A stretch of 64,000 bases of DNA, from positions 1-64,000 of IMG/VR virus record IMGVR_UViG_3300042302_000394. One strand, 5' to 3'. Shown here piece by piece: positions 1 through 64,000 of the stretch. A program made the position numbers and the translations under genes. How positions within the stretch are numbered: the first letter of the stretch is position 1; every line of letters starts with the position of its first letter. The notes beneath the pieces were generated by a model. That model had not been told where the DNA came from. It saw only the letters and a program-made list of their open reading frames with translations, and did not search any database.

Positions 1-530
1 GGTGCATTTGTTTTAGCGTCATACGGACCTAATTCATAATCAACTTGAATACGAACCTGCGGATCATCTAGCAACCAAATGCTTGATAACGAACTGTTAA
101 ATCCTAAGAATGTGCCGTTGCCAACTTTCTTACCAATAATACTCTTTAACCAAGCAGTGACTTCATCGCCCATATCCTGGTCAATCTGCGTGTCGATGTC
201 GCCAACTTTTGTTTTCTTTAGTTTGTTTAAGAAGTCCTGTGTATTGATTCCCTTAACATCAAAGAATTGTAAGCTGCTACCACTGAGCATCTTTCCCGAT
301 GCCAATAGTTTTGGATCCCAAATATATTTGCCGTAGGCTGCTTTAAATGATTCGTTTTGTGCAGACAATAATTCTCGCAGTTGAGCCACCATGTGATCAC
401 GGTCGTGAATCTTTAGATCAATTTCTTCTGCTTCTTGATCAGCAGCACCTTGCCAACCTGGACTTTGACTTGATACATTGCCGCCTTCGAGCAATGGTTT
501 TTTATTTCTGATTAGGTCGAACAACTGCAT
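1..530 (-). CDS. Partial gene (runs off window start): putative Pol-beta-fold nucleotidyltransferase-like virion protein
   Basis: Manual translation from ATG 530: MQLFDLIRNKKPLLEGGNV...MLSGSS...KVGDIDTQ...RIQVDYE; GS, DxD and third-Asp pattern; not in the ORF track because there is no stop in the window. Confidence 0.55.
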   Translation of the reverse strand, partial: MQLFDLIRNKKPLLEGGNVSSQSPGWQGAADQEAEEIDLKIHDRDHMVAQLRELLSAQNESFKAAYGKYIWDPKLLASGKMLSGSSLQFFDVKGINTQDFLNKLKKTKVGDIDTQIDQDMGDEVTAWLKSIIGKKVGNGTFLGFNSSLSSIWLLDDPQVRIQVDYELGPYDAKTNA

Positions 531-534
531 TAAA

Positions 535-897
535 TTATCCTAGATTGTATTTGTCTTTTTTAATATCTTCACGATAGTGATCGTATAGTCTCTTGCACAT
601 TTCTTCACGTAGGTCTTTGGGAAATACTTTGCCTAACTTGCCCTTCATTTCCTTGTACTCGTAATATTCTTTGCAACCTTTTTCCACCATGGGCATAAAC
701 AATTCCAGCACCATTTCTGGGCCACACTCTTTTAGAGTTTTAAGTTTTTTAGCAATAGGAAAGAAGTAGTCTTTGTGCAGTTTATCGTGGTCAACGATGT
801 ACCAGAAAAGATCATCGTCAAATTTTTCATCAGTTTGATCTTTTCTTTTGTTAGTGTTGAGGTCCATAGACCTACCGAAGAATTCTACTAGTTTCAT
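535..897 (-). CDS. Hypothetical late/virion protein
   Basis: 120-aa ORF; TAAATA 7 nt upstream of ATG. Confidence 0.6.
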   Translation of the reverse strand: MKLVEFFGRSMDLNTNKRKDQTDEKFDDDLFWYIVDHDKLHKDYFFPIAKKLKTLKECGPEMVLELFMPMVEKGCKEYYEYKEMKGKLGKVFPKDLREEMCKRLYDHYREDIKKDKYNLG

Positions 898-907
898 AAT
901 CTAATAT

Positions 908-1612
908 TTACCCTTTTAACTTGGCTAAACCCAAAAACTCTAGCCCTTTAATGTACATCCAACCTATGTCAAATTCCCACCACTTCTGACTAAACTTAGG
1001 ATTTGCGATATCTGCATGGTGATTATTGTGCAATTCCTCACCGCCGATCCATATGCCCCATGGCATTAAATTTTTACTCTTATCTTTAGTGTCAGTATTG
1101 CGATATCCCCACCAATGTGCTAGTCCGTTTATTACACCTGCTGCAAAAAAAGGTATCCACAACATCTGTACACCCCATACTAAGAATCCCCACCAACCAA
1201 ATAACAACACGTCTATAACCAACATTACGAGAATACCCAATCGGTGATGGGGTGTATAAAGTGTACGTTCAATCCAGTCTTTAGGAGTACCCATTCCGTA
1301 TTTCATAACCATGTCAGCATCACTGCCTGCTTGATTATAATACTTGACTCCTCTAAATACTAAATTCCAAATACCAAACACATGCGGACTGTGTGGATCA
1401 CCTTCTACGTCAGTATTTTGATGATGTTTACGATGTACTGCCACCCATTGTTTAGTGGTCATACCTGTAGTGAGCCATAACCAGAAACGCATAGCGTGTG
1501 CCAGTACTGGGTGAAATTCAACGCCTCTGTGACTTTGACTGCGATGTAGATATAGTGTAACACACATTATAGTAATGTGTGTAAACAGTAACGTTATTAA
1601 AATTAAATTCAT
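908..1612 (-). CDS. Delta-9-type membrane fatty acid desaturase
   Basis: Three His boxes (HRSQSH, HRKHH, HNNHH), DPHSP motif, hydrophobic helices, C-terminal WWEFDIGW. Confidence 0.92.
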   Translation of the reverse strand: MNLILITLLFTHITIMCVTLYLHRSQSHRGVEFHPVLAHAMRFWLWLTTGMTTKQWVAVHRKHHQNTDVEGDPHSPHVFGIWNLVFRGVKYYNQAGSDADMVMKYGMGTPKDWIERTLYTPHHRLGILVMLVIDVLLFGWWGFLVWGVQMLWIPFFAAGVINGLAHWWGYRNTDTKDKSKNLMPWGIWIGGEELHNNHHADIANPKFSQKWWEFDIGWMYIKGLEFLGLAKLKG

Positions 1613-1638
1613 AGTGTATTTACCCTATAAATATCATT
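1613..1638. promoter_or_regulatory. Back-to-back late promoters: TAAATA (minus, 1617-1622) and TATAAATA (plus, 1626-1633)
   Basis: 26-bp divergent intergenic gap; motifs lie 4 and 5 nt from the respective ATGs; TATAAATA matches the T4-type late consensus. Confidence 0.7.
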
Positions 1639-2091
1639 ATGAGTATCAGCGACGACCCGCAATATTGGATCAACTTACAGTGGCCAGCGGCTCCTAATCA
1701 AGACGATTATTCTGTATTTTCTAGCTATTGTATAGGTCGTGTTTTACTGTTAGGTAGCACTCGACTGCTGTTGCCCTTGTGTACAGAAGCGTGGGACGTA
1801 AATCCTGTATATGATGACCCTAAAATCCAGTCTAGGGATTGGTTTACACTAGACAAACACTGGGATACTATTATCGTAGACGGTGCGTTAGCATTTGGTA
1901 AAGATTACTGCGAGCAGTTGTTAAAAGCAGTATTGCCAAACTGTGATCGTTTTATTGCCCGTAGTTTCCTAAACCCTAACTGGCCCACTAAGTATGCTCA
2001 ATATTTTCCTAGAGCACACGAATTAACACCTGTTCCACAAGAACACCCCATCAACGAAGTTTATACATTTTACATATGGAACAACAAGTAA
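1639..2091 (+). CDS. Hypothetical protein, possible class I SAM-methyltransferase-like fold
   Basis: VLLLGS strand-loop, then EAWD and WDTIIVDG resembling Rossmann MTase motifs; overlaps the QueC-like gene. Confidence 0.45.
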   Translation: MSISDDPQYWINLQWPAAPNQDDYSVFSSYCIGRVLLLGSTRLLLPLCTEAWDVNPVYDDPKIQSRDWFTLDKHWDTIIVDGALAFGKDYCEQLLKAVLPNCDRFIARSFLNPNWPTKYAQYFPRAHELTPVPQEHPINEVYTFYIWNNK

Positions 2092-2666
2092 TATTAGCCA
2101 TGTACTCAGGCGGCCTGGACAGCCTAGGTATGATCTACAAACTGTTAACAGAACCCGAGTATAAACACTATGTTCTACACATACATCACATACACCATCA
2201 CAATGTAGAACATAGAGATCGTGCTGAAGCTGTAGTTGTTGACCGTGTGCTGAAAGAATTAGAAAGTATGGGCTATAGTTTTATCTTCAGTGAAAGTGAG
2301 ATAGGCTCACAGCCCTACAATGGGCAGTTCATGTATGACACAGACAGCATCAACTTCTTTGCTGGCTATATTTGCTCTGTTAATCCACGTATTGTACGAG
2401 TTGCTATGGGGATGCAGGCCAACGATCATAACCATAGTTTAGAGGAACGCAGAATACGTGCCAATGCTATACTGACAGCATTTACACCTGTGGAGAAAAT
2501 ATATCCTGTGTTAGATATGACCAAGCGTGAAATATACGATATGTTACCAGAAGGTTTGCGTAACATGTTTTGGTCGTGCCGGCGTCCAGTGTACAGTGAA
2601 AAAAATATCGCACCTTGTCTAAAGTGCGATACTTGTGTGAAACTGCGTGAGCAGGGTATACGTTAA
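2076..2666 (+). CDS. QueC-like PP-loop ATPase (7-cyano-7-deazaguanine synthase family)
   Basis: MYSGGLDS PP-loop; C-terminal WSC...PCLKCDTC Zn site; shorter and divergent relative to canonical QueC. Confidence 0.8.
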   Translation: MEQQVILAMYSGGLDSLGMIYKLLTEPEYKHYVLHIHHIHHHNVEHRDRAEAVVVDRVLKELESMGYSFIFSESEIGSQPYNGQFMYDTDSINFFAGYICSVNPRIVRVAMGMQANDHNHSLEERRIRANAILTAFTPVEKIYPVLDMTKREIYDMLPEGLRNMFWSCRRPVYSEKNIAPCLKCDTCVKLREQGIR

Positions 2667-2668
2667 AC

Positions 2669-5065
2669 TTATACTGCTGTAAATGTTTTAGTCAACGGAA
2701 CTAATGTAATCGCAGTTGATATTTTGTTAGTTGAACCATATTGGAATATTGGATCAGCATACAGTACTGTGTTTGTACCAGTACCGTTGATAGCACGATT
2801 TGAACCATCTCCAACAGGTATGTTGAATGTACACACACCAAACTGCATGGATGCTGAACCACTCATTGTAATACCGTGAGTATCGGACCCTGCTCCAGTG
2901 TTGTTAAGAATAACTTCACCCATACCCCATTGTACTGAACCACTTAGGGTAATAACAGAGCCAGTGTTGGCATCCAATGAACTTCTCAACATAGTTCCTA
3001 ATGAATCGTTTGCTTGGTTAAGTACTTGTCCTGTACCGTTAGTTTCAAGATTGTTTATACTACAAAAGCCACGTTGGATATCTATTAGATATACAGAGCC
3101 ACCGGCTCTAGCCATGGTACAATCATTCATTTCCACTCTGCTACCTGTGCCAGTGTTATCCGCATAAACACAACTCTTAGTGGCGTTGCCTTGATAGCAG
3201 TATACATCGTTTAGGTAAAGTTTTGCTGGATTAGATCCAGTTAACTCGATACTGTGATACGTATCGTCGGTGCGAACGGCAATATTAAATAGGCCAAATC
3301 TATTAACGTTTATAGCGTTTGTGCCGGTGTTTGCCGGAGTGATAGTAACATGTCCCTCAATCCAAATAGGTACATGGCCGGCATCGGGAGTTTCGCCACA
3401 GATAAAAATATTTCCACGAGTCAACGCCACATTCTCTGTGATAGAACTCTTTAGGAAAATAAACTGTGGGTTATCAACGATAGAACCGTTTATGTCAATT
3501 ACTAAACTAGTATCAGCAATCCTTGCTTCAATATAGGCCAATGCCGACGCGATATTTTTGAAAGGTTTGTGTAAACTGCCATCAGCGGTGTATGTGCCCG
3601 TATTAGTTGGGTCGACAATCCATTGACTATCCGCTGTGTCGATATATACACTAACGCCTTCACTGTCGAGGATATCGCCCGGTACTGTTAGAGTACCATC
3701 ATTGCCAAATTCCCAAGTATTGCCACCAAGAACATCACCATTGGTGTAGCCACCTGTGATTACCTGTACAACTCCAGACTGTGTGGTTTCTGTGTAAGCA
3801 CGGCCGCCTGTGATTCTAACATCGCCACCATAACTACTGCCTGCGGCATTCTCAACAGTTACATCGCCGCCGGTGATTTCCACAAATCCAGGATTGCCCG
3901 TGGTAGAAGTGTTAAAGTGAGCAACATTGCCCCCTTCAATCCTAACATAGCCACCTGTGTCGTTAAGGCCTTCGCCGCCGCGTAATTTAACATCGCCACC
4001 ACTGCCGCCACCTTGGCCCCATCCTTCAGTGTTGCCGTTGGTGTCACCTCCAACTCCGCCCCAAATGTAAACATCGCCGCCTTCACCTGTGGTGCTGGTT
4101 GAGCCGTAGCCACGCTGGCCTTGGATCACAATACGTTGAGCGTTGGTGTTGTTTTCTGTAGCTGTCGGTCCTGTGACGATAACTTGATTTTCGCTGTCGT
4201 TGCTTAACTGTAGTGTTGGACCACTAAGGGTGGTAGTAACATCGTAGCCCATATTAGATTTAGTTGGCAGAGTCAAGCCTTCCGGTAGTTCTAGACTGCC
4301 ATCAAATCTAAATGTCCATGTGTAGTCAGTTGACGTGGTCTCTGTAGTAATCTCAATTCCGCTATTGGCAGGCATGTCAGCTTGGTTTACAAGTGTTAAT
4401 TGAAATTCATTGCCTCCTGATATGTAAACATCGTCTGCGGCGTCTAACGTAATATCTCTTCCTGAACGAATAGTTATATCATCGTCGCCAGTGGCCATGC
4501 CAAAGTAACTGTTACTTTCACCAACACCGTTAACTATGTCCAACCCAATGGTGTTGATGTAGTTGTAATTAAAATCAATGTCATCTATTGTTATAGGCTC
4601 TGGGTGTGCTGTAGCCAGTGTTATGGTGTACAATGGTGGATTACCACTAGAGATTACATTGGTCACTGTTGATGCGAGATCATCAGTGTTGGGATTTATC
4701 ACTAGGTTGATGTTGCTGTAATTATAGGGAAAGGCAAGATTGCCATCAAAATACTCCACCCATCTTGACAACAGATCATCGAGATACAGTCCAATATTAT
4801 CTCCCATCTGTACAGCAATAGATCCAGTGGTATAGGCAAAAGTGTGTTCACTACCGTCGTTAAAATTATCTGAATAAGTTTTTTCTGCTGTTATTTTATT
4901 ACCAGTACCACCAATGGATTCTAATCCGCTCCATACCGTTGTGCCATCACCAACTCTCAGTTGATTATTAGTAGTGTCGTAGCCTGCTTCACCTAAGGCC
5001 AGTACCGGATCGTTAGTAGTCCAATTAGCGGCTGTATCTCTACGTAGTTTGATTCTTGTTGTCAT
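2669..5065 (-). CDS. Tail fibre/spike protein with Mtd-N-like N-terminus, Gly-rich shaft and probable beta-helix C-terminus
   Basis: IKLRRDTAANW...PVLALGEAGYDT...RVGDG; GG-D-V-x-I-x-GG repeats; DGSLHKPFKNIASAL motif. Confidence 0.75.
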   Translation of the reverse strand: MTTRIKLRRDTAANWTTNDPVLALGEAGYDTTNNQLRVGDGTTVWSGLESIGGTGNKITAEKTYSDNFNDGSEHTFAYTTGSIAVQMGDNIGLYLDDLLSRWVEYFDGNLAFPYNYSNINLVINPNTDDLASTVTNVISSGNPPLYTITLATAHPEPITIDDIDFNYNYINTIGLDIVNGVGESNSYFGMATGDDDITIRSGRDITLDAADDVYISGGNEFQLTLVNQADMPANSGIEITTETTSTDYTWTFRFDGSLELPEGLTLPTKSNMGYDVTTTLSGPTLQLSNDSENQVIVTGPTATENNTNAQRIVIQGQRGYGSTSTTGEGGDVYIWGGVGGDTNGNTEGWGQGGGSGGDVKLRGGEGLNDTGGYVRIEGGNVAHFNTSTTGNPGFVEITGGDVTVENAAGSSYGGDVRITGGRAYTETTQSGVVQVITGGYTNGDVLGGNTWEFGNDGTLTVPGDILDSEGVSVYIDTADSQWIVDPTNTGTYTADGSLHKPFKNIASALAYIEARIADTSLVIDINGSIVDNPQFIFLKSSITENVALTRGNIFICGETPDAGHVPIWIEGHVTITPANTGTNAINVNRFGLFNIAVRTDDTYHSIELTGSNPAKLYLNDVYCYQGNATKSCVYADNTGTGSRVEMNDCTMARAGGSVYLIDIQRGFCSINNLETNGTGQVLNQANDSLGTMLRSSLDANTGSVITLSGSVQWGMGEVILNNTGAGSDTHGITMSGSASMQFGVCTFNIPVGDGSNRAINGTGTNTVLYADPIFQYGSTNKISTAITLVPLTKTFTAV

Positions 5066-5078
5066 TTATCTGCTCCGA

Positions 5079-5285
5079 TTATGCTGTTCCACCATCTAAG
5101 GTGATGTCTGTTGCTGTAGTGTAGGTCCAGGCTGAATCGCCACCTTCTACATAGTATTTTGCTTGATTGTTGGTGATTGCCAGGCTAGACGACCAACGAT
5201 CGCCGGTCCATGTGTAGGTTACTGCGTTGGTAGCCACATAACTTTGGCCCACTGTGGGCGATGAGGGAAATGTTATTGCTGTCAT
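5079..5285 (-). CDS. Small virion/fibre-associated protein
   Basis: FPSSPTVGQSY...YTWTGDRW motif typical of phage fibre accessory domains; TAAATA 6 nt upstream. Confidence 0.6.
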   Translation of the reverse strand: MTAITFPSSPTVGQSYVATNAVTYTWTGDRWSSSLAITNNQAKYYVEGGDSAWTYTTATDITLDGGTA

Positions 5286-5302
5286 AATGTGTATTTACCC
5301 TA

Positions 5303-6010
5303 TCATAGTCCGAATCTTGCCCGTAGAGCCGCATAGTTCTGTAGTTGTTCTGCTTCAGTTAGCACTCTATTGTATAGTAGGATAACAGCAAGTTTGCCTT
5401 TGAATCCTCTACTAAAGTAACCTTCCCCCCATACATAAGGAGTAGATCCCCATGATTGATTGGTTCTGGCGGCTCCTAGTATATTCCAACCTGTGACCAA
5501 ATTCCCTGCTCCTGGAATAACAGTACCGTTTATGTAATAGTTAGTTGCTGTTAGATATGCCCAGTCAGCGTTGTTGCCTGGATTTTGTATACTCCATGGA
5601 CTTGATCCGTTAGCATTACCAAATCGCATGGTACGGTCAGCATCAACACCTAGTCCATATGCTAGATTAGCATCATCTACATTGTAACTGAAATCAGGTT
5701 GAAATACCAGTGTACAATCTTGATAGTTCTGTGATAGGCTTGATGTCATACAATTTGCCGAGTCGCCATCAAATATAAAGTAACTAGAAGTACCGCTGTT
5801 GACAAATCCCACGGTCCCATTTAATGAAGCATCAGCACCTTGACCACTTATATCAAACCATGTGGCAGATTGCGAGCCTGGATAACTGGCTGTGATGCCT
5901 GCATCTAGATGAGCGATAAGGCCGTCTGTGACAATGGGCGGAGGCGGCGTGTGACCCCTCAGTGTAACACCGTTGCTGATAGTCTGTGCTGATCTAATAG
6001 TTATTGACAT
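5303..6010 (-). CDS. Concanavalin A/LamG-like lectin-domain structural protein
   Basis: GLIAHLDAG...SYPG...WFDISG and C-terminal LYNRVLTEAEQLQNY...RFGL. Confidence 0.8.
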   Translation of the reverse strand: MSITIRSAQTISNGVTLRGHTPPPPIVTDGLIAHLDAGITASYPGSQSATWFDISGQGADASLNGTVGFVNSGTSSYFIFDGDSANCMTSSLSQNYQDCTLVFQPDFSYNVDDANLAYGLGVDADRTMRFGNANGSSPWSIQNPGNNADWAYLTATNYYINGTVIPGAGNLVTGWNILGAARTNQSWGSTPYVWGEGYFSRGFKGKLAVILLYNRVLTEAEQLQNYAALRARFGL

Positions 6011-6027
6011 ACTTTTATTTTACCGTT

Positions 6028-9000
6028 TTAAGTAACAAGAGTTGTTCCATACAGAGGCCACCAAGATGTAACGCCGTCACCAACAAGATAAATCAATTCT
6101 GCTGTTCCCTCAGGAGCAACATTTACCGCACCGTCGATGGCTCCATCTACAGTTAATGTACAATTACTGGAGATGTTGACAATAACTAATCGTTGTCCCG
6201 CCGTCCCGGGAGGCAATACAACAGTATGACCATCACTGCCACTATAACCACCAACCACTGTACAGAACAGTAAGTTGAATGTAACATTAGTAATCGTTAG
6301 CGTAGTATTAACACCATCAAACTCGTAGGTTTCTTGTCCTGTAACTACTGTCAATACTGAAGTACCAGAACTATTTTTAATGTCTCCACCATCAGGCAGT
6401 GTTAAACTACCATCCCCAGCAAAGGTCCACAACTGTGAAGTAGCACTGGTATCAACATTTGGTACTTTTATGTATATTTGATCATCTGCGGCCACTTTGA
6501 CATACTTGTCATCGTTGCCCAGGAATATGCTGGTCTGTGCCATATTCTCACTGATCAAATGTATGTGTCCGCTTTCACTGCCTTCGGTTGTGCCGTCTAC
6601 TATATTGACACGCAGGTAATTGGATCCAGCACCTGGAGCATAAGTTCCAGTAGTAACAATAGTGACAGTAAATGTTTCTTCGCCTTCAACAATAGCATCG
6701 TTAGCTATCATTAGCATGTTGGTATTAGTATAATTAAAACCGCCACCATCTAAAGTCCAATTAGCAGCCGCAAATGTTCCTGTTAGTACGGCAGGTGTGA
6801 AGTCTGCGGCTGTAATACCTGTGCCGGTAATTATGTATTCTACATCACCCTGAACATACTGAAGACCGCTAGCGTCCCACAATGTTATAGAAATAACAGT
6901 ACCTTCTGTGCCAGTGCTCACATAAGGGTCAGGATATGTCACTGGATCAAGTTCATGTAAGTATTGCTGATAACCTTGATCAGTGGGGTAGTCAGCAGTC
7001 ATATACGAATTATATGTCGAACGCAGAACTAGACTAGTTGCCTGTCCCGGACTGTTTGGAGTCAATACTAATGTGCTAGTCGTGTCTACAATGGTAGCAC
7101 CGTTTGGTAATGTTAACCCACCATCTGCGGCAAATGTCCAAGTATTAATTGCTGTTGATGTGCTAGCAGTTTCAATGTAGACATTAGGATCACTGTTGTT
7201 GCCCAGGATTGTGCTGGCTGTGCTTAATGTTAAGACACCATCTGTGCCAAATACCCAAGTGCTGGTTGTAGCAGTTGAATAAGTTTGAACAACAATATTA
7301 CCCCCATTCTTTTCAATCTTAACATACTGATCATCATCGCCTAGGAATAGATCAACTGTGGTAGGATTGCCTGATATCAAGTGTATGTGATTTGTTTCAG
7401 TAGTGCTGGTACTGCCAGTTGGACGAATAACCAAACTCTGTCCAGCACTGGCTCCAGGTGGGGATATAATCGTAGTAGTGTTTGTTTCACTTATGGTGCT
7501 ACCTTGGGGGAATTCTAATTCCCCATCTGTGCCAAATGTCCAGGTGCTGTTGGTAACAGTTGAGTAAGTTCCAACAACTATGTCACCACCGTGATCTATT
7601 TTAACAAACTGGTCATCGTTGCCTAGATATAGATCAGTCTCGCCACCAAAGCCTGCTGTCAAGTGTATGTGATTACCATCAACAACTGTGGGATAAATCA
7701 GCAATGCTTGAGTAGCACTAGATGCACCTGCGGGTTCAATTCTAAAAGCCCCCATACCCGATGATATAGTAGCACCGTCGTTTAATGTTAATGTACCATC
7801 CGATTCAAGTATAAATTCAGCGTCATTGTTAACTAATCTATCACCTAATGCTGTGGTACTGTCACCTGTGTACAGTGTGCCTATTAGAAAGGCACTGCTG
7901 TCGACGATTGGTGTAACAGTGGCAACGGTTATGTTTGACGTATTGTCAGTGTCAGTCTTATCTGCGTTGACCACTGTAATGTCGCTGGCCGATGTGTCTA
8001 ATGTACCAGTAAGATTTGAGGCTCTGAAATCCCATGCACCCACTGCGAACGGGTCGCCTGTGGCAGGTAACTGTGCTATTAGAGCATGGAAGTCACTTGG
8101 ACCTTCAAACGACCCAAAGCCACCGGCAAGTGCTACATAATCTTGTTTGACCGCTAGGTTACTTCCGCCGCCTTGACCAGCCAAGAAGTCGGAACCACTG
8201 ACTGAAAGCGTATCTATATTATCTAATAGTCGTTGCCATACTACTGTACCATCTAGATTATATTTGGCCACTACACAGGAAATGTCAATAGGATCGTCGG
8301 GCCCTGGATTGGGCACAGTTGTAGTGAACAGTGAACCAGACAGATAAAGTTTATCATCAGCACCAACCACTATGCTGGTGGCAATTGCTCCACAGTCGCC
8401 CTCTACACGACGGCTCCACTGTTTGACACCTGCACTGTTGAATTTAACTAAATTCATACAAATACCGGGTCCAGCATTGTCGACTTCGTATTGTCCGCAG
8501 ACATAGACGTTACCCTCACTGTCAATGTCAGCATCTGCTCCAGTACTGTCATATCCCTCGTCAAACAATATGGCCCTTTGCCAGTCAATGGTACCATCGC
8601 TGAGATACTTGACCACCAGCATGTGATTGTCTGTATCGCCTTCCCCACCCAGTTGATCCATATATCCAACGGCTACTACTTCGCCTGTGGGTCCAACTGC
8701 CATGCCGTAGGCTTCTTCGTCATCCTGTCCGTCTAGTTTTTTTGACCAAATGATTGAACCATCTTCAGCATCAACTTTAGTGGTTGTCACATAGCCACCG
8801 CCAAGGTTGTCAAAAGTGTAACCAACCATGACGGGATTTCCGTCCGATGCTACATCAACTACCTGGCTGTTACTGTTAATGCTCTCGCCAAACGCATAGG
8901 TCTTGCTCCATTCAACTGAGCCGCCGCCGCTGGCAATTTTAGTTAAAGTGGACTTTTCCTGTCCGCCATCGGTATTTGTTTTTCCCGCTACATAGATGAA

Positions 9001-12000
9001 TCCATTGGTTGGATCTACGGCCAGGCCCCATCCATCTGTTTCGTAGCCTGTACTAAATCGTGTGGTCCAAATTCGTGTGCCAGATGTGGTGTACTTGCCC
9101 ACTGAATAAAATGACCCGCCACTGTCTTCCCCGTGATAGAAAAGAGCAATCACGTTGCCAACACTGTCATATTCTACACTCAGTGCTATCAGTGGTGTAT
9201 CTAGTAGAGGAGTTGCTGACTCAAATGTCTGTACCCACACGTTGCTGGCAGCACTGCCGCCGCCCAATACACTAACTCCATTGCTGTCAAGGATATCACC
9301 ACCTGGTGGTAGTATGATATTGTTGTTGACAAATGTCCAAGTGTTGGTTACAGTAGAAGATCCACTGACACTGCCCAAGGCCAGTGTTTCACCAGTGAGT
9401 CCAACTATGTCAGTGACATAACTAACGCTGAGACTACTTGTTGACAATATTGCGGTTGATGTACCGGTTGACCACGTCAGGGTAGTCACAGTATATGTGC
9501 CAGTTGAAGAAATACTATCTATGTCACTGGTAAGATCAGCTATGGTTATATTGCCAAAGGTGCCAGTAACGCTGCCATCGATGGGCAGTTGTGCCACCAA
9601 TACTCTTGTCTCATTAGTGCCAGTACTGTCATCAATATCCGAACTGGTTACAGCAGTGACCGCTATCTTATCTTGATATATATCGCCTACTCTGTGGCCA
9701 GAACTGCCGCCGCCGTCAGCACCTTGATCTATTATAACTACACCCGCATCAGTTATCAGTATACGACTGTATAACATTTCTCCGTTGGCAGGATTGAGTT
9801 TTGTTATCCATAACTGTGGCTGTCCTACTGGCGGACCAGGTATGGTTCCAGTTACATATACATTGCCACTGGCGTCAAAACTTAAATCGTATGCTCCTGT
9901 ACTGTAGGAGCCGGGGCCGCCGTCTGTAATAGGGTCAAGTTCTCCCGTCGCTAGATATGAAGCCCATATCAAGTCACCATCTGTGTCGAATTTAGATACC
10001 ACGGCCTTTTGATCAGGGTCATCGTTGACTATGGTATAAACATAGCCACCGTTGTATATCACCGCAGCGGCTAGATCTCCTGTGGTAGTGACTAATTCTT
10101 TGGTCCATTGGTGTATGCCATTGATGTCCCACTTGGATAACATCGCACGTAAACCGCCGTCATAATAATCACCTATGGCCCAAACATCACCAGTGGCAGG
10201 GTTAACAGTCACAGCACGGTATTGTCCATCGACAGGAAGGTCTTCAAAATCCTCGGGTATGATATTGCCGGTCCAAATTGGTGTTCCGCTGTCTCCATCG
10301 ATTTTAATCACTACAGGAGTAGTACTGTACGAGATGTTGTCATAGTAAGAACCTGCTAGATAATAATTTCCAGAATTATCACAGGCTATATCCACAGCAG
10401 AAACATACCCATCCACGAAACCTAGACTTCCTTGGGCTATTCCGCCCAGTCCAAGATTTCCATCAGTGTCCATATAGCCGGACCAGCAACCGAAGCCGCT
10501 GACAACAGCAGTGGCCAACCAGTAGATTCGATCATTGCTGTCTATGGCAAAGGCCTGATTGACCGCACCGCAATTGGCACCACTGTTGTCATGCCATGTT
10601 CTACTCCATAATAAATTACCATTGGTATCGTATTTTAACAGTAGACTATCTACATCATTTAGGCCGCCGTCACCAAATAGTACACCACCTAGCACATATA
10701 CATTGCCCACGCTGTCATAGAAAGCACCGGTGCCTATGGTATAACTAGAAGTAGTGACCGCAGTGGTTATGCCGCCAAATTCTGCTGCCCAGTATGGACG
10801 AATTACTCCACTACTGGGTACTTGTATTGTCACGCTGTTGTTGCTGACAGATAACTTGGTATTATCGCCACCATCTATGACAATGGCATCGCTGTCAACA
10901 TTGGCAGTACTGATAACGGTACCATCAATGGCCAATCCGTCTAGGTATGTTTCTGGACTTGGGATCTGTGTTGGACTTGCGTCTAACCATACACCGCCGG
11001 TGGCAACATAGGTACGTCCTTCAACAGTGTCAAACCATTGCGAACCAGGCGTAGTCGCTGCTGGAGCAGTATCTGAAATTATCACTGCACCGAGTACAAT
11101 GTTGGTATCTCCCTGGACAGTTAAGTTGCCGGTGGTGTTTACTGTGATGAGAGGGTTGCCGTCAACTGTGACATAGTTGTCTTGGTTAACTCCCAGTGCC
11201 ACTCCGCCGATATAGATCGTGCCTGTTCCAACATAGATACTACGCCATTGACTTGATGTAGATCCTAGATCGTACTCTAGATCAGCGTCGGGAAGGATAT
11301 GGCCAGGCGCAGTCAGTGCACCATCTTTACCAAAACTCCAAAGATTTGTCACATCTGTACCAATCTGTACACCCACGTTGGTCAAAGTTGAATCATAGGG
11401 TAACTTGACGTAGTTAAGGTCATCACCGAAGAATAGATCTACAGTGGTAGGGTCATCACGCATGATGTGGAAATGTGATGCGACGGTTGGCACACACTCC
11501 GGAGTGTTACCAAACAATACTGTGCCACGATCGGTGGTTAGTTTAATACCATCTAAAGTACCGCTACCAATAGTTCCGTACGGTAATACGATATCTCCAG
11601 GGGCAGTTAATGTGCCATTACCACCAAATGTCCAATTGCTACCAACATCATCGCCGGCACTGATTTGTATGTCTGCAATAGATTTAATTAATGCGTTAGT
11701 CGTTGTGTATAACGCATTACTAGAGGTGGTTAATGTTATTGTACCATCAGTACCTAATATTACACTGTAACTGCCTGTAGTTAATCTATCTTCTTGTGCT
11801 CGCTCACCTTGTGGACCAGTTGGTCCTGGATCTCCTTGTGGACCTGTTGGACCTACAGAACCTGGATCACCTGTTGCACCTGCTGGTCCTGGATCACCGA
11901 TGTCACCTTGTGGACCAACAATTTGTCCAACATCGTTCCACGCTGTATTCGTTCCCCAGAACCATACACGACCTGTATCAACAGCAATATAACCTTCACC

Positions 12001-12648
12001 GAAGTTAGCACTCAGTGGAAGAGACAATGAATTAGTTACTGTACCTAATAGAACAATACTGACACCTTGATCTCCAGTTAGACCTCTAGGACCGGGATCG
12101 CCCTGTGGACCAGTTGGACCAACAGCACCCGGATCTCCACTTGCGCCTGCTGGGCCAGCAGGCCCACTAATACCTGTATTACCTTGTGGACCAGTTGGTC
12201 CTACAGCCCCGTTTTCACCCGCAACGCCTTGGGGCCCTTGAACGCCTTGTGGACCTGTGGGGCCTGTTACTCCTGCATTTCCTTGAGCACCCGAAGGTCC
12301 AGATGGTCCAACATCGCCTTGAATGCCCTGAGGGCCTGTTGCTCCTGCATTTCCTTGAGCACCCGAAGGTCCAGTTGGCCCCACTGCACCTGCATTTCCT
12401 TGTGGACCAGTTGCACCCGAAGGTCCTTGTGGACCAGTACTACCGTTTACACCTGAAGGGCCAGTTAGTCCTACATTTCCTTGTGGACCAGTTGCACCCG
12501 AAGGCCCAGTTGGTCCAGAAACGCCGCCACCTATTCCGCCTGCATAAATTTCGTCGAAGTTAGCATTTACTTTGACAAATGCAGAACGAATGCTTTCACC
12601 ATCACCTGCTAGTTCTCCCGAACCTATACTAATTGTCTGTTTTGTCAT
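6028..12648 (-). CDS. 2206-aa fibre/baseplate protein: gp9/gp10-like N-terminus, collagen repeats, two beta-propeller regions, repeated WTFGxDG modules
   Basis: [30 protein letters not shown]; G-X-Y runs; repeated D-x-x-GNxY and KYxxxGxxxW blades. Confidence 0.75.
11806..12516 (-). repeat. Collagen-like (Gly-X-Y)n coding repeats ([12 protein letters not shown]), interrupted once
   Basis: Triplet periodicity visible in DNA and protein. Confidence 0.9.
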
Positions 12649-12657
12649 TGCAAGTCC

Positions 12658-13092
12658 TTAATGATTAATTCTAATATTGTTTACAGTACCATCAGTCCAA
12701 TCACTTACTCTGGCTCTAATCCAGACATAGTTTCCGGTAAAATTATAACTCTTTATATTAGTAGTTGCAGTAGTGTATTCGACGCTTGAAATGTTTTCTT
12801 CGCTAATCAGTCCTGTTGTATCAATAGACATGTTGTTTGTGCCTAGCTCAACAGAAAACCAGTCAGTGGACTGCGGTGAGGACGCAAGCGACCCCTGCAT
12901 CTCTATCTTTCCGATAAACTCGTTTATATTGATTTGGACAGTGTGAAAACCGTCGCTACCCCCGAAGTAACCGTCACCTTTTATAGGATCGCTGGCATAA
13001 ATTAGGGCAGTTGTACCTGTATTAGGATAATCTAATACTACTGTACTGGATGAATTGACGTTGAACGTTAAACTTTGGCTTAGTGATGGCAT
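12658..13092 (-). CDS. Putative virion structural protein
   Basis: GDGYFGGSDGFHT...FTGNYVWIRA beta-rich protein; TAAATA 8 nt upstream. Confidence 0.55.
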   Translation of the reverse strand: MPSLSQSLTFNVNSSSTVVLDYPNTGTTALIYASDPIKGDGYFGGSDGFHTVQININEFIGKIEMQGSLASSPQSTDWFSVELGTNNMSIDTTGLISEENISSVEYTTATTNIKSYNFTGNYVWIRARVSDWTDGTVNNIRINH

Positions 13093-13126
13093 AGTAACAA
13101 TATTTATGCTACTATACCACTTTCAC

Positions 13127-13816
13127 TTATACGGAAAAAGCAGTCTCTCTAAGGATAAACTCTTCAACTTTTTTGATGTATCCGCTCAAATATATGCCTA
13201 CCATGCTGAGCATTTTGTCGTCTTCTACGTACATAAAGGGATCTTGTGCGTAGTGTCTAGTGCTTACAAGCCATCGTCTACTGGTTTCGCTAATGTCTAG
13301 CTTGTCTCCGTACTTATCTGCCCAGGTTACAAATGTAGCTCGCTTGTCTGCAGGGAATCTTGATTTAAAATATACCCTGTATTTGTACTTTTCTTTGGGA
13401 AATACGTCTCGCAGTATCTTTTTATGACCATTACTAAGCATGAATTCTAGTTCTTGGTCCGTAGTCGGCCCGCTTATCTTTCTAATCCACTTGTTTAGAT
13501 CTTTATCTATTGTTTCTAATATAGATTTGTCTGTGCAAAATAGATTAAAATGCGACCCTTCTACTCGAATTTTTACATCGGGGTTGTCAATGAACGGTGC
13601 TACTAAGTTAGTAAACTCTAAGTAATCTGCTTTGTTGATTTGCAAAGCAGACAGCCTATCAACGTGCATACCTTTACCAGTAGCACACCACTCTCGAACA
13701 ATATCGACTCCGCTGTGAACAATTCTAGAGGCTCCTACTTGTCTACATTCGACTTTGTAGGGCCACTTGTTATAGAACAGTTTACTGGAGTTCAGTTTCT
13801 GTATCTGTGTTTTCAT
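13127..13816 (-). CDS. Hypothetical protein (likely start MKTQIQK at 13816)
   Basis: ORF overlapping the clpA 3' end. Confidence 0.6.
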   Translation of the reverse strand: MKTQIQKLNSSKLFYNKWPYKVECRQVGASRIVHSGVDIVREWCATGKGMHVDRLSALQINKADYLEFTNLVAPFIDNPDVKIRVEGSHFNLFCTDKSILETIDKDLNKWIRKISGPTTDQELEFMLSNGHKKILRDVFPKEKYKYRVYFKSRFPADKRATFVTWADKYGDKLDISETSRRWLVSTRHYAQDPFMYVEDDKMLSMVGIYLSGYIKKVEEFILRETAFSV

Positions 13817-16073
13817 CTGGAATCTTTGATTTAATGACTGGCATAACATCAACAATGTTAAGTTTTAGTTGTTCGTCTACTACATTAACTTCAACTACTC
13901 CGCCGTTTGTTAATTTACCAAAAAGAATTTCACGACTCATAGGTTTCTTAATGAATTCGTCAATAGTTCTTTGCAAAGGACGAGCACCCATTTTACTATT
14001 AAATCCTTTGGCAATTAAAAATTCAACTGCTTCGGCATTGGGTTTAACATGAATATTTTTGTCTTTAACTAATGCATTGAGCTCGTCAATAAATTTCTTA
14101 ACAACTTTGATCATTGTAACATGGTCTAACTTACCAAACTTAACAATACCATCTAAACGATTGCGGAATTCAGGCGCAAAGAATTTGTTAACAGCATCTT
14201 TAGGATCACTATCACGCTCTAGACTACCAAAGCCTACTGAATTCTTTTCAGCATCTGCGGAACCTAAGTTTGATGTCATAATGATAATAGCATTGCGACC
14301 ATCTGCCTTTTTGCCGTTACTACCGGTAATAAAACCATTGTCCATTAATTGTAGCATAACAGTTAGTACATCCGGGTGAGCCTTTTCGACTTCGTCTAAT
14401 AAAAGAACACAGTTAGGTGTTTCTTGTAAGCATGTAATCAACTGTCCTGCATTTTCATCAAATCCTACGTATCCAGGCGGCGCTCCAATAAATTTAGCAA
14501 CACTATGTTTTTCCTGAAATTCACTCATATCAAATCGTACAAGTTTAATTCCCATACCAGTGGCGAGCTGTTTAGCAGCTTCAGTCTTTCCTACGCCAGT
14601 AGGACCTACAAACAAGAAACTACCGACCGGCTTATTAAATGGTTTTAATCCTGCTTGGGCAATAAAAATCTTATCTAACAGGCTAGTGATAGCATTTTCT
14701 TGACCGAAAACCTTGTTACGTAGGCCTTTTTCCAGACTTGCAAGATTAACACCTTCTTTTGAGCTAACCTGTTCAATTGGAAGATTAGCCAGTCTTGCAA
14801 CTTCAAAAACAATCTCGTCATGATCAACAACTCCGTTTTCTTCGTCCTTAACTTTAAATCGAGCACATGCACAATCAATTAAGTCTAGCGCCTTATCTGG
14901 AAGCTTCTTGTCAGTCATGTACTTAACAGAGTAGGTTACTGCATCAGTAATGGCTTGATTGGTAATCTTAACACCGTGGTGTTTTTCGTAATACTTCTTA
15001 ACACCTTTTAGGATCTTAATAGTAACTGCTTCACTAGGCTCGTCAATAGTAACACGCTGGAATCGACGCATTAGGGCGCGATCTTTTTCAAAGTGCTTGC
15101 GATATTCTTCCCAGGTAGTACTGGCGATAACTTTTAGTGTACCTTTTGTCAGCATAGGCTTGAGCATATTTGCCATGTCGTTACTGTTACCATTTGCAGC
15201 GCCTGCCCCGTTCATCATATGTGCTTCATCGATAAACAGAATACAATTTTTCTTCTTTTCTAACGCACTGATAATAGCTTTAAGACGTTCTTCAAAATCA
15301 CCACGATACTTACTACCGGCAAGCATAGAACTAATGTCCATACTATAAACAGTGTGATCTTGAATAAATGTAGGAACAGTACCTTCAATGATTTTTTTAG
15401 CCAAGCCTTCTGCAATAGCAGTTTTACCTACACCGGGATCACCGATTAAAATAACGTTACTTTTGTTTCTTCGAGCAAGTACTAGTTGAACTTCTTCGAT
15501 TTCTTTTTCACGACCGATAACTGGATCAATTTTCTTTGATTTTGCTTTTGCAGTTAGATTGGTGCAGAACTGACTAATCATCCTTTCAAGTTGGAGATTA
15601 GATCGTGTGCTACCTGCAGAACTCTCCTCATTGTCTTCTTTGCTATATTCTTTTTGGATAAAATTTAGGAATTTATCTTTATCGATATTTGCTTTTTTAA
15701 TAAAGTGCGTGGCATAGCTTTTCTTTTCAGCAAACATGCTGATAAAACAATCAACTGGTTCAATAACATTTCTACCAGTAAACAACACCTGAGTAAACGC
15801 TCGATTTAAAACGCGATCAACTGTATTTGTTTTTTTAGGACGATCGACGCTTGGGTTAACAATTTCCTTTAAATCTTCTGATATATATTTTTCTAAGTCT
15901 GTAATTAAACTTTTAACGTCAGCACCAAAGCTACCGAGGAGTTTTGCAAATTCTTCGTTAGTAACTAGCCCGTGCAAGAAGTGTTCAAGAGTAACATACT
16001 CGTGTTCGTGTTCGTTGGCTAGACTCACGGCTGATTCGAAAATCTGCTCAAGATCTTTATTTGGTTGTAGCAT
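13782..16073 (-). CDS. clpA: ATP-dependent Clp protease ATPase subunit ClpA
   Basis: Clp-N domain (HEYVTLEH), two AAA+ modules (GDPGVGKT, GPTGVGKT), GSKYRG and GYVG pore loops, VGF ClpP-docking loop, no ClpB M-domain. Confidence 0.93.
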   Translation of the reverse strand: MLQPNKDLEQIFESAVSLANEHEHEYVTLEHFLHGLVTNEEFAKLLGSFGADVKSLITDLEKYISEDLKEIVNPSVDRPKKTNTVDRVLNRAFTQVLFTGRNVIEPVDCFISMFAEKKSYATHFIKKANIDKDKFLNFIQKEYSKEDNEESSAGSTRSNLQLERMISQFCTNLTAKAKSKKIDPVIGREKEIEEVQLVLARRNKSNVILIGDPGVGKTAIAEGLAKKIIEGTVPTFIQDHTVYSMDISSMLAGSKYRGDFEERLKAIISALEKKKNCILFIDEAHMMNGAGAANGNSNDMANMLKPMLTKGTLKVIASTTWEEYRKHFEKDRALMRRFQRVTIDEPSEAVTIKILKGVKKYYEKHHGVKITNQAITDAVTYSVKYMTDKKLPDKALDLIDCACARFKVKDEENGVVDHDEIVFEVARLANLPIEQVSSKEGVNLASLEKGLRNKVFGQENAITSLLDKIFIAQAGLKPFNKPVGSFLFVGPTGVGKTEAAKQLATGMGIKLVRFDMSEFQEKHSVAKFIGAPPGYVGFDENAGQLITCLQETPNCVLLLDEVEKAHPDVLTVMLQLMDNGFITGSNGKKADGRNAIIIMTSNLGSADAEKNSVGFGSLERDSDPKDAVNKFFAPEFRNRLDGIVKFGKLDHVTMIKVVKKFIDELNALVKDKNIHVKPNAEAVEFLIAKGFNSKMGARPLQRTIDEFIKKPMSREILFGKLTNGGVVEVNVVDEQLKLNIVDVMPVIKSKIPDENTDTETELQ

Positions 16074-16566
16074 TAATTTTTTCCTTTTTAGCTTTCTTTG
16101 CGGCCATTGTCCATTTTAATGGACTGGTCCTATCTTGATAAGTAATACCTTCTAAATGATCGAACTCATGTAAAAAGCACTTACAGTTGTATCCGTCGAA
16201 CTCACCTTCTTCCCATTCTCCGGAACTGTTTTGCCAACGTGCTTTAATAGCTGTTGGTCTTTTAATTTTAACATAAATTCCAGGGAAACTCAAACATCCT
16301 TCCTCCAAATCTTCTGTTTCATTTGTATTTGCAATGATAATGGGATTAAAAAATGCCATGCCTGCATCTGGACTTTCTCGATGTCCCATAACAAATACTC
16401 TAGCTGTTAGACCTAATTGATTTGCAGCAAGACCTATGCCATCTTGTGCGTACATAAATTCGAGCATCTGCCTTTCGAGTTCTTTTGGATTTAATATCGG
16501 ATTATTAAAATCAAAGTCTGGCATTCTTTCTCTAAGAATTGGGTTTGGAAATTTTACTATGTTCAT
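16057..16566 (-). CDS. def: Peptide deformylase
   Basis: GIGLAANQ, EGCLS and HEFDH motifs. Confidence 0.96.
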   Translation of the reverse strand: MNIVKFPNPILRERMPDFDFNNPILNPKELERQMLEFMYAQDGIGLAANQLGLTARVFVMGHRESPDAGMAFFNPIIIANTNETEDLEEGCLSFPGIYVKIKRPTAIKARWQNSSGEWEEGEFDGYNCKCFLHEFDHLEGITYQDRTSPLKWTMAAKKAKKEKINATTK

Positions 16567-16574
16567 AATAATAT

Positions 16575-17399
16575 TTAAGAAACTATTTGACGTATAAGAT
16601 CTTTTTGTTGATCAGTAAGGTTTGTGGGTGTTTTTAAATTAATAGTTATCAGTAATCTACCCCGCATTCGATTATCTTGCATAAATGGCATACCGTATCC
16701 CTGCACACTCATTATTTGTCCGTGTTGTGTACCCGGGGGAATGTTTATTTCTAATGTTTTATTATCTAATGTAGTAAATTGTTTCAAACACCCAATAATT
16801 GCTTCTAAAGAATTTACATCTAACGTTCTTACTAAATCGTCATTGTTTCGTTGAAAGACTGCATGTGGTATGACATGAATAGTTAAATGAATATCACCTC
16901 TAGGTACACCACTAATACTGTCATCACCCATTTCTGATAGTCTTAGTGTAGTTCCATCCCTAACACCTGCTGGAATTTTTACTTCAAGTAATTGTTCTCT
17001 ACCGGATGGTAGTTGTATATTGGCGATCAATTCTTTTCCACTAAATGCTTCCTCTAGCGTTATTTGAGTTTGAAGATTCATTATCCTGTTGCGAACAGGT
17101 TGCTGTCTACGCTGTCCAAATATATCACCAAATGGGCCGCCCCCAAACCCCCGTAGGATATCTTCAAACCCCGGAGGCATTCCTCCGTACTGTTGAAATC
17201 CACCCTGTGGCTGCGGATTATCATATTGTGCTTTTTTATCTACATCCCCTAACGTGTCGTATGCTACTGATATTTCTTGAAACTTGGCAGTGTCTCCTCC
17301 ACGATCCGGATGGTGTTTGGCTGCAAGTTTACGATATGCTTTCTTGATATCGTCTTGCGATGCCGAACGATCAACGCCTAAAATATTGTAATAATCCAT
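16575..17399 (-). CDS. DnaJ/CbpA-type (class B) co-chaperone
   Basis: J-domain with HPD, G/F linker, C-terminal domain, no Zn finger. Confidence 0.93.
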   Translation of the reverse strand: MDYYNILGVDRSASQDDIKKAYRKLAAKHHPDRGGDTAKFQEISVAYDTLGDVDKKAQYDNPQPQGGFQQYGGMPPGFEDILRGFGGGPFGDIFGQRRQQPVRNRIMNLQTQITLEEAFSGKELIANIQLPSGREQLLEVKIPAGVRDGTTLRLSEMGDDSISGVPRGDIHLTIHVIPHAVFQRNNDDLVRTLDVNSLEAIIGCLKQFTTLDNKTLEINIPPGTQHGQIMSVQGYGMPFMQDNRMRGRLLITINLKTPTNLTDQQKDLIRQIVS

Positions 17400-17406
17400 A
17401 AGTAGA

Positions 17407-17449
17407 AAAAGGTATAGTAAATTATACTATACCTTTTGGGTTGTGTCAA
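17407..17449 (-). promoter_or_regulatory. Consensus sigma70-type promoter for dnaJ whose -10 box lies inside a 13-bp inverted repeat (probable terminator of the lysis operon)
   Basis: TTGACA (17444-49), 17 nt, TATAAT (17421-26); arms 17407-19 and 17425-37, ending in a T-run on the minus strand. Confidence 0.75.
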
Positions 17450-17456
17450 CTGCTAG

Positions 17457-17687
17457 TTATTTCTTTTCCGGAACTGCTGTTCCCTCTACCTTTTTACGAA
17501 CTTTAACCTTTTTGCATTCCTGCACAGGCTTACCGTCTTTGCCGTTAATTACTTTACCGGCTTTGTCTTTTTTCTCTGTGCATACTTCTTTCATTTCCCC
17601 TTTTCCTGGACCTTCTTTGTCGTCGGCAGCATATGCATTACCCATAAGTGCTAGTGCAAGTCCTGCTACAAAAATAATATTTTTCAT
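17457..17687 (-). CDS. Small secreted Lys-rich protein with two Cys
   Basis: Signal peptide ending AYA; C...C pair. Confidence 0.65.
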   Translation of the reverse strand: MKNIIFVAGLALALMGNAYAADDKEGPGKGEMKEVCTEKKDKAGKVINGKDGKPVQECKKVKVRKKVEGTAVPEKK

Positions 17688-17698
17688 TTTAATTTCCT

Positions 17699-18103
17699 TT
17701 AAATTAATGGTTGTGGTTCTTGTGGTACTATTAGTTTACCACTTACGGTTGTTGCATACGGAGATGCACTGGTACTGCCTGTCGAAGGTACGCCAAATGT
17801 TGGAGCCCTGCTTGATAATATGTCGGTTGTTGAGTTGCCATTTATAACTCCTCCTAATTTTTCCTGTCCTCTGCTCCACGCAGTAACTCCTACTATAGCA
17901 CCCATTGCTATATGAAAAAGTCCTGCACCTTGCAGTGTTAACGGTTGCCACTGAGATGTTACACTTCCTTTGTCCATAGCTTGTAACATGCTCCATAAGA
18001 TTGGAAATATAATAAAGTCAGTTATGCATACTATCATATACATCCATCCCATAGCTGGACGCCATTTTGTATTCATCCAGTCTTCTTTGCTACGGGCTGT
18101 CAT
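17699..18103 (-). CDS. Holin-like membrane protein (GTA 3TM-holin-like)
   Basis: KWRPAMGWMY motif, TM helices, SRGQEK; position in lysis cluster. Confidence 0.7.
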   Translation of the reverse strand: MTARSKEDWMNTKWRPAMGWMYMIVCITDFIIFPILWSMLQAMDKGSVTSQWQPLTLQGAGLFHIAMGAIVGVTAWSRGQEKLGGVINGNSTTDILSSRAPTFGVPSTGSTSASPYATTVSGKLIVPQEPQPLI

Positions 18104-18109
18104 AATATA

Positions 18110-18646
18110 TTATAGTTCAGGTTGTGGTTCTTCTGGAACAATACGTTTACCACTTGCAGTCATTGCAAATGTTTGACTATTTCCTTGTTGACCAAATCCG
18201 CCAAAACCTACGGGGACATTATTTCCAAAACTACTAGTCGGTGTTGCTCCGAATGCTGGCCCTGAACCGAATCCACCGTTGTTTGTTGAAGAAATAGTAG
18301 AAGAACCTAATGGTCCACTAATTGTTGTCGATGAAGTTTTTGGTCCTCTATCCCATCCGGAATTTGCCGCCTTCAATGCTTCTTTCTGTGCTTCCTTGTC
18401 ACCGGGACTTGCCAACATGATACCACTTAGTGTACCTGTTAAGAATGTAGCAATAGGAATGATTAATTCAAAGAACTTTTGATCAATTGGGCTAATAGCG
18501 TTAAGTGGTTGTGTGACAAAAATTAACGAATATAACACTACGAATACAATTCCAAATAATGTCAATGACAAGCAAATGCCGATGAAAAATTTCAATCGAG
18601 CCATTAACTGCTCTTCGGTATAAATGTGTTCTGTTTTATTTTCCAC
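18110..18646 (-). CDS. Two-TM membrane protein of the lysis cluster (likely GTG start 18646)
   Basis: Two hydrophobic helices, Gly/Ser/Phe-rich tail; GGAG SD at 18653-56. Confidence 0.65.
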   Translation of the reverse strand: MENKTEHIYTEEQLMARLKFFIGICLSLTLFGIVFVVLYSLIFVTQPLNAISPIDQKFFELIIPIATFLTGTLSGIMLASPGDKEAQKEALKAANSGWDRGPKTSSTTISGPLGSSTISSTNNGGFGSGPAFGATPTSSFGNNVPVGFGGFGQQGNSQTFAMTASGKRIVPEEPQPEL

Positions 18647-18926
18647 AGTTTGCTCCTTGTGTGTTAGGCGCTCCTGCAACTGGAGCAGAAATTGTTTTAG
18701 TCGGTTCATCTTTTGGTGGTCCTAATCTTGGGTCTCGTTGCCCTTTAAAAATGTGTTCGGGACAGGTACGAGTTACATCACAGGTGGGTAACTTGCATAT
18801 TTGTTTATCCCAGTTATCTGGATTTTGGCAAGGATAACGAAAACTGTCACCATTGCTAAAATATGCTAACGCAAGCGGTGCTAATAGTAATACAAACACC
18901 CACTTGAGTAATTTTTTATCTTCCAT
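18636..18926 (-). CDS. Exported Cys-rich protein of the lysis cluster
   Basis: Signal/anchor followed by FRYPCQNPDNW...C...C...C. Confidence 0.6.
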   Translation of the reverse strand: MEDKKLLKWVFVLLLAPLALAYFSNGDSFRYPCQNPDNWDKQICKLPTCDVTRTCPEHIFKGQRDPRLGPPKDEPTKTISAPVAGAPNTQGANCGK

Positions 18927-18948
18927 TACTCGGCTCCTTTATATACCA

Positions 18949-19221
18949 TTATTTAACGCTTTCAAAGATTTTTCTTTGGGTGTTATACCACTCATTCCAG
19001 CCATCTACTTTATTAGCACACTCGTAATATAATCCGTAGTTCTTAACCACAGTTTTAAGCAAGTCAGTGATAGCTACTTCTTTGCCAGTATTATCTACTG
19101 TAGATAATTCTGGGCATTTTTCTTGTAGAGCAGGAACAGCATCTGGAAAGTTTCTTTTAACTGGAGTAGGTGCCGCACATCCTACCAATAATACAGCAAG
19201 TCCTAAAATAATTATTTTCAT
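18949..19221 (-). CDS. Outer-membrane spanin (Rz1-like lipoprotein)
   Basis: Lipobox LLVGC, Pro-rich segment, further Cys; overlaps the i-spanin gene end. Confidence 0.75.
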   Translation of the reverse strand: MKIIILGLAVLLVGCAAPTPVKRNFPDAVPALQEKCPELSTVDNTGKEVAITDLLKTVVKNYGLYYECANKVDGWNEWYNTQRKIFESVK

Positions 19222-19751
19222 TTCTTAGGCTCTCCTGCTGCTTTGTTTAGTTTTGCCGCGGCATCATGTATATCGATTAATTCTTTAGGAACTGGGCAAT
19301 TTTCAATATACTTTATAACTTCTTCTACGCGAACTCTTTCGGGACCCTGTACTTCTTTGATAATTTCTTTAGTTTCTAATTTATCAATATACTTTGTTAT
19401 ATACTCTGTCTTGCCCTTAATATACTCTTTTTGTTTTACAATTTTTTCTTGTACAACAACATTTTCTTTCTTAGACTCAACTTCGGCCGCAGCAACTTTA
19501 GTTTCTAACTCTTTAACTCGATCACGCCACATCATTTCTGTAGTGTAGCCGCCTTTAAAATAAATTCCCGCAGTTAACAATACAGCACTGACTATTTGAA
19601 ATGCTAATGCGTATTTTGACAGTCCGGGAATTTTGTTTAAAATTTTGTGCAGTACAAAAAACGCCAGGATGAAACTAATAACCCCTACAATCAATATTAT
19701 ATTGACAATGTACATCAACAGGGTGTCAGGGAGGAATGATAGTAACCACAT
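19218..19751 (-). CDS. Inner-membrane spanin (Rz-like)
   Basis: N-terminal TM helices, coiled coil, C-terminal Cys; lies between endolysin and lipoprotein. Confidence 0.7.
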   Translation of the reverse strand: MWLLSFLPDTLLMYIVNIILIVGVISFILAFFVLHKILNKIPGLSKYALAFQIVSAVLLTAGIYFKGGYTTEMMWRDRVKELETKVAAAEVESKKENVVVQEKIVKQKEYIKGKTEYITKYIDKLETKEIIKEVQGPERVRVEEVIKYIENCPVPKELIDIHDAAAKLNKAAGEPKK

Positions 19752-19752
19752 A

Positions 19753-20388
19753 TTAATGGCCTAGAACGTGAAGTGCGTGATTGTAATGTTTGATACGATC
19801 TTCTAAACCAATTGTACCACCGTTGATACGCTTAGTCAATGTTAGAATGTCGCCTTTGTCTGCCCACTGATTTAAGTTGTTGGCTTCCCAGAACCAGGCA
19901 GCACTTTGCACACAACCTTCGAATGTTGTTAGATGTTCGCCAGCTTCTTCAACTGAGATTTCTAAACTTTGTGCATATCGTGTATAGTTGTCCTTGCCAG
20001 TTAGCTGAATTAGACCACGACCGCAATAACGAAAACCGTCGCCTGACTCTTCTGGACCATTGCCCATACGTCCACCGTAGACCTTATTGGCAATCATTTC
20101 TGGCTTGCCTGCATATTGAGCAGCAATGGCATCGTCGGAGAAATATTTAGGAAAAATCTTGCGTAGTGTCACAGCACGATAGTTTAAGTTTTCTTTGATT
20201 GCTCTATAGCCACCTGACTCGTGTGCAGTCTGTGCTAGGAATGCAGCAACACGTGGCGCTGTTTCAATATCATAATCTGGAAGAATTTGAGATATTGCTT
20301 CGTACCACTGCTCTGCATACGGAGGATTTCCGCCTACACACTCTTTAAACTTTGCCAATGTAAATTCAAATTTAAATCCGTTACTCAT
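19753..20388 (-). CDS. Glycoside hydrolase family 19 endolysin
   Basis: FLAQTAHESGG, ENLNY, GRGLIQLTGKDNY, TKRINGG motifs. Confidence 0.93.
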   Translation of the reverse strand: MSNGFKFEFTLAKFKECVGGNPPYAEQWYEAISQILPDYDIETAPRVAAFLAQTAHESGGYRAIKENLNYRAVTLRKIFPKYFSDDAIAAQYAGKPEMIANKVYGGRMGNGPEESGDGFRYCGRGLIQLTGKDNYTRYAQSLEISVEEAGEHLTTFEGCVQSAAWFWEANNLNQWADKGDILTLTKRINGGTIGLEDRIKHYNHALHVLGH

Positions 20389-20407
20389 TTTTTATCCTTT
20401 TTAAATT

Positions 20408-21157
20408 TTACCAACTGTTTTTTTCTATAACAACAGCCTTGTCGCCGTTCCTTATTAAAAATTTGTTATCTATCTTATTAATTTCGTAGCTGCCCATGTA
20501 CTTGGCCAAAAAGAACATTTGACTTTGACTAGCTTCATCTAGACTTAATTTGCCTGGGACAGTATGCTTTACATCTTCATAATCACCGATTGCAATAAAC
20601 TTGGCTTGTATATCACCGGCATAGGGACGTTTGAAAGTTAGCATATTGTTTTCATCTAATGTAACATCCATTGCACCTTGATCAAAGAATTCCTGTACAT
20701 CGTTTTCTTTGATTGCTACTATTTTACTTTGATATGCTTCGGACGTCATGGGGATATGTGTTTTTACAGAGTCTTCGTTAAACTCTACACTGGTAGATTC
20801 TTTCTGATAACGGAATCTCCATTCGTTGAATCTGCATAAATGTCCAATTCCACCTAATAATTCTTGTAATTGATTTTTTAGTTGGGGAGTTCTTTCAATT
20901 TCAACGAACACTTGATATTGTCCGTCGTTCTCTTCTCCTGCACTCATGTCGGCATCTAGAATAAAGTCGTAACCTTTTTCAATAAATTCCATTAGATCAA
21001 TTGCGGGATGTTTTTCTCTAACACGGAAACTTAGTACAACGATATCAGTATCCTCTCCCATTTTGCTGCTGTATCTGTCAACGGTAAATGTCTCTGATAC
21101 GTAGTTTTCTAAATCACCGTAACGGAGACCTTCGTTTAAATTATGCTGTTTGGTCAT
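20408..21157 (-). CDS. Hypothetical phage protein (likely start MTKQH at 21157)
   Basis: Long ORF coupled to the upstream gene; LNEGL N-terminal motif. Confidence 0.6.
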   Translation of the reverse strand: MTKQHNLNEGLRYGDLENYVSETFTVDRYSSKMGEDTDIVVLSFRVREKHPAIDLMEFIEKGYDFILDADMSAGEENDGQYQVFVEIERTPQLKNQLQELLGGIGHLCRFNEWRFRYQKESTSVEFNEDSVKTHIPMTSEAYQSKIVAIKENDVQEFFDQGAMDVTLDENNMLTFKRPYAGDIQAKFIAIGDYEDVKHTVPGKLSLDEASQSQMFFLAKYMGSYEINKIDNKFLIRNGDKAVVIEKNSW

Positions 21158-21671
21158 TTGGTGCAACCTCCTCGGGTGTTTCTTGTGCGACTGAATCAAC
21201 GCTAACTTCTTGATTGCTGTATTTCATTAGCTCTGCCATTCTATTATTTTCTTTATTTTCCTTGCCTATGTAGATATCTTGCATTAATTTTTTAGGCATT
21301 GTAATTTCCACAGTCCAAATAGGATGTGCATCAATCTTACCCTTCTTTGTGCCCGGGCGGTAGTCGCCAGGATCTTTAATCTTTCTGGGCAATAGCACTT
21401 CTTCTTTGGCAAATACAACTTGACATCCGTAATCCACTAAACGCTTTCCGCCTTTAGGATCTGGCATATCTGCCCTGGGCCACATGAACTTACAGGTAAC
21501 ATCGTAACGATTTACGTCAGGCCCTTTAATAAGTTCTCCGTCTTCCCAGTTTGTAAAAACATAGATATCTAACTCATCAAGTACTCTCTCAAAGTCTTTT
21601 AGTACTTTAAATGCTGAGTTATTCTCGCTGAGTGTTTGTAAGTTTTTGATAACGTCTATAATGTCGTGCAT
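21141..21671 (-). CDS. Hypothetical late protein
   Basis: 176-aa ORF; TAAATA at 21691-96. Confidence 0.6.
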   Translation of the reverse strand: MHDIIDVIKNLQTLSENNSAFKVLKDFERVLDELDIYVFTNWEDGELIKGPDVNRYDVTCKFMWPRADMPDPKGGKRLVDYGCQVVFAKEEVLLPRKIKDPGDYRPGTKKGKIDAHPIWTVEITMPKKLMQDIYIGKENKENNRMAELMKYSNQEVSVDSVAQETPEEVAPNDQTA

Positions 21672-21797
21672 TGCGGTTCTCTCTATTGAATATTTAGCTA
21701 AACGATACCTGGGACTCGTTTTTGGCCTATTATGTCGGAGATTTTAAGTTTGATCTTAAATACTTTGCAGGTTGATCAACATGATCAGGAGGTAAAA

Positions 21798-22553
21798 TTG
21801 CCTAGAGCCAAAAGAAGAGAAAGGGATTTTTCTATGGAAAAAGACCCTAGATTCCAAAAGAGCGCCGAGAGTAACTTGATTCCCATCAAGCAATACTTGA
21901 AGCGAAACCAGCAAGTCAATATAGTTCCACGGAACTTGTCTCAAGAGCAGTACTTAGAACTGCTTAAAAATCCTAAAAAATGTATAGTATTTGCCATCGG
22001 ACCTGCGGGTACGGGTAAAACTATGCTGGCCGTGAAAATGGCTATTAAACTGTTCAAAGAGGGCATGGTTAAAAAGATCGTGGTTACTCGACCAGCAGTT
22101 AGTGTGGATGAAGAGCACGGGTTCTTGCCGGGAGACCTAAACGCTAAAATGGCGCCATGGACTCGACCTATATTCGATGTCTTCGAAGAATACTACCACC
22201 CGCGAGAAATTGCGAGTATGCTAGAAGATGGTTCAATAGAGATTAGTCCGTTGGCATATATGCGAGGCAGAACATTTAAAAACGCCTTCATCGTTGCCGA
22301 CGAAATGCAAAATGCCACACCATCACAGATGAAGATGCTGTTGACACGCATCGGAGATAACAGCCGAATGGTTGTTACAGGAGATTTAAATCAGGCTGAC
22401 AGACCCAGAGAAAATGGGTTGCTAGAATTCTGCAATTTATACGGCCAAGGAGGTGATTATCGTATGATTGCTATGGCGGAGTTTGGTATACAAGACATCG
22501 AACGTCACCCTGTTGTTAAGGAAGTCTTGCGTATTTACAAAGAAGAAGATTAA
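21798..22553 (+). CDS. phoH: PhoH-family ATPase (likely TTG start 21798)
   Basis: GPAGTGKT, GFLPGD, YMRGRTF, DEMQN, GDLNQAD, RHP motifs; AGGAGGT SD at 21787-93. Confidence 0.95.
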   Translation: MPRAKRRERDFSMEKDPRFQKSAESNLIPIKQYLKRNQQVNIVPRNLSQEQYLELLKNPKKCIVFAIGPAGTGKTMLAVKMAIKLFKEGMVKKIVVTRPAVSVDEEHGFLPGDLNAKMAPWTRPIFDVFEEYYHPREIASMLEDGSIEISPLAYMRGRTFKNAFIVADEMQNATPSQMKMLLTRIGDNSRMVVTGDLNQADRPRENGLLEFCNLYGQGGDYRMIAMAEFGIQDIERHPVVKEVLRIYKEED

Positions 22554-22558
22554 GAGGG

Positions 22559-22602
22559 TAAACCGGGCGGCAGATCAACCTGCTCCACCTCCGCCCGGTT
22601 TA
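22559..22602. terminator. Bidirectional hairpin between convergent phoH and clamp-loader genes
   Basis: TAAACCGGGCGG / CCGCCCGGTTTA 12-bp inverted repeat. Confidence 0.75.
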
Positions 22603-22603
22603 A

Positions 22604-23527
22604 TTACTGAAGTCTTGCCAGTTTAACCAGCGTAGCCGCTAAGTTGATTTCTGCATCTGCAATCAACGTGTGATCAACTAGACCTTGTTTAATGACCAGT
22701 AGAGCCTGGTCTTTCTTTTCATCACTATCGCCAAACAGTTCGAGATTGTCATACATCCAGCGATAGATGTCTTCCATCTCTTCAGGACGGGCTTTACCAC
22801 AGAGCAATTTTCGTGCATCTTGGATTTTACCTTTCTTAAACAATTCGACCATAGCAATCTTATAGTCAGCCCCACCGCTATCACCTGTAGTGGGTGCAGC
22901 TAACACATTATCTTCTGTTACATTTTGTTGTACTAGGTTAATACACTTACGAAGATCTGGGTAAGCAGTTTTAACATAGGTGTCAAGTGTGTCAAGATCA
23001 AAGTCAATATTCTCAGTTACTAAGATTGTAGCGACCCGAGCAGTGAATTCCGTTTGGTCGGTCTTCTCCACATGAAAACCCTGGCAACGACTATGCAGTG
23101 CAGGAATAATTTTATTCTTATAGTTGCAAGTTAAAATAAATCTTGCTGTATTAGAATAAGTTTCCATTAGCCCTCGCAAAATAGCCTGTGCGTTAATGGA
23201 CAAATAATCAGCTTCGTCTAATAGCACAACCTTAAACGGACCAAATGGGATCATTTGTACGAAGTTTGTAATCTTATGGCGTACATTGTCGACATCGTTA
23301 TCTCGACTAGCGTTAATTTCCAATACATCAAATTCTTCAATACCTAGCTCGTTTAATAGAACTTTTGCCAATGTAGTCTTACCAATACCAGCTGCACCAC
23401 TTAGCAACAAGTGCGGAATGCTACCCTCCTTGATCCATGACTCAACCTGCCGCTTTTGTGAAGCATCTCGAAATACATAGTCTTCAACCTTTTTAGGTCG
23501 GTACTTTTCTACCCATAGTTCTTTCAT
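22604..23527 (-). CDS. Clamp loader small subunit (RFC / T4 gp44-like AAA+)
   Basis: LWVEKYRP, GAAGIGKT, INAS, LDEAD, SRC motifs. Confidence 0.93.
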   Translation of the reverse strand: MKELWVEKYRPKKVEDYVFRDASQKRQVESWIKEGSIPHLLLSGAAGIGKTTLAKVLLNELGIEEFDVLEINASRDNDVDNVRHKITNFVQMIPFGPFKVVLLDEADYLSINAQAILRGLMETYSNTARFILTCNYKNKIIPALHSRCQGFHVEKTDQTEFTARVATILVTENIDFDLDTLDTYVKTAYPDLRKCINLVQQNVTEDNVLAAPTTGDSGGADYKIAMVELFKKGKIQDARKLLCGKARPEEMEDIYRWMYDNLELFGDSDEKKDQALLVIKQGLVDHTLIADAEINLAATLVKLARLQ

Positions 23528-23615
23528 TCTTCTTTACCTTTTGCTACAACACACAATGATACTACCAACATGCCTAAATAAAAACCTATAAAAAGTCCAC
23601 CTATAAATGACCAAA

Positions 23616-23783
23616 TCATACCAGTTCCTCAAAAATTCCAAACACTTCTGCTAAAATAATACAAACACCAGCCATTAGCAAATTTCCCTGCATTAACCAG
23701 CAGCCTGCTCCTATGCGAATAACACTCTTTACAAGGCTGACATAAAAATGTCCCTTGCTTGTGTCTTTAGGTTGAATTTCCAC
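23616..23783 (-). CDS. Small membrane protein (55 aa, GTG start)
   Basis: Manual translation MEIQPKDTSKGHFYVSLVKSVIRIG...EELV; below ORF-track cut-off. Confidence 0.55.
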   Translation of the reverse strand: MEIQPKDTSKGHFYVSLVKSVIRIGAGCWLMQGNLLMAGVCIILAEVFGIFEELV

Positions 23784-23925
23784 GGCGAAACCATCCTTTA
23801 ATTGTTTGAAAGAGATTATAAAATCTAAAATGATAATTAGTCAGTATCGGTGGATGGTTAGGACACCTGCCTTGATTATAGTCGCATGAAGAACTATATT
23901 CTTTTTTACATAGATCACACTTCAT
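23767..23925 (-). CDS. Small Cys/His-rich putative Zn-binding protein (52 aa)
   Basis: Manual translation MKCDLCKKEYSSSCDYNQGRCPNHPP... Confidence 0.5.
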   Translation of the reverse strand: MKCDLCKKEYSSSCDYNQGRCPNHPPILTNYHFRFYNLFQTIKGWFRRGNST

Positions 23926-24118
23926 TAATTAAATCCTTTAGTGCAGAAAAAGTTTTGTCGTCCATGCACATATCAAATCGAGTACGTTCACTGTTTGGAT
24001 CTTTGGCACCATCAAAGAAAGTTGATACTCGTAAGTATTTTGTTCCAGTTGGCATGTCGATGTCTCTAATCTCAACATAGGTCTTCATTCCACCTGTATC
24101 GCTAATTAATCGTTTCAT
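23915..24118 (-). CDS. Hypothetical protein
   Basis: Coupled ORF in operon. Confidence 0.55.
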   Translation of the reverse strand: MKRLISDTGGMKTYVEIRDIDMPTGTKYLRVSTFFDGAKDPNSERTRFDMCMDDKTFSALKDLINEV

Positions 24119-24522
24119 CGTAGTGCCTCCATTGTGATAATTTTGTCAATCTCTTTGCCAAAGTCTGCATCGTTGGTAATGACATACAGACCGTTTGAAC
24201 TACGATCAGTCTTTTTATCATAACGGCGTGTTTCTACAACACGACCACCGTTGGCGACATAAACTGTAAAGTGCAAGGCACGTTCTGGTTGATCAATGCT
24301 AGCAGGCCCGGCACTGATTGCCATTGACCTAGAAAGTCTATTCACTGAAACTGCTGAGTCTTTTTCTTGATTTTGTCGCTTCTCCCATTCGGCACCTTCC
24401 ATTAGTTTCTTAAGAAACCAACGTGCTAACACTCCCGGACGTTTAACTTTCTTTTGAACGTCCGGTCTAAAATCTGATTCTTCTGCGTATTTTTCTGACG
24501 CTGTTACTGCATATCCATTCAT
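24115..24522 (-). CDS. Hypothetical protein
   Basis: Coupled ORF (ATGA overlaps). Confidence 0.6.
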   Translation of the reverse strand: MNGYAVTASEKYAEESDFRPDVQKKVKRPGVLARWFLKKLMEGAEWEKRQNQEKDSAVSVNRLSRSMAISAGPASIDQPERALHFTVYVANGGRVVETRRYDKKTDRSSNGLYVITNDADFGKEIDKIITMEALR

Positions 24523-24983
24523 TGCTTATTCCTTTCTGCTTCTGCTACACGTTTACGCAGGCTTGAACTACTAAAAGAATGATCTCGTCCGTTGTACACA
24601 ATTTCAATTCCGCGCTTCATACAAATTTCTTTACCTGTAAACTCTTTGTCTGCATACTCTACACCTAATATTCTAACATCTACTGGCAGAATAAGCAATA
24701 GGTCTTCAAGGTCTTTTTCTGTTTGATAGACAACAACTTCATCCACATTGCGATTTGTACTGACCTGTATTTGTCGTTCTACAATAGTTTGTATAGGTGG
24801 ATTCTTTGTGTCTGGTCGATCAATAGTTGGATCAGTTTGCAGTGCAGCAATTAGATAATCACAATGATTCTTTGCTTCTGCCAACATGGCAACATGCCCT
24901 GCATGGAATAGATCAAAACTGCTGAATACAATTCCTACCTTTAATCCATCTTCTTTTAGTTGTTTTATTTTATTGAATATCAT
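24519..24983 (-). CDS. TagD-like (glycerol-3-phosphate) cytidylyltransferase
   Basis: SFDLFHAGH (HIGH) motif, ERQIQ, FSSSSLR. Confidence 0.88.
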   Translation of the reverse strand: MIFNKIKQLKEDGLKVGIVFSSFDLFHAGHVAMLAEAKNHCDYLIAALQTDPTIDRPDTKNPPIQTIVERQIQVSTNRNVDEVVVYQTEKDLEDLLLILPVDVRILGVEYADKEFTGKEICMKRGIEIVYNGRDHSFSSSSLRKRVAEAERNKQ

Positions 24984-25218
24984 CTTTAAGATAACTTATA
25001 ATTTTTTTCTGTTCTTGTTCATTGAGCCACTCTGCTTCAGTGCTTCCAAAGTTGGGACACATTTTCATCATGTCGTCTAAGAACCATTTTAACTGATATA
25101 GATCCTGTTTAACACCCCAAGCAATGAATCCGTCGTTGCGAGCGTTAGAGCATTCTGAAACTGCTGCTCTAACCTGTTGGAATGTTTCTATAATATTGTA
25201 TGAATGTTTGTGGCCCAT
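24970..25218 (-). CDS. Hypothetical protein (likely leaderless start MGHKHS at 25218)
   Basis: ATG 6 nt after a -10 box; the ORF-track extension runs through a terminator. Confidence 0.6.
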   Translation of the reverse strand: MGHKHSYNIIETFQQVRAAVSECSNARNDGFIAWGVKQDLYQLKWFLDDMMKMCPNFGSTEAEWLNEQEQKKIISYLKDDIQ

Positions 25219-25224
25219 ATAGAT

Positions 25225-25260
25225 AGTATAGAGGTAAAAAAAGGGCCCGTCAAGACCCTT
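25225..25260 (-). terminator. Intrinsic terminator whose loop is the -35 box of the next promoter
   Basis: AAGGGTC-TTGACG-GGCCCTT-TTTTT; TTGACG, 17 nt, TATACT (25225-30). Confidence 0.75.
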
Positions 25261-25276
25261 ATTCCCCAATATCTTG

Positions 25277-25657
25277 TTAGATTCCCGGGATATTAAAGTT
25301 TACATTCGAACCTGCTCCGATAGTTTTTCGAATATCTACATCGTCTGGTCTTTCTTCTGCACTCATCAAAATAGCAGTATTATCTACTCGGCGTAGCTCA
25401 ATAATGTTTCCATCTTCTTGTTCTACTTCAAAAGTTCGCGTCCATCTACCATGTTCGACACATATCCAGTCCCCTACAGATACTTCGTTCTGCTCTGGAC
25501 CAATGGCCCATACCCGGCCCCATCTCGGCTTAACGCCTCGAGACTTTCCATTGTCTGATTGAATTACAATACCCGATGCAGTTTTTTGTACACCGAAATC
25601 CATATCAGAAACAATTACGTGATCTCTGATTGGGCGAATTTTGCCTTTAGTTACCAT
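25277..25657 (-). CDS. groES: GroES/Cpn10-like co-chaperonin
   Basis: IRPIRDHVIV, TASGIVI mobile loop, GRVWAIGP, VGD. Confidence 0.85.
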   Translation of the reverse strand: MVTKGKIRPIRDHVIVSDMDFGVQKTASGIVIQSDNGKSRGVKPRWGRVWAIGPEQNEVSVGDWICVEHGRWTRTFEVEQEDGNIIELRRVDNTAILMSAEERPDDVDIRKTIGAGSNVNFNIPGI

Positions 25658-25927
25658 TTATTCTCCAGTAGTTTTTGTTTTATTAGATGCAACAATACCT
25701 GATTGTGCTTGTTTAACTTTAGAAGATTCTGGAATTGCTTTAGGGTTGTTTTCATAATACTCAGCAATAACTTCTTCGCGTTTGCGAACAATTTTTCCAC
25801 CTGGGCCTAATTCGTCCCCTCTTGCATTTACTCTTGCGTTGCCGATAGCAGGCATAAGTTCATTTTGCGTCATGAGCTTATCCATGTCTACTTCTTTACC
25901 CTGCATTGTTTTATACACTCTTCCCAT
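25658..25927 (-). CDS. Hypothetical phage protein
   Basis: VNARGDELGPGG motif; strong SD. Confidence 0.65.
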   Translation of the reverse strand: MGRVYKTMQGKEVDMDKLMTQNELMPAIGNARVNARGDELGPGGKIVRKREEVIAEYYENNPKAIPESSKVKQAQSGIVASNKTKTTGE

Positions 25928-25937
25928 ATCTATCTCC

Positions 25938-26456
25938 TTATTTTAGGAATTCTTTTATATCTAGATCGTATTTAATGCTATCAATTCGGTGAACTCCGAT
26001 AAGATATAACACATAGCTTGCTACACTACTTCCACGACCGACTCCCCACACGATTTTATTCTCTCGCATAGTGTCTACTAAGTATTTAAGGTAGAACAAC
26101 AAATCAAACATGCCATGTTGGATAAAAAGTAGTAGTTCTTGATCTACTCTTGCACGTTGTTGTTCTGTAGTGCATCGATCATACAACCAATCGACTATAG
26201 GAAACTCACTGCATTCTTTGGGCATAAACCAAGTGCATTGATTTGCTTCATCAAAAAATGCCACATCTTCTTGGGGTTGCTGCCACTCTTGTAGTGGAAC
26301 AAGGTTGTCTTTGTTAGTGTCGACAGCAGTATTGAACTGAACTACTGTGTTGCTATCGAGGTAGACGTTTTGTAAACTTTTGAGTTTGCCCGAATACAAG
26401 TGTTCAAATAGTTCACTAGGATCTAGAAAGACGGCACCGTATTCATTGGTATTCAT
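25938..26456 (-). CDS. DNA polymerase III alpha (DnaE)-like fragment (N-terminal half of palm; likely start 26456)
   Basis: RVDQEL...YLVDTMRENKIVWGVGRGSSVASYVLYLIGVHRID...EFLK aligns by eye with DnaE GPGRGSxAGSLVAYxLxITxxDP...ERFL. Confidence 0.85.
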   Translation of the reverse strand: MNTNEYGAVFLDPSELFEHLYSGKLKSLQNVYLDSNTVVQFNTAVDTNKDNLVPLQEWQQPQEDVAFFDEANQCTWFMPKECSEFPIVDWLYDRCTTEQQRARVDQELLLFIQHGMFDLLFYLKYLVDTMRENKIVWGVGRGSSVASYVLYLIGVHRIDSIKYDLDIKEFLK

Positions 26457-26462
26457 ATTAAC

Positions 26463-26492
26463 ATTATACGCACCTACTGCATACAATGTCAA
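26463..26492 (-). promoter_or_regulatory. Sigma70-type promoter; -35 contains the upstream stop codon
   Basis: TTGACA, 18 nt, TATAAT, 6 nt, ATG. Confidence 0.7.
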
Positions 26493-26731
26493 TTATCTAC
26501 GTTAATAAAATCGTCTAAATTCTTATTTTGATTTGCCAACTTTTGATTGGCTTTGATGTGACGGGTAGACTGCTCGGCTTTGTATGCTTCGAGTATTACT
26601 GAAATTTGGTTGCATACTGCGCCCTGTCCGAATCTAGCAGCCAAGAAGTACTTTTTCATTAACTCGGTAATCTTATTGTCGATATCTTCGTTTTTCAACG
26701 TAGACAAATCTGGTAATAACGGATTAAACAT
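26489..26731 (-). CDS. Hypothetical protein (start MFNPLLP at 26731)
   Basis: TAATG coupling to the upstream gene. Confidence 0.6.
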   Translation of the reverse strand: MFNPLLPDLSTLKNEDIDNKITELMKKYFLAARFGQGAVCNQISVILEAYKAEQSTRHIKANQKLANQNKNLDDFINVDN

Positions 26732-27126
26732 TATGATAACGTAACTGAGGTACCAGTAAATGCATACCATGTGCCGCTATGATAATATGCAGGTCTATTG
26801 TATGCTGCGTCTGCAACAAATACCAATGTTCCGTTTTCTACATTTCCGGTATCAGTTAACGCAGATAGCTCGCTTAGACTATAATTTTTTAATACAATTG
26901 AACAATCTACTAAGGTTGCTTTTTTAATTTCATTTCCACCAAAATTATTTGAGCTAGATAGACTTACTAAGTTTACCTGAAGGTTGGAAATTTCTTCTCC
27001 TGTTGTAGACAGTGCTGATTGAATATTAGAAAAGTTAGTTCTAAAACCCTGAGAATCGTTATCAGATCCAGGAACTGGATAGTTGATGTTTATTAAATTG
27101 CTATAATCTGTAATAGTACTTGCCAC
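26731..27126 (-). CDS. Putative tail/baseplate-associated protein
   Basis: YPVPGSDNDSQGFRTNFSNI motif; paralogous to the adjacent gene. Confidence 0.6.
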   Translation of the reverse strand: MASTITDYSNLININYPVPGSDNDSQGFRTNFSNIQSALSTTGEEISNLQVNLVSLSSSNNFGGNEIKKATLVDCSIVLKNYSLSELSALTDTGNVENGTLVFVADAAYNRPAYYHSGTWYAFTGTSVTLS

Positions 27127-27138
27127 AATTAACTCCTG

Positions 27139-27396
27139 TTAAGATGAAGTGTAACTTTTTAATACAATGCTACAATTCACAATAGTTGCATTAGTGACGG
27201 TGTTATCGTTAAAGTTATTATTATCAGTTAAGAACACTCCGTTTGTTTTTAATGCATTAATTTCTCTATTAGCAATTTCTATGGAAGTTTTGATATTAGA
27301 AAAATTATCACGGAATTTTTGAAGGTCGTTGTCTGCACCCTGTACAGGGAAATTAATGTCAATTAAATTACTATAATTTGTGATAGTGCTAGTCAA
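27139..27396 (-). CDS. Shorter tandem paralog of 26731-27126 (TTG start)
   Basis: STITNYSNLIDINFPV.GADND...FRDNFSNI...CSIVLK shared; GGAG SD; TATAAATA upstream. Confidence 0.6.
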   Translation of the reverse strand: MTSTITNYSNLIDINFPVQGADNDLQKFRDNFSNIKTSIEIANREINALKTNGVFLTDNNNFNDNTVTNATIVNCSIVLKSYTSS

Positions 27397-27433
27397 GATT
27401 CAACTCCAGTGATGCTATATTTATAGACAAAAC

Positions 27434-30400
27434 TCACTTGAGTTTATTTTTAAGTTCTTTAACTTCTTTAGATAATTCTTTAACAGCTTCAATTAAAAGT
27501 GGCACTAGTTTTTCATACTTGACAGCTAGATATCCGTTGGTTCTTGTAGCAACAATTTCTGGTAAAATTGCTTCAATTTCTTGAGCAATAACACCTATGT
27601 CGTGTTTTCTTACAAAGAAATCATCTTCTCCACCACGACTTTCAATATATGAATCTGTCCAGTCAAAGCGTACACCCCTAATTTGTTCAAGCATTTCGAG
27701 AGGGTTGCTTAATGATTGTACATTTTCTTTTAGTCTAGCATCAGATGAGTAGTAAGCAGTGATTTCGTTTTCTGCCCTGATTTCACCAACTGCCCCGCTG
27801 TACCAACCACTTCCTACTGACAGTGTAGTAACAGTAATTGTACTTTGATATGCTGGTGCCGCCGCACCTCGACTTACTGCAATTTGACCTATAGAGCCCG
27901 GACCGTAGAAAGCAGTTGTATCAGGAGCTGATTGATAAGGAACTTGACCAGCAGTACCACCTGCTAAGTTTGTAGAATTACCTACAGTAACTGTGCTAGG
28001 TGCTTGCCATGTAGCAGTGCTCGAACCCGCAGTTAACACATATCCGTTAACACCTATTGGAATAAATGCTGTTCTTCCAGGACCGCTTTGGATAGGAATG
28101 CTGCCAGCGGTACCACCTGCTAGGTTAGTTGCAGTTGTAGAATTACCTACAGTAACTGTGCTAGGTGCTTGCCATGTAGCAGTCGTTGCTCCGGCTGTTA
28201 ATACATGTCCAGCTGTTCCTAGAGTAATAAATGCAGTACGTCCCGGTGCGCTTTGAATAGGCATTGCACCTTGTGAACCACCTGCTAGATGAGTAGCAGT
28301 GGTTGCATTGCCCGCTGTTAAATCAGTTACCTGACTCCATTGTGGTGCTGTACCTCCTGAATTAACAGTTAGTATATAACCTGCAGAGCCGATGCCTAAG
28401 AAAGTTGTAGTACCTGCACCAGTTTGGTATACAATAGAACCTGCTAATCCACCACCAACATTGTCAGTGATTGCAGATCTTCCTACATATAAAGATGAAG
28501 TTGATATAAAGGACGGACCTGTTGCACTAGCACCGTTGCTTACTAAAACTTGTCCTGCTATACCCGGGCCTACAAAACTAGTAACACCTGATGTAGTTTG
28601 GAATGGTAACTGTCCAGTAGTACCGTTTTTCAAGTTTGTAGCAGTAGTTGCTTCGCCCGCTGCAACTCCTGCTAGTGTTTCCCAGCGAGGACCACTAGCA
28701 CCAGCGACCAGTACATAACCTAATGCGCCCAGTGATAAAAATACTGTACTGTTGGCAGCATTTTGATAAGGAAGTGATCCAGCACTACCACCTACTAGGT
28801 CGTCTGCTAAAGTTGATCGTCCAACATATATACTACTTGTGTTAGTAAACACCGGACCAGTTGATGTGGTTCCTGCACTCACTAGCAGTTGTCCTGCTGT
28901 TCCTGGGCCAAAGAAACTAGTCAATCCAGGGCTAGTTTGGAATGGAACTTGTCCTGTAGTACCGTTCTTCAAGTTAGTTGCAGTGGTTGCTTCACCTGTA
29001 GCAATACCACTTAGTGATGCCCATTGAGGTGCAGTTGCACCTGCGGTTAACACATAACCGTTAGTGCCTAGAGGTAAAAATACTGTGCTGTTAGCACCAT
29101 CTTGATAGACTAAACCACCTGCACCACCACCGACGATGTCATCTGCTAGTACCGCTCTACCTACGTAGATGTTTGATGTGGAAACAAATTTAGGACCAGT
29201 TGCACTTGCACCGTCACTGGTTAATATTTCACCCGCTGTACCTGGACCAAAGAAACTAGTGTTATGAGGTGCTGTCTGGAATGGAACTTGTCCCGTAGTA
29301 CCGTTCCTTAAATTAGTAGACGAATTAGCACTTGATATAGATCCAGAAACAGTTGCGTATAATGTTCCGCCTACATACAAATCTCCACCAATACCTGCAC
29401 CACCTCCGACAATCAATGCACCGGTATTAGTTGATGTTGCATTTGTAGCATTGTTAGTTTGTATAATATCATCTGTGACTATTAACGTTGTTGTAACAGT
29501 TGTTAATTGAATTGTTAATTTTTGAGCAACAATTTCACCACCAACATACAAATCGCCACCGATACCGACACCCCCTACAACTCTTAGAGCACCGGTTTGC
29601 GTAGAAGTTGCAATAGTTGTGTTGGTTATAGTTGACGCAGGTGTAGTTAGTATACCGTTGTTTGTATTAAACACGAGGTTACCACTTGCACCTAATGTTG
29701 CATAAGCACTAGCACCGGCAACCATTGTCAAGTATCTTAACGGAGTTGCTTCGCTGGTGCCCAAGCTGGTAACGTATGTTTTTTCACTTTCAGCAGATTT
29801 ACCTACAGATATTGTAGTTGTTGAAACAAAACTTGCAGTATTTGTCTGAGCTTGTAGTAAACTTCCTGCTGCACCGGCTGATATAAATGTAGTAACACTG
29901 GTTGCAGATTGAATAGGGATCTCGCCTGCTGCACCGTTGTTTATGTTATTTGTGTCTGTAGGGCCAGATGGACCAGATGGACCAGATGGCCCAGTAACAC
30001 CTTGCGGTCCTTGCGGACCGGGAGGTCCTGAAGGTCCTTGAACGCCTTGCGGTCCTTGTGGACCTGTAGCACCCCTAGGTCCTTGAACGCCTTGCGGTCC
30101 TTGTGGACCTTGCGGACCAGTAACGCCCTGTGGTCCTTGAACTCCTTGTGGTCCCTGCGGGCCTTGAACGCCTTGTGGTCCTTGGGGTCCCTGAACTCCC
30201 TGTGGTCCTTGTGGACCTGTAACACCTTGTGGTCCCTGTGGACCAGTGGCACCTATTTGATTTCCTAACCAAGTTCTAACTCTTGCTGGTTCGAGTTGTT
30301 GCTCAACACCGTCGTGCGCTACAATGAATACCGTTTGGTAATCAGTAGGATTCGTTAAGTTAGTCGATAAGACTTCAGAAAGAGATGCTCTAATAGACAT
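27434..30400 (-). CDS. Long tail fibre with collagen segment, ~55-aa NLxxGxxGxxPxQ repeats and C-terminal intramolecular chaperone (peptidase S74)
   Basis: [10 protein letters not shown]...[13 protein letters not shown]...[15 protein letters not shown]. Confidence 0.85.
29960..30254 (-). repeat. Collagen-like GPQ/GVQ/GPS repeats
   Basis: Near-tandem 9- and 27-nt repeats. Confidence 0.9.
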
Positions 30401-30483
30401 GTGTAGTATCAGTACCCGATTTAATATGTTATTTATTATCTTTCAATAACAATAACATTGCGGTTGTTTGCTATTAAATCCTC

Positions 30484-32031
30484 TTAAACCCAGGATTGAA
30501 TGTTGGAACCTGTAGTTCCTACTCTAATCCATGTATCAGTTGCTACACAAACGTAAAGAAAATTTGTGTCATAAGATACAAGCCCAGAAAAACCTGACGA
30601 GTTAGGAAGTTTTGATCCTGTTCCAACTGCTACAGTGCCTGGTGGTCCCGACGGACCTGATGCTCCAGTGGGTCCAGTAGCTCCACTAGGACCTTGTGGT
30701 CCTGTAGCGCCAGATGGTCCACTAGGTCCTGTAGCGCCTACTCCTGATGGTCCACTAGGACCTGATGGTCCTGTTGGTCCAGTTGGTCCAACAAAGCCAA
30801 TTCCGTTGGCGCCCGATGGGCCTGACGGTCCTGTCGGTCCTGTACTACCTGCGGGACCCTGCGGTCCTGTGGCACCTGCGCCCGATGGCCCAGTCGGACC
30901 TGATGGTCCTGCAACAGCACTTGCTGGACCCGGAGGTCCCGACGGTCCTGTTGCACCTTCTGGTCCTGTTGGACCCGACGGTCCTTGTGGCCCTGTAGCA
31001 CCTGCACCTGTGGGTCCTACGTCACCTGGAATTCCTTGAGCACCTGACGGTCCTTGTGGGCCTTGTGGTCCCGTAGTACCACCGCCGGTGCCGCCTGATA
31101 TTGTAACCCATTCGGTGTCATACTCAGTGTTTGATGCTTTGGCTAGAACTTGTCCAGTAAATCCACCTACTGCTATGCCTGTGCCTGTGCTTCCAGGTGC
31201 GCCTGATGGTCCTGATGGTCCTGATGGGCCTGGCAAACCGGGGCTTCCCGGACTACCTGCAGGGCCTTGTGGTCCAGTAGGCCCTGCACCAGCAGTTGTA
31301 CTAGTGTTGACCCATTTAGTACCGTCGTACTTTAAAAACTCTCCGCTAATAGGACTTGTTAGTGTTACATCAGTTAACGAGCTTAATGCAGTTACTCCCG
31401 GTGTTGCAGAACCTAAATTTACAACTCCGAATGTACCATACATGTCACTACTGTTTTCTGCGGCATAATATAGTGTAGATGGAGCGCCTAACGGTACAGC
31501 AAATGTAATTGTTCCCGTGGCTGTGCCATTATTAGTTACACCACTATTATATGTATTTTCAGTTCCTGTAGTAGCCGCAGTTTTAATCCATAACGGATAC
31601 CCAGCAGCATTAACACTGAAGTTATATGTAAATCCTCTTACAAGGTTTAATGTAGGATCATTGAATCCTTCGATAATATAGTCTAAACTACCGTTGTTAG
31701 TAATAGTATATGTAATTCCAAACCCGCCACCTTCTGGTCCAGTTGGACCAGCGTCACCTTGCGGCCCTTGAGGACCAGAAGGCCCAGTTGGACCAGGTAC
31801 TGTACTAGCATCGCCCTGCGGACCTTGTGGTCCTGTTGCACCTTCTGGTCCTTGTGGTCCAGCGCCACCAGCTACTCCGCCATAGGCAAGAGTAGCCCAG
31901 GTCGAAGTGCCGCTGCCTATTTTAAATTGCCCTGTATCTGTTTCTAGGGCCATTTCTCCTTCGGCCAGGACAGGGTTTGCAGAACTCCATTCTGCAGCGG
32001 TACCTCTTCTAAGTTGAATTTGAACAGCCAT
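30484..32031 (-). CDS. Collagen-repeat fibre protein with Mtd-N-like N-terminus
   Basis: [11 protein letters not shown]...NPVLAEGE; three G-X-Y blocks; C-terminal [15 protein letters not shown]. Confidence 0.8.
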
Positions 32032-32062
32032 GTTTGTATTCTTTCCGTATTATCAATATTTA

Positions 32063-32485
32063 TTACACACCACCTGCATTGATGGGTGTGATTCCACCAT
32101 ATATAGATGACGGTGTACCACCATCTAAATTTAAAATTCCTTCGCCACTTGCACCACTAGGACCCGATACTCCACTGGGACCTGTAGGTCCAGGTACTCC
32201 TATTGGTCCTTGAGGACCCGTGGGACCTACAATACTATCGCCCTGTGGTCCTTGCGGACCTGTGGGACCAAAAACTCCCTGTGGTCCTTCTGGCCCTTGT
32301 GGTCCTTGCGGCCCTACAGGACCAGTAGGTCCTACAATCTGTATAGCAGCTTCGTTAACTAGAGTAATTAACTGCTCTAATTCCATTTTCCTGGTTCTAG
32401 CAGGCTCGTAAGAGACATCAACAACTGGAACAATAAGTTGATCTGTTAATGTGCTTAAAAATGGTAAATTGGTGATTCTTGCCAT
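32063..32485 (-). CDS. Short collagen-repeat protein
   Basis: RITNLP N-terminus, G-X-Y run, LDGG end. Confidence 0.75.
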
Positions 32486-32488
32486 AAA

Positions 32489-33571
32489 TTATTCTCGTTG
32501 TAAAGGTTGGTTATTTTCATCATCAAGGCGTACCCAACCTTCTGGACCAAATAGGTAACCATCTATATCCATCAGATCCCCAACAGCATTTCTGTTGAAT
32601 ATTAGATATTTAGCTCCACTATTGTCTAAACTATTTTCCACAATTATTCGGTCAACTTCAAAATCAACAGTGTTAAACTTAAAATTATTAGATTTAATTC
32701 TATTTAGAATAATTCTGCTTTTATTAGGCAATGTGTAACATAAAGGAACAACCCTCATGTACGTCTTTGTTCTGTAATCATTCGACTGCTGAGTTAACAT
32801 AAATCTAGGCTGTAGTTGTTCATCTACGCTGATAGTCGACCAGTCTTGTAGTGTAATAGATTGTAGCTGTTTACGCATATTATCTATACTTGCAGGGTAA
32901 TATAATTCATCGTTGTGGTCAGTGTGTACTACAGAAGAGACGCTAATATCGGAATTATTAACTAATTCGTCAACTACTTCCACATATATTAAATCGTATA
33001 CGTGTGTTCCTGCAGAATTTTTAGCAATAGCGGATTTTACACCGCCTAATCTTATCTTCTTTTTATAAAAATTCTCTTGTAATGCATATTGATATTCGTA
33101 GAGATTTAGTTGTTCTATACCAAAATCCAACGTTAGTTTAATACTTCTCTGGACTCCAAAGTTTGAATCGTAATATCTATACATTAATAGCGGGTCAAAT
33201 ATAGTAGAGTCGTTGATAAAATTGTTAAATTGATTACGTTTAGTAACACTCAAAAAAGGTCTAATATAGATATCGGTATACTTGATATTGTTGGGTTGCG
33301 TTACATTTAGAGTGAATGTCTGTGTTGATTCTTCGGTATTTGCAAGGTCAACAGCATTGATTATAAAAGTAAAGGTTCCCGAGGAATTATAATTTGCTCT
33401 ACCAACTATGGTACCATCATGTTTTAAAGTTAGCCCGCTGGGAAGTTGCCCAGCTTTAAGCTCGTATTTTAACTCTGAACCTGACGATGTCTGTGTAGAC
33501 TGCACAGAAATTTCACTAACATATCCAGTTTGAAGTGTACCTAGACTGCTAGTTGTCAACCATTTTAACAT
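32489..33571 (-). CDS. Putative Ig-domain baseplate/structural protein
   Basis: YELKAGQLPSGLTLKHDGTIVG...TFTFIINAVD (He_PIG-like). Confidence 0.65.
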   Translation of the reverse strand: MLKWLTTSSLGTLQTGYVSEISVQSTQTSSGSELKYELKAGQLPSGLTLKHDGTIVGRANYNSSGTFTFIINAVDLANTEESTQTFTLNVTQPNNIKYTDIYIRPFLSVTKRNQFNNFINDSTIFDPLLMYRYYDSNFGVQRSIKLTLDFGIEQLNLYEYQYALQENFYKKKIRLGGVKSAIAKNSAGTHVYDLIYVEVVDELVNNSDISVSSVVHTDHNDELYYPASIDNMRKQLQSITLQDWSTISVDEQLQPRFMLTQQSNDYRTKTYMRVVPLCYTLPNKSRIILNRIKSNNFKFNTVDFEVDRIIVENSLDNSGAKYLIFNRNAVGDLMDIDGYLFGPEGWVRLDDENNQPLQRE

Positions 33572-33688
33572 TAAGAAATACCCCTACGGTGAGATTTATA
33601 GAGGTATTTACCTAAAAATACTCAAATAACAATAGCCTTAATTTTTAGAAAGTTAAATATATTATACTTTAATTAAAGGAAAAGTACC

Positions 33689-34057
33689 ATGGAAATTATT
33701 GTCGCAGTCGCAGTATTTGGCTTTGGATTATGGTGGGTCTTTTTAAGAACTCCTGCTGATACAAAACCATCTGCACCTTATAAAATTGAAACTCCACCTG
33801 CACCAGAACCTGCTCCGGTTGTGGTAGAAACTGCACCTGCAGTTGTTACTGATACAGTAGTGGTAGTAGAAAATGCAGTCGTACCAGAAGCTGTAGTAGC
33901 AGAAGCTCCTGCTAAGAAGCCACGTACACCACGTGCTCCTAAAGTAGAAGCTCCTGTAGCAAAACCAGCCGCAAAAAAAGCAGCCCCTGTTAAGAAGGCT
34001 GCTGCTATTAAAGCTGCTCCTAAGAAACCAGCAACTCCGAGATCAAAGAAGGCTTAA
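33689..34057 (+). CDS. Membrane-anchored Ala/Lys/Pro-rich (histone H1/AlgP-like tail) protein
   Basis: N-terminal TM helix, acidic Pro/Val linker, KPAAKKAAP-type tail; SD and TAAATA upstream. Confidence 0.65.
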   Translation: MEIIVAVAVFGFGLWWVFLRTPADTKPSAPYKIETPPAPEPAPVVVETAPAVVTDTVVVVENAVVPEAVVAEAPAKKPRTPRAPKVEAPVAKPAAKKAAPVKKAAAIKAAPKKPATPRSKKA

Positions 34058-35071
34058 TTTTTTAGCTCGGTCGGCAAGGGCAACGCTCGCAAGGTTTTTG
34101 CCCTTTGCTTCTACCATAATATCATGGGTATCGAGGAAACTTAATGCCCATTCATTTACTGCGGTGTTCCACATAAAATTACTGTGGGCTCGCAGTTTCT
34201 GCTTTTTGTGTCCGGCTTCTAATAGCTGTGCATAATCGGGCAGTGTTTTCTCACAATGTCCAGGTAGCCATTCTTCACGGCTAACAGAATAGTGCATAAC
34301 GGGTCGAACACCCCGCCAGCTGTCAATCACACGTAGAACTCTATCGTCGGTGGGTTGAATGTAGTCTCCTGTACGGACCCAGTGATGGTGTACGTCAAGC
34401 ACGAGGGCGCAATGTTTTTGCAGCTCAAGGCTGCTTTCGATTCCCCAGGCGTTCTCGTCGTTTTCAATTGTGATGCAGTTTCTTGCTTCGGGGGTAAGTC
34501 TTCCGAGTACATCCTTAATGCCTTGTGGACCTCTTCGACCCGAGATGTGGACGTTGATTTTAAAGTCTTGAAACGATTTACCATATCCCATCCAGCGGGC
34601 CATATCCACATGATATTCAAACTCCTCTATCGACCTATTTACAATATCATCCGACTCACTTGCCAAGACAGTAAACTGACCAGGATGAAAGCTGAGCCTA
34701 ACGCCGCCCTTGCGAGCCAGATCTCCCACGGCTCGAAATGCTCTTTCGCAATAGGCTCTAACATCGGATAGCCTGTAAAAGAACTGCCAATCGCGCTGAG
34801 TATACACAGGTAGTATATCGCTGCCGAGTCGTACCATTCTAAGATTTTCATCAAGTGCTCCTACACGTTCTACCAGTTTGCGAACAGCTTCAATGTTACC
34901 TTTAGTAAGGTCCCAAAGTTTTTCTTCTGCTACATTCTGGCTCTGTCTATTTAACCACGCAACGGTGGTAGAGCCAGTATTGTACTTTTTAGCATCGTCA
35001 TTGGGCTTGATGCCATTAACTTGTGCAGGAGTGTCGATCCATTTGCAGGCAAATCCAATTTGTTTTTTCAT
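34043..35071 (-). CDS. uvsE: UV-damage endonuclease (UvsE/UVDE)
   Basis: GFACK, RLGSD, SFHPGQF, IENDE, LDVHHH, HYS, AHS, MVEAK motifs. Confidence 0.92.
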   Translation of the reverse strand: MKKQIGFACKWIDTPAQVNGIKPNDDAKKYNTGSTTVAWLNRQSQNVAEEKLWDLTKGNIEAVRKLVERVGALDENLRMVRLGSDILPVYTQRDWQFFYRLSDVRAYCERAFRAVGDLARKGGVRLSFHPGQFTVLASESDDIVNRSIEEFEYHVDMARWMGYGKSFQDFKINVHISGRRGPQGIKDVLGRLTPEARNCITIENDENAWGIESSLELQKHCALVLDVHHHWVRTGDYIQPTDDRVLRVIDSWRGVRPVMHYSVSREEWLPGHCEKTLPDYAQLLEAGHKKQKLRAHSNFMWNTAVNEWALSFLDTHDIMVEAKGKNLASVALADRAKKLSLL

Positions 35072-35718
35072 GATATCAATCTTAAATGAGAGGGCGTTGT
35101 TATCCCAATTTCTGGAAAAAAGTTTTTTGTGTAAATGTCAAATGCAATTCCAACCCTTAAATTTCCCTGATAGGGCAATGTTTCGTGTGGCATAATGCAA
35201 GAAAAGAAATGTATGTCTCCTGTTTTATTTGGAATTTTTAAAATGTCTTTACCGTAATACACAGTATCACTAGGTGCATCACCTTGTAAGAATAAGTTTC
35301 CACAGATTGTTTTAAACACATTCTTTTTAAACATGTCATTCTCAATAATCGGAGATGCATGGTGCATGTGTTTTTCTATTCTTTCTCCTTTTCGGAAAAT
35401 ATTAGCCCACATTTTAACATAGAATTCCTCCCCACCAATGATCTGTTTTGCAGATTCTAAAATCTTTTTAAGCAACGGATTTATTTGATTAGGAAGAAAA
35501 TCAATTAAATTGTAATATTCGTGTCTAGTGGTAATAGAATTAACGGGTGCTTCTTTGTAATGTGACGGACCTAATCCAATAATTTTACTTTCTAGTTTAA
35601 CAATACTATCAGTAAGTGCATTACAATAAGTTTGATCTAGTACATTGACCCCGAGGATATTGTTTTTGAAATTCTCAATGCGGTCTTCGTAGACTATTTG
35701 GGTTTGTGCAACGACCAT
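35068..35718 (-). CDS. Putative 2OG-Fe(II) oxygenase
   Basis: WANIF...HMH...PHET...RVGIAFD jelly-roll pattern. Confidence 0.65.
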   Translation of the reverse strand: MVVAQTQIVYEDRIENFKNNILGVNVLDQTYCNALTDSIVKLESKIIGLGPSHYKEAPVNSITTRHEYYNLIDFLPNQINPLLKKILESAKQIIGGEEFYVKMWANIFRKGERIEKHMHHASPIIENDMFKKNVFKTICGNLFLQGDAPSDTVYYGKDILKIPNKTGDIHFFSCIMPHETLPYQGNLRVGIAFDIYTKNFFPEIGITTPSHLRLIS

Positions 35719-35861
35719 GAACCATCCTTGTTGTCAATCCATTCGAGGGTGTCGCCTTCTACCCAACCTTGCATATTGAGTAGTTCTTGAGGCAACGGCA
35801 AAATAAGATCCTTAGTATCGGGATCTTCTTCAAGTATTACTGTCCAAGAATGTTTAGTCAT
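35694..35861 (-). CDS. AbrB/MazE/SpoVT-like small DNA-binding protein (55 aa)
   Basis: Manual translation ...DLILPLPQELLNMQGWVEGDTLEW... Confidence 0.6.
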   Translation of the reverse strand: MTKHSWTVILEEDPDTKDLILPLPQELLNMQGWVEGDTLEWIDNKDGSWSLHKPK

Positions 35862-35869
35862 AGTATATT

Positions 35870-36805
35870 TTACACGATTGTACGGAAATAGTCAATGGTT
35901 CTAACAAGTCCTTGTTCCAAATTGATTTTAGGTTCCCAATCGAGCATAGACTTTGCTACTGAAATATCCGGACGACGTTGCTTTGGATCGTCTTGAGGCA
36001 AAGGCATTTGAAGGATTTGGCTCTTGCTTCCGGTAAGTTCAATAACTTTATGTGCTAATTCCCACATGGTAAACTCTCCTGGATTGCCAGTATTGACAGG
36101 CCCGATAAAATTATCGTCGGTGTGGTTCATCATTGCCTGCATAGCATCCAAAAGATCATCAACATAGCAGAAACTACGAGTTTGCATACCATCACCGTAG
36201 ATAGTAATGTCTTTGCCTTGTAGTGCTTGAACGATGAAATTACTAACTACTCTGCCATCATTTTGAGCCATTCTTGGGCCATAAGTGTTGAAAATACGAA
36301 CAATTTTGGCCTTAACATCGTGAGTACGGTAGTAGTCCATAAACAGTGTTTCTGCGGCACGTTTACCCTCATCGTAGCAACTACGGATACCAATTGGATT
36401 TACATTGCCCCAATATGATTCCGGTTGTGGATGTACAGTTGGGTCACCGTAGCATTCACTGGTACTTGCCTGTAGAATCTTAGCACCAGTACGTTTGGCC
36501 AAACCTAGCATATTGTAGGCACCTAGCACACTGGTTTTCATTGTTTGGATAGGATCCCATTGATAATAATATGGACTTGCAGGGCAAGCCAAATTATAAA
36601 TCTCATCAACTTCTACATATAATGGAAAGCAAACATCTTGTCGGATGACTTCAAAATTCTTGTTATCTAATAAATGAGCAATATTGTTTTTGCTACCTGT
36701 AAAATAATTGTCCACACAAAGAACATGGTGTCCTTCGTTGACAAGCCGATCACATAAATGTGAACCTAAAAATCCTGCGCCGCCTGTTACTAATACTTTT
36801 TTCAT
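35870..36805 (-). CDS. UDP-glucuronate decarboxylase (UDP-xylose synthase)-like SDR
   Basis: [45 protein letters not shown]. Confidence 0.92.
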
Positions 36806-37284
36806 TTGTTTCCTTTAATTAAATTAGGTGAGTACTGTGGCAATACATTACTAACTTCTGTTTCTTTTTTATTTTCTAGTTTAACGGTTCTATCTCTAAG
36901 TTCGCTAGAACTATAAACATGTTCTCTTTTATGATAGTGTAATTCTATACCGTTGTCAATACACCATTGCTTGCCTGTAAAATCTCTATTTAGATATTCG
37001 TCACTGAGAAACCGAATATGAATAGTCTGTGTCTTAAGTAATTGTAACAGATCGAATTCGGTTTCGTATATTAAAATTTCATCCACATATTTGCAGGCCT
37101 GTAATTGCACATATCTTTCATAGGCACTTTGAACAGGTTTATTTTTAACTCCAGGTCTATCTATTGAAGGATCAATTTGAAGTGCAACAACAAGATAATC
37201 GCATAACTGTTTCTCCATTTTAAGCATGGTTACATGACCTGCATGTAACAGATCAAAACTACTACAGTTAAATCCTATCTTCAT
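36802..37284 (-). CDS. Second TagD-like cytidylyltransferase
   Basis: [16 protein letters not shown]. Confidence 0.88.
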
Positions 37285-37415
37285 TCTGCGTCCTTTGGCG
37301 CTACAATTCCATATTGTTCATACATCCATTTAATAAATCTTTCAATTTCTTTACTTGGGTATGGATACGCTTTGTATGCTATGGTTACTCTTTCTAACCA
37401 ATCTTTATCTGTCAT
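37281..37415 (-). CDS. Small hypothetical protein (44 aa)
   Basis: Manual translation MTDKDWLERV...; ATGA coupling to the downstream gene. Confidence 0.45.
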   Translation of the reverse strand: MTDKDWLERVTIAYKAYPYPSKEIERFIKWMYEQYGIVAPKDAE

Positions 37416-37416
37416 G

Positions 37417-37590
37417 TTAGTTCCAGTGCCTTAATACACCTGCTACTATAAAGCAGTTTGTTATTATGTATGATAGCACAATAAATGTGCGAAAGCAAGC
37501 AATTAGATCTGATTCCGAATCTGTATTGCCTGCTTTTTCTCCAAGGGCCTTAGCCCATAGTCTCCAAATGTTACGCAAATAGGTCTTCAT
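37417..37590 (-). CDS. Small membrane protein (start MKTYLRNIW at 37590)
   Basis: WRLWAKALGEK...TNCFIVAGVLRHW. Confidence 0.55.
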   Translation of the reverse strand: MKTYLRNIWRLWAKALGEKAGNTDSESDLIACFRTFIVLSYIITNCFIVAGVLRHWN

Positions 37591-38077
37591 TCCATTCACG
37601 ATGTCCTTCACGGAACGCCATATTGGCCTGTGTTTCGCGTACTTCCACACGATAGCACCAAAGTCTTGCCGCTTCGCCCGGTCCCCACATCTCTGGAATG
37701 TAAACGCCGTTGACATATTTGTAGAGCATGTCACTTAATGCTTCACAACCGAGTGCTGGTAGAATGACAATCTTAGCCATGTTCTTTTCTTGTAGCATTT
37801 TGAATACTTCCATTTGAGGATCGTCTTGTGCAACAATTAAAGTATGATCGAATTGATCCTCTAATGTTTTCTTTAGTTCTTTTAAACCACCATAGTCAGC
37901 CGCCCAATTGCGGACATCTAGGTCGTTGGTGCCAAAGTAGAATTTCATGCTAAATGAATAGCCGTGAATTAGATTACAATGACTATCACTGCGCCATTGG
38001 CGGTATGCACAGGGAAATGCATCGTGATATTCTTTTGTGCTTGTGTACTTGTATAGTACGGGTTGTAGATTTGCCAT
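37571..38077 (-). CDS. queD: QueD/6-pyruvoyl-tetrahydropterin synthase-like T-fold protein (divergent Zn site)
   Basis: HCNLIHGY, DYGGLK, FDHT, CE, VRET motifs. Confidence 0.8.
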   Translation of the reverse strand: MANLQPVLYKYTSTKEYHDAFPCAYRQWRSDSHCNLIHGYSFSMKFYFGTNDLDVRNWAADYGGLKELKKTLEDQFDHTLIVAQDDPQMEVFKMLQEKNMAKIVILPALGCEALSDMLYKYVNGVYIPEMWGPGEAARLWCYRVEVRETQANMAFREGHREWNEDLFA

Positions 38078-38160
38078 CTCTAGTCTCCTTTGTAAGGTAG
38101 CAAGTTTGACGACATGCAGAGTTTATAAAGCGGGATGAATGTGCGTGAAAGTCCGCTGCC
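38078..38160 (-). ncRNA. Candidate riboswitch (preQ1-I-like H-type pseudoknot plus SD-sequestering hairpin) in queD leader
   Basis: P1 AGCGG/CCGCU; P2 ACG(C)ACAU/AUGUCGU; CAUC before the P1 3' strand; UAUAAACU tail; CU(A)CCUU-ACA-AAGGAG hairpin. Confidence 0.55.
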
Positions 38161-38177
38161 TACTATTTATTATAGGC

Positions 38178-38762
38178 TTATCGACGTGAAACAATTTTGT
38201 CGCAAAGACCATAAGCCAGTGCTTCATCTGCGCTCATAAATGTATCTCGATCCATATCACGCTCAAAATCGGCATAGCTTTTACCGGCGGTATTGTGTTC
38301 AACATACAATTTGGTTAACATGGTTTTCATTTGTGTGATTTCTTTGTATTGAATTTCAATATCACTCTGCATACCACGAGCACCACCACTAGGCTGATGA
38401 ATCATGTGACGAGCATGTGGCAACATAAAACGTTTACCTGGATGTCCTGCCTGTGCTAGGAAACTACCCATTGAACAAGCCTGACCCATAACATAGGTAC
38501 ACACATTTGGTTTGACAAACTGCATAACGTCATAGATAGCCATGCCACTTGTAATTACACCGCCTGGACTATTAATGTAAAAGTGAATATCCTTTTCGCT
38601 GTCTGAACTTTCCAAATGTAGGATCTGTGCTACAATTAGATTACTACTGTGATCATCGACTGGTCCATTCAAGAACACAATACGCTCATTAAGCAAGCGG
38701 CTAAAAATATCAAAGGCTCTTTCGCCTTGTCCGGTCTTCTCGACCACCATTGGTACTAACAT
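38178..38762 (-). CDS. clpP: ClpP protease subunit
   Basis: [24 protein letters not shown] (Ser), MIHQP (His), RD (Asp). Confidence 0.96.
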
Positions 38763-39187
38763 TATTTGTATGCCTTATCAAGTGTTGTATTAGTCAGGCC
38801 AGCAATGACCTGGAAATTGTCCCACGCTTTTTTCACTGCGGGATTGCGATCTAGTTCTTCACTAGGTAAAACTGTTTCGAGCCATATTTCTGATCGACGA
38901 GCAGGATGTCTGCCAAACTTGCGAGGTTGGTGCAGTTTTCCATCTTCCCACAACATGATGCTGACACTACGGAACTTGTCCTCGTCGTCTTTATTGTTAA
39001 AGTCATAGTGACTCCACTCGGCATGGCTTGCACCTCCGAGGCAGTAGCCTTCCCAGATACCTGACCATTGTAGGTCATCTCGCGGGTCAAAATCTGTACG
39101 AGTAATTACTACCAGTACATCTTCTATGTCTACACGTTCTTCAACAATATCAAGAACGCAACGACTGTAACTTAGACCGACTTTCAT
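38762..39187 (-). CDS. Hypothetical protein
   Basis: Coupled ORF; GKLHQPR motif. Confidence 0.6.
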
Positions 39188-39393
39188 TCTTTAACTCCGA
39201 AATATTGTTTCATGTACCACCCTACAGATACACTAGGATCGTATTGCTCGTATCCCTGTTCTTTCAATTCACCAATCTGAGCACATTTGCAAATAATCAA
39301 TTCGGCAAACTTTTCGGCGTGTTCGATGCCCATCCATTTACCGCTCGTATCAGTTCCAGCCTGTTTCATAAGTGTTTCAATTTGTTCTCTCAT
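39184..39393 (-). CDS. Small hypothetical phage protein
   Basis: EKFAELII...YFGV motif. Confidence 0.6.
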   Translation of the reverse strand: MREQIETLMKQAGTDTSGKWMGIEHAEKFAELIICKCAQIGELKEQGYEQYDPSVSVGWYMKQYFGVKE

Positions 39394-39815
39394 TCTTTAA
39401 ATCTTTCTGCATAACGGGCATCTGATTCTGCCCTGTGTGTAGGACACAATGTTTTAATCCAACCTTTACCACCTGCTGTGCCAGGAGCACCGCAAGTTTC
39501 ACAACTCTTGTCAGCCCATGCTTCTGCCATACGTACCATACCACTAATTTGATCGTCGCCACCTTGATAGTAGAACCGCAATCCGCCAAACTTTTCTTTG
39601 ATCTGTTCTACTACTACCTGTTCAATAACAGGGCGAGTTTCGCGGTTCTTATTCCACCAGTCAGTGTGGCTTTGGATATTGGCACATAGGCTTTCGATAA
39701 TAGGCCACCATCCTTCACCTACAGCAAACCCACCGTAGGATTGTGAGAACATCTTTGGATACTTCTCTTCCATGCTTTTGGCAAATGCTTCGTACTTGTC
39801 TATATCACGATTCAT
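39390..39815 (-). CDS. Hypothetical phage protein with Zn-ribbon end
   Basis: GEGW...QIKEKFGGLRFY...CETCG...TLCPTH. Confidence 0.65.
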   Translation of the reverse strand: MNRDIDKYEAFAKSMEEKYPKMFSQSYGGFAVGEGWWPIIESLCANIQSHTDWWNKNRETRPVIEQVVVEQIKEKFGGLRFYYQGGDDQISGMVRMAEAWADKSCETCGAPGTAGGKGWIKTLCPTHRAESDARYAERFKE

Positions 39816-40050
39816 TTTCTTTATCCTGTTCGTAGGCTTTTACCATTCGATATAACGGTTCCATGCGTTCAGAAAATACATCGGGGCAATTTTCAGCAGC
39901 TCGTTTCATATCCCACGCACTGGGATAATGTCTAAGACAATACCTAGCATTATCCTTAATGGCTTTAGGAACTCGAGGAGTATTAAGAATTTCTACTAAA
40001 AACTCTTGAGTCCTTACTACTGCTCGATATCTTTCATCAGGTAATGTCAC
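39805..40050 (-). CDS. Hypothetical phage protein
   Basis: TLPDERYRAV...PRVP...LRHYP. Confidence 0.6.
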   Translation of the reverse strand: MTLPDERYRAVVRTQEFLVEILNTPRVPKAIKDNARYCLRHYPSAWDMKRAAENCPDVFSERMEPLYRMVKAYEQDKENES

Positions 40051-40600
40051 GACTGGCCTTCCATTGATCGGCCTTGTCCTTCATACCTTCTGGGTCACGC
40101 TTGTAGTCTTCAAGCACTGCTCGAAGAGCTTCTTCTATGAACTGGTTAAATGTCATATCACGTTCGTGTGCTAGCTTCATATATTTTAACAGCTCTTCGT
40201 CTGTAAAGTCTACAGGAACACTAACACGAGTATCATAATCCTCGCCTGCGGCAATGGCCAGAGCCTTTTGCATAAAGTCGTCATCGGCCTCGAGATCTAC
40301 ATAGTTGACATCTTCCCAGGCCTCATCCGGCACCCTGCGATTAGCAGTTTCTTTTGCATGAGCCGAGGCATAGTCGGAATTGATCATACGGTAGGCTCGA
40401 CCGTTACGGAAGTCGTGTGCCTCTACTTGATAAACTTCTTGAGTCTTAGTATCAAAGGTGATAGTAAAACTATGACCCTCTTGGTCACCATTCCAACTGT
40501 CGAGTTGATACACGTCATCTCCAAAACACCTCCACCCATAGGTGCTACCTTCGGTAATACGGTAATCGACAAGTTCCATCCATTCTTTAACTGTTAGCAT
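40037..40600 (-). CDS. Hypothetical protein with possible C-terminal ribbon-helix-helix
   Basis: AHERDMTFNQFIEEAL. Confidence 0.55.
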   Translation of the reverse strand: MLTVKEWMELVDYRITEGSTYGWRCFGDDVYQLDSWNGDQEGHSFTITFDTKTQEVYQVEAHDFRNGRAYRMINSDYASAHAKETANRRVPDEAWEDVNYVDLEADDDFMQKALAIAAGEDYDTRVSVPVDFTDEELLKYMKLAHERDMTFNQFIEEALRAVLEDYKRDPEGMKDKADQWKASRDIT

Positions 40601-41057
40601 TTTGCGGTTCCTTAGTTAGTTCGCACATTAAAATAAAATGTTCGTAGGCTTTACGAACTGCTTCATTAGAGTATAGCATCTTTGCTTCTTCTTGTAAAGC
40701 CTTTACACCAGCTTCGGCAATTTCTCTGGCACTGGGGATTTCCACATAGTAGCGGTCGTCACCGAATGCCTTGGCCATTGCTTCCCAAGCCTTCTTCTGC
40801 TTTTCAGTAATGGGCCTATTGTGTGGGCGCATCTCGCTAGCCTGCACCACTGCCTTACTAATAGCATCTTCAGCCACTCGGCTGGCCGCAATCAGCCCTG
40901 CATAATCCGGGTTGATATTAAAGCGGCGACTAGTGCCCCCAGGATAACACATAACCAAATGAGTACCCTTCGTATAACTATCCATAAAATCGCTGTCGTA
41001 CTCGGCGACAGGAACATATCTGCGGCCCTTTTTCTCATAGTATATCTTCTTGGTCAT
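40587..41057 (-). CDS. Hypothetical protein (likely start MTKKIYY at 41057)
   Basis: Coupled ORF. Confidence 0.6.
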   Translation of the reverse strand: MTKKIYYEKKGRRYVPVAEYDSDFMDSYTKGTHLVMCYPGGTSRRFNINPDYAGLIAASRVAEDAISKAVVQASEMRPHNRPITEKQKKAWEAMAKAFGDDRYYVEIPSAREIAEAGVKALQEEAKMLYSNEAVRKAYEHFILMCELTKEPQNANS

Positions 41058-41349
41058 TTTGTAATCCGTTGCTGTGTCGGTCTGTAGTTTTTTCAACATC
41101 TTGGAATAGACGTTTTTCTTGTGCTGTAAGACTGTCTTTGTGGATATGTCGAGGATTCCCGCACATAGCACAACCTGGTCTGCCACAATCCATTGCATGA
41201 TGCTTGGCCAAACGATGTGGCTCTTTTAGCACTTTGTTTTCATCAGCAAATGAATTGTGTTGTTTGGCAATTTTAAGTTGCTTCTTTACTGCTGTTTCAT
41301 CTTTAAAACGTCTGCGGCTATTCAAATACTTTGCTTGTTCATTGGCCAT
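41035..41349 (-). CDS. Basic Cys/His-motif hypothetical protein
   Basis: KHHAMDCGRPGCAMCGNPR. Confidence 0.6.
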   Translation of the reverse strand: MANEQAKYLNSRRRFKDETAVKKQLKIAKQHNSFADENKVLKEPHRLAKHHAMDCGRPGCAMCGNPRHIHKDSLTAQEKRLFQDVEKTTDRHSNGLQNDQEDIL

Positions 41350-41358
41350 TATAACCTC

Positions 41359-41559
41359 TTATGTTGTTATTTTAGAAGATTGACGTTTTCGGCACTCCTC
41401 TCTAACCTTAGGAGGAATATCGGGATGCCATTCTGCCATTCCGCAGTCATATACTCGTTGCTGAGGTAAACTGTTTCCAAAAACTATAAGTCCAAACATT
41501 GCTAGAGATAACCCTACAACGATCATAGACAATCCGATCATTTGTAGAGTTTGCTTCAT
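41359..41559 (-). CDS. Small membrane protein
   Basis: TM helix followed by YDC..AE.HPD.P..VREEC. Confidence 0.55.
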   Translation of the reverse strand: MKQTLQMIGLSMIVVGLSLAMFGLIVFGNSLPQQRVYDCGMAEWHPDIPPKVREECRKRQSSKITT

Positions 41560-42776
41560 TTGTATACCTTTAGGATAACAGTATCTTCACTGAACCGGCC
41601 GTTGAGTTGAGTCTCTGTAGTTTTAACACTCTTAGCAAACCAAGTCTCAAAACGCTTCTGTGTATTCTGCTCTTTGAACTCTTTGATCTGCTCTGGCGGC
41701 TTACGCAGGGTCTTCTGAACACTCTTGTCAGTAAAGCCAGTTAGTGTGGTGCCTTTTACACCAAGTCCAACACTGCTGGTAGCAATGTAGTAACCGATCT
41801 TACGAGTCTTTACATTGAACACTGCTACACCACTTGCACCAATAATAGTAGCAGGCGGAGCACTGGTAATGCCAAGTTTAGTGTCGCTCAACATGAACTT
41901 GAGTTTAGCAACAATCTGTTCTGCAGGCTTGACCTTGGCAGCACGAGGCTTCTTCATAACCTTCTGTTCAGCCGCAATCTGCTCACATGCAGCCATAATG
42001 CTTTCGTAGAACTCGATCAGCTTCTTGACATTCTTACGTGGCAGGTGCTTGTAACCCTCACGAAGTTGCTCATCTGCGTTACCGCTAGCCAACTCCATCA
42101 GTTCATCGTGACCTCGCTGGAAGTAACCTTTGATGATACGACTGTGAGCTGCCTTGGCACCCTTGCCTTTGAGCAAGTTCACAACCTTAATGTCTTTAGG
42201 GTTAAACGCTTCTGGGTCTACGATAAAGCTGTCAATGGCTGCATCAATTTCCTCACTCATACCACCTGCGGCTTCACGCAGACGATCTTGAATAGTAGGA
42301 ACATATACATCAGCAGTCTTTACACTTTTAACAGAGTCGTCGCTCTCAACTTCGTCATCCGCACCTTGCTCGATTACTTTGGAAATTTCTTTGCCCAACC
42401 AAGTTGCAGTGTCACGCCCATTGTTAAACCCTGAATGAGTTGATGGCATACCTCGGAGCAAGCAAGCGGCTACTGCACCCATAGTAGTACCACAGCGGCT
42501 GTCTTTAGTATCTTTAAATGCTTTAATAGTAGACTTGTCGTAGCCGTTAGCACCCATCCAGTTAATAACTGAGGGCTTCAATTCTTTAGCAGACTTCTCC
42601 AAACGATACCAAGCCATTGCACCATGGAAGTGACGCATGAATTGATTGTCGCTCCACGATTCTGCACCATCCCACTTTGGGCTATAGTCGCGCTTGGCAT
42701 TCTCACGGATGCTTACGCTAGTGATCTTTTCTTTTTTAACTTTGGGTTTAATCTTAATGCCTGCGACTGTAGCCAT
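41556..42776 (-). CDS. 406-aa early protein of unknown function
   Basis: Long ORF with own sigma70 promoter and AAGGAG SD. Confidence 0.7.
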   Translation of the reverse strand: MATVAGIKIKPKVKKEKITSVSIRENAKRDYSPKWDGAESWSDNQFMRHFHGAMAWYRLEKSAKELKPSVINWMGANGYDKSTIKAFKDTKDSRCGTTMGAVAACLLRGMPSTHSGFNNGRDTATWLGKEISKVIEQGADDEVESDDSVKSVKTADVYVPTIQDRLREAAGGMSEEIDAAIDSFIVDPEAFNPKDIKVVNLLKGKGAKAAHSRIIKGYFQRGHDELMELASGNADEQLREGYKHLPRKNVKKLIEFYESIMAACEQIAAEQKVMKKPRAAKVKPAEQIVAKLKFMLSDTKLGITSAPPATIIGASGVAVFNVKTRKIGYYIATSSVGLGVKGTTLTGFTDKSVQKTLRKPPEQIKEFKEQNTQKRFETWFAKSVKTTETQLNGRFSEDTVILKVYK

Positions 42777-42807
42777 TTTGTGCTCCTTGCTGTTTCAGTA
42801 TAGTTAT

Positions 42808-42836
42808 ATTATACAGCCAGAACGGCTGTAAGTCAA
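42808..42836 (-). promoter_or_regulatory. Sigma70-type promoter with inverted repeat in spacer; -35 contains the upstream stop
   Basis: TTGACT, 17 nt, TATAAT; TACAGCC-N5-GGCTGTA. Confidence 0.75.
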
Positions 42837-43111
42837 GAGTCGGTAATACCAGTTTTGTCCAAATATTCCGAGTATTTCAACAGGAACATAGTACGCTTTG
42901 GCTCGTTGTAAAAGTCCAAATAGATTGACTCTTTTAGATACTTATGTCCAAAATCTGGATCCATCTTCCATACCCTGTGGGTTCTGCTAGTAAAACCTAA
43001 AACCGATTTCATCTTATTTCGAATTAGTAATACACTAGGCGGGTAATCCTGAGCTATTTGATTATAGATTTTAAGCCATTGTGCCTCGGACAACACTATA
43101 GATCTGCTCAT
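42833..43111 (-). CDS. Hypothetical protein (FxL[KR][WY] family)
   Basis: LDFYNE...MFLLKYS. Confidence 0.6.
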   Translation of the reverse strand: MSRSIVLSEAQWLKIYNQIAQDYPPSVLLIRNKMKSVLGFTSRTHRVWKMDPDFGHKYLKESIYLDFYNEPKRTMFLLKYSEYLDKTGITDS

Positions 43112-43650
43112 TAGAACTCATTATTTTGATCCACGACTATCCAACCAAGTCGTTTTAGGTCTTCTTGAATTTCGGCAGTGACAACACTTTCCGGAACATA
43201 CCCGTTTGGGAAGGCTATGTTTATTTTTGGATCATAATTGTTGTCGTTTCGAATGCCACTACAATACCAATCGATGTAGTCTCCTTCTTGTAGCATATCT
43301 GCCACAATTCCACCAGCACGTCTCCAAGAAGCGCCCCAAGTTTGATTCTTGAGAATGGGCATAACGTCTAACTTTTGGAAGTCATTGTTGCAGATTGCGG
43401 CGTAGAGATTTTGAGCATATACATCACTTGTCCGTACCTTTTCCAAAATCCATTCAGTACTACGGAGATCGTACTCCATGTTATCCTTTTGCCATTCTGG
43501 ATCAACCATATTTTCTTCATCCTGTTGTCGTGCAGATTTGTAAAGATTAAGGTAATCTTCACTCGGCACTTTACCTTCTTCTTCACAGCGTTTTATATAC
43601 CCTTCGGCTTGAAAAGTATGTCGTTCAGGACTGCTTGAAACTTTAGTCAT
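43111..43650 (-). CDS. Hypothetical protein
   Basis: YAQNLYAAICNN...SWRRAGGIVAD...DWYCSG. Confidence 0.65.
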   Translation of the reverse strand: MTKVSSSPERHTFQAEGYIKRCEEEGKVPSEDYLNLYKSARQQDEENMVDPEWQKDNMEYDLRSTEWILEKVRTSDVYAQNLYAAICNNDFQKLDVMPILKNQTWGASWRRAGGIVADMLQEGDYIDWYCSGIRNDNNYDPKINIAFPNGYVPESVVTAEIQEDLKRLGWIVVDQNNEF

Positions 43651-43901
43651 TGCAGATTTCGTTTGTCAGCTTCACCGAAGTCCTCGGCAAACATGCGGAG
43701 TTCTTCATCGCTAAGTTCATCAATAGGGACTGCTTTGTCGAACAATTCTCCACTTTGGATCAGTTGTCCAATTTCAGCCATCAACTCATCGAGCTCTTCC
43801 TGGGAACCTTCAAAGCTGTCGAAACAGCCAGGTGCAAATACAACTTTGAGCTCTTTGCGCTCTTCTGGAGTCATATCTTGAGGAGTTTTCTTTTCAGTCA
43901 T
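43647..43901 (-). CDS. Acidic hypothetical protein
   Basis: FAPGCFDSFEGSQEELD. Confidence 0.6.
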   Translation of the reverse strand: MTEKKTPQDMTPEERKELKVVFAPGCFDSFEGSQEELDELMAEIGQLIQSGELFDKAVPIDELSDEELRMFAEDFGEADKRNLQ

Positions 43902-44049
43902 TATTTTCTTTCGGAGTTAAGGGTCGATTGTTACAATAAAAACATTCACGGTCGTTACAAATATCTTCTAACCATTCATTGCAGGTTTCGCAATAGTGAG
44001 CATCATACTCTTTCGAGTACGATTTTATGCAATCAAGTCCACAGGCCAT
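43894..44049 (-). CDS. Small Cys-rich protein (51 aa)
   Basis: Manual translation MACGLDC...YDAHYCETCNEWLEDICNDRECFYCNNRP. Confidence 0.55.
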   Translation of the reverse strand: MACGLDCIKSYSKEYDAHYCETCNEWLEDICNDRECFYCNNRPLTPKENND

Positions 44050-44884
44050 GACGCACCTTGATAAGACGGATCATCATTTCTTCATCTTCGGCTTCGTATG
44101 CCTGCTCAATTTCGTGAGTCTTCATAAGAGCAGCATCGCCTAAGGCACGAGTTTCTGGATTAGCACTTTCTTTCATAAAGCTAAGTCCAGTCTCGCCGTG
44201 TTCTTTGCGCTTGAGTTCACAGTACTCACTCCACCCGCCGGCATCGTGTGCGTCAGGACGGTTTGGATAAACATCTTTCCACCAACGATATAGGTCAAGA
44301 ACTTCCTGTGCCTTAACAGCCTGCGGAGTTGGCTTACCAATATTTGGATCACCTTCGGCCCAGCCACTATCTGTATCGTGGCGGAGACTTCGTTGCCAAT
44401 CCAGATTGTCGAGTCCAGCTTGTGGACAACGCCAGGTTCTCCAACGGAACCAACCAGTTGCCCAGAATGGGGGATTATACTTAACACTGTCTGCCTTATC
44501 TGCCCAAGCAATTTGCCACCAAGCTAATTCGACTTCAACAAAGTCGACCAGCTCATTAAAAAGACAAGGAAGGAAACGATTACCAACATCACACCACTGA
44601 CCGGGTTTAATGTCTTTAGGGTGTGCAGTGAGACTATGAGTACGAGTAACCCACCGGTTATTAACATAATACTTGATATCATAAATCTTCCTAACGGGCC
44701 AAGTGACAAAGTCTTGGAGGTGGCCGAGTGCTTCTTCCGCTAGCCAGTAACGGAAATTGTGTTTCATTTGAGCCGCAGTTGTCCAGTCGTCCCATTGTTC
44801 AGCTGTACCGGCACTAAGTTTCTTAGTACCACGAAGCCAATCTGCAAAAGGACTGCAACTCCAATATTTCGAGTGTTGTGCCAT
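44033..44884 (-). CDS. Trp-rich hypothetical protein (start MAQHSKY)
   Basis: LFNELVDFVEVE; C-terminal LIKVRHGLWT. Confidence 0.65.
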   Translation of the reverse strand: MAQHSKYWSCSPFADWLRGTKKLSAGTAEQWDDWTTAAQMKHNFRYWLAEEALGHLQDFVTWPVRKIYDIKYYVNNRWVTRTHSLTAHPKDIKPGQWCDVGNRFLPCLFNELVDFVEVELAWWQIAWADKADSVKYNPPFWATGWFRWRTWRCPQAGLDNLDWQRSLRHDTDSGWAEGDPNIGKPTPQAVKAQEVLDLYRWWKDVYPNRPDAHDAGGWSEYCELKRKEHGETGLSFMKESANPETRALGDAALMKTHEIEQAYEAEDEEMMIRLIKVRHGLWT

Positions 44885-44885
44885 T

Positions 44886-45572
44886 TTAGTCTTTCTTTTC
44901 GCCAAACAGTTGTAGTAGGCTTAGGAACAAGTTAATAAAATTCAAATACAAGCTCAGTGCTCCGCGAATTTCGGCAACACCATCATTTTCCATTGATACC
45001 TCTTCACGAATACGCTGTGTGTCGTAGGCAGTTAATCCAAGGAACACTAGAATAGCAATGGCCGAAATGACCATTTGAAATACTGTGCTACCAACAAAAA
45101 TATTGATAACGCTGGCAATAATAATGGCAATCAATCCAATTAACAATAGTGATCCAAATCCACTAAGATCCTTTTTAGTAAAGTACCCGTATCCACTCAT
45201 AACACCAAATAGGATCGCACCTCCCATAAAGGCCGATACAATACTGCCCATGTTGTACACCACAAAAATTGTAGCAAAACTAAGCCCCATGAGTGCTGAA
45301 AATATATACAAAAATATCTGTGAGCCCGTTTTACTAAACTTTTCACTGGCTACACTAAATGCCAAAATCAGTAAAAGAGGTGCAAAAATTACTATCCATT
45401 TCATAATACCAGTGAAGAAAAAGGCCATCAATGCTGCATTAGCACTGACCTGATAGCTAGTAAACATTGAAATCAATACCGCAATTGCCATGTGCCCATA
45501 GACCCGACCCATTGCAGAATTGATCTGCTCTGCGTTTCTATAGACACTATTTTCATAAGTTGTCGAATACAT
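44886..45572 (-). CDS. Bax inhibitor-1 / YccA family membrane protein
   Basis: About 7 TM helices; YFTKKDLS, TAYDTQRI, ALSLYLNFINLFL. Confidence 0.9.
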   Translation of the reverse strand: MYSTTYENSVYRNAEQINSAMGRVYGHMAIAVLISMFTSYQVSANAALMAFFFTGIMKWIVIFAPLLLILAFSVASEKFSKTGSQIFLYIFSALMGLSFATIFVVYNMGSIVSAFMGGAILFGVMSGYGYFTKKDLSGFGSLLLIGLIAIIIASVINIFVGSTVFQMVISAIAILVFLGLTAYDTQRIREEVSMENDGVAEIRGALSLYLNFINLFLSLLQLFGEKKD

Positions 45573-45586
45573 ATATATAATCTCCT

Positions 45587-45826
45587 TTAACCTCTAATGG
45601 TTATTTGTGTTTTATTTACAACGGGACCGTCGCTAACGAAGTCTAATCCAGCCATCTTGCCTTCATAAACTTTACCGTTCCATCTCATTGGCATCTTGAT
45701 GCTTTTATTTAATACAACAGTTAGCCGATCTTTATCTTTAAATTCATAGACGGTAGCATCCACTAACTTACTAGTATTTGCCTGCCGCACTTTACATGTT
45801 TCACTATGCCTAATTATATCTGCCAT
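45587..45826 (-). CDS. Hypothetical protein
   Basis: ATG 6 nt after TATAAT. Confidence 0.6.
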   Translation of the reverse strand: MADIIRHSETCKVRQANTSKLVDATVYEFKDKDRLTVVLNKSIKMPMRWNGKVYEGKMAGLDFVSDGPVVNKTQITIRG

Positions 45827-45832
45827 ACGACT

Positions 45833-45861
45833 ATTATATAGTAGATTGTACCAAAAGTCAA
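45833..45861 (-). promoter_or_regulatory. Sigma70-type promoter; -35 contains the upstream stop
   Basis: TTGACT, 17 nt, TATAAT, 6 nt, ATG. Confidence 0.72.
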
Positions 45862-46229
45862 TTGGTTTTGGTAATAAACGGAGTTAATTCTGGAGGCGTC
45901 CAGCCCAAAGGTTTAAGCACTTTTCCATCCTCGCGCTTACGCACCTTGCCTGTTTCTTTGTCAATTTTGGCAAAATTAGTTCTCATGACTTCTTTCCATG
46001 CACCCTCTGCATCTGCGCCCATGCTGTGTAATGCTCCTATTGTAACAACTAAAATATCGACTAGTGCATCGACGGTTTCGACTTTATCGTGTTGGCCTAC
46101 AGCTTCGCCTAATTCTCTACACTCTTCTTCTATTAGCGTCATGTAAAGGTTAAATTGATCTTCGTTAAAGTTATCAACGGTCTGGTCGCAGGCTCGCATA
46201 AACTTTTCCATATCTCTAAAAACATTCAT
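45858..46229 (-). CDS. MazG/PRA-PH-like nucleotide pyrophosphohydrolase
   Basis: LIEEECREL...DALVDILVV...VMRTNFAK...REDGKVLKP..W. Confidence 0.85.
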   Translation of the reverse strand: MNVFRDMEKFMRACDQTVDNFNEDQFNLYMTLIEEECRELGEAVGQHDKVETVDALVDILVVTIGALHSMGADAEGAWKEVMRTNFAKIDKETGKVRKREDGKVLKPLGWTPPELTPFITKTN

Positions 46230-46309
46230 ATTTGGTCCTTTTGTTTTTTATTTTTTCTATTTTGAGCAGCTAGTCTCATTTTTTCTTTAGTTTCGTCGGA
46301 ATGTGTTTG
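46226..46309 (-). pseudogene. Remnant of a NUMOD3-type homing-endonuclease C-terminus
   Basis: Frame reads QTHSDETKEKMRLAAQNRKNKKQKDQI*, with its TGA overlapping the next ATG; no in-frame start upstream of the motif. Confidence 0.5.
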
Positions 46310-47063
46310 TCATATATTCCTTGTTGTAAATTAAATTTTTAATACTTTGAGATCTACTCTTAGAACTCTTTTCCCCTAACACTGCTACTGCAAACATAGT
46401 ATCATTGTGCTTGACCAACATTACTAAGCATCTACCTGCTTTGCTGGTAAAGCCAGTTTTACTAATCAACACATTATAGTTTGTAATATCAGGATTAGTG
46501 TTTCTTACCTGTAATGTTACAGTCTTGTTCCTGTTATTGTCAAACTCTACTTTCTCATTTTCAGCCGATGAAATCTGTGTGATTAGCGTGTATCTACGCA
46601 ACCACCATACAAAATTTACTAGATCATTAGCTGTACTAACATTTCCGGCGCCTATACCACTAGCATCTTCAATACGAGTATTTTTTAGACCGATGTCGCT
46701 TATATGTTCATTGACATAGTTTATAAAGGCAGCGTAGCCACCAGGATGAGCATGTGCTAAACTGTCAGCGGCCCGATTATCGCTGGCGATCAGCATGGCC
46801 TTGATAAGTTCTATTCGGAGAACCTTGGTCTTATTTGGAAATCGTCCTGTTGTAGATCCTTTGACAACGATTGATTCGTTGAGATCAACTCCACTGTCAA
46901 TTACTGCCATTGCTGTAAATAGTTTAGTAACACTGGCAATTGGTACTACTTGATCTTCTCTAACCGCAGCCTCCATTACTGCATCGGTAAAATTATATAG
47001 TGCGGCAGTTGTGGCACCTGCGTTTAGAGAGCAGAACAGAAGAAGGATAGTTAGGATTTTCAT
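46287..47063 (-). CDS. Secreted D-Ala-D-Ala carboxy/endopeptidase (peptidase S11, PBP7-like; start MKILTILL)
   Basis: Signal peptide; SVTK (SxxK), SDN (SxN), KTG; AGRCL. Confidence 0.88.
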   Translation of the reverse strand: MKILTILLLFCSLNAGATTAALYNFTDAVMEAAVREDQVVPIASVTKLFTAMAVIDSGVDLNESIVVKGSTTGRFPNKTKVLRIELIKAMLIASDNRAADSLAHAHPGGYAAFINYVNEHISDIGLKNTRIEDASGIGAGNVSTANDLVNFVWWLRRYTLITQISSAENEKVEFDNNRNKTVTLQVRNTNPDITNYNVLISKTGFTSKAGRCLVMLVKHNDTMFAVAVLGEKSSKSRSQSIKNLIYNKEYMTNTFRRN

Positions 47064-47067
47064 ACAT

Positions 47068-47361
47068 TTATTTAACTTGTCCCCAACGAAGATAAAACTC
47101 GGATAACTTCTTTGCTTCAAGTTCCGCCATAATAATATACCTATATCCCATCCACATTGAATCCATATGTCTATGCCATTCTGGTTTATCTACAGCGTGT
47201 TTGAATACAAACTGCCCTGCTTCACTACGTTCCCAATCAAACATAGGCCCAGCAGCATATATGTCAGGATCGTCGACATCGGCAAGATTAAACTTATGCA
47301 CAACAACCTTGTGAATCTTTTTCACAACATCGCCTTCTACAGTATATCTTACTGAGCCCAT
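47068..47361 (-). CDS. Hypothetical protein (FxLRW family)
   Basis: DVDDPDIYAA...EFYLRWG. Confidence 0.6.
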   Translation of the reverse strand: MGSVRYTVEGDVVKKIHKVVVHKFNLADVDDPDIYAAGPMFDWERSEAGQFVFKHAVDKPEWHRHMDSMWMGYRYIIMAELEAKKLSEFYLRWGQVK

Positions 47362-47678
47362 GATAGATGAAATACAGTTATAAATTTTTCAGCATCACTG
47401 CGATTTTTAAAATCCCACATGTCCCAAGACATTCGCTTACAGTTGGGCCAATCTTTTAATTTTTCTTCTGTCCATCTAACACAGTTGTCTAGATTTATTG
47501 AATGAAGATGGTCGTTTACAAATTCCTCTGCCTCGGACGAACCCCAGTCTTCTACAAGTTGTAGCCGCCACCATCTTACACCGGTACCTGTTCCATCACA
47601 ATTAAGTTTAGGTTTAATCACAGAAAGTTTTTTGCTCCACTGAAATATCACCGCCTGCAAATCATCAAGTGCGCTCAT
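47349..47678 (-). CDS. Hypothetical protein (FxLxW family)
   Basis: WDFKNRSDAEKF...FHLSW. Confidence 0.6.
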   Translation of the reverse strand: MSALDDLQAVIFQWSKKLSVIKPKLNCDGTGTGVRWWRLQLVEDWGSSEAEEFVNDHLHSINLDNCVRWTEEKLKDWPNCKRMSWDMWDFKNRSDAEKFITVFHLSWAQ

Positions 47679-48130
47679 GCCTTCTTCTTTTTAAAGTACC
47701 GACGCTTTGGTTTATTGTCTTTTAGATTTAAAGGAGCGTGTTCCATCTCCATTTGACTCTTCTGTAGAGCCGCATGTATTTCTTCCGTGCTAGGCCCTTC
47801 TTCTTCCTCAGATGAGTCAAGACTGGGATGATCATCAAATGCAAAACCAACAGTACTGGCAAATTTAATAGTAGATTCAAAATTACCAAGGTTTCTTAAA
47901 GACCCCACCGGACCTTTTTCGTCTTGACTAATGTTATGCCACGTTCGAATCTCAAGAATAGGTTCAATGTGTGAAGGTACTTCGATAATATAGTGATCAC
48001 CGACAGAGTACCCTGCTTCACTTAGGTCAATTACTTTAATAACCTTGCCCTGAACAGGCTTGGTATTGCTTCGGTTAATGCCATATATCCATACTGTATC
48101 ACCTACTGCATATTGTTTTTTAACTGTCAT
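47675..48130 (-). CDS. Hypothetical protein with SH3/KOW-like N-terminus
   Basis: YAVGDTVWI...GKVIKVI. Confidence 0.55.
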   Translation of the reverse strand: MTVKKQYAVGDTVWIYGINRSNTKPVQGKVIKVIDLSEAGYSVGDHYIIEVPSHIEPILEIRTWHNISQDEKGPVGSLRNLGNFESTIKFASTVGFAFDDHPSLDSSEEEEGPSTEEIHAALQKSQMEMEHAPLNLKDNKPKRRYFKKKKA

Positions 48131-48293
48131 GTTTTTCCTTAACGCTTACGTTACCTTTAGACTCTAACATGTCCTTAATGAACTTGATAGCTTTTCTATC
48201 GGTATCGTAAACGTATTCTGCGTCCTCGTCATCGGTCCGCAAAGTTACTACAACACCGTTTTTTACCTTACGGATCTCGATTGACTCAAACAT
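48120..48293 (-). CDS. Small hypothetical protein (57 aa)
   Basis: Manual translation MFESIEIRKVKNGVVV...; AGGT SD. Confidence 0.55.
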   Translation of the reverse strand: MFESIEIRKVKNGVVVTLRTDDEDAEYVYDTDRKAIKFIKDMLESKGNVSVKEKHDS

Positions 48294-48305
48294 AAATTCA
48301 CCTTT

Positions 48306-49037
48306 TTATTTAGGAACACTTAAATTGTAATTGAAGTGAAAGATTCCAATATGAGCTGTTTCACGACTCAACTCTTGATCACACCAGATCTCGTAACCTG
48401 CTTTTTGTGCCTGTTGACAGAAGAAGATATCTTCACCGATTTCCAAATTAAGTTCTGGAATAAACTCTTGCAAGTAATGAGGCTGTGGGATTTTTTCATA
48501 TACTTCACGCTTGCAAAGTACTAGACCGTGTGGTAGAACATCGATCAGTTCCATTGCTGGACTATTATCTGTAGTTTGGAATTCACGGAAGTTTCCGCTA
48601 GATCCAACCATACCTGTGAAGTTTGCATTAGGGAAACGACGACGACGATAGTTAGCACCCACAATGTCTTTGTTCCGCTTGAGTAAACGAATAGGAGCAT
48701 CGATTGGGAATTTCATGTCACTGTCAACCCACCAGATATAATCAAAGTCACTCTTTAAGAAGATGTCAACTAGGTTACGACGAGCAATAGTAATAACACT
48801 ACCGATATTAAATGCACAATTAATCTTAATACCGTGTGCTACTAGATTAGCAGCCGACATAGCAAGATGTTGTGCAAACTCTGCATTGACCATTTCCATT
48901 GCTGGAACAGCAATCATAATTGATGGCGGTTTACCTCCTGGCTGCGTTGGCATCGCAGTGGTAGTTGGTGCTGTCGGAGCTGCCGGGCGAGCCAAGTTAG
49001 TCGGGCGGCTTGGAATGTTTAATTTACCTTTTTTCAT
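48306..49037 (-). CDS. GT-A fold glycosyltransferase-like protein
   Basis: ARRNLV...WWVDSDM (DxD), GEDIFFC, terminal H. Confidence 0.75.
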   Translation of the reverse strand: MKKGKLNIPSRPTNLARPAAPTAPTTTAMPTQPGGKPPSIMIAVPAMEMVNAEFAQHLAMSAANLVAHGIKINCAFNIGSVITIARRNLVDIFLKSDFDYIWWVDSDMKFPIDAPIRLLKRNKDIVGANYRRRRFPNANFTGMVGSSGNFREFQTTDNSPAMELIDVLPHGLVLCKREVYEKIPQPHYLQEFIPELNLEIGEDIFFCQQAQKAGYEIWCDQELSRETAHIGIFHFNYNLSVPK

Positions 49038-49049
49038 TTTTATCCTTAA

Positions 49050-49748
49050 TTATCTAGGTGCGAACTCTTGTTGTAATTTGATGTTATCAAAAAATTCTTT
49101 CTTTGTAGCTGGATCATCTCTAAATGATCCTTTGAGCACAGTTGTTTGAGTTAATGAACTATGCGCCATGATGCCACGATTCTCACAGCACCCGTGTACT
49201 GCTTGAATGTAGACTGCTACGTTTTCTGAGGCAGTAGCTTTACTAATTTCTCGGGCAATGTCGTTGCAAAGTTCCTCCTGGAGAGTCCCGCGACGAGCAC
49301 ACCACTGAGCAATACGAGTGTACTTGCTAAGACCAATAAGTTTTTCTGCGGCGATGATGCCAATGTAAGCGACACCGCTAACGGGCTGATGATGATGACT
49401 GCACATAGAGCGCAACTCACTACGTACCACCAGCATACCTTCGTATCGGTCTTCTGAATCGTTTGGAAATGCTGTTGCGTCTGGTGCTGCTTCATATCTT
49501 CCTGCCATTATTTCATTGTAGTACATCTTGGCCAGTCTACGTGCTGTGCCTTTGCTGTTGGGGTCGGTTTCACGATCGATCAACAGTGAATCTAACACTT
49601 TTTCAAAGGCCTCTGTTGCTTCGTCAATAAGTTCAGGCATAACATTGTTGTCGACATAGTCGCTGATGTTGTCGCCTGCCCAGAAGCGTTTGTTATCTTG
49701 TTTCATTCGATCGCGGATAACTTGCGATAGATTTTTACTTGTATCCAT
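49050..49748 (-). CDS. folE: GTP cyclohydrolase I
   Basis: TARRLAKMY, SMCSHH, GLSK..RI, LQE, HGC...RG. Confidence 0.95.
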   Translation of the reverse strand: MDTSKNLSQVIRDRMKQDNKRFWAGDNISDYVDNNVMPELIDEATEAFEKVLDSLLIDRETDPNSKGTARRLAKMYYNEIMAGRYEAAPDATAFPNDSEDRYEGMLVVRSELRSMCSHHHQPVSGVAYIGIIAAEKLIGLSKYTRIAQWCARRGTLQEELCNDIAREISKATASENVAVYIQAVHGCCENRGIMAHSSLTQTTVLKGSFRDDPATKKEFFDNIKLQQEFAPR

Positions 49749-49797
49749 TTATTCTCCGAGTTATTGTCGTGGATGACTTGTATATTATAATACATTA

Positions 49798-50610
49798 TTA
49801 TTTAGGTTCAGTCAAGCGTAGTATTAGATTTTTCTTAACTGCGGAGTCCAAAACATTCATTTGCACACCTTGTTGTTCTGCGTATTTTAATAGAGCAGAA
49901 GTATCTTTTGGAAAGCACATACCGCCAAATCCGAACTCGCCGTCGGGTCCTGGCACCTTCATATGACTATTGCCAATACGACTATCCATTGTAATCATAC
50001 TGGCAATCTTATTATAATCTTGCCCTGTTTTAGTAGCAAGGGCATATAACTCATTCATAAACGTAACCTTAGTCGATAGGAATGAATTGATAGCATATTT
50101 GCTCAGTGCGGCTTCTTGGATAGTGCAATGCTGTACCTGTTCTAATGCAGTTTGCCCAAGCCGAATAATGCGTTCTGCATCACGCTGATATGCACCTACG
50201 CTACCGCCGATAATGGCAAACTTGCCATTTATATAATCTCTCTCAGCATTGGCAGCAGTTAGAAACTCCGGAGCATGAACTAGATTAGGGTACTGATCAT
50301 TTAGAGTTTGGTACACACTAGGTGGTGCAGTACACTTACTGATAATAACGCCTTTGTAATCTTTAAGTTTTTCTAAGACGTACTCTAATATACTGGCATC
50401 GCATTTGCCATCGTCTCCCATTGGAGTAGGTACGCAGACAAACACGCCTTCGCAGTCGGCGAGATCTTTAAATGTGTGTGAACCTTTTGTTGTATCTTTA
50501 TCAACTAGTATAAGGTCAGTTGAGATTTCCATTGATCTAGCAATGGCACTGCCCACAAATCCTAGGCCCACAATGCCTATTTTTGGGTTATTTGAAAAAG
50601 GGAAATTCAT
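49798..50610 (-). CDS. UDP-glucose/GDP-mannose dehydrogenase family protein (short; lacks C-terminal domain; likely start MNFPF)
   Basis: GLGFVG, CVPTP, PEFL, GFGGMCFPKD. Confidence 0.88.
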   Translation of the reverse strand: MNFPFSNNPKIGIVGLGFVGSAIARSMEISTDLILVDKDTTKGSHTFKDLADCEGVFVCVPTPMGDDGKCDASILEYVLEKLKDYKGVIISKCTAPPSVYQTLNDQYPNLVHAPEFLTAANAERDYINGKFAIIGGSVGAYQRDAERIIRLGQTALEQVQHCTIQEAALSKYAINSFLSTKVTFMNELYALATKTGQDYNKIASMITMDSRIGNSHMKVPGPDGEFGFGGMCFPKDTSALLKYAEQQGVQMNVLDSAVKKNLILRLTEPK

Positions 50611-50627
50611 AATATATGTATTTAATG

Positions 50628-50855
50628 TCATTCACTGAGCCCCATAAAAATAAGTTCACGCTCTGTAACATTGGCAACAGGTTTGAGCCAACCGTGACGA
50701 ATACATTCATTGATAATCATCTTGTATTCTTTTGGACAACTTTGATTGATCTCAAATCCTGCTCGAGGTGCCTGCATCAATCCGTCGTAGATTACGAATT
50801 TAGGATCGCTCTGTTTGAGAGTGCGTATTTGACTTTTGTATAGAGTGTATGTCAT
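50628..50855 (-). CDS. Hypothetical protein
   Basis: ATG 6 nt after TATACT. Confidence 0.6.
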   Translation of the reverse strand: MTYTLYKSQIRTLKQSDPKFVIYDGLMQAPRAGFEINQSCPKEYKMIINECIRHGWLKPVANVTERELIFMGLSE

Positions 50856-50861
50856 ACTGCT

Positions 50862-50890
50862 AGTATAGCAGTATTAACATTGCATGTCAA
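50862..50890 (-). promoter_or_regulatory. Sigma70-type promoter; -35 contains the upstream stop; inverted repeat over -10 and start codon
   Basis: TTGACA, 17 nt, TATACT, 6 nt, ATG; ATACTGCTA/TAGCAGTAT (50854-74). Confidence 0.72.
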
Positions 50891-51621
50891 CGGTCTATCC
50901 AGTCTTTATTACGGTAAGGTTTACCAATGGCTGCTTGCGGTAGATATCGAACTACTTTCTTTTTTAATCGTTGAATAATGGGATGGTTGTGATCGTGTTG
51001 GAATGCTCTTAAATACATTCTCCAACTGTTGTGACGTCGTCTGATGCCTTTTTGGTTTTCACTTAGGTAGTCGACGATTTGGTCCACATCACCTTTAAAT
51101 TTGTCTATTAATTCACAAGCGATATTGAATCCGTATGCATCTATTTCATCGGAACAGCCCAAATAACTCTGCTCCATTTGCACTTCTGTTTTGTTTGCAG
51201 TGCTGGCATAATCTGGAATAATTTTAAATTTACGCCTACGATACTGCCTCATGTGTATCAATTCGTGTAGTAGGGTGTCTGCTACTGTATAACACATTCC
51301 CTTGTAGCGTTTTTTAGTTATGCATATATGCTCGTCAAACAACGAATAAACAAATATTATCTCTACAGCCTTCTTTTTATCTTGGTCCCACTCACTATAA
51401 TATGTTCCGCCCACCCAAACTTGATTGGATTCTACTTTAAAATTAGTACTTCGTTTAAACCTAACTGGCGCTAATTTTTTTAAATGATTGGTAATTTTGC
51501 TGTGGAATTTTTCTATAGTAAGCTGTTGCCCGACTAATTCCGGATAAAGAGAGTACAGGAAACTGGCGATAGTTTCTCGATCTAGCATAGACCAATTGAA
51601 TCGTACTCTTGGTGTAGTCAT
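50887..51621 (-). CDS. Zincin-like (HExxH) putative metalloprotease
   Basis: LLHELIHMRQY...EIDAY; TAAATA upstream. Confidence 0.6.
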   Translation of the reverse strand: MTTPRVRFNWSMLDRETIASFLYSLYPELVGQQLTIEKFHSKITNHLKKLAPVRFKRSTNFKVESNQVWVGGTYYSEWDQDKKKAVEIIFVYSLFDEHICITKKRYKGMCYTVADTLLHELIHMRQYRRRKFKIIPDYASTANKTEVQMEQSYLGCSDEIDAYGFNIACELIDKFKGDVDQIVDYLSENQKGIRRRHNSWRMYLRAFQHDHNHPIIQRLKKKVVRYLPQAAIGKPYRNKDWIDR

Positions 51622-51641
51622 GTTTCCACCTTGTAATATAT

Positions 51642-52175
51642 TTAGTTATCACTTACACTTTCATTATGTGCTACTTTAATGACGCTAAGACCACTCTTCT
51701 CTAAAAATTCTACGCCCGCCATGTCCCTATAACTATTGCGATAGTATACGCTAGATATGCCGCTTTGGTATATAAGTTTGGCACAATCCAAACAAGGAGC
51801 GTGAGTAATAAAAATATCAGCATCACGGCCGCTTTGGCTCGACTTGGCCAGCTTCGCAATCGCATTGGATTCAGCATGTAATACCTCTGGTTTAGTTTTT
51901 AATCCGTAACGAACATTTCGTTGAGCACCTTCGTGCCATCCTTCGTGCGGGTACTTAGCATCGAACTCCTCTGGGTCAAGCCAACCACCTGCACCCGAAT
52001 CCCAAACTTTATCTTCACAGTCATTATCCCAGCCCGCAGGCATTCCGTTGTAGCCGTAGCTAATAACTGAACCATCTTTAACAATAACCGCACCTACCTG
52101 AAGTCTAATGGCGTGGCTAAGTTCAGCAGCTCTTAAAGCCCAATCCATATACATGTCTATGTATTTTTCTTTCAT
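51642..52175 (-). CDS. dCMP deaminase (ComEB family)
   Basis: VGAVIV, GYNG, HAESNA, PCLDC. Confidence 0.92.
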   Translation of the reverse strand: MKEKYIDMYMDWALRAAELSHAIRLQVGAVIVKDGSVISYGYNGMPAGWDNDCEDKVWDSGAGGWLDPEEFDAKYPHEGWHEGAQRNVRYGLKTKPEVLHAESNAIAKLAKSSQSGRDADIFITHAPCLDCAKLIYQSGISSVYYRNSYRDMAGVEFLEKSGLSVIKVAHNESVSDN

Positions 52176-52927
52176 TGATAATCTCTGCCGTCTCTAGAGT
52201 GGTACTTTTTATCGGGATCATAGTGGGCAAATTGATCATAATTTGGTTCGTTTGGTAACACTCTTTTACCTACGAACCACTCGCCTATGTGATTAATTAG
52301 TTTTCTTCCATAATAATTTCTAATATTCGCAGACACCATGCCGTACTGTTCGTGTAGTACTTTACCTACAAGCCCTTCATTTAAATTAAAATCGTAGAAT
52401 TTTCTATAGTCCACCTTAACCCTATCTAATGAATATAAACTTGCCATGGGACTAAAAATCAAGCTATTTTTTGTATAACGAAAATTCTTATAGATATGAT
52501 CTGATCTGTCAGCAATCGGATCCGTTTCGTGACCGTACCATGCTTGTCTTGCTAACTGAACCTGTCCCAATTCTTGATCTTTTTGCAATAGCTCTATAAG
52601 GTCGGTGACTAGTACAGGTTCTAGTATTTCTACGTCATCTTCTTGGTGCCATATGTAGTCATAATCTCTTTCTTTCATTAGGTCCCAGAATTGACTCCAT
52701 GTTACACTCAACCCTAGATTTTCTGGATGCAAAATAATTTCATTATAGCCGTACAACTTAACCAGCTCTGTGATCATCAAATCGTTTCGAGTTTTAGGAT
52801 AATCATCGATGAAAATTTTATGTACTTCGCATCCGTAATAATTTATATTACGCTGTGCTCTTAGTGTACGAGTCAAGTACTCTAGTCTGTTAGTTGAAAA
52901 TATTACCTGACAAATTTTATAGGTCAT
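52172..52927 (-). CDS. GT-A fold glycosyltransferase-like protein
   Basis: FIDD, NLGL, WHQEDD, HIGE. Confidence 0.7.
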   Translation of the reverse strand: MTYKICQVIFSTNRLEYLTRTLRAQRNINYYGCEVHKIFIDDYPKTRNDLMITELVKLYGYNEIILHPENLGLSVTWSQFWDLMKERDYDYIWHQEDDVEILEPVLVTDLIELLQKDQELGQVQLARQAWYGHETDPIADRSDHIYKNFRYTKNSLIFSPMASLYSLDRVKVDYRKFYDFNLNEGLVGKVLHEQYGMVSANIRNYYGRKLINHIGEWFVGKRVLPNEPNYDQFAHYDPDKKYHSRDGRDYQ

Positions 52928-53475
52928 TAGATTCTCTCAGTATTAAAGAAGAAAGTTTGGAAAAGTCTGCCAGTTTCGTTGCTGTTACCAAAATAATCTA
53001 AACTTGCGTGATATAGATCACCTCGATAAATTATTAGCCTGTTGTATTTGTTTCCTACTCTATCAAATTGATCCCATTTAGTATAATCATAACCTTCGTG
53101 GTCTTTGTTAGATCTTCTAAATTCTCCAGTTTCTTTGTGACGATAAAATGCAGTTCCACCTGTATGTGGAGCATCTGGAGTTAGGTAACAAACACCTGCC
53201 CACATATTATGATGGTCGGCATGTATCCATGTTCTGTCTTGAGCTGTGGCTAATTGAAAGGCTCCGGTGTAACCTTGATCTTCAAACCAGTGAGTAACCG
53301 GCCCTGCAAATGCCATCCAGTATTCGATACAGGATTTAACATCGTCCGGTAGATAAGGTTTAGTTCTTGATCCGGGATAATTTCCTTTTACCGAGAAGTC
53401 TTGAGACAATGCATAATTTCTAACAATGTCTGGGTTCTCATAAAAGTTATCGATAACTAATAATTCTAAATTCAT
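52927..53475 (-). CDS. 2OG-Fe(II) oxygenase-like protein (DUF6445-type)
   Basis: VIDNFYENP, YPG.R, WIHAD, YLTP, GGTAFY, YNRLI, YH, RLFQTFF. Confidence 0.75.
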   Translation of the reverse strand: MNLELLVIDNFYENPDIVRNYALSQDFSVKGNYPGSRTKPYLPDDVKSCIEYWMAFAGPVTHWFEDQGYTGAFQLATAQDRTWIHADHHNMWAGVCYLTPDAPHTGGTAFYRHKETGEFRRSNKDHEGYDYTKWDQFDRVGNKYNRLIIYRGDLYHASLDYFGNSNETGRLFQTFFFNTERI

Positions 53476-54237
53476 TTAATACCTCATGTATGTTCCACTA
53501 ACTCCTTCCCAGCCATATATTTTCCAGTCAGTTTCTACTATGTCTTTTTCGTAAGGTCTAGTAAAGAAATATAACAAGGTTTCAAGATCATATGCTATAC
53601 CATTGGGGTTATTCGTAAATTCTGCAATCACTCTATAGATGTCTAGCATTTTTTCATGATACTCAGAAGTCCATCCATAAAGCACTGAGCAATATTGTCT
53701 AAGCGTGTTATCTTGCTGGGTACTTCGTCTATCTACCATTTCATAGGGCCAAGTATCCTGCCACTCAAATTTTAACGGATGTTTAAAAAACAATTTCCCT
53801 GTATTTTCATTTGTACAATGAGTTAGGTTAAACGACCGATCAAAGAAATATCTTCCACTTAATTTAAAAAAGAAGTCATATTCTTTGAGCAAATCTTTAT
53901 ATCTATTAAAGAATGCAAGTTGTAATATTGTTTCACAGTGACTCTTGTGAGAGTGTGTTCTAATAATATCAAATAAGTCGGGAAATTCTTCTGCTACATT
54001 AATAAAAACAAGATTTGGTTGGTAGGCAAGTACTGCTTTGTAGTGTGCAGAATTTTTAGATGAGTCAACTAAAAATATAGTTGTTTCGTCGTCTATTATT
54101 CTATCTAAAGATGATAGAGTAAAAATAGTTTGTCTTAATCGTTCTTCATTACTGAAGATAGATCTTACATTACTGTAGGTAAGTGGATAGGTATTATCAA
54201 CATCAATGACGCTAGTAACCAGTATTGCTTTCTTCAT
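53476..54237 (-). CDS. Putative glycosyltransferase-like protein
   Basis: ERLRQT, LVDSS, FFKLSGRY motif; context between GT genes. Confidence 0.5.
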   Translation of the reverse strand: MKKAILVTSVIDVDNTYPLTYSNVRSIFSNEERLRQTIFTLSSLDRIIDDETTIFLVDSSKNSAHYKAVLAYQPNLVFINVAEEFPDLFDIIRTHSHKSHCETILQLAFFNRYKDLLKEYDFFFKLSGRYFFDRSFNLTHCTNENTGKLFFKHPLKFEWQDTWPYEMVDRRSTQQDNTLRQYCSVLYGWTSEYHEKMLDIYRVIAEFTNNPNGIAYDLETLLYFFTRPYEKDIVETDWKIYGWEGVSGTYMRY

Positions 54238-55256
54238 GATCTATAAAAGTTGCCTGTTAATAATTTTTTAAAATATTCATCGAGTTGTTTATGTACAACT
54301 TCTTCAGAGTAGTGTTTCATTGCCCAGTCTCGGCAAACTTTGGGGTCTATCTTGTCAATGTTATTCAATGCGTCGACAAATTCTTTAAACTCTCTACAAC
54401 GGAATCCAGTTACACCTTGTACAACTGTTTCTGTAAAGCCCCCCCAGTCTGTGGTAATAGCTGGGGTGCCGGAGAAGTAGCCTTCAGCAACCATATTGCC
54501 AAAAGGTTCAACGTAGTAAGTCGGTCCTATGATCGCCTTTGCATCTCGCATTAATACTTTACGCTGTTCTGCATTTGCCACACCAAACACTTCTACATGA
54601 CTAGGAATTTCAGAATAACCCATGTCTGCTAGATCTCCGGGACCTGCTACAATCAATTTATGTCCTGTTTCTTTTGTAGCTTGTATAGCAATATTAAGAC
54701 CTTTGTTTTCAATAACTCTACCAAAGTAAAGAATATAATCTTTCTTTGCCTTAGAGAATTCAAACTCGTCTGGTGAAAATGCATTTGGTATAACAGCGTC
54801 ATACCAGCTAGGAGCCATTAACATCTTTCTCTCACCGTAGAACATGTGCATTTGGGCATAGCTGACAAATACTCTATAAGGTGCGAACACTGCCTTAGTG
54901 TCGTAGCCTATGCTAGGTTCGATGATAATAAGATCGTTATTGGCTTCGGCGGCAACTTGATTTTCCCAACCATGAAAGCAAACTATAATATCTCCGGGAG
55001 ATTTTCGGGATTTAATTTCACCGGCTGCTCTTATATTGTATTTGTCTATACAAGAATTTCTGTGTGGGTATATCTCATCTAAACAAATTACAGTTTCACA
55101 ATCTACTTTACAGCCCACTATACCGTAATGGATACAGTCCCATCCTAGAGGCATCATGTTGTTGATAAATTTTATTACCGCTATAGAAAAGGGATCGGTC
55201 CTGTTATTAATATGAACAGGACCGGTTGGATTGCTTAATATATGAATTGTAGGCAT
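54234..55256 (-). CDS. GT4-family (GT-B) glycosyltransferase
   Basis: VIPN, FGRVIENKG, EPFGNMVAE (EX7E), GTPAI, GVTGF. Confidence 0.9.
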   Translation of the reverse strand: MPTIHILSNPTGPVHINNRTDPFSIAVIKFINNMMPLGWDCIHYGIVGCKVDCETVICLDEIYPHRNSCIDKYNIRAAGEIKSRKSPGDIIVCFHGWENQVAAEANNDLIIIEPSIGYDTKAVFAPYRVFVSYAQMHMFYGERKMLMAPSWYDAVIPNAFSPDEFEFSKAKKDYILYFGRVIENKGLNIAIQATKETGHKLIVAGPGDLADMGYSEIPSHVEVFGVANAEQRKVLMRDAKAIIGPTYYVEPFGNMVAEGYFSGTPAITTDWGGFTETVVQGVTGFRCREFKEFVDALNNIDKIDPKVCRDWAMKHYSEEVVHKQLDEYFKKLLTGNFYRS

Positions 55257-55260
55257 AGAG

Positions 55261-55434
55261 TTAATTAGATGCTTTTGATTTTTGTAGCCGCAATTTATTA
55301 AGTTGATCTTCTAACATTTTAATATAATGTACAGAAAATCTTCTTCTTAGTTCTACGGGAAAATCTTTTGATGCAAGTCTGTACTTTTGAATCTCTTCTT
55401 CTTTGAGAAAAATAAGTTTATCGATATCATTCAT
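55261..55434 (-). CDS. Small hypothetical protein (57 aa)
   Basis: Manual translation MNDIDKLIFLKEEE...; TAAATA 7 nt upstream. Confidence 0.45.
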   Translation of the reverse strand: MNDIDKLIFLKEEEIQKYRLASKDFPVELRRRFSVHYIKMLEDQLNKLRLQKSKASN

Positions 55435-55613
55435 TGTGTACTATTTAATCGATCAATCTCATCGGCTGCTTCTTCTAACAAATCTGCAATACGGTCTGGC
55501 GTGCCTTCCTGTACTGATTTACGGTCTTTGATCTGTCTGCGAATCTCTGCTCGCTTGCGTAGGCGGAATATAAGACTCTGTTCACTTACTGGTAAATGAC
55601 TTTCGTCTTTCAT
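55431..55613 (-). CDS. Small hypothetical protein
   Basis: RLRKRAEIRRQI...DRIADLLEEAADEI. Confidence 0.6.
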   Translation of the reverse strand: MKDESHLPVSEQSLIFRLRKRAEIRRQIKDRKSVQEGTPDRIADLLEEAADEIDRLNSTQ

Positions 55614-55834
55614 TTTATATCAAGCCCCTGTGTTTCTGGACTATAGTCCAATGTGCCGCCGTCTTTGTCATTAGGGTAGAAGTAAGCATCCTCATCTACT
55701 ATTGTAACTTCTAAATCACCATGACGCAGGTCATAGTCCGTGAATCCACCTTTGTCGTGATATACACGGAATACATATCCGTTCAGTGTGTCCAGAATAA
55801 ATCCTCGTGTGCCCACAGCGTTTTTGATTTTCAT
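55610..55834 (-). CDS. Small hypothetical protein
   Basis: FRVY...FTDYDL.H.DL. Confidence 0.55.
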   Translation of the reverse strand: MKIKNAVGTRGFILDTLNGYVFRVYHDKGGFTDYDLRHGDLEVTIVDEDAYFYPNDKDGGTLDYSPETQGLDIK

Positions 55835-55954
55835 TTTTCTACCACCTTATATCCTGAGTAGGGATAGTGTTCTTGCAACCATTCCAACATGCCTGGTTCA
55901 TTGGGCAGTCGGATTGAATCGTATTTGTTTGTGATATACATTATGCTTTCTCTG

Positions 55955-55977
55955 AAAAAGGGCCGTGACAGCCCTTG
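55955..55977 (-). terminator. Intrinsic terminator after the SPFH gene
   Basis: AAGGGCTG-TCA-CGGCCCTT-TTT. Confidence 0.75.
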
Positions 55978-55994
55978 TTCTTCTTTTTGTCTAA

Positions 55995-56792
55995 TTACTT
56001 AGGCATCATCAATGCATTGAAGTTGCTTGGAACAACAATGGTCTGTACTTGTCCATTCTTGATACCTTCTGAGATATTCAACATGGCTTGTGCCTGCATG
56101 AATGCAATACTAGCACCTGAGTTATTTGCAAGTGCTGCCATACGACGGCTTTCAGCTTCGGCAGTCTTAACTTCAACTTCCTTCTGCTTGAGTTCGTTCT
56201 TACTACGAACCAATGCGTTAGCCGACTCAACAACAGTATCACTTGGCAGTACATTACGAATCATAACCTGACTGATCATAATGGAACCGTCCAACTTTTC
56301 TTCAGAAAGGTTGCGAACAATTTCTTCCTTAATGTAGTTTTCCATGTCAGTGCGGTTGTCTGCCATATCCAATGCTTCGTACTTTCGTGCGGCTTTGTAG
56401 ATAGCATTACGAGCATTCTGAACCACATAGTTGTACATCACATAAGTGTCACCTTTGAATTCAGCGTGGAACGATTTGTTCTTGGTTGAATAAAGTTCGG
56501 CAACATTCTGTGAATTGATGTTGTAAACAACTACAGCATCGAAGTCTTTCATGGTTGAGTTGTCCTTGGCCACCGGAGTCATATTCTCCAAGACCACGTT
56601 AACATCCTTGACCGGGAATGTAAGCACATCACCGATGAATGTCTGATTGAACGAACCAGGCAACAACTCACCTGGTTGTACCTGTTTATCAAAACCAACT
56701 CGCACACCGACCTCACCAGTCTCAATACGAGTACAAGCACTAGTTAGAGCAACTGCGGTCAAAACCAAACCAACTTTAATAAAACGCATCAT
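55995..56792 (-). CDS. SPFH/band-7 family lipoprotein
   Basis: Lipobox TSAC; RIETGEVGV; coiled-coil AEAE tail. Confidence 0.85.
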   Translation of the reverse strand: MMRFIKVGLVLTAVALTSACTRIETGEVGVRVGFDKQVQPGELLPGSFNQTFIGDVLTFPVKDVNVVLENMTPVAKDNSTMKDFDAVVVYNINSQNVAELYSTKNKSFHAEFKGDTYVMYNYVVQNARNAIYKAARKYEALDMADNRTDMENYIKEEIVRNLSEEKLDGSIMISQVMIRNVLPSDTVVESANALVRSKNELKQKEVEVKTAEAESRRMAALANNSGASIAFMQAQAMLNISEGIKNGQVQTIVVPSNFNALMMPK

Positions 56793-56887
56793 TTAGATAA
56801 CTCCAGTGGAAAAAAGATAAAAACAAACAACAAAACCCAAAGCAAAATACAAGGGCCTTAGCCAACGATCATTGATCATACAATACC

Positions 56888-57064
56888 TTAAAAAAGAATT
56901 ACAAGCACTGTCATCAACATTACTGCTGCCAGTGATACAAGTATACTATAGCCTATGCTTTTTGTCAAGGCCAATTGTTCCTTGCCTTCCATATTTCTCA
57001 TAGCACGAATGCCAAAATGTATCAGAACAGCAAGGATAGCAAATGCAAACCAAAGTTTAATCAT
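56888..57064 (-). CDS. Small two-TM protein upstream of SPFH (58 aa)
   Basis: Manual translation MIKLWFAFAILAV... Confidence 0.5.
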   Translation of the reverse strand: MIKLWFAFAILAVLIHFGIRAMRNMEGKEQLALTKSIGYSILVSLAAVMLMTVLVILF

Positions 57065-57069
57065 TTTGA

Positions 57070-58125
57070 TTATCCTTTAGTTGGGAAAGGCCAATCACTG
57101 CCTTGTGCCCTAAACACAGTTCCAGGAGGTGGTGTCACCTTACCATCAGTATTGCGAGTCCAACCAGTTGGTTGCACATAACGATACCGTGCTGGATCAC
57201 CGTTTTCGCGATCTTCCACACCGGCCTCGTATCCAACGTCATATGCATTGTGTTCTCTGGAACCATAGTTGTATGAATTGCTATAGTCTGCACCAGAGAA
57301 GCCGTCACTATAACCACGCTTATGGATACTTGAACCGACTCGGACTTCTGGCGCAGGCTTAGCCGCACGTACAGTTTCAGTACTGTTGGCATTGCTCTGT
57401 ACAGGCTTGTCAAAAGCATCCCTTGCTTCACCGCCCATTTCACCAATAACTTCATATCGGCAAGCACGACCCTTGGCACCATTGTAGTCACTTGGGATTG
57501 AAACAACATCAGCTGGATCAATCTTAACAATTACCACACGGCTGTCATTACCACCAAAGTGGTCCAAGTAACTCAAACCGCAGAAGTGGAGACCAGTACT
57601 GCAAGTTTGATCCTTGTTGTCGTCAACAGCGTTGCGTTCCATTTCGACAACAGTACCCGGGCTATTGTCCATAGTACCACTGTGAATGTCTTTGAAGTCT
57701 CGGCGTACTTTCTTGTAGGCAAGGAAGTAACCATCGGGAGTGATGGGCAAACTGTTCTTTTCCAAGAAGCCATAGAGTTCATCTACTGAACGCTTTGAAG
57801 GGTTCTTCATCAAGTTGTGCATGAACAGAACCATTGGCTCAATAGTAAAGCCATCCTGCAACATGGTAATCATACGGCTTGCCAATACACCTGCAAAAGG
57901 TTGTCCTTTCCAGAACAGTTGTTCGCCTTTGACAGAGATGTTGCCAGCACCGTAGTTCAGCACAACCTTGACTGGGTCAATAATGTTTTTAACAGTGTCC
58001 CAGTCTTGTGCTTTAATAGCATCAACTACCTTTTGGTAAGTGACGTGGGTCTTAGAAATCGTATGTGGTTTGCCGTCAATAACGACAGTAACATTCGAAC
58101 CTTGAAGAATAAACGGATAACTCAT
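57070..58125 (-). CDS. rIIB: rIIB-like protein (start MSYPF) with extra C-terminal domain
   Basis: NPS...LYGFL...ITPDG..LAYK, CSTGLH, DVVSIP.DY..KGR.C.YEV; follows rIIA. Confidence 0.88.
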   Translation of the reverse strand: MSYPFILQGSNVTVVIDGKPHTISKTHVTYQKVVDAIKAQDWDTVKNIIDPVKVVLNYGAGNISVKGEQLFWKGQPFAGVLASRMITMLQDGFTIEPMVLFMHNLMKNPSKRSVDELYGFLEKNSLPITPDGYFLAYKKVRRDFKDIHSGTMDNSPGTVVEMERNAVDDNKDQTCSTGLHFCGLSYLDHFGGNDSRVVIVKIDPADVVSIPSDYNGAKGRACRYEVIGEMGGEARDAFDKPVQSNANSTETVRAAKPAPEVRVGSSIHKRGYSDGFSGADYSNSYNYGSREHNAYDVGYEAGVEDRENGDPARYRYVQPTGWTRNTDGKVTPPPGTVFRAQGSDWPFPTKG

Positions 58126-58126
58126 T

Positions 58127-60304
58127 TTAAATACCTTTCTTTGCATCAATTAAATTTACATACTCGGCAATATCGCTTGCCTCTACGCGGTAAGTACTCA
58201 AACTAGTCAACAACGGATAACGGCTGTTAACTGTGTTGAGTTCTGTTTGATACTTGGTCACAAGTGCTTCTGGGCTAAGGTTAGCTGTAGGAGCAAACTT
58301 GCGGAACAGTCTATCAATATTGTAGCGGTTTCCTGTGAACTTGTCAACCTTTACAAACACTGAAACCAGTTTAGCGTAAGGACTGTTGGCATCAATTTCA
58401 GCCAAAATATCTTTATTGTGGATGCCGTTGATAACATCGGCCCCCTCTAATGCACTCTTAACCAAACTCATCAACAGTTTGGAATTGTCCTTAGCAGCCA
58501 ACTGATCAACAATGTGTTCTTCAAAGTTCTTCCAGTTTGGCTTCTTCTTGATATCTTCAATGTCGCTCTTACGTACACCGTAGATCTCACCGTTGAACAA
58601 ATTGTGCAAGCTCTTGACATCTTCATGCATGTCCTTACCGCTAGTATAGCCTTTGGCACTTAGCATTGTGAAGCCGCTCAATGGTACATAGTAGTAGGTT
58701 TCTGTAGTGACAAACTTGCTAGTATCGCCTGCGGCACGCCAGACCATATCTTGCTCATCACGACGATAGCCACCGCCACCACGACGTTCCAACTTGAGAA
58801 TTGAAACGTTCTTACCCATGTTCTCACGTTCACGTTGCTTCAAGGTACTTGCGACAAAGCGACGAGCAAGCGGAGGTTCTTGGATAGCGGCAAAGAAAGA
58901 CTTGGTATCCATGTCCTTAGTCTTGTCTGCCTTTTCCAAAATCCAGATAGCACGGCTGTAAACATCGCAACCAGTTTCACGATAGTGATAACGAGCACGT
59001 TCGCCGGCACCGGTCTTTAAATCATTGATGATGAAGTGACTGGCGTCATCAACCTGCACATGCCATTCTTGCCAAGTGATGTAATGTCCGGCAGCATTTT
59101 TTGCATGTCCGGGAGCGTACTCTGTAGTGCTCTTACCAGTGGTCACAGCCTTGTTATGACGAGTCTGATGCAACTGTCGAATCTGGATGTTATAGTTAGC
59201 AGCCAGGTCCTCTACTTTAAACTCAAACCGCTTCAAACGGTTGTACTGTTTGTCGTCATAAGTAGGCAAAGCAGTGTCTTGAGCATACTTGCTCACAGCC
59301 GCGGTCCACAGTCGATGCTCTTTCTTCTTGAACAAGAACACAGCACGATCCCACAGGTTCTCAATAGCATCTGCTTCCTTGGCAATGACCACAGTCAACG
59401 CCGCATTGACTGCTTCCAATTTACGTTTGATAGCCGCAACAGTTGATGGGATGTAACTGAGGCCTTCGCGGCTGGCTTGGAAGTCCAGTTCGCCAATACC
59501 AAAGTGCATTTCCAAACCGCAGATCAACAACTGCTTCAACTCAGGCGGAATAGATCCGTCAGCGTTAGGCACCTCGATAGGATAAGCAATATTGCCCATA
59601 ATGGCTGCACTGTTACTGCGATCCTTGAAACTATGCACACCGGGAACAATGTCGCGGCTTTCGTACTCAGCATCAACAAACTGGAAATCGGAACTGCCAG
59701 AAACAACCGGACGGAGAGCAAAGTGTTTGTAGACAACTCGAGCTTCTTGTCGGAACTTGTCAAAGTCGTAACGATCGTTGACGGAAAACTTAACTTCAAC
59801 ACCAGCAGGCTCGTCTGTAGCTTCCTGCATCATCAAGGCAATGCTGGGCACGCCTTCCCCGTTGATAAAAGCTGAGTAGATACCCTTAACGCCGTTTTGG
59901 ATAGCAGTCACAGTGAAGTTGTCAGTGTAGCTGAACGGACTCTTTGAACCCAACCCCAGCGCACCAATAAACTCGTTGGAGTTTGTTTTAGTACTTTCAA
60001 AGTAAGTGGTGTAGATTTGGGTAACTTGCTGATGACTCAAGCCAGTGCCGTAGTCACGGATGGCAAAGTGCGGCTCCAATGTGTTGGGCAAATGCACATC
60101 AAACGGAGTGTCTTTCTTACCTGCGGCTGCATGGCTGTCCACAGCATTGCAACTCAATTCGCGGATGATAGCACGGATCTTGTTAGCATACAAGCCCGAA
60201 CTCAAAATGCTGAACGCTTTGGCAGAATTGCGAATACGGAACTCGCCAATTTCTGCTACGTTAGAAACAATAGCTTCGTTAACTGGAGCATTGTTGAGAA
60301 TCAT
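58127..60304 (-). CDS. rIIA: rIIA-like GHKL ATPase
   Basis: LSSGLY..K..AIIRELSCNAVDSH, IRDYGTG, GALGLGSKSPFSY, SREGL. Confidence 0.9.
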   Translation of the reverse strand: MILNNAPVNEAIVSNVAEIGEFRIRNSAKAFSILSSGLYANKIRAIIRELSCNAVDSHAAAGKKDTPFDVHLPNTLEPHFAIRDYGTGLSHQQVTQIYTTYFESTKTNSNEFIGALGLGSKSPFSYTDNFTVTAIQNGVKGIYSAFINGEGVPSIALMMQEATDEPAGVEVKFSVNDRYDFDKFRQEARVVYKHFALRPVVSGSSDFQFVDAEYESRDIVPGVHSFKDRSNSAAIMGNIAYPIEVPNADGSIPPELKQLLICGLEMHFGIGELDFQASREGLSYIPSTVAAIKRKLEAVNAALTVVIAKEADAIENLWDRAVFLFKKKEHRLWTAAVSKYAQDTALPTYDDKQYNRLKRFEFKVEDLAANYNIQIRQLHQTRHNKAVTTGKSTTEYAPGHAKNAAGHYITWQEWHVQVDDASHFIINDLKTGAGERARYHYRETGCDVYSRAIWILEKADKTKDMDTKSFFAAIQEPPLARRFVASTLKQRERENMGKNVSILKLERRGGGGYRRDEQDMVWRAAGDTSKFVTTETYYYVPLSGFTMLSAKGYTSGKDMHEDVKSLHNLFNGEIYGVRKSDIEDIKKKPNWKNFEEHIVDQLAAKDNSKLLMSLVKSALEGADVINGIHNKDILAEIDANSPYAKLVSVFVKVDKFTGNRYNIDRLFRKFAPTANLSPEALVTKYQTELNTVNSRYPLLTSLSTYRVEASDIAEYVNLIDAKKGI

Positions 60305-60342
60305 GTAAAACCTTTCAGTAGTGTGTTTGTCTGTATGTATAT

Positions 60343-60381
60343 ATTATACAAGAAAAAACCAACCCTGTCAAGAGTTGGTTT
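60343..60381 (-). terminator. Terminator whose loop is the -35 box of the rIIA promoter
   Basis: AAACCAACTC-TTGACA-GGGTTGGTTT-TTT; TTGACA, 17 nt, TATAAT (60343-48). Confidence 0.78.
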
Positions 60382-60388
60382 GTCCAAA

Positions 60389-60592
60389 TTATCTACCCAC
60401 TGCAATCAATCGAATTCGTAATGCGTTCAAACTTGACTGGATGGTCATAAGTTCTGCCAACGCCTTAGTGTAGTGACCGTTAGGATGTTTATCATGTCCC
60501 AGTTTACGATCTACGCCTAGAGCCATTTTTACACTGGCAATGGCTGTGTCAACTGCTTCAATTCTTGCTTCGAGTTTTTCTAAATCTGTCAT
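60389..60592 (-). CDS. Small coiled-coil protein
   Basis: Coupled ORF. Confidence 0.55.
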   Translation of the reverse strand: MTDLEKLEARIEAVDTAIASVKMALGVDRKLGHDKHPNGHYTKALAELMTIQSSLNALRIRLIAVGR

Positions 60593-60798
60593 TTTCTTTT
60601 TCCAATCTTGTCTACAACATCGGCCTTGCTCTGTAGCAGTTGGGCACGGAAGCGACGATAAACTCGCAGTGAAGCGACACTCATAGGATCTTCCTTGCCC
60701 TCCAACTCTGCTATCTTAGCATCCAGTTCGGCTTCGTGGGCACGATGACGTTCGACATCTGCCTTGAGCCCTTTCGCATCACCCCAGAAGAATTTCAT
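60589..60798 (-). CDS. Small coiled-coil protein
   Basis: Coupled ORF. Confidence 0.55.
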   Translation of the reverse strand: MKFFWGDAKGLKADVERHRAHEAELDAKIAELEGKEDPMSVASLRVYRRFRAQLLQSKADVVDKIGKRK

Positions 60799-60799
60799 A

Positions 60800-61093
60800 T
60801 CATCCCCACTTTAAAATAAAGAACACAGCGTCCTTTTCGTTTTTAAATCTATACTCAAAGGGTCCAGTACTCCAGCGAGGATTATTATATCCTTCGTTTC
60901 TGTGTCCGAAATACTTTGAGCACCATGCCATCATCTCATCCTTTTCTTCCCACCAATCACCGCCTGAATAATACACAGTGTATTTCTGGGGAGCAAGTTC
61001 TTCTCGAACCCGCAGTTCTAAACTACGGGGCCGTTTAGTAAACCAGTTCATAGGAGTATGCGGATAAAAACTATTAACGTCTAAATCAATCAT
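60800..61093 (-). CDS. Hypothetical protein (FxLKW family)
   Basis: WC..YFG...RW...FKNEKDAVFFILKWG. Confidence 0.6.
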   Translation of the reverse strand: MIDLDVNSFYPHTPMNWFTKRPRSLELRVREELAPQKYTVYYSGGDWWEEKDEMMAWCSKYFGHRNEGYNNPRWSTGPFEYRFKNEKDAVFFILKWG

Positions 61094-61626
61094 ACACCTA
61101 CGAACCGGCTGGCTTCGGCGTGCAACCCTGCGTCACCCTTGGTCATCACAGCCAACAACAATCTCTTTTCCTCCAAGTAGGTCTTGGCGAAAGCAGGATC
61201 GTGAGCCATGATGCTACGGCTGTTGCTGATCAAATCTGCCAACTTGATGGTCTGTGCTTCGGCGGGCGCTCTTGCAGTATGCTCACGGTCTATTGCCTTG
61301 CGGTGGGCACGATTGCCATCATGCGGTTGGCTAACATCAGTCAACCATCCAACCAAGGTAGCAACATCGATACCAAAGGCCATGTGGATGTCAGTGTATG
61401 TGCAACCAGTGTCTTCCACAACATCATGCAACCAAGCAGCCGCAACCATATCAGGAGTGCTACCCGGAACGCCTGCTACGATCTTGGCAACTTCAGCCGG
61501 GTGGACAATGTAGGGTTCGTTAGTGTACTTACGCCTCTGTCCAACTGCGGCGTGAGCAGCCATGGCATAGACTTGCGCCTTACGGACTACATCAAATCCG
61601 CTGAGATCCATTGTAAAATCTTCCAT
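61090..61626 (-). CDS. Mesh1/SpoT-like HD-domain small alarmone hydrolase
   Basis: AH...QRRK...PYIVHP, AAWLHDVVEDT, V..LTD, IKLAD..N. Confidence 0.85.
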   Translation of the reverse strand: MEDFTMDLSGFDVVRKAQVYAMAAHAAVGQRRKYTNEPYIVHPAEVAKIVAGVPGSTPDMVAAAWLHDVVEDTGCTYTDIHMAFGIDVATLVGWLTDVSQPHDGNRAHRKAIDREHTARAPAEAQTIKLADLISNSRSIMAHDPAFAKTYLEEKRLLLAVMTKGDAGLHAEASRFVGV

Positions 61627-61652
61627 GCTGCTCTCCTTGTTAATAAGTATAT

Positions 61653-61681
61653 ATTATAGCATGGATTTACCATGCTGTCAA
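61653..61681 (-). promoter_or_regulatory. Sigma70-type promoter with inverted repeat in spacer; -35 contains the upstream stop
   Basis: TTGACA, 17 nt, TATAAT; AGCATGG-N5-CCATGCT. Confidence 0.78.
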
Positions 61682-61908
61682 CCGGAAGTTTTAACCACTT
61701 CCAGGATGGTAATTTCTACTACTAAATGCTTACGCAGTAGCATGAACTTTTTGAACTTGGCTTCTATGTCCGCCTGAATGTACTCGTCATGGTAAGGCAT
61801 AGTAGCAACGTCCTCATAGGGTTCATCGTTTTCGTTTAACGCTATGAAACTGAGCTTCACTGTGCCCTGTTCGGGCTCTTTGAACATTTTAACAAATTTG
61901 TTGAACAT
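61678..61908 (-). CDS. Hypothetical protein
   Basis: TAAATA 5 nt upstream. Confidence 0.55.
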   Translation of the reverse strand: MFNKFVKMFKEPEQGTVKLSFIALNENDEPYEDVATMPYHDEYIQADIEAKFKKFMLLRKHLVVEITILEVVKTSG

Positions 61909-61916
61909 GCAAATAT

Positions 61917-62462
61917 TTAGTGATGCCCTTTAATTTCGTTATCTTTAATCATACGAACTGCCCGATCCATGGAGATTACAATTTCCCCAGTTGAGTCCAT
62001 ACCCACATCCATGCAACGATATTTTTCCATGCCTGTAGTGCCACCGTGCAAGTGACCGTGAAAGTGCAGAGAACCACGATGCATCTGATCCCATTCATAG
62101 ATAGGATAGTGAAACATCACGCACTTGTGGCCATCATAGGTGATATCCAAATACTTATGTACTTCAACAAATGCATCGCGGAATGTTACATCCATTAGGG
62201 TCTTGCGGTCATGGTTGCCTTCTACAAGGATCTTATCTCCGTTCAACCGATTCATCATTCGTCCAGCATCACTTCCTGACATAAACGCTACATCGCCTAA
62301 GATGTAGACTAAATCACCCGGCTCTACTTTGTCGTTCCATTCTTCCGCCATTGCGTTATTCATATAAGCAACATCGTCACGAAATCGTGCCCGTGTTTGC
62401 GGACAGAACTTCATAATGTTCTTGTGCCCGAAATGGAGATCCGAAGTAATCCAAGTTTTCAT
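61917..62462 (-). CDS. Calcineurin-like metallophosphoesterase
   Basis: SDLHFGH, LGD, GNHD, HYP, HGHLH, DVG. Confidence 0.9.
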   Translation of the reverse strand: MKTWITSDLHFGHKNIMKFCPQTRARFRDDVAYMNNAMAEEWNDKVEPGDLVYILGDVAFMSGSDAGRMMNRLNGDKILVEGNHDRKTLMDVTFRDAFVEVHKYLDITYDGHKCVMFHYPIYEWDQMHRGSLHFHGHLHGGTTGMEKYRCMDVGMDSTGEIVISMDRAVRMIKDNEIKGHH

Positions 62463-62472
62463 ATTATTTCCT

Positions 62473-62501
62473 ATTATACAGCCAGTGACCTATACCGTCA
62501 A
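62473..62501 (-). promoter_or_regulatory. Sigma70-type promoter; -35 contains the upstream stop
   Basis: TTGACG, 17 nt, TATAAT; overlapped by a GCCAGT(T)GAC/GTCACTGGC repeat. Confidence 0.7.
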
Positions 62502-62962
62502 CTGGCATACCAAATTTCTTTAAACCCTTCTTCCTCAGTGGGCTCTTCCCAACTGGCAATCATGCTGGCAATAACATGATCCGGAATCTCTTTGCCAGGG
62601 CGGCTCATCAATCGGCGCATAAGTTCTTTGTGTTCAGGTGTCTTAAACACTATTGCAATATGCTCATAGTCAGGTAACATGTTAAACTTGCGAGTACGAC
62701 TTGCAAGAGTAGTACTAGTTTGATCCCAGATAATATCTCGATTCATTTCACGAGCCGCAACAACTTCCTTGGCCATAAGGTCTACAGCAGTGGGCATAAA
62801 GTCTACAAACACTTCGCTGTAGGTGCGTCCTACTTCCTTTGCGTAGATTTCAACCCACTTGTCTGTGCTAATACAAGAGCAGGTCAACGCCCAGTCTTGT
62901 TCAGCCACCCAAGTACTTTTACCTGAACCAGGCACTCCAATCAATTGATAACATTTTGCCAT
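62498..62962 (-). CDS. P-loop kinase (polynucleotide-kinase-like, AAA_33)
   Basis: GVPGSGKST, ISTD, WDQTS, RxxxR lid. Confidence 0.82.
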   Translation of the reverse strand: MAKCYQLIGVPGSGKSTWVAEQDWALTCSCISTDKWVEIYAKEVGRTYSEVFVDFMPTAVDLMAKEVVAAREMNRDIIWDQTSTTLASRTRKFNMLPDYEHIAIVFKTPEHKELMRRLMSRPGKEIPDHVIASMIASWEEPTEEEGFKEIWYAS

Positions 62963-63430
62963 TTAATCTACACTCCTAAAAGTTCGCCAATCGTCTATGT
63001 TTGGCTTTTCATCTTCATCATATGTCCAACCCAAAGCCTTCATCATGCGATGCTTGACCAATAGGTTGGGGCTACGGAATCTACCTGTGTCTTCAAAGCC
63101 CATCATAACACCAACTTCGCAAACTGCACCACTGCGGCAAATACCCGCATAGCAGTGAACAACTACATTCATACGGTTGTCCTTTGCGTGTTGCAACAGT
63201 CGAACAAGCTCGTTAGCCTGCTCTTGACTACATTTCATTGCTTCTTCCAACACTTCGTCCTTGGCCTCTACGTCCAAAAACTCAAAGTTGTGTTGCTCTT
63301 TAAACTTGTGAGCAGGCACAGGGCGCCAGCTGGCCGGATCAACAATGCTGATCAGCATACTGTTCTCACCTGCCTCATGATGAAACCTTGTGGGTATATC
63401 AGCGGCCGCTACGTTTTCAATCCATGGCAT
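62963..63430 (-). CDS. Cys-based phosphatase (PTP/DSP-like, CX5R)
   Basis: VHCYAGICRSGAV. Confidence 0.85.
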   Translation of the reverse strand: MPWIENVAAADIPTRFHHEAGENSMLISIVDPASWRPVPAHKFKEQHNFEFLDVEAKDEVLEEAMKCSQEQANELVRLLQHAKDNRMNVVVHCYAGICRSGAVCEVGVMMGFEDTGRFRSPNLLVKHRMMKALGWTYDEDEKPNIDDWRTFRSVD

Positions 63431-63453
63431 TTTATTCTCCTGCGCATTATATA

Positions 63454-63482
63454 ATTATAGCATCACTTTACCATTTTGTCAA
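63454..63482 (-). promoter_or_regulatory. Sigma70-type promoter, back-to-back with a plus-strand TAAATA (63488-93)
   Basis: TTGACA, 17 nt, TATAAT. Confidence 0.72.
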
Positions 63483-63498
63483 GCCAGTAAATAATGTT

Positions 63499-63711
63499 AT
63501 GTCCACCCAAAAAACTCGCCTAGAAAAAAAAGCTGACGATATATTTGAGTTGCTGGATCATTATGTTTATCCCACAACGGGCGAAACACTGGCAGCTCAA
63601 AAGGGTTTGATGGTAGGCTGGTTAGCTAGACTGGCAACTACTGACTGGACAGTTGCAGAAGAATTAGAAAGACGATTACATCTTGCTCGGAAACAAAAAG
63701 GTAAAATTTGA
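63499..63711 (+). CDS. Hypothetical late protein (start MSTQK at 63499)
   Basis: TAAATA, 5 nt, ATG. Confidence 0.5.
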   Translation: MSTQKTRLEKKADDIFELLDHYVYPTTGETLAAQKGLMVGWLARLATTDWTVAEELERRLHLARKQKGKI

Positions 63712-63747
63712 ATTTTATACCCTCTAATTTTAGAAATAAATATAATT

Positions 63748-64000
63748 ATGAGATGTTTCTATAAATTAAAAATTAATAATCTAGAATCTATACAGGCACA
63801 CGCATTATCTAAAATATCTGAAGAAGATCTTAATTTGATGCCAACTAGATTATTTTATCCAGAATATAATTTTTTAGATGATCAAGATCTCTTATGTGCG
63901 TTAAATCAATACGGGTTGACAAATTATATACATAATGTTGCTCTTTTTGTTCTCAATTCAGGAGGCATAAGCCCTATTCATGTCGACGGGGATAATGACT
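63748..64000 (+). CDS. Partial hypothetical protein (possible 2OG-oxygenase/cupin: PIHVD)
   Basis: TAAATA, 5 nt, ATG; open to the window end. Confidence 0.45.
   Translation, partial: MRCFYKLKINNLESIQAHALSKISEEDLNLMPTRLFYPEYNFLDDQDLLCALNQYGLTNYIHNVALFVLNSGGISPIHVDGDND

What the first reader, a model, noticed from the sequence alone, without database searches (positions are those of the whole stretch)
895..63750. Pervasive leaderless architecture: TAAATA-N4-8-ATG and TATAAT/TATACT-N6-ATG, often with the upstream TAA as part of the late promoter
Seen: TAAATA lies 4-8 nt before the ATG, with no room for an SD, at starts 897, 1612, 1639, 5285, 13092, 16566, 50610, 55434, 61908, 63499 and 63748. 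Sigma70 -10 boxes lie exactly 6 nt before ATG at 25218, 26456, 45826 and 50855. At 908, 16575, 51642 and 61917 the upstream gene's TAA stop is the first half of TAAATA. Known: T4-type late promoters are a lone TATAAATA box with initiation a few nt downstream. Inference: many mRNAs start at or next to AUG, so the phage would rely heavily on leaderless (70S) initiation, possibly insulating translation from anti-SD-targeting host defences.
Basis: partly seen in the sequence, partly recalled or inferred. Interest (0 to 1): 0.62.

Follow-up and report, generated by a model that had tools for sequence, protein, structure and literature searches.

The report
Zero-leader promoters in a jumbo phage
In this uncultured jumbo phage, about one gene in eight has a promoter box placed so that transcription should begin on the A of the ATG, which predicts mRNAs with no ribosome-binding leader; four cultured phages with the same type of late sigma factor do not show this.

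Summary

- **The genome.** The window is the first 64 kb of a 207.8-kb viral contig, about 58% of a jumbo phage.
- **The TAAATA signal.** TAAATA is the rarest of its 15 permutations (172 copies). Yet 29 copies lie 4-8 nt before the first ATG of an ORF, against 1.8 expected (mode N5, P~5e-25).
- **The sigma70 signal.** At least 14 such promoters occur on the contig.
- **Geometry.** Both arrangements put +1 on the A, because T4's box spans -13 to -6.
- **Supporting evidence.**
  - Only 1 of 30 such starts has an SD-like element.
  - The base before the ATG is a pyrimidine in 87% and 79% of cases, against 48% in SD-led genes.
  - There is a gap at N9-12.
  - A complete 383-kb relative replicates the pattern.
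  - Orthologues keep the box.
- **Late sigma.** Relatives encode a gp55-family late sigma. It lies outside this fragment.
- **Controls.** T4, PA5oct, CBB and RaK2 show 0-1 such sites.

The architecture covers roughly 11-13% of genes, so it is not pervasive; most genes are SD-led. The anti-SD-defence idea is untested. I classify it as a new variant of a known kind.

The parts
905..910 (-). Late-type box TAAATA, N7 before ATG 897 (ORF 535-897, 120 aa). Its TAA is the stop codon of ORF 908-1612.
1617..1622 (-). Late-type box, N4 before ATG 1612 (ORF 908-1612, 234 aa). Lies in a 26-bp divergent intergenic region.
   Evidence: About 80 orthologous loci share the same ATG. Most keep TAAATA or TAAGTA at N4 while the flanks diverge.
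1628..1633 (+). Late-type box (full TATAAATA at 1626-1633), N5 before ATG 1639 (ORF 1639-2091, 150 aa). Sits back-to-back with the box at 1617-1622.
   Evidence: Both boxes are conserved in 4 diverged relatives.
5292..5297 (-). Late-type box, N6 before ATG 5285 (ORF 5079-5285, 68 aa).
   Evidence: In G001 the orthologue keeps the box at N20 with AGGA in the leader.
13101..13106 (-). Late-type box, N8 before ATG 13092 (ORF 12658-13092, 144 aa, resembles a virion structural protein).
16572..16577 (-). Late-type box, N5 before ATG 16566 (ORF 16057-16566, peptide deformylase). Its TAA is the stop codon of ORF 16575-17399.
   Evidence: The protein aligns to bacterial deformylases from residue 1, so the start is correct.
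47069..47074 (-). Late-type box, N5 before ATG 47063 (258 codons, peptidase-like).
55442..55447 (-). Late-type box, N7 before ATG 55434 (57 aa ORF).
61914..61919 (-). Late-type box, N5 before ATG 61908 (ORF 61678-61908, 76 aa). Its TAA is the stop codon of ORF 61917-62462.
63737..63742 (+). Late-type box, N5 before ATG 63748 (ORF 63748-64299 of the contig, 183 aa).
50619..50624 (-). TAAATA at N8 before ATG 50610. Doubtful, because the ATG is internal and the ORF opens at ATG 50631.
63488..63493 (+). TAAATA at N5 before ATG 63499. Doubtful, because the ATG is internal to a weak plus-strand ORF.
26463..26492 (-). Complete sigma70 promoter TTGACA-18-TATAAT (12 of 12), N6 before ATG 26456 (172 codons).
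25225..25253 (-). Sigma70 promoter TTGACG-17-TATACT, N6 before ATG 25218 (82 codons). A terminator-like hairpin at 25241-25260 overlaps the -35.
35867..35895 (-). Sigma70 promoter TTGACT-17-TAAAAT, N5 before ATG 35861 (55 aa).
45833..45861 (-). Sigma70 promoter TTGACT-17-TATAAT, N6 before ATG 45826 (ORF 45587-45826, 79 aa).
50862..50890 (-). Sigma70 promoter TTGACA-17-TATACT with TG extension, N6 before ATG 50855 (75 aa). A 9-bp inverted repeat spans the -10 box to the start site.
51639..51644 (-). Leadered example of the same box: N17 before ATG 51621, with AAGGTGG in the leader. Its TAA is the stop codon of ORF 51642-52175.
30430..30435 (-). Leadered box, N29 before the 988-aa tail-fibre gene (ATG 30400). 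Similar boxes lie at 32057-32062 (N25, 515-aa tail fibre) and 27418-27423 (N21, with GGAG).

Best explanation
The phage has two promoter classes. One is a host-sigma70 class (TTGACA-17-TATAAT), presumably early. The other has a lone (G)ATAAATA box and is presumably read by a phage gp55-family late sigma. In about one gene in eight, either kind of promoter abuts the ORF so closely that RNA polymerase should initiate on, or within 1-3 nt of, the A of the ATG. The spacing is TATAAT-N6-ATG or TAAATA-N4/5-ATG. The resulting mRNA has no leader and no SD, so it would have to be translated by the leaderless route, in which a 70S ribosome or 30S subunit with fMet-tRNA binds a 5'-terminal AUG. The other promoters of both classes sit 13-40 nt upstream and supply a minimal leader with an SD.

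**Shown:** the motif statistics, the geometry, the lack of SD, the conservation, and the presence of the sigma in relatives.

**Inferred:** the start sites, the sigma-box pairing, the temporal classes and the mode of translation.

**Likely consequence (inferred):** ORFs without an SD are translatable mainly from their own promoter's transcript. That would tie translation to the promoter class.
For: - **Enrichment.** 29 observed against 1.8 expected at N4-8, mode N5. TAAATA is the rarest permutation.
- **Replication.** A complete 383-kb relative with median 55% protein identity has 28 observed against 1.8 expected, plus a second hump at 18-24 nt.
- **Geometry.** T4's box starts at -13 (PMC2988020), so five bases separate the box from +1. 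The sigma70 -10 ends at -7, so N6 puts the A at +1.
- **Full sigma70 promoters.** Among promoters matching at least 11 of 12 positions with an ORF start within 120 nt, 10 of 35 here and 11 of 56 in the relative are at N5-7, and only 1 and 0 at N8-14. The scanner ranks them top.
- **SD content.** Only 1 of 30 N4-8 starts has an SD-like element, against 18 of 31 at N13-40.
- **Start-site preference.** A pyrimidine precedes the ATG in 46 of 53 and 22 of 28 cases, against 122 of 255 in SD-led genes (p=1e-7 and 0.002). This is the known Y(-1)R(+1) preference of RNA polymerase.
- **Same element in both classes.** Zero-leader and leadered boxes share flanks (A at -1, G at -2, no G downstream) that other copies lack.
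- **Position relative to genes.** 35% of boxes lie within 40 nt upstream of a co-oriented start, against 8% for controls.
- **Divergent neighbours.** Eight zero-leader genes face divergent neighbours across gaps as small as 18-32 bp. One is a 26-bp spacer made of two back-to-back boxes that is conserved in relatives.
- **Orthologues.** They keep the box but move it between N4-8 and N19-20 with an SD.
- **Late sigma.** Relatives encode a late sigma (phrog_12791 E 7e-77, phrog_234 E 3e-24) behind a sigma70 promoter.
- **Start codons.** ATG in 34 of 35.
Against: - There are no transcript 5' ends.
- The sigma gene is not on this contig. Synteny places it in the missing arc.
- The start-site distance for this divergent sigma, which has an N-terminal extension of about 140 aa, is assumed from T4. 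The relative's mode is N4 rather than N5, which requires some flexibility.
- No T4-type clamp was detected.
- The host is unknown, so its capacity for leaderless translation is unknown.
- Seven sites lie 8-10 nt after an upstream stop codon, where reinitiation could also operate.
Confidence: 0.75

Rival explanations
1. TAAATA close to the ATG is a translation signal, not a promoter. It would be an A/U-rich, S1-type or other non-SD ribosome-binding element on leadered polycistronic mRNAs.
For: The box replaces the SD at these genes. In some orthologues of 908-1612 an SD-like GGAG or GGGA stands where others have the box.
Against: - The same extended box occurs 13-34 nt upstream and is followed by a real SD.
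- Complete sigma70 promoters show the same zero-leader spike, and no translation signal explains that.
- The pyrimidine at -1 fits a transcription start.
- Divergent pairs with 18-32 bp spacers have no upstream co-directional mRNA.
- The lineage encodes a gp55-type sigma.
- CBB and GAP32 have the same box as a predicted late promoter (PMC5259590).
Confidence: 0.07
2. The boxes are promoters, but the adjacent ORFs are translated mainly by termination-reinitiation coupling from the upstream gene. On this view the zero-leader spacing is a by-product of genome compaction.
For: In 7 of 25 sites the upstream TAA stop is the first half of the box, only 8-10 nt before the ATG.
Against: - 18 of 25 sites are divergent or have gaps over 15 nt.
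- Compaction would not produce a sharp mode at N4-5, a gap at N9-12, or the same spike for sigma70 promoters.
- The equally compact genomes of CBB, RaK2, PA5oct and T4 lack the pattern.
Confidence: 0.08
3. The pattern is an artefact. It would arise from AT-rich sequence plus mis-assigned start codons, with the true starts lying downstream behind an SD.
For: Gene calls here are heuristic.
Against: - Composition-matched permutations give 1.8 expected against 29 observed.
- Orthologue alignments begin at residue 1 and diverge upstream.
- The deformylase aligns from residue 1 to bacterial homologues.
- Four AT-richer control phages show nothing.
Confidence: 0.03
4. The boxes bind some other factor or mark RNA-processing sites, and transcription starts elsewhere.
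For: There is no direct transcription evidence. A palindrome overlaps the promoter at 50855.
Against: The box matches the known gp55 promoter core and the sigma is present in the lineage. The sigma70 sites have canonical -35, spacer and -10 elements.
Confidence: 0.05

Closest known systems
T4 late transcription (gp55 sigma with the TATAAATA box at -13 to -6, no -35)
   Same: The core box is the same (TAAATA, often ATAAATA). There is no -35. The box is the rarest permutation in the genome. Relatives encode a gp55-homologous sigma. Boxes precede tail-fibre and structural genes.
   Different: In T4, 0 of 225 TAAATA copies lie at N4-8. T4 boxes sit 13-34 nt (most at 23-29) before starts, with SD leaders. 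Here about half of the gene-proximal boxes abut the ATG. The sigma is about 90 aa longer than gp55. No gp45-type clamp was detected. Position -2 prefers G, not T.
RaK2, CBB, GAP32 and PA5oct 'hairy' jumbo phages
   Same: They share the late-sigma family phrog_12791. CBB and GAP32 have a predicted late motif ATAAATA and lack gp33 and gp45 (PMC5259590). They also have many tail fibres, rIIA/rIIB and large tRNA sets.
   Different: CBB, RaK2 and PA5oct have 0-1 boxes at N4-8 and 0-1 strong sigma70 promoters at N5-7. Protein identity to this phage is low (rIIA 28%).
Thermus phages phiYS40 and Lalka27a (experimentally leaderless middle and late mRNAs)
   Same: Many phage transcripts begin at the A or G of the start codon from -10-type promoters. 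In phiYS40, IF2 goes up and IF3 goes down (PMC3594737; bioRxiv 10.64898/2026.04.20.719267).
   Different: They belong to a different phage lineage, promoter type and sigma strategy. Their host phylum is one where ~40% of genes are leaderless (PMC3160421). Here the promoter is gp55-type, only ~12% of genes are affected, and the host is unknown.
Leaderless ('TA-led') genes of Actinobacteria and Deinococcus-Thermus
   Same: The in-silico signature is the same: a -10-like box about 10-12 bp before the start codon, no SD, and an AUG start (PMC3160421).
   Different: Those are cellular genomes using the housekeeping sigma. Here two sigma classes converge on the same geometry in a virus.

Membership tests
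T4-type late transcription system | A gp55-family late sigma is encoded | tested here: met
   Not on this contig. Present in three relatives (phrog_234 E~1e-25; phrog_12791 E 7e-77). Synteny shows the gene lies in the arc missing from this fragment. The feature is therefore met for the lineage and inferred for this phage.
T4-type late transcription system | A lone TATAAATA-like box without a -35, upstream of late or structural genes | tested here: met
   The (G)ATAAATA signature is shared by 131 gene-proximal boxes in two genomes and is absent from other copies. Boxes precede tail-fibre genes. The exact 8-mer occurs only 15 times.
T4-type late transcription system | A gp45 sliding clamp acts as activator | tested here: not met
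   No phrog_223 match in the contig or in the complete 383-kb relative. CBB also lacks it (PMC5259590).
T4-type late transcription system | A gp33 co-activator | not tested
   It is a small, poorly conserved protein and was not searched.
T4-type late transcription system | Initiation occurs six nucleotides after the box | not testable with these tools
Leaderless mRNA genes | A -10-type promoter element ends 5-7 nt (sigma70) or about 5 nt (gp55 type) before the start codon | tested here: met
Leaderless mRNA genes | No SD upstream of the start | tested here: met
   1 of 30 has an SD-like element, against 18 of 31 for boxes at N13-40.
Leaderless mRNA genes | AUG start codon | tested here: met
   24 ATG and 1 GTG in the TAAATA class; 10 of 10 ATG in the sigma70 class.
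Leaderless mRNA genes | The primary transcript's 5' end maps at or within a few nt of the start codon | not testable with these tools
   No RNA data. The only indirect support is the pyrimidine at -1.
RaK2/CBB/PA5oct-like jumbo phages | A phrog_12791 late sigma together with the ATAAATA late motif | tested here: met
   Relatedness is distant.

The most novel reading that the evidence does not exclude
A widespread clade of uncultured environmental jumbo phages has moved both its host-sigma70 promoters and its gp55-type late promoters onto the start codons of about an eighth of its genes. These ORFs lack an SD, so they would be translated only from their own leaderless transcript. That would couple translation to promoter class as a gating device. 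It would be analogous in effect to T4's hairpin-sequestered ribosome-binding sites. It may also reveal a mesophilic host, or a phage-modified ribosome, with unusually high leaderless capacity.
Probability: 0.3. Interest if true: 0.7.

Novelty: new variant of a known kind. Interest (0 to 1): 0.6.

Why it matters
Leaderless phage mRNAs are documented on a large scale mainly in Thermus phages.

- **What would be new.** This would be the first case in which gp55/TATAAATA-type late promoters are fused to start codons. T4, RaK2, CBB and PA5oct do not show it, and neither phiKZ nor AR9 has such transcripts.
- **Consequences if true.**
  - It affects gene calling and start prediction in huge-phage metagenomes, because tools that depend on an SD will mis-start these genes.
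  - It gives a sequence-only marker of host translation biology for an uncultured phage clade with hundreds of related contigs.
  - It offers compact natural promoter-start cassettes, 26-35 bp long, for testing how 70S initiation is used during infection.

Tried and rejected
- **Close DNA matches.** Megablast of 6 kb against the phage collection found nothing.
- **gp55 and gp45 in this contig.** Searches by protein and by profile were negative. The gp55 absence is explained by the fragment boundary. It is not evidence that the sigma is absent.
- **Host inference.** The phage peptide deformylase gave only 31-38% identity to scattered lineages, which is uninformative. ORF GC outliers gave no lead.
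- **Initiator tRNA.** One tRNA-Met(CAT) has an unpaired 1:72 end but lacks the anticodon-stem G:C triplet, so the result is inconclusive.
- **TAAGTA as a general variant box.** It is present in some orthologues of 908-1612 but is not enriched genome-wide in the relative.
- **TAAATA read by sigma70 as a -10.** I considered and rejected this. It lacks T at -7, or in the shifted register A at -11. This rests on established knowledge of the -10 element, not on a test.
- **Stop-codon artefact.** Rejected, because TAA-initial control hexamers are not enriched.
- **Two family-scan calls** failed on syntax or frame and were corrected.
Full report
**What the window is**

The window is bases 1-64000 of a single 207,813-bp IMG/VR viral contig. 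The contig is linear and about 58% complete by CheckV. GC is 41.6% and most genes are on the minus strand. It encodes:
- rIIA and rIIB
- a Clp-like ATPase
- several long tail fibres and a 2206-aa protein
- a peptide deformylase
- outside the window, ribonucleotide reductase, NAMPT, many more fibres and 40 tRNA genes

It has no close DNA relative among deposited phages. Its rIIA is 28% identical to that of PA5oct-like Pseudomonas jumbo phages. More than 200 environmental viral contigs carry a 75-100% identical homologue of the 234-aa protein 908-1612. Among them are a complete 383-kb genome (G001) and contigs of 300 kb and 199 kb.

**Checking the observation**

Two of the eleven TAAATA starts, 50610 and 63499, are internal ATGs of doubtful ORFs.

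The four cases where the stop TAA forms the first half of the box are real. Contig-wide there are seven. The box at 51642 is 17 nt from its ATG with AAGGTGG between them, so that gene is leadered.

**Is it more than chance?**

I counted, for TAAATA and its 14 permutations, the distance to the first ATG of any ORF of at least 60 codons, on both strands of the whole contig.
- TAAATA is the rarest permutation, with 172 copies.
- 29 copies lie at N4-8, distributed as 4, 13, 4, 3 and 5 for N4 to N8.
- The 12 unshifted controls give a pooled rate that predicts 1.8. Poisson P is about 5e-25.
- Controls that begin with TAA are flat, so stop codons are not the cause.
- TATAAT has 8 copies at exactly N6 against about 0.5 expected, and TATACT has 3 against about 0.15. 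None of the 19 and 59 control permutations reaches those counts at any single distance from 3 to 12.

**Replication and controls**

| Genome | TAAATA copies | At N4-8 (observed / expected) | Where gene-proximal boxes sit |
|---|---|---|---|
| This contig (G000) | 172 | 29 / 1.8 | N4-8 peak (mode N5), the rest scattered at 13-34 nt |
| G001 (383 kb) | 285 | 28 / 1.8 | N4-8 and a hump at 18-24 nt |
| T4 | 225 | 0 / 1.0 | TATAAATA at 13-34 nt, most at 23-29 |
| PA5oct | 611 | 1 / 2.5 | 20-34 nt |
| CBB | 168 | 0 / 0.6 | 20-34 nt |
| RaK2 | 306 | 1 / 1.6 | 20-34 nt |

G001 shares 153 of 317 ORF products with this contig at a median 55% identity. Its second hump leaves just enough room for a short leader with an SD. 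None of the four cultured phages has a TATAAT spike. The zero-leader geometry is therefore specific to this environmental clade.

**What the boxes are**

- They are the top-ranked hits of the independent scanner, at 10-12 of 12 positions.
- Among promoters matching at least 11 of 12 positions with an ORF start within 120 nt, 10 of 35 here and 11 of 56 in G001 are at N5-7. Only 1 and 0 are at N8-14, and the rest are at 15 nt or more.
- The four cultured phages have 0-1 at N5-7.

*The TAAATA class.*
- Boxes at N4-8 and boxes at N13-34 share flanking preferences that the other 318 copies lack. At -1, A is found in 51% and 62% against 13%. At -2, G is found in 32% and 42% against 10%. G is avoided just downstream.
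- The two distance classes are therefore one element, roughly (G)ATAAATA.
- 35% of copies here, and 29% in G001, lie within 40 nt upstream of a co-oriented start. Controls give 8% and 6%.
- The motif equals the ATAAATA late motif predicted for CBB and GAP32 and resembles T4's TATAAATA (PMC5259590).

*The sigma.*
- The three large relatives each encode a 274-291-aa protein that matches phrog_12791, 'sigma factor for late transcription', at E 7e-77. Its C-terminal half matches gp55 (phrog_234) at E 3e-24.
- The same family is present in PA5oct, CBB, RaK2 and GAP32.
- This contig lacks the gene. Synteny shows the contig covers only the G001 arc from about 273 kb through 383/0 kb to 97 kb, and the sigma lies at 180 kb.
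- In G001 the sigma gene sits behind its own TTGACA-17-TATAAT promoter with an AGGA leader. That fits a cascade from host sigma70 to a phage late sigma.
- No T4-type clamp was found.

**Why this means leaderless mRNAs (inference)**

- *Box positions.* Geiduschek and Kassavetis number the first base of the T4 box as -13 (PMC2988020). The 8-bp box therefore spans -13 to -6, and five bases separate it from +1. TAAATA-N5-ATG puts the A at +1. For sigma70 the -10 hexamer spans -12 to -7, so N6 does the same. This is established knowledge.
- *Modes.* The observed modes are N5 here, N4-5 in G001 and N6 for sigma70.
- *SD content.* Only 1 of 30 N4-8 starts has an SD-like element, against 18 of 31 at N13-40.
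- *Start-site preference.* The base before the ATG is a pyrimidine in 87% of TAAATA zero-leader starts and 79% of sigma70 zero-leader starts, against 48% of SD-led starts (p=1e-7 and 0.002). This matches the known Y(-1)R(+1) preference of RNA polymerase.
- *Gap at N9-12.* A leader of that length is too long to be leaderless and too short to hold an SD. The gap appears in both genomes.
- *Start codons.* 34 of 35 are ATG.
- *Divergent neighbours.* Eight zero-leader genes face divergent neighbours. The 26-bp spacer between 1612 and 1639 consists of two back-to-back boxes, and four diverged relatives keep both. There is no room there for any leader.
- *Start codons are correctly placed.* Orthologues of 908-1612 in 80 loci share the ATG while the upstream sequence diverges completely. 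The deformylase aligns to bacterial homologues from residue 1.
- *Box movement between orthologues.* Between this contig and G001, orthologues keep the box but move it. 173635 goes N4 to N6, 107807 stays at N7, and 146960 goes N8 to N4. 173056 and 5285 go to N19-20 with an SD-like GGA/AGGA in the leader.

**Extent**

On my heuristic list of 317 ORFs:
- 25 have TAAATA at N4-8
- 10 have a full sigma70 promoter at N5-7
- 116 have SD-like elements
- the rest are unresolved, and many of those are spurious or mis-started

The architecture therefore covers roughly 11-13% of genes. It is common but not pervasive.

Zero-leader late-type genes include a 563-aa tail fibre, a protein resembling a virion structural protein, the deformylase and many small unknowns. 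Zero-leader sigma70 genes are mostly small ORFs. They include a tandem array at 198-207 kb, and also a 1122-aa protein.

**Comparison with what is known**

- Leaderless phage mRNAs are classical for single genes. On a large scale they are documented for Thermus phages phiYS40 and Lalka27a.
- The criterion that a -10-like box about 10-12 bp before the start codon marks a leaderless gene is established (PMC3160421).
- dRNA-seq found no leaderless transcript in phiKZ. AR9 5' UTRs are 26-491 nt.
- The late box and sigma are known predictions for RaK2-like phages.
- What is new is the zero-leader placement of gp55-type promoters as well as sigma70 promoters, in a mesophilic environmental jumbo-phage clade.
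- I therefore rate it a new variant of a known kind.

**Limits**

- There is no RNA evidence.
- The host is unknown.
- The sigma-box pairing and the temporal classes are inferred.
- A more economical idea is that ORFs without an SD are translated only from their own promoter's transcript. It is equally untested.

Noticed in passing
window 16057-16566 (-): A phage-encoded peptide deformylase (phrog_2890, E 3e-37). It is one of the TAAATA-N5 genes. Together with 40 tRNAs it suggests investment in translation initiation and elongation.
   Followed up: partly
contig 83.0-92.4 kb and 207.1 kb (L002/L003, L009): 40 tRNA genes. The tRNA-Met(CAT) at 83677-83750 has an unpaired A1/A72 end and an initiator-like T-loop but lacks the three G:C pairs of the anticodon stem. 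It may be an initiator; the evidence is inconclusive.
   Followed up: partly
window ~50854-50874 (-): A perfect 9-bp inverted repeat with a 3-nt spacer covers the -10 box TATACT and runs into the first two letters of ATG 50855. It looks like an operator on a zero-leader promoter.
   Followed up: no
window 25241-25260 (-): A terminator-like hairpin with a T-run overlaps the -35 of the promoter for ATG 25218, making a very compact terminator-promoter-start module.
   Followed up: no
contig 198-207 kb (L008:14000-20000, L009): A tandem array of small plus-strand ORFs. Each has a near-identical cassette: ttggTTGAC, 17 bp, TATAAT, acacac, ATG. It looks like an early host-takeover region built from repeated zero-leader promoter units.
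   Followed up: partly
L099:1447-2271 (-) in the 383-kb relative: The late sigma (274 aa) carries an N-terminal extension of about 140 aa relative to T4 gp55. It lies next to an SbcD-like nuclease gene. No gp45-type clamp is present in that complete genome.
   Followed up: partly
L010-L089, upstream of orthologues of window 908-1612: Some relatives carry TAAGTA instead of TAAATA at the same N4 position, often about 5 nt after a TGTCAAC motif. Others have an SD-like GGAG or GGGA and no box. The initiation mode flips within one orthologue family.
   Followed up: partly
window 6010 (-) and 18103 (-): There are -10-like boxes without a -35 at zero-leader distance: TAAAATA at N5-6 before ATG 6010, and TATAAT at N5 before ATG 18103. 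These may be further members of either class.
   Followed up: no

Follow-up and report, generated by a model that had tools for sequence, protein, structure and literature searches.

Introduction

A split minimal DNA polymerase III alpha subunit was described in the group 2.2 jumbo phages by Iyer, Anantharaman, Krishnan, Burroughs and Aravind (2021; Viruses 13:63, PMC7824862), who distinguished an N-terminal NTP-binding subdomain from a C-terminal subdomain that binds Mg2+ and template (their sections 3.4.1 and 3.5, Fig. 3b) and who also reported a family B polymerase in these phages. Such a split enzyme is typical of group 2.2, the Rak2-like, T4-related jumbo phages. Earlier genome papers had listed the first of the two genes as a "truncated" alpha subunit, e.g., CBB_328 (172 aa) and Atu_ph07 gp316, and Weinheimer & Aylward (2022; PMC9123017) named PF07733 as the signature gene of the marine jumbo-phage cluster PGC_A. 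Our literature search found no experimental work, biochemical or genetic, on the split enzyme, which is already known as a computational prediction and as families in PHROGs.

Here we analyze a further member of this group, found in the window, by which we mean a stretch of 64,000 nucleotides (positions 1 to 64,000) of the IMG/VR virus record IMGVR_UViG_3300042302_000394. A preliminary description, made from the letters of the window, had read an open reading frame at this locus as half of a DnaE palm whose catalytic half would be encoded by a separate gene. Its main inference of a split polymerase is supported, but had already been published (Iyer et al. 2021). What we add is the partner family with its invariant catalytic residues, the reciprocal co-occurrence of the two genes, a junction placed at 393|396 of E. 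coli DnaE, a confident model of the heterodimer, and the replication-module context of both genes. We refer to the NTP-binding half as the N-unit and to the catalytic half as the C-unit. The window copy has the same length, the same EFLK end, the same GRGS motif and the same neighbourhood as Atu_ph07 gp316, GAP32_323, CBB_328 and MIJ3_00130, and nothing of substance sets it apart from that family beyond its source, an uncultivated lake-water phage.

The phage enzyme resembles DnaE and PolC (PDB 2hnh, 5lew, 3e0d and 3f2b) in its palm fold, its GRGS loop and its three catalytic aspartates, the last being carried in the phage by the partner. In contrast to DnaE with its 1160 aa, it is made of two chains of about 360-370 aa in total, lacks the PHP, thumb, beta-binding, OB and tau-binding domains, and has fingers pruned by about half. 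The N-unit also differs from DnaE in having an extra, family-specific N-terminal region of 70 aa, and in carrying an invariant Glu at the position of E. coli R390, a residue which we take to be a triphosphate contact in DnaE.

Two other divided C-family polymerases invite comparison. Cyanobacterial DnaE-n and DnaE-c likewise supply one such polymerase from two distant genes. There the protein is divided elsewhere along its length and splicing restores a single chain. The cyanobacterial split has inteins, whereas the phage N-unit ends flush at EFLK and the C-unit starts 1-8 aa before DxDxD, so that no room is left for intein halves. The DnaE of Cellulophaga phage phiST (gp044 + gp045; locus L030, 3304-6904) is closer in one respect, as its palm is interrupted where the jumbo-phage enzyme is divided, with gp044 covering positions 4-98 of PF07733 and gp045 positions 100-260. 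Unlike the jumbo-phage genes, gp044 and gp045 lie side by side and encode full-sized halves, the PHP domain belonging to gp044 and the finger and HhH domains to gp045. Past the break gp044 runs on for about 50 additional residues, and gp045 has about 17 residues before PDIDTDF. Two further families, phrog_7513 and phrog_13169 (~460 aa), also end near this break, and together with the phiST split they suggest that C-family polymerases may have been broken repeatedly at this palm loop.

Results

Structure of the N-unit gene

The N-unit gene and the features around it are as follows, all on the minus strand and in window coordinates.

22604-23527, minus: gp44/RFC-like clamp-loader ATPase, syntenic in Atu_ph07, MIJ3 and GAP32
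25277-25657, minus: GroES/gp31-like co-chaperonin (Cpn10), fourth gene of the conserved cassette
25658-25927, minus: downstream small ORF, 89 aa, phrog_14844, at this position in 52/52 loci
25938-26456, minus: N-unit coding sequence (NTP-binding unit of the split minimal Pol III alpha), 172 aa, matching phrog_11127
25938-25940, minus: N-unit stop codon, TAA
25941-26243, minus: DnaE-like first half of the palm, residues 72-172, equivalent to E. coli DnaE 276-393
26028-26039, minus: GRGS motif, residues 140-143 (ATG numbering), invariant in the N-unit family
26244-26456, minus: family-specific N-terminal region, residues 1-71, with no structural match
26463-26492, minus: sigma-70-type promoter-like site, TTGACA-18 nt-TATAAT, 12/12 matches in a promoter scan
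26489-26770, minus: upstream small ORF, 93 aa, phrog_15348, at this position in 48/52 loci

The reading frame can be extended to an alternative TTG start at 26492 (25938-26492, minus; 184 aa), the TTG overlapping the TGA stop of the upstream gene. The ATG at 26456 is the start used by relatives and the point where the family alignment begins. The preliminary description had noted an ORF of about 172 aa with GRGS, its own promoter and a clean stop at the Shine-Dalgarno sequence of the next gene, and each of these can be read at the locus. GRGS is the G-S loop of the Pol-beta-like nucleotidyltransferase fold, the protein ends in ...YDLDIKEFLK, and its TAA is directly abutted by GGAG, the Shine-Dalgarno sequence of the next ORF (ATG at 25927). 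The candidate promoter is a perfect match, read from 26492 to 26463, and its -10 hexamer ends 6 nt before the ATG. As there is no Shine-Dalgarno sequence between promoter and ATG (window 26454-26492, minus), the predicted N-unit mRNA would be leaderless or nearly so.

Similar elements, TTGAC(A)-17/18 nt-TA(T/A)A(A/C)T, stand 5-12 nt before the ATG in many relatives with 35-60% protein identity (loci L055-L059, L064, L068, L069, L077 and L093, just upstream of position 3001). The -35 element partly coincides with the conserved Leu-Asp codons that end the upstream gene.

The N-unit belongs to a large family of fixed length

The profile of phrog_11127 (171 positions, annotated "DNA polymerase") matches the N-unit from end to end with an E-value of 1.7e-41, residues 13-184 of the TTG-start ORF aligning with profile positions 7-171 of 171. 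At least 8000 homologs are present in a large protein database, the best 120 all being 171-184 aa long, and an exhaustive profile search gave 467 clusters at 50% identity with E <= 1e-30. Among the best 150 of the 467 cluster representatives, lengths range over 157-196 aa, the match runs to the C-terminus, and no fusion of the N-unit to a catalytic half is found. Residues E107, G138, G140-S143, S147, E169 and F170 are invariant in the N-unit alignments, and the E-F-L-K/R motif is the end point of the N-unit proteins, just before the position of the DnaE DxD strand.

By tblastn, copies of about 170 aa were found in RaK2, K64-1, GAP32, 121Q, CBB, PA5oct/MIJ3, Atu_ph07, SCTP-2, XacN1 and others, these being Rak2-like jumbo phages, and the window N-unit is 35-41% identical to the proteins of isolate phages. 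The preliminary description had named a full-length dnaE at this locus in relatives as the finding that would speak for a recent truncation; what relatives carry here is the stand-alone gene. Comparison with relatives gives a dN/dS of 0.14 for a pair short of saturation (dS 0.17) and of 0-0.25 for more closely related pairs, values which indicate that the N-unit gene is under purifying selection. Independent assemblies also gave the same sequence: three other IMG/VR contigs have 0-1 differences in 661 bases at the locus, and Logan contigs from four lake-water runs of 2020-2024 cover 25000-27500 with zero letter differences or indels. Given these identical assemblies, the fixed end point and the purifying selection, we reject a truncation or assembly error. 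Every sampled word of a 1.2-kb stretch was also present in at least 24 lake-water and freshwater metagenome runs from 2020-2024.

The N-unit corresponds to the first half of the DnaE palm

Pfam PF07733 (DNA_pol3_alpha) matches the N-unit over profile positions 16-94 of 260 only (E 3e-12), and phmmer aligned the protein to E. coli DnaE 323-392. A structural comparison used an AlphaFold model built from an alignment of 41 sequences (pLDDT 87). Above Z 3 this model matched C-family polymerases only, residues 72-172 aligning with E. coli DnaE 276-393 at Z 9.7-10.7 and with M. tuberculosis DnaE1 305-413 at Z 12; residues 1-71 had no structural match in this comparison of the predicted model. The matched part has the Pol-beta-like palm with its G-S loop.

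Because the alignments end at E. coli residue ~392-393, the N-unit stops just before D401/D403, two residues ahead of the catalytic Asp-x-Asp strand that carries them, and the three catalytic acidic residues of E. coli DnaE (D401, D403 and D555) are absent from the N-unit polypeptide. The original reading of a half palm halting before the catalytic aspartates is thus borne out, with its end at E. coli DnaE residue 393. So is the statement that the gene comes without a PHP domain, intein block or frameshifted continuation: Pfam on the N-unit returned PF07733 alone, and a read-through PF07733 search of the whole record returned the N-unit piece only.

A catalytic partner is encoded in relatives

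The preliminary description had suggested looking elsewhere in the genome for a small ORF starting near a (P/S)DIDID motif. Such a gene exists in relatives, as phrog_11778, and is absent from the record of the window phage. It was recognized through the phage DnaE profile phrog_405, which gave weak but mutually consistent matches to one ORF each of MIJ3 and Atu_ph07, both about 200 aa long. These two C-units begin with ...(T/P)D(V/I)DID(V/F)... and carry the DnaE motifs H-x-x-G, K-x-D-x-L, R-P and F-K-K-x-H-x-x-Y; an HMM made from them detects GAP32 213271-213924 with an E-value of 3e-52. The family, phrog_11778, is about 190 aa long and annotated "DNA polymerase", and Pfam gave no match on the C-unit.

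From 80 IMG/VR loci we obtained 67 distinct C-unit sequences of 185-208 aa. DxDxD follows the Met by 1-8 residues in 66 of them, and D7, D9, D11, R15, H38, G41, K70, D72, R139, P140, K142, F168, H172 and Y176 are invariant in all 67. The third catalytic Asp sits in the K-x-D motif, and the invariant positions include the finger motifs held in common with DnaE, R-P and F-K-x-x-H...Y. A C-unit model (pLDDT 92) aligned to C-family polymerases alone at Z 9-10 (E. coli DnaE 396-784, Taq 457-841, PolC 967-1299), the next unrelated fold reaching Z 3.5, and hhalign of the C-unit against the C-terminal part of phage DnaEs gave a probability of 95.5%. With the N-unit ending at E. coli DnaE 393 and the C-unit beginning at 396, the two are exact complements. 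Some 190 C-unit residues stand in place of about 390 in E. coli (396-784), which implies that the thumb and roughly half of the fingers have been lost.

Several other probes were less informative. Regular expressions for P/S-D-x-D-x-D and for H-A-G-G-like and D-F-L-G-L-like motifs in the six-frame ORFs of the record gave nothing useful; PF07733 and PF17657 searches of the record and three isolate genomes returned only the N-unit, PF17657 itself having no match in the record; no significant match came from an HMM made of four phage DnaEs, trimmed to their C-terminal parts; and phrog_11165 as a partner probe gave faint matches only. Two candidates in GAP32 were set aside. A weak Pfam match at 56579-56737 was judged spurious, as it overlaps a virion protein and a dCMP deaminase, and 272735-274003 (E 0.076 with the HMM of the four DnaE C-terminal parts) has no counterpart in the other genomes checked.

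Genomic context of the two genes

The order of small ORF, N-unit, small ORF and GroES-like gene, with the clamp loader nearby, is common to Atu_ph07, MIJ3, GAP32 and the window, and the four-gene cassette is repeated in 48-52 of 52 loci. The C-unit lies in a block of its own, ordered phrog_11279, phrog_11758, phrog_11058, C-unit, a convergent small ORF, a protein of about 268 aa, primase and DnaB helicase; it is found upstream of the primase in 54 loci and of the DnaB helicase in 32. In 76/83 loci a conserved ORF of about 127 aa on the opposite strand reaches up to the 3' end of the C-unit gene or overlaps it slightly (e.g., GAP32 213908-214303, minus; C-unit loci L097-L179).

Co-occurrence and predicted complex

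Both genes are present in three of three isolate genomes (GAP32, MIJ3 and Atu_ph07). Among IMG/VR records at least 90% complete, the two that carry the N-unit both hold the C-unit, as does a 326-kb record, and the three that carry the C-unit all hold the N-unit, as does a 244-kb record; co-occurrence is seen in 3/3 isolates and 5/5 such records. Shorter N-unit-bearing fragments are without the C-unit, and in complete relatives the two genes are 34-250 kb apart.

We modelled the window N-unit together with the C-unit of a second phage, G002; the N-units of the two phages are 52% identical. The predicted complex had an ipSAE of 0.89 as against 0.01 for the best of three controls; the ipSAE mark is reached by 58/80 solved complexes and by 2/110 mismatched pairs. 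Three runs had at least 94% of contacts in common, with a partner pLDDT of at least 89. In the model, N-unit residues 133-146, comprising a strand and the GRGS loop, contact C-unit residues 6-13 of the DxDxD strand, residues 69-78 contact C-unit 44-47 and 66-68, and parts of the family-specific region 1-71 also fall in the predicted interface. It should be considered that the high score may in part reflect the model's memory of the single-chain DnaE fold, since DnaE has been solved as a single chain with the same arrangement. The prediction supports one composite active site formed by the two units, and from it we infer that the N-unit binds the C-unit. That the catalytic half would be a separate gene, and the enzyme an intein-free heterodimer, thus finds support in phrog_11778 of the relatives, in the modelled complex and in the lack of space for inteins.

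The partner of the window phage

The record from which the window is taken has 207,813 bases and a CheckV completeness of 58%. Searches with the C-unit profile, with phrog_11778 and by unfiltered hmmsearch of ORFs of at least 25 aa found no C-unit in it. A 41-aa ORF at record positions 192524-192649 (C-unit profile E 0.03) was dismissed as a chance match, lying opposite a 510-aa ORF and having no adjacent fragments. GAP32 has the entire C-unit block, whereas in the 58%-complete record phrog_11279, phrog_11758, phrog_11058, primase and DnaB were not found, and of the block only the 268-aa family is matched, at 12658-13122 (E 3.6e-20). Because the record is without nearly all genes of the block, we infer that the window phage encodes its C-unit in the missing part, about 40%, of its genome. 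No family B polymerase or DnaQ-like exonuclease is recognisable in the 58%-complete record either; with these, primase and DnaB all absent, the greater part of the replication module seems to fall within the sequence that is missing.

Discussion

The analysis shows homology to DnaE, a break point that does not shift, conservation of the gene, the joint presence of both genes in relatives, and a partner family that keeps its catalytic residues. We consider it likely that the N-unit serves as the NTP-binding subunit in a minimal nucleotidyltransferase of the C-family (DnaE-like), a heterodimer formed without inteins. In this proposal the N-unit would supply the first helix-strand-loop-helix of a Pol-beta-like palm, including the invariant GRGS loop, whose counterpart in DnaE holds the triphosphate of the incoming nucleotide, and the C-unit would supply the DxDxD strand, the Asp of K-x-D and a heavily pruned finger domain. 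Docking of the halves would bring the strand and loop of GRGS up to the DxDxD strand, giving one composite active site. The product would be equivalent to E. coli DnaE 276-784 minus the thumb and about half of the fingers, and would have no PHP, beta-binding, OB or tau-binding domain.

That both genes lie in replication modules suggests that the enzyme may make DNA in an accessory role beside the replication machinery of the phage itself, as also proposed by Iyer et al. (2021). Templated, processive synthesis is not assured, given the absent thumb, the ~190 residues that stand for E. coli 396-784 and the Glu at R390, and a templated DNA polymerase role of the modelled pair is accordingly less certain than its identity as a composite nucleotidyltransferase. 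We would suggest, tentatively and with more doubt than confidence, that the pair of ~360-370 aa is the smallest natural C-family core, acting either as a thumb-less DNA polymerase or as a re-purposed, non-replicative nucleotidyltransferase; in the polymerase version it may couple to the phage primase, helicase and clamp loader. Either activity, if true, would be the first biochemical result for the split Pol III alpha family, and the pair could then model the ancestral catalytic module of Pol III, as Iyer et al. suggested. The split enzyme, of which the N-unit is half, may in any case be the most strongly reduced of the known C-family polymerases, and the N-unit gene marks a very large and environmentally abundant clade of jumbo phages.

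Other readings of the N-unit share part of this evidence. Enzymes of the Pol-beta fold are functionally versatile, and the composite site could serve a non-templated nucleotidyltransferase that adds to termini or primer ends, tails RNA or DNA, or makes a nucleotide product. The missing thumb, the deletion of about half of the palm-to-finger span, the invariant Glu in place of E. coli R390, and clamp-binding, OB and HhH modules that go undetected on a C-unit where Pfam is blank would all fit such an enzyme; however, the finger motifs shared with DnaE (R-P and F-K-x-x-H...Y) are kept invariant and the genes adjoin clamp loader, primase and helicase, and we regard this reading as improbable. Far less probable still is that the N-unit alone acts as a decoy or inhibitor of the host Pol III replisome, an option raised in the preliminary description. 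It draws on the N-unit's own lack of catalytic aspartates and on the strong sigma-70-like promoter, which the host polymerase could use early in infection. What counts against it is that every complete relative examined pairs the N-unit with a C-unit whose catalytic residues are intact, and the most conserved surface of the N-unit (GRGS, 133-146) is the one predicted to contact that C-unit. In addition, the regions of DnaE that bind beta, tau and epsilon are the PHP domain and the C-terminal domains, and the N-unit has none of these.

A decaying remnant of a full-length dnaE, produced by recent truncation or by misassembly, might be suspected from the partial coverage of PF07733, and the authors of the CBB genome termed their own copy "truncated". 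We find this scarcely credible, as length and end point are fixed over about 470 clusters at 50% identity, dN/dS is ~0.14, synteny is conserved, assemblies from 2020-2024 are identical, and among the genomes checked no relative has a full-length dnaE at the locus. The heterodimeric, composite enzyme remains our preferred reading.

The neighbours of the N-unit gene deserve comment in their own right. The downstream ORF (phrog_14844) belongs to a small, unrelated family, starts 10 nt past the N-unit stop and is linked to the N-unit as tightly as the GroES-like gene is; its product could act as a further partner, either with the split enzyme or with the chaperonin. The window also has a cytidylyltransferase-like protein (PF01467; 24519-24983, minus), encoded between the GroES-like gene and the clamp loader, and a gene at this position is absent from the examined cassettes of isolates. 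On the other side, 27434-30400 (minus) encodes a tail-fibre-like protein of 988 aa, in which collagen-type G-x-y repeats (Pfam Collagen) take up about 100 residues and a Peptidase_S74 intramolecular-chaperone domain stands at the C-terminal end. Two adjacent small ORFs at 26731-27126 and 27139-27396 (minus) had zero Pfam matches. Their N-termini are almost the same over about 45 residues (M-x-S-T-I-T-D/N-Y-S-N-L-I...), and they look like tandem paralogues; on the minus strand which they share with the collagen-like fibre gene, they lie directly downstream of it.

What the first reader, a model, noticed from the sequence alone, without database searches (positions are those of the whole stretch)
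26463..62501. Six sigma70-type promoters whose -35 box (TTGAC) supplies the TGA stop codon of the upstream gene, several with stem-loops
Seen: genes ending at 26489, 42833, 45858, 50887, 61678 and 62498 all stop at the TGA inside TTGACA/TTGACT/TTGACG. Each is followed 17-18 nt later by TATAAT/TATACT. Four carry inverted repeats in or over the spacer (42812-30, 50854-74, 61658-76, ~62481-506); the repeats differ in sequence. Inference: either extreme compaction or cassette boundaries, where genes are gained or lost by recombination at promoter-stem-loop elements, conceptually like the PeSL promoter/stem-loop cassettes described in T4-type phages.
Basis: partly seen in the sequence, partly recalled or inferred. 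Interest (0 to 1): 0.62.

Follow-up and report, generated by a model that had tools for sequence, protein, structure and literature searches.

The report
Compact phage early promoters overlapping gene ends
The six sites are real, near-consensus bacterial-type promoters of an uncultured freshwater giant phage, packed so tightly between early genes that the promoter's own TTGACA box supplies the upstream gene's stop codon; this is an ordinary kind of element in an unusually compact form.

Summary
On the minus strand, six ORFs end at the TGA inside TTGAC(A/T/G). A TATAAT or TATACT box follows after 17 nt (18 at 26492).

The sites belong to a family of about 51 near-consensus sigma70-type promoters in the 208-kb IMG/VR contig, against about 1 expected in shuffles. 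All are co-oriented with genes. The phage is a lake-water jumbo phage, distantly related to PA5oct- and T4-type phages.

TGA-in-box is the commonest way an upstream gene ends at these promoters: 14 of 84 in two lineages. In 36 relatives of one promoter, the stop falls at +1, +5, +6, +9, +11 or +12, or upstream of the box. So the overlap is a labile by-product of compaction.

Three of the six also have the downstream ATG exactly 6 nt after the -10 box, which predicts leaderless mRNA. The whole 31-nt intergenic gap is then promoter.

The anatomy matches PeSL elements. Single cases show indels ending 4 nt upstream of a -35 box. Enrichment of breakpoints at promoters is only borderline, and the six elements share 14 nt or less of identity. 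No RNA data exist.

The parts
26463..26492 (-). Promoter P26492. -35 TTGACA 26492-26487, whose TGA 26491-26489 is the stop of ORF 26489..26770. 18-nt spacer. -10 TATAAT 26468-26463. ATG of the downstream gene (25938..26456) starts 6 nt after the -10 box, the predicted +1. A 16-bp RNA hairpin spans 26493-26458.
   Evidence: z -6.9. Relatives G002 and G003 keep both genes adjacent but have no promoter here, only a 17-nt gap and their own TAA.
42808..42836 (-). Promoter P42836. -35 TTGACT 42836-42831, with TGA 42835-42833 as the stop of ORF 42833..43111. -10 TATAAT 42813-42808. Spacer hairpin ACAGCC-GTTCT-GGCTGT at 42830-42812. SD AAGGAG and the ATG of the 406-aa gene 41556..42776 follow.
   Evidence: z -3.3. 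A promoter is present upstream of this gene in all 36 relatives checked. The stop position is labile and the hairpin is not conserved.
45833..45861 (-). Promoter P45861. -35 TTGACT 45861-45856, with TGA 45860-45858 as the stop of the MazG-like gene 45858..46229. -10 TATAAT 45838-45833. ATG of the 79-aa ORF (45587..45826) starts 6 nt after the -10 box. No significant hairpin.
   Evidence: z -0.7. The same geometry (stop in box, 17 nt, TATAAT, 6 nt, ATG) is conserved in L049 at about 70% nt identity, with an unrelated spacer. In L050 and L073 the 79-aa gene sits elsewhere without a promoter. In G002 and G003 the MazG-like gene lies at another locus with its own TAA.
50849..50890 (-). Promoter P50890. 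-35 TTGACA 50890-50885, with TGA 50889-50887 as the stop of ORF 50887..51621. -10 TATACT 50867-50862. Hairpin 50880-50849 (core 50873-50855) covers the -10 box and +1. ATG of the 75-aa ORF (50628..50855) starts 6 nt after the -10 box.
   Evidence: z -3.3. Identical in G001. In G002 and G003 the upstream gene has its own TGA and a different downstream neighbour.
61653..61681 (-). Promoter P61681. -35 TTGACA 61681-61676, with TGA 61680-61678 as the stop of the 76-aa ORF 61678..61908. -10 TATAAT 61658-61653. Spacer hairpin AGCATGG-TAAAT-CCATGCT at 61676-61658. SD AAGGAG and the ATG of the HD-phosphohydrolase gene 61090..61626 follow.
   Evidence: z -2.5. The stop-in-box is conserved in G003. G001 has a 796-nt cassette inserted, with its right breakpoint 4 nt upstream of the -35 box. 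G002 lacks the 76-aa gene. The G001-type junction appears as a loose end at 61685 in lake run X9.
62473..62510 (-). Promoter P62501. -35 TTGACG 62501-62496, with TGA 62500-62498 as the stop of the AAA_33 kinase-like gene 62498..62962. -10 TATAAT 62478-62473. Hairpin 62510-62476 encloses the -35 box. ATG of the phosphoesterase gene 61917..62462 starts 10 nt after the -10 box, so the leader is very short or absent.
   Evidence: z -2.6. G002 and G003 have their own TAA, then 12 nt, then a different element (GC stem with the -35 box in its loop, followed by a T-run) and an extra downstream gene.
60343..60381 (-). An intrinsic-terminator stem at 60381-60356 holds the -35 TTGACA (60371-60366) in its loop. 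Its T-run forms the spacer. -10 TATAAT 60348-60343.
   Evidence: found by both the terminator scan and the promoter scan; z -4.6. A paralogue at 126640 carries two compensatory stem changes. Relatives carry either this form or a GGTAAAACC-spacer form.
25225..25253 (-). Same family: promoter TTGACG-N17-TATACT with a stem across the -35 box and a T-run in the spacer. The ATG starts 6 nt after the -10 box.
   Evidence: Orthologous elements in G002 and G003 keep the hairpin, the T-run and the 6-nt distance to the ATG.
63454..63482 (-). Same family: perfect TTGACA-N17-TATAAT upstream of gene 62963..63430. The spacer holds TGGTAAAG.

Best explanation
The six sites are host-RNA-polymerase (primary sigma, sigma70-type) early promoters of an uncultured freshwater jumbo phage. 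They sit in a densely packed, highly mosaic early-gene region.

TTGACA contains TGA. With a 17-nt spacer this TGA is in frame with the TAA of TATAAT. So any upstream ORF that abuts the promoter in that frame ends inside the -35 box at no cost to either function. ORFs in the other two frames must code through the spacer or stop earlier.

The stop-in-box arrangement is therefore a labile by-product of compaction and junction formation. In half of the six sites the compaction goes further: the downstream ATG lies at the predicted transcription start (leaderless), so the whole 31-nt intergenic gap is promoter.

Hairpins that overlap about a fifth to a quarter of these promoters most likely act on read-through RNA from the upstream gene, as terminators, attenuators or 3'-end stabilisers. 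This is clearest where a GC stem encloses the -35 box and its T-run forms the spacer.

Shown: sequence anatomy, statistical excess, conservation, and gene-order differences among relatives. Inferred: promoter activity, start sites, leaderless translation and hairpin function.
For: - Abundance: 51 sites with at most 1 mismatch against about 1 per strand in shuffles, all co-oriented with genes. The related records G001-G003 show the perfect pattern on the gene strand only (14/0, 16/0 and 0/20 forward/reverse; reversed-pattern control 0).
- Conservation: a promoter lies upstream of the 406-aa gene in 36 of 36 relatives down to 51% aa identity, and upstream of rIIA in 11 of 11 distinct relatives. 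The hexamers are about 95-100% conserved and the spacers about 50-58%.
- Labile stop: in those relatives the upstream stop is at +1 in about 7 of 21 variants, at +5 to +12 in 9 (all three frames), and upstream in 6. One-nt indels just before the -35 box shift the frame.
- Stop positions across two lineages: 14 at +1, 7 deeper in the promoter, and 30 at -60 to -3 with even frames.
- Leaderless geometry: 10 of 51 promoters have an ATG 5-7 nt after the -10 box that opens the gene, against 2.9% at random positions. This is conserved at three loci in relatives.
- Hairpins: 21% of 84 promoters have z < -2 against 5% of controls. One composite element was found independently by the terminator scan.
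- Distant cultured relative: in PA5oct, TTGAC and TATAATA motifs lie around transcription start sites taken from RNA-Seq (PMC7318152).
Against: - No RNA evidence exists. All 24 runs that hold the sequence are lake DNA metagenomes kept as contigs. The host is unknown.
- The pile-up at +1 (14, against 7 in the other two frames together) exceeds a frame-neutral expectation (p = 0.002). So something beyond passive truncation, whether selection or a junction-forming process, favours this frame.
- Most hairpins lack a canonical U-tract, so terminator function is uncertain.
- The hairpin at the 42836 promoter is not conserved.
Confidence: 0.75

Rival explanations
1. The elements are PeSL-type mobile regulatory cassettes. 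Recombination between promoter/stem-loop elements, possibly through excised mini-circles, inserts, deletes and swaps the flanking genes. The stop-in-box junctions are scars of such events.
For: - G001 carries a 796-nt cassette (its own consensus promoter plus a 2OG-Fe(II) oxygenase gene). Its right end lies 4 nt upstream of the -35 box of the 61681 promoter. The promoter-plus-leader of the cassette is about 90% identical over about 40 nt to the one it sits beside.
- Both forms coexist in one lake sample.
- Three states exist at this site: G002 lacks the 76-aa gene.
- At 45858, 50887 and 62498 the gene's C-terminus and its downstream neighbour differ from G002 and G003 exactly at the promoter edge.
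- 4 of 15 G000/G001 events have a breakpoint at a promoter, against 9.8% under a gene-boundary null (p = 0.05) and 4.8% under a uniform null (p = 0.005).
- The cluster at 198-208 kb shares 20-31-nt exact matches between elements.
Against: - G002/G003: 2 of 16 events, about expectation.
- Adjacency-break against promoter Fisher tests are not significant.
- Indels of similar size sit at promoter-less junctions: the ATGA overlap at 60589-60592 and the 3' end of the deaminase gene near 51.7 kb.
- The six flagged elements share only 10-14 nt of exact identity with any other element.
- The 79-aa gene exists without a promoter in L050 and L073.
- The 26492 promoter was gained or lost with no change of gene order.
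- No mini-circle evidence is obtainable from contigs.
Confidence: 0.3
2. The overlap is a chance or ORF-calling artefact. Any open frame that runs into TTGACA is cut by its TGA, so the ends at TGA are not real gene ends.
For: TGA in the box necessarily truncates one frame in three. About one third of the overlapping variants upstream of the 406-aa gene use it.
Against: - The upstream ORFs are conserved proteins whose orthologues end within 0-3 codons of the same position, at their own stops.
- Several have Pfam or PHROG matches running to their C-termini.
- The promoters are about 50-fold over expectation.
- The TGA frame is over-represented.
Confidence: 0.03
3. The conserved boxes and spacer motifs are read mainly by a phage-encoded factor (its own sigma or an early-promoter regulator binding TGGTAAAACC), not by the host primary sigma alone.
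For: TGGTAAA occurs 12 times within the 51 elements. 10 of these are at spacer position 9-10, out of 65 occurrences in the contig. The motif also recurs about 15 nt upstream of the -35 box in many relatives, in coding and non-coding contexts.
Against: - The hexamers are the textbook sigma70 consensus at optimal spacing.
- The motif is absent from most of the six flagged sites (no exact TGGTAAAAC in the window).
- Fixed-register covariation around the motif is not significant.
- No candidate factor was identified.
Confidence: 0.15

Closest known systems
PeSL (promoter-early stem-loop) elements of T4-type phages RB49/phi1, T4/PST and KVP40/nt-1 (Arbiol et al. 2010, PMC2839356; Comeau et al. 2014, PMC4122927)
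   Same: - Near-perfect TTGACA-N17-TATAAT early promoters, repeated many times in the variable early regions.
[quoted passage not shown]
- A composite promoter-terminator character.
- Single indels between close relatives that end at the element.
   Different: - In phi1/RB49 the upstream stop lies in an AT-rich non-coding stretch before the -35 box. Here it is inside the box and the upstream stretch is coding.
- PeSLs end in an SD and a start codon. Three of the six sites here have the ATG at the predicted +1.
- PeSL copies are conserved over about 100 bp. The six elements here share 14 nt or less.
- Only about a fifth to a quarter of this phage's promoters carry a significant hairpin.
- Mini-circles and promoter or terminator activity are untested.
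- The phage is only distantly related to T4-type phages (rIIA about 28-37% identical to cultured phages).
Early promoters of Pseudomonas jumbo phage PA5oct (Lood et al. 2020, PMC7318152)
   Same: It is among the closest cultured relatives by rIIA and ClpA-like ATPase. It has 32 putative promoters with TTGAC and TATAATA motifs around transcription start sites taken from RNA-Seq, and it depends on the host transcription machinery.
   Different: No stop-codon overlap, leaderless starts or promoter-embedded hairpins were found in the parts of that paper read here. Protein identity is only 28-42%.
Leaderless phage transcripts (lambda cI from PRM, from my own knowledge; leaderless transcripts are mentioned for the jumbo phages AR9 and phiKZ, PMC5312081 and PMC8244752, seen only as search hits)
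   Same: An ATG at the transcription start with no SD.
   Different: Here it is predicted from geometry only, at about 20% of strong promoters, and combined with a stop codon in the -35 box.

Membership tests
PeSL (Arbiol 2010; Comeau 2014) | Strong sigma70-like early promoter consensus (TTGACA-N17-TATAAT) | tested here: met
   All six sites match 11-12 of 12 positions. 51 such sites lie in the contig against about 1 expected.
PeSL (Arbiol 2010; Comeau 2014) | A stable stem-loop within or beside the promoter | tested here: met
   Met for five of the six sites, z -2.5 to -6.9; 45861 has none. Genome-wide only 21% of promoters have z < -2 against 5% of controls. So it holds for a subset, not the whole promoter family.
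PeSL (Arbiol 2010; Comeau 2014) | Upstream gene's stop codon in an AT-rich non-coding region before the -35 box | tested here: not met
   In the six sites the stop is inside the -35 box and the upstream 40 nt are coding.
PeSL (Arbiol 2010; Comeau 2014) | Shine-Dalgarno and start codon at the 3' end of the element | tested here: inconclusive
   SD plus ATG at 42836 and 61681. ATG 6 nt after the -10 box without an SD at 26492, 45861 and 50890. ATG 10 nt after the -10 box at 62501.
PeSL (Arbiol 2010; Comeau 2014) | Copies conserved over tens of bases, enough for homologous exchange | tested here: not met
   The six share 10-14-nt exact matches with their best partner. The cluster at 198-208 kb, outside the window, shares 20-31 nt.
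PeSL (Arbiol 2010; Comeau 2014) | Association with indels or replacements between closely related genomes | tested here: inconclusive
   Clear single cases exist. Enrichment is 4 of 15 (p = 0.05 against the gene-boundary null), 2 of 16 (about expectation), and Fisher tests are not significant.
PeSL (Arbiol 2010; Comeau 2014) | Formation of circular excision products (mini-circles) | not testable with these tools
   Only assembled contigs of DNA runs were available.
PeSL (Arbiol 2010; Comeau 2014) | Measured promoter and terminator activity | not testable with these tools
   No RNA runs hold the sequence.
Intrinsic (rho-independent) terminator overlapping a promoter | GC-rich stem followed by a T-run | tested here: not met
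   None of the six flagged sites has a T-run after its stem (sequences). The feature is met by neighbouring family members: 60381-60356, 25253, and 126640, 202975 and 207231 outside the window.

The most novel reading that the evidence does not exclude
This freshwater jumbo-phage lineage uses a minimal form of the promoter/stem-loop cassette. The whole intergenic gap (31 nt) is the promoter. The upstream gene stops in the -35 box, and the downstream gene is translated from a leaderless mRNA that begins at its ATG. About one in five strong promoters works this way. New junctions made by gene shuffling survive preferentially when the incoming ORF lands in the TGA frame. That would explain the excess at +1.
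Probability: 0.35. Interest if true: 0.55.

Novelty: new member of a known kind. Interest (0 to 1): 0.4.

Why it matters
- It extends promoter/stem-loop early-gene architecture, described so far for T4-type phages, to an uncultured lake jumbo phage and about 50 metagenomic relatives.
- It gives a concrete set of promoters, with predicted start sites, that would organise the annotation of a large block of unknown early genes.
- The predicted leaderless class is testable. If real, it would bear on which hosts these phages infect and how early genes are translated.
- The stop-in-box overlap itself is a consequence of packing and needs no new mechanism.

Tried and rejected
- Near-identity DNA search of 12 kb against cultured phage records: no match.
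- Pfam Gp23 search in the contig: nothing, but the control genomes did not ring either, so it is uninformative. The contig is estimated 58% complete.
- tRNA scan of the window: none. The 40 tRNAs lie outside it, 39 of them in an array at 83-92 kb.
- Exact TGGTAAAAC in the window: none.
- Gene-adjacency-break against promoter presence (Fisher) for three relatives: not significant. About 75% of junctions are broken against the 62%-identity relatives, so that comparison has no power.
- Fixed-register covariation around the GGTAAAACC spacer motif: not above shuffles. I therefore treat it as a sequence motif, not a proven stem.
- Sense against antisense folding energy of promoter regions: only a weak trend (p = 0.08). 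RNA-level and DNA-level structure is undecided overall.
- Search for RNA runs: none. Reads could be laid only as contigs, which cannot show transcript ends or mini-circles.
- Two literature searches, one on stop codons overlapping -35 boxes in phages and one on leaderless transcripts in jumbo phages. Neither hit list named a paper on the overlap, and none of those papers was opened for it.
Full report
**What the window is.** The window is bases 1-64000 of a 207,813-bp IMG/VR virus record (CheckV completeness 58%, GC 40.8%). Almost all genes in the window lie on the minus strand. Recognisable genes are:
- rIIA (58127-60304) and rIIB (57070-58125);
- a ClpA/Lon-like ATPase;
- tail-fibre and baseplate-like proteins;
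- dCMP deaminase, a MazG-like pyrophosphohydrolase, an HD phosphohydrolase and an AAA_33 kinase-like protein.

The best cultured matches are distant. rIIA is 28-37% identical to PA5oct-like Pseudomonas phages and to Aeromonas and Microcystis phages. The ATPase is about 42-44% identical to PA5oct, Atu_ph07 and others. There is no near-identical DNA among cultured phage records. The sequence occurs in many lake-water and freshwater metagenomes.

**The observation.** All six coordinates check out on the minus strand. The TGA inside TTGACA, TTGACT or TTGACG is the stop of ORFs 26489..26770, 42833..43111, 45858..46229, 50887..51621, 61678..61908 and 62498..62962. TATAAT follows after 17 nt, except for an 18-nt spacer at 26492 and TATACT as the -10 box at 50890. 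The tool's own promoter scan puts these sites at the top of its list with 11-12 of 12 matches.

The 26492 site has a fifth and stronger one, a 16-bp stem with G.U pairs from the -35 box to +1 (z -6.9). The 45861 site has none.

**They are members of a large family.** With at most one mismatch to TTGACA-N17(+-1)-TATAAT, the contig holds 51 sites against about 0.6-1 per strand in shuffles. All are co-oriented with the local genes. The related records G001, G002 and G003 show the same picture: 14, 16 and 20 perfect sites on the gene strand, none on the other strand and none for the reversed control pattern.

A cluster of 18 sites at 198-208 kb, outside the window, consists of near-identical promoter-plus-leader cassettes of about 60 nt. 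Several other sites lie in or beside the 39-gene tRNA array at 83-92 kb.

**Is stop-in-box more than chance?** TTGACA holds TGA in one frame. With a 17-nt spacer the TAA of TATAAT is in the same frame, so the two other frames meet no stop in either box.

In the contig plus G002 (84 non-redundant strong promoters), the upstream co-directional stop lies as follows:
- at +1 (the box TGA) in 14;
- deeper inside the promoter in 7;
- at -60 to -3 in 30, with even frames (9, 9 and 12).

Among ORFs that reach the box, 14 of 21 are in the TGA frame (p = 0.002 against 1/3). So the spike at +1 is real. It is larger than passive truncation alone predicts.

The 406-aa gene (41556-42776) gives the best view of how this comes about. 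A consensus promoter lies upstream of it in all 36 IMG/VR relatives checked, down to 51% aa identity. In about 21 distinct variants the upstream ORF ends at +1 (about 7), at +5, +6, +9, +11 or +12 (9, using all three frames), or upstream of the box (6). Variants of the same upstream protein differ by 1-nt indels just before the -35 box, and these shift where the ORF stops.

The hexamers are 95-100% conserved while the spacers are about 50% conserved. That figure is partly by construction, because sites were found with a TTGAC...TA...T pattern. Every locus had one, however, and the unconstrained box positions are conserved too.

The overlap is therefore a labile by-product of ORFs being packed against a conserved promoter. 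The box TGA is the cheapest stop.

TGA is a true stop here. Orthologues end within 0-3 codons at their own TAA or TGA, and there is no suppressor tRNA among the 40 tRNAs.

**Compaction goes further: predicted leaderless starts.** At 26492, 45861 and 50890, and at 25253 in the window, the ATG of the downstream gene begins exactly 6 nt after the -10 box. That is the expected +1, and there is no SD.

Genome-wide, 10 of 51 strong promoters have an ATG 5-7 nt after the -10 box that opens an ORF of at least 40 codons, against 2.9% at random positions.

The geometry is conserved in relatives:
- L049, at about 70% nt identity, keeps stop-in-box, 17 nt, TATAAT, 6 nt and ATG at the 45861 site, with an unrelated spacer.
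- G002 and G003 keep the 6-nt distance at the orthologues of the 25253 promoter. G002 keeps it at the orthologue of the 127223 promoter.
- The ATG at 26456 is the conserved start of that gene in G002 and G003.

This remains inference from geometry. No RNA data exist.

**Hairpins.** Over 84 promoters, 21% fold with z < -2 against 5% of random 52-mers. Mean z is -0.99 against -0.15. With the boxes fixed and only the spacer shuffled, mean MFE is -3.07 against -1.52.

Two geometries occur.
- (A) A GC stem holds the -35 box in its loop and its T-run forms the spacer. This is a textbook intrinsic terminator fused to a promoter. Examples are 60381-60343 upstream of rIIA, found independently by the terminator scan, and 25253. 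The paralogue at 126640 differs by two compensatory stem changes.
- (B) A stem lies inside the spacer or over the -10 box, as at 42836, 61681 and 50890.

Type B stems are not followed by a U-run. The 42836 stem is not conserved among relatives. A recurrent spacer motif, GGTAAAACC, shows no significant fixed-register covariation. The hairpins are thus a real but facultative feature. I take termination or attenuation of read-through as the likeliest role, firmly for type A and weakly for type B.

**Comparison with relatives: cassette boundaries?** G001 (69.6 kb, about 92-99% nt identity) differs from the contig by 15 structural events.

At the 61681 promoter it carries a 796-nt insert. The insert holds its own consensus promoter and a 2OG-Fe(II) oxygenase gene. 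Its right end lies 4 nt upstream of the -35 box. Its left end replaces the last two codons of the 76-aa gene, whose stop stays at the same position. The insert's promoter-plus-leader is about 90% identical over about 40 nt to the resident one. G003 keeps the stop-in-box state and G002 lacks the 76-aa gene altogether. In lake run X9 a minor contig (depth about 3 against 31) ends at 61685 and continues with the G001-type insert sequence. So both forms coexist.

The other flagged sites compare as follows.
- 45858: the MazG-like gene sits at another locus in G002 and G003, with its own TAA. In the contig it is three residues longer and reads into the box.
- 45858, downstream gene: in L050 and L073 the 79-aa gene lies elsewhere without a promoter.
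- 62498 and 50887: G002 and G003 have their own stops and different downstream content.
- 26489: the promoter is present or absent between the same two genes.
- 42833: the arrangement is stable in G002 and G003.

Set against these cases are several negatives.
- Indels of similar size occur at promoter-less junctions. Three small genes are inserted at the ATGA overlap at 60589-60592, where lake samples also show two alternative neighbours. An 18-kb opposite-strand module is inserted at the 3' end of the deaminase gene near 51.7 kb, and L007 shows a third variant there.
- Statistically, 4 of 15 G000/G001 events have a breakpoint within -12 to +35 of a strong promoter. Expectation is 9.8% if breakpoints fall at random gene boundaries (p = 0.05) and 4.8% if uniform (p = 0.005). 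Three of the four lie in the tRNA array.
- For G002 against G003 it is 2 of 16, about expectation.
- Adjacency tests are not significant.
- The six flagged elements share only 10-14 nt of exact identity with any other element in the contig.

So the early region is strongly mosaic at gene boundaries in general. Promoters are sometimes exactly at the junction. I cannot show that they are the agents of exchange.

**Comparison with the known.** Arbiol et al. 2010 (PMC2839356) describe PeSLs in RB49/phi1 as near-perfect sigma70 promoters with a stem-loop. [quoted passage not shown] The upstream stop sits in an AT-rich region, and an SD and start codon close the 3' end. The elements are conserved over about 100 bp, associated with indels, and able to form mini-circles. 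Comeau et al. 2014 (PMC4122927) call them composite promoter-terminator motifs and extend them to T4/PST and KVP40/nt-1.

The present elements match in promoter consensus, stem-loop positions and composite terminator character. They differ in four ways: the stop lies in the box, three sites have leaderless starts, there is little inter-copy homology, and hairpins are facultative. Activity and mini-circles are untested.

PA5oct, a distant cultured relative, has TTGAC and TATAATA motifs around transcription start sites taken from RNA-Seq (PMC7318152). This supports the promoter reading by analogy.

**Verdict.** The kind is known: phage early promoters of the promoter/stem-loop type. This is a new lineage carrying a notably compact form.

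Noticed in passing
window 26454-26456, 45824-45826, 50853-50855, and about 25217-25219; also contig 112465, 127223, 143435, 198431, 204736, 205999, 206814: The ATG of the downstream gene lies exactly 5-7 nt after the -10 box with no SD, so leaderless mRNAs are predicted. This holds for 10 of 51 strong promoters against 2.9% at random positions. It is conserved at three loci in relatives.
   Followed up: partly
window 60343-60381 and 25225-25260; contig 126640, 202975, 207231: Composite terminator-promoters: a GC stem holds the -35 box in its loop and its T-run serves as the promoter spacer. The paralogues at 60371 and 126640 differ by two compensatory stem changes.
   Followed up: partly
contig 198431-207644 (outside the window); spacers at window 61681 and 63482; upstream of the -35 box in L050, L058, L068, L070, L071: A conserved TGGTAAAACC motif occurs either at spacer positions 4-12 or about 15 nt upstream of the -35 box, in coding and non-coding contexts. 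It may be a factor-binding or UP-like element. Flanking covariation is not significant.
   Followed up: partly
window 63668 to contig 82511; window 51653-51724: An approximately 18.8-kb stretch (63668-82511), which appears from crude ORF calls to be largely plus-strand, is missing at that position in G001 (92-99% identical elsewhere). G001 instead has an 18.3-kb insert at the 3' end of the dCMP-deaminase gene, partly matching that stretch (about 70% identical) in inverted orientation. L007, 99.9% identical, shows a third sequence at the same breakpoint.
   Followed up: partly
window 60589-60606: Three small genes (77, 72 and 65 aa) are inserted in G001 exactly at an ATGA stop/start overlap with no promoter. 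Lake contigs show two different alternative continuations at 60605/60606.
   Followed up: partly
contig 83070-92415 (outside the window): An array of 39 tRNA genes on the gene strand, with several consensus promoters in or beside it. It is rearranged between the contig and G001, and some breakpoints lie 1-6 nt from a -35 box.
   Followed up: no
window 44886-47063: A four-gene block: an S11 D-Ala-D-Ala carboxypeptidase-like gene, a MazG-like gene, a 79-aa ORFan and a Bax1-I/YccA-like membrane protein. It lies between two genes that are adjacent in G002 and G003. The order of its genes differs in L050 and L073.
   Followed up: partly
window 25938-26456: A 172-aa protein matches only a piece of the DNA polymerase III alpha NTPase domain (PF07733 positions 16-94; PHROG 11127, full length). 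It is a stand-alone small protein of unclear role.
   Followed up: no
whole contig: TAG is a rare stop: 9 of 290 called genes, against TAA 196 and TGA 85. No suppressor tRNA was found.
   Followed up: no
window 6028-12648: A 2206-aa ORF on the minus strand, not examined.
   Followed up: no

Follow-up and report, generated by a model that had tools for sequence, protein, structure and literature searches.

Does the long untranslated leader of a phage gene for 7-deazaguanine synthesis carry a riboswitch, and if so, is it one of the known preQ1 sensors? The question arose from the queD leader in a 64,000-nucleotide stretch of viral DNA (positions 1 to 64,000 of IMG/VR record IMGVR_UViG_3300042302_000394, hereafter the window), for which an earlier note, made from the sequence alone, had proposed a preQ1-I-like pseudoknot with an expression platform giving feedback control of a phage 7-deazaguanine pathway. 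In short, we found that the pseudoknot is real and that it recurs with compensatory base changes in hundreds of uncultured freshwater phages, whereas the reading of it as a variant preQ1-I-type feedback switch is only partly supported. The element looks like an undescribed riboswitch class, predicted to turn translation of the gene on.

The queD leader and its recurrence in phage genomes

To verify the observation, we first examined the locus itself. All genes around the element lie on the minus strand. The clpP gene (38178–38762; Pfam CLP_protease, 3e-76; stop codon at 38178–38180) is followed by a gap of 100 nt (38078–38177), after which comes the gene for a divergent QueD/PTPS-family protein of 168 aa (37571–38077, ATG at 38075–38077). 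Its product scores 55.3 bits against Pfam PTPS (cut-off 22.4) but only 34 bits against NCBIfam QueD, which is below the cut-off of that model, and it is 52% identical to the QueD-like protein of Acidovorax phage ACP17. The earlier note had called the gap unusually long and had placed in it a late-promoter-like TAAATA, a pseudoknot and a Shine-Dalgarno (SD) hairpin, and each coordinate that it gave proved correct. The median spacing of 98 greedily called ORFs in the window is 5 nt, and only 6 of 97 gaps reach 100 nt. The single sequence is, however, not thermodynamically special (MFE −16.5 kcal/mol, z = −0.10), and the evidence that this is more than chance is therefore comparative.

The window is a fragment of a T4-type myovirus with rIIA, rIIB, baseplate and fibre genes, and it has no close cultured relative. 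The pathway partner folE (GTP cyclohydrolase I) lies 11 kb upstream of queD on the same strand (49050–49748), while neither queC nor queE is present in the 64 kb. Sugar-nucleotide and LPS-type genes follow queD on the same strand: in the window (35870–37284) a heptose-1-phosphate adenylyltransferase-like cytidylyltransferase and an NAD-dependent epimerase/dehydratase, and in one related locus (L150:5081–5917) a KDO-8-phosphate synthase behind the same leader. The 286 nt after queD (37285–37570) hold only small ORFs, namely one of 44 aa at 37281–37415 and a GTG ORF at 37417–37734 that overlaps the queD 3' end. Since relatives have an ORF of 48–63 aa overlapping the queD stop (related loci L017, 3504–3695, and L071, 3492–3638), a small conserved gene may be co-translated with queD. 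Elsewhere the phage carries a proteostasis set, which includes ClpP and a 763-aa Clp/AAA ATPase (13782–16073; phrog_4871, 'ATP-dependent protease'), with matches to the DnaJ, peptide deformylase, PhoH, Bax1-I and Band 7 families among other ORFs. It also encodes very large fibre proteins with collagen-repeat matches, one of 2206 aa (6028–12648, 27434–30400 and 30484–32031). Two ORFs among those scanned match the Mtd_N (major tropism determinant N-terminal) family, which raises the question of a diversity-generating retroelement target.

Conservation and covariation in homologous leaders had been named beforehand as a test of the idea, and we collected relatives. A protein-guided search of IMG/VR returned 594 relatives of the QueD-like protein, of which 80 loci were kept. 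In all 75 of these loci that have upstream DNA, the same motif of about 55 nt sits directly before the gene. The gene upstream of the motif differs between loci: clpP lies within 3 kb upstream of queD in only 4 of 80 loci, and only the window's own contig shares the window's direct arrangement, indicating that clpP is not part of the element. A DNA-pattern search that ignored genes returned at least 120 further loci. Of 168 motif copies, 163 directly precede a queD-like ORF, and in the three exceptions with substantial downstream ORFs that we examined, queD is the second gene, behind genes for a cupin, a methyltransferase-like protein and an unknown protein, respectively. The motif also precedes a second QueD family, only 34% identical in protein, in 79 of 80 loci, and a third, canonical-like QueD family in 10 of 80 loci. 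A covariance model built from 49 leaders hits the window once (55.5 bits, E 2e-15) and nowhere else in the 64 kb.

In L071 (2554–3495; identical with L299) two PTPS/QueD paralogues stand in tandem behind one motif copy, the first a canonical-like QueD of 141 aa (NCBIfam QueD, 80 bits) and the second the divergent type found in the window, here of 171 aa, so the divergent type may not be a simple QueD equivalent. In locus L267 (1797–1822), and likewise in L269, L272 and L273, a second, partial copy of the motif, comprising the P1 5' strand through the P1 3' strand only (20 bits), lies about 600 nt upstream of the full copy and could be a remnant of recombination at the leader.

Outside uncultured phages the motif was hardly seen. 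Megablast of the 2.5-kb region and blastn of the 91-nt leader against cultured phages gave nothing or only chance hits, with no copy among 50,697 cultured-phage records, and the queD loci of ACP17 and of a Rhizobium phage lack the motif. A pattern scan of 185,579 GTDB species genomes, in which P1 was restricted to AGNGG/CCNCU, gave 16 hits. Twelve of these are chance matches that lack the motif and are not next to a queD-like gene. The other four (L204, L211, L212 and L215) are contigs of 4–8 kb carrying the phage-type leader and queD, filed in MAGs of Bacteroidota (three) and Nitrospira (one). They are probably phage contigs binned into bacterial MAGs, and the three Bacteroidota bins may hint at the host. 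No bacterial chromosomal copy was thus seen with this restricted pattern. Literature searches for a queD, 7-deazaguanine or phage riboswitch motif, which did not cover subscription journals, found no paper describing the element.

Structure and covariation of the pseudoknot

The element (38109–38157, minus strand) forms an H-type pseudoknot with exactly the P1 and P2 helices that the earlier note had drawn, and both are kept by compensatory changes in about 170 distinct leaders from IMG/VR phage contigs. P1 is made by AGCGG (38153–38157) and CCGCU (38129–38133), and it appears elsewhere as AGAGG/CCUCU, AGUGG/CCACU, UGCGG/CCGCA, ACCGG/CCGGU, AUCGG/CCGAU and AGUCG/CGACU. On two model-derived alignments P1 is 99.3% and 99.6% paired, with 3 and 4 of its 5 pairs, respectively, changed on both sides. 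The main part of P2 (P2a) is made by ACG(C)ACAU (38139–38146, with C38143 bulged) and AUGUCGU (38109–38115). A free-register comparison of own-partner against cross-partner helix scores did not discriminate (11.2 against 10.4) because of GC-rich repeats, and we replaced it with anchored register scans and shuffles. A two-dimensional register scan shows a clear maximum at this register, with 79% of cells paired against 20–50% elsewhere, and P2 exceeds partner shuffles (0.78 against 0.525 ± 0.023, maximum 0.61 in 2000 shuffles). For P1 plus P2 together, 86.5% of cells are paired in the first dataset and 90.4% in the second, where 8 of 10 pairs are changed on both sides. None of 500 shuffles reaches this, and slid controls stay at 51% or below, although the related sequences are phylogenetically close, so that shuffle statistics overstate independence.

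P2 is longer than originally drawn. Beyond an invariant U (U38138) opposite a near-invariant C (C38116), a U·C mismatch inside P2, we found two further pairs (P2b) between CA (38136–38137) and UG (38117–38118). CA goes with UG in 166 leaders and CG with CG in 4, with no mixed case. A pair count on the alignment gave 51 A-U and 4 G-C, and further G-C cases occur in other lineages, including the third QueD family. The partner of U38138 is C in 169 of 170 leaders, the one exception having A, which gives a U-A pair. The U itself was required by the extraction pattern, but it is also seen in two alignments (A3 and A4).

The loops are likewise conserved. L1 (ACUUUC, 38147–38152) begins with the pattern NCU in 170 of 170 leaders. 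The extraction pattern required this CU, but the C and U are also invariant in a MAFFT alignment (A2). L1 is 4–9 nt long, and L1 plus P2a is 8–14 nt. We considered base triples between the L1 CU and P2b, but this idea was dropped because L1 does not change when P2b switches from A-U to G-C. L2 (UC, 38134–38135) is only 2–4 nt long and consists of one to three U, A or C followed by a C that directly precedes the P1 3' strand and is invariant in A2, A3 and A4. This position is analogous to the specificity C of preQ1-I (PMC10622847). L3 (UUAUAAACUC, 38119–38128) is A-rich and 10 nt long in 169 of 170 leaders, with invariant A at positions 3, 5 and 7. Its U at position 9 and C at position 10 were fixed by the extraction pattern but are also invariant in A2. 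The order from 5' to 3' is thus P1 of 5 bp, L1, P2a of a variable 4–7 bp, U, CA, L2, the P1 3' strand, L3, UG, C and the P2a 3' strand.

The predicted expression platform and transcription context

Next we examined how the pseudoknot might be linked to translation. No terminator was found in the leader. Downstream of P2 the leaders fall into four platform types (A to D), and in all of them the 3' strand of P2a, plus the next few bases, is complementary to the ribosome-binding region. In the type represented by the window, UGUCGUC (38108–38114), which includes six of the seven bases of the P2a 3' strand, pairs with GAUGGCA (38072–38078), which contains the start codon. In another type GYCAUUG pairs with CAAUGGC, in the commonest type (CU.)CCUAUG pairs with CAUAGG(AG), and in a fourth type UGUCUU pairs with GGAGACA. 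We call this helix P3. P2a 3' bases pair with the RBS region in the MFE of all type A, C and D leaders and of 69% of type B leaders. P3 also covaries between platform types, as the bases before the start codon follow the anti-RBS strand: C(A/G)UC goes with GAUG in 59 of 61 leaders and CAUUG with CAAUG in 24 of 24, whereas these bases are free to vary in the SD-pairing types. Within type B, RNAalifold gave a conserved but non-covarying hairpin, and in some type A leaders the overlap between P2 and P3 is only 3 nt.

For the window, the nested MFE of the leader is P1 plus P3. P3 alone is worth −10.9 kcal/mol, against −2.8 for P2 and −5.6 for P1, and P2 and P3 cannot coexist. The RNA should therefore default to a closed ribosome site and open it only when the pseudoknot is stabilised. 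A crude accessibility model agrees with this: when the aptamer bases are withheld, unpairing of the SD rises from 0.35–0.37 to 0.56–0.71, and that of the AUG in type A from 0.04 to 0.38. The hairpin said by the earlier note to bury the SD (AAGGAG, 38085–38090) does exist, with CCUU (38094–38097) pairing with AAGG (38087–38090), but only as the tip of P3, and this tip varies among type A relatives. The alternative pairing of the 5' G(U)AGGCAG with UUGCUAC, which had also been proposed, is specific to the window's upstream sequence; the sequence 5' of P1 differs in almost every locus, and this pairing was rejected.

The TAAATA of the window (38164–38169, within AATAAATA, 7 of 8 matches to TATAAATA) is a T4-late-promoter-like element located 6 nt upstream of P1, its function being inferred from sequence alone. 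In relatives, TAAATA ends 3–16 nt upstream of P1 in 68 of 166 leaders, and a sigma70-like site (TTGnnn-16..18-TAnnnT) is found there in 45 of 166. In those leaders, about two thirds of the total, the element would begin within a few bases of the 5' end of a dedicated transcript. Most type B leaders (68 of 78) also contain a near-consensus sigma70 promoter inside the element, as exemplified by L017 (2954–2982), in which TTTACA (the P1 3' end plus L3), a 17-nt spacer and TGCTATAAT (the P3 loop) give 11 of 12 matches plus an extended −10. Since leaders of this type mostly have a late-type TAAATA upstream of P1, early transcripts may start inside P3 and escape control, while late transcripts carry the aptamer. 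Part of the L3 and P3-loop conservation in type B could thus act at the DNA level.

With regard to the pathway, folE lies upstream in 69 of 200 related loci and a radical-SAM queE-like gene downstream in 62, on the same strand, whereas queC is present in the flanks fetched of only one. One annotated example reads folE, ferredoxin, unknown, motif, queD, small ORF, MazG, unknown, QueE-like. The pathway in these phages thus probably stops at CDG or a derivative, matching the CDG-only branch of phages that make dDG, dCDG or dADG (PMC10516641).

Interpretation and relation to known regulatory RNAs

The explanation that we favour, with moderate confidence, is that the queD leader is the aptamer and expression platform of an undescribed, so far phage-only, riboswitch-like RNA. 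In this view, the transcript would start from a promoter a few bases upstream, almost directly with the pseudoknot. In the absence of an effector P3 would win and queD would not be translated, whereas locking of the pseudoknot, most likely by a small ligand with a guanine-like face read by the invariant C of L2, would free the ribosome site and allow QueD to be made. Candidate ligands, among which the present data do not discriminate, are a 7-deazaguanine such as preQ0, preQ1 or CDG, guanine, or a pterin such as CPH4 or the QueD substrate H2NTP. Our analysis demonstrates the structure, its conservation and covariation, its association with the gene and the mutually exclusive pairings, so that a covarying structured element in the 5' UTR of a metabolic gene and a platform linking it to the RBS are both in place; that a ligand is bound, which one it is, and that the switch works in the ON direction are inferences. 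The riboswitch interpretation as such is plausible and much strengthened. The ON logic contradicts the simple end-product feedback suggested by the earlier note, although it should be underlined that an ON switch on a biosynthetic gene is less common than end-product repression.

Among the alternatives, a structured 5' UTR that works without a small ligand seems rather unlikely but remains the most serious rival. The element could be an operator for a phage or host protein, such as a translational repressor or QueD itself, a 5'-terminal stabiliser, or a kinetic or thermal switch between P2 and P3. It would sit at the very 5' end of the transcript, T4-type phages use leader pseudoknots and translational repressors (the gene 32 leader and RegA being examples), conserved loops could equally be protein contacts, and the competition between P2 and P3 would work as a co-transcriptional timer without any ligand. 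On the other hand, the strict association with one metabolic enzyme function across three unrelated-looking QueD families and many genomic contexts is typical of metabolite sensing, the pocket-like features (the invariant C at the helix junction, the U·C mismatch and the A-rich L3) resemble small riboswitches, and no conserved co-occurring RNA-binding protein gene was noticed next to the element. It is very unlikely that the conservation merely reflects overlapping promoters, a recombination hotspot or recent common descent, with the RNA fold being incidental. The internal promoter of type B leaders and the near identity of many leaders speak for this, but compensatory changes keep the pairing while slid registers lose it, P2b and P3 covary, L3 is equally conserved in type A leaders, which lack the internal −10, and the RNA is more conserved than the protein it precedes.

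We also consider it unlikely that the element is a diverged member, a fourth subtype, of the preQ1-I class that binds preQ1 or preQ0 through the conserved C and represses queD by feedback. Scans against Rfam 15 of the region, of two short leaders (window 38060–38185, 126 nt, and related locus L020, 2900–3010, 111 nt) and of the whole window returned no relevant family. The PreQ1 (RF00522), preQ1-II (RF01054) and preQ1-III (RF02680) models gave no hit, on the two short stretches even at E ≤ 10, whereas a canonical preQ1-I copy in a Staphylococcus record scored 35.8 bits (E 3e-6) in the same kind of scan. The que operon of phage Dp-1 also has no Rfam hit. However, the experimentally validated type III preQ1-I riboswitch of the E. 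coli K-12 yhhQ leader (L379:5100–5230), which thus failed as a positive control, is likewise missed at E ≤ 10, so the absence of an RF00522 hit is weak evidence against distant relatives. Conversely, our covariance model gave a weak hit on the canonical preQ1-I copy (11.5 bits), aligning P1 and the start of L3.

A more far-reaching possibility, which we regard as tentative, is a phage-specific class with a new fold variant that activates queD translation in response to something other than preQ1, for example H2NTP, CDG or 7-deazaguanine, or guanine released by DNA transglycosylation. It would then be the first known RNA sensor dedicated to phage 7-deazaguanine DNA modification. Riboswitch classes with hundreds of representatives and clean covariation are now rarely found, and very few are carried by phages. 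The present element would add a small pseudoknot aptamer related in layout to the smallest known riboswitch but with opposite logic, give the first regulatory handle on phage 7-deazaguanine synthesis, whose products are used in anti-restriction DNA modification, and offer a compact ON switch of about 90 nt for synthetic biology. It would also show how one aptamer is combined with at least four different RBS-sequestering platforms and three enzyme families, and the identity of its ligand would indicate which intermediate the phage monitors during infection.

Compared with known systems, the regulated gene and its neighbours (folE, ferredoxin and a radical-SAM QueE-like gene) match the CDG branch of the phage 7-deazaguanine DNA-modification gene sets (FolE-QueD-QueE with or without QueC, plus DpdA) in phages that lack QueC, and the work describing it does not mention riboswitches (PMC10516641). 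The leader pseudoknot of T4 gene 32 is also an H-type pseudoknot at the 5' end of a T4-type phage mRNA that governs translation, but it is bound by its own gene product, while here the gene is a metabolic enzyme and the loops are invariant across three protein families. SAM-II/SAM-V, guanidine-III and NAD+-II riboswitches share a compact pseudoknot of about 50 nt in which one strand competes with or contains RBS elements, with loop-helix triples, but no sequence or model match to them was found and the gene context is different. The preQ1-II and preQ1-III riboswitches are also pseudoknotted sensors upstream of que genes, but they are larger HLout-type folds with extra hairpins.

The closest resemblance is to preQ1-I (types I–III), and the similarities seen by the earlier note are real. 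The element shares with it an H-type pseudoknot in the leader of a queuosine/7-deazaguanine gene, a 5-bp P1 (often AGAGG/CCUCU as in Bacillus), an invariant C immediately 5' of the P1 3' strand, in the position of the specificity base (97% conserved in type III; PMC10622847), an A-rich L3 starting (A/U)UA.AAA and, as predicted here, translational control. In contrast, the aptamer measures 48–56 nt from the P1 5' strand to the P2 3' strand, against about 34 nt or fewer, L1 starts with NCU and lacks the short U-first loop of 2–3 nt, P2 comprises 7–10 positions with an internal U·C mismatch rather than 2–4 bp, and L3 ends in an invariant UC followed by UG.C. Moreover, P2 lies 25–40 nt upstream of the SD, and its 3' strand is complementary to the SD or start codon instead of containing part of the SD, as in preQ1-I, where ligand binding sequesters the SD; this arrangement predicts ON rather than OFF logic. 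We therefore treat the element, seen only in phage contigs, as a separate class that may work like preQ1-I at the binding pocket, and not as a member of that class.
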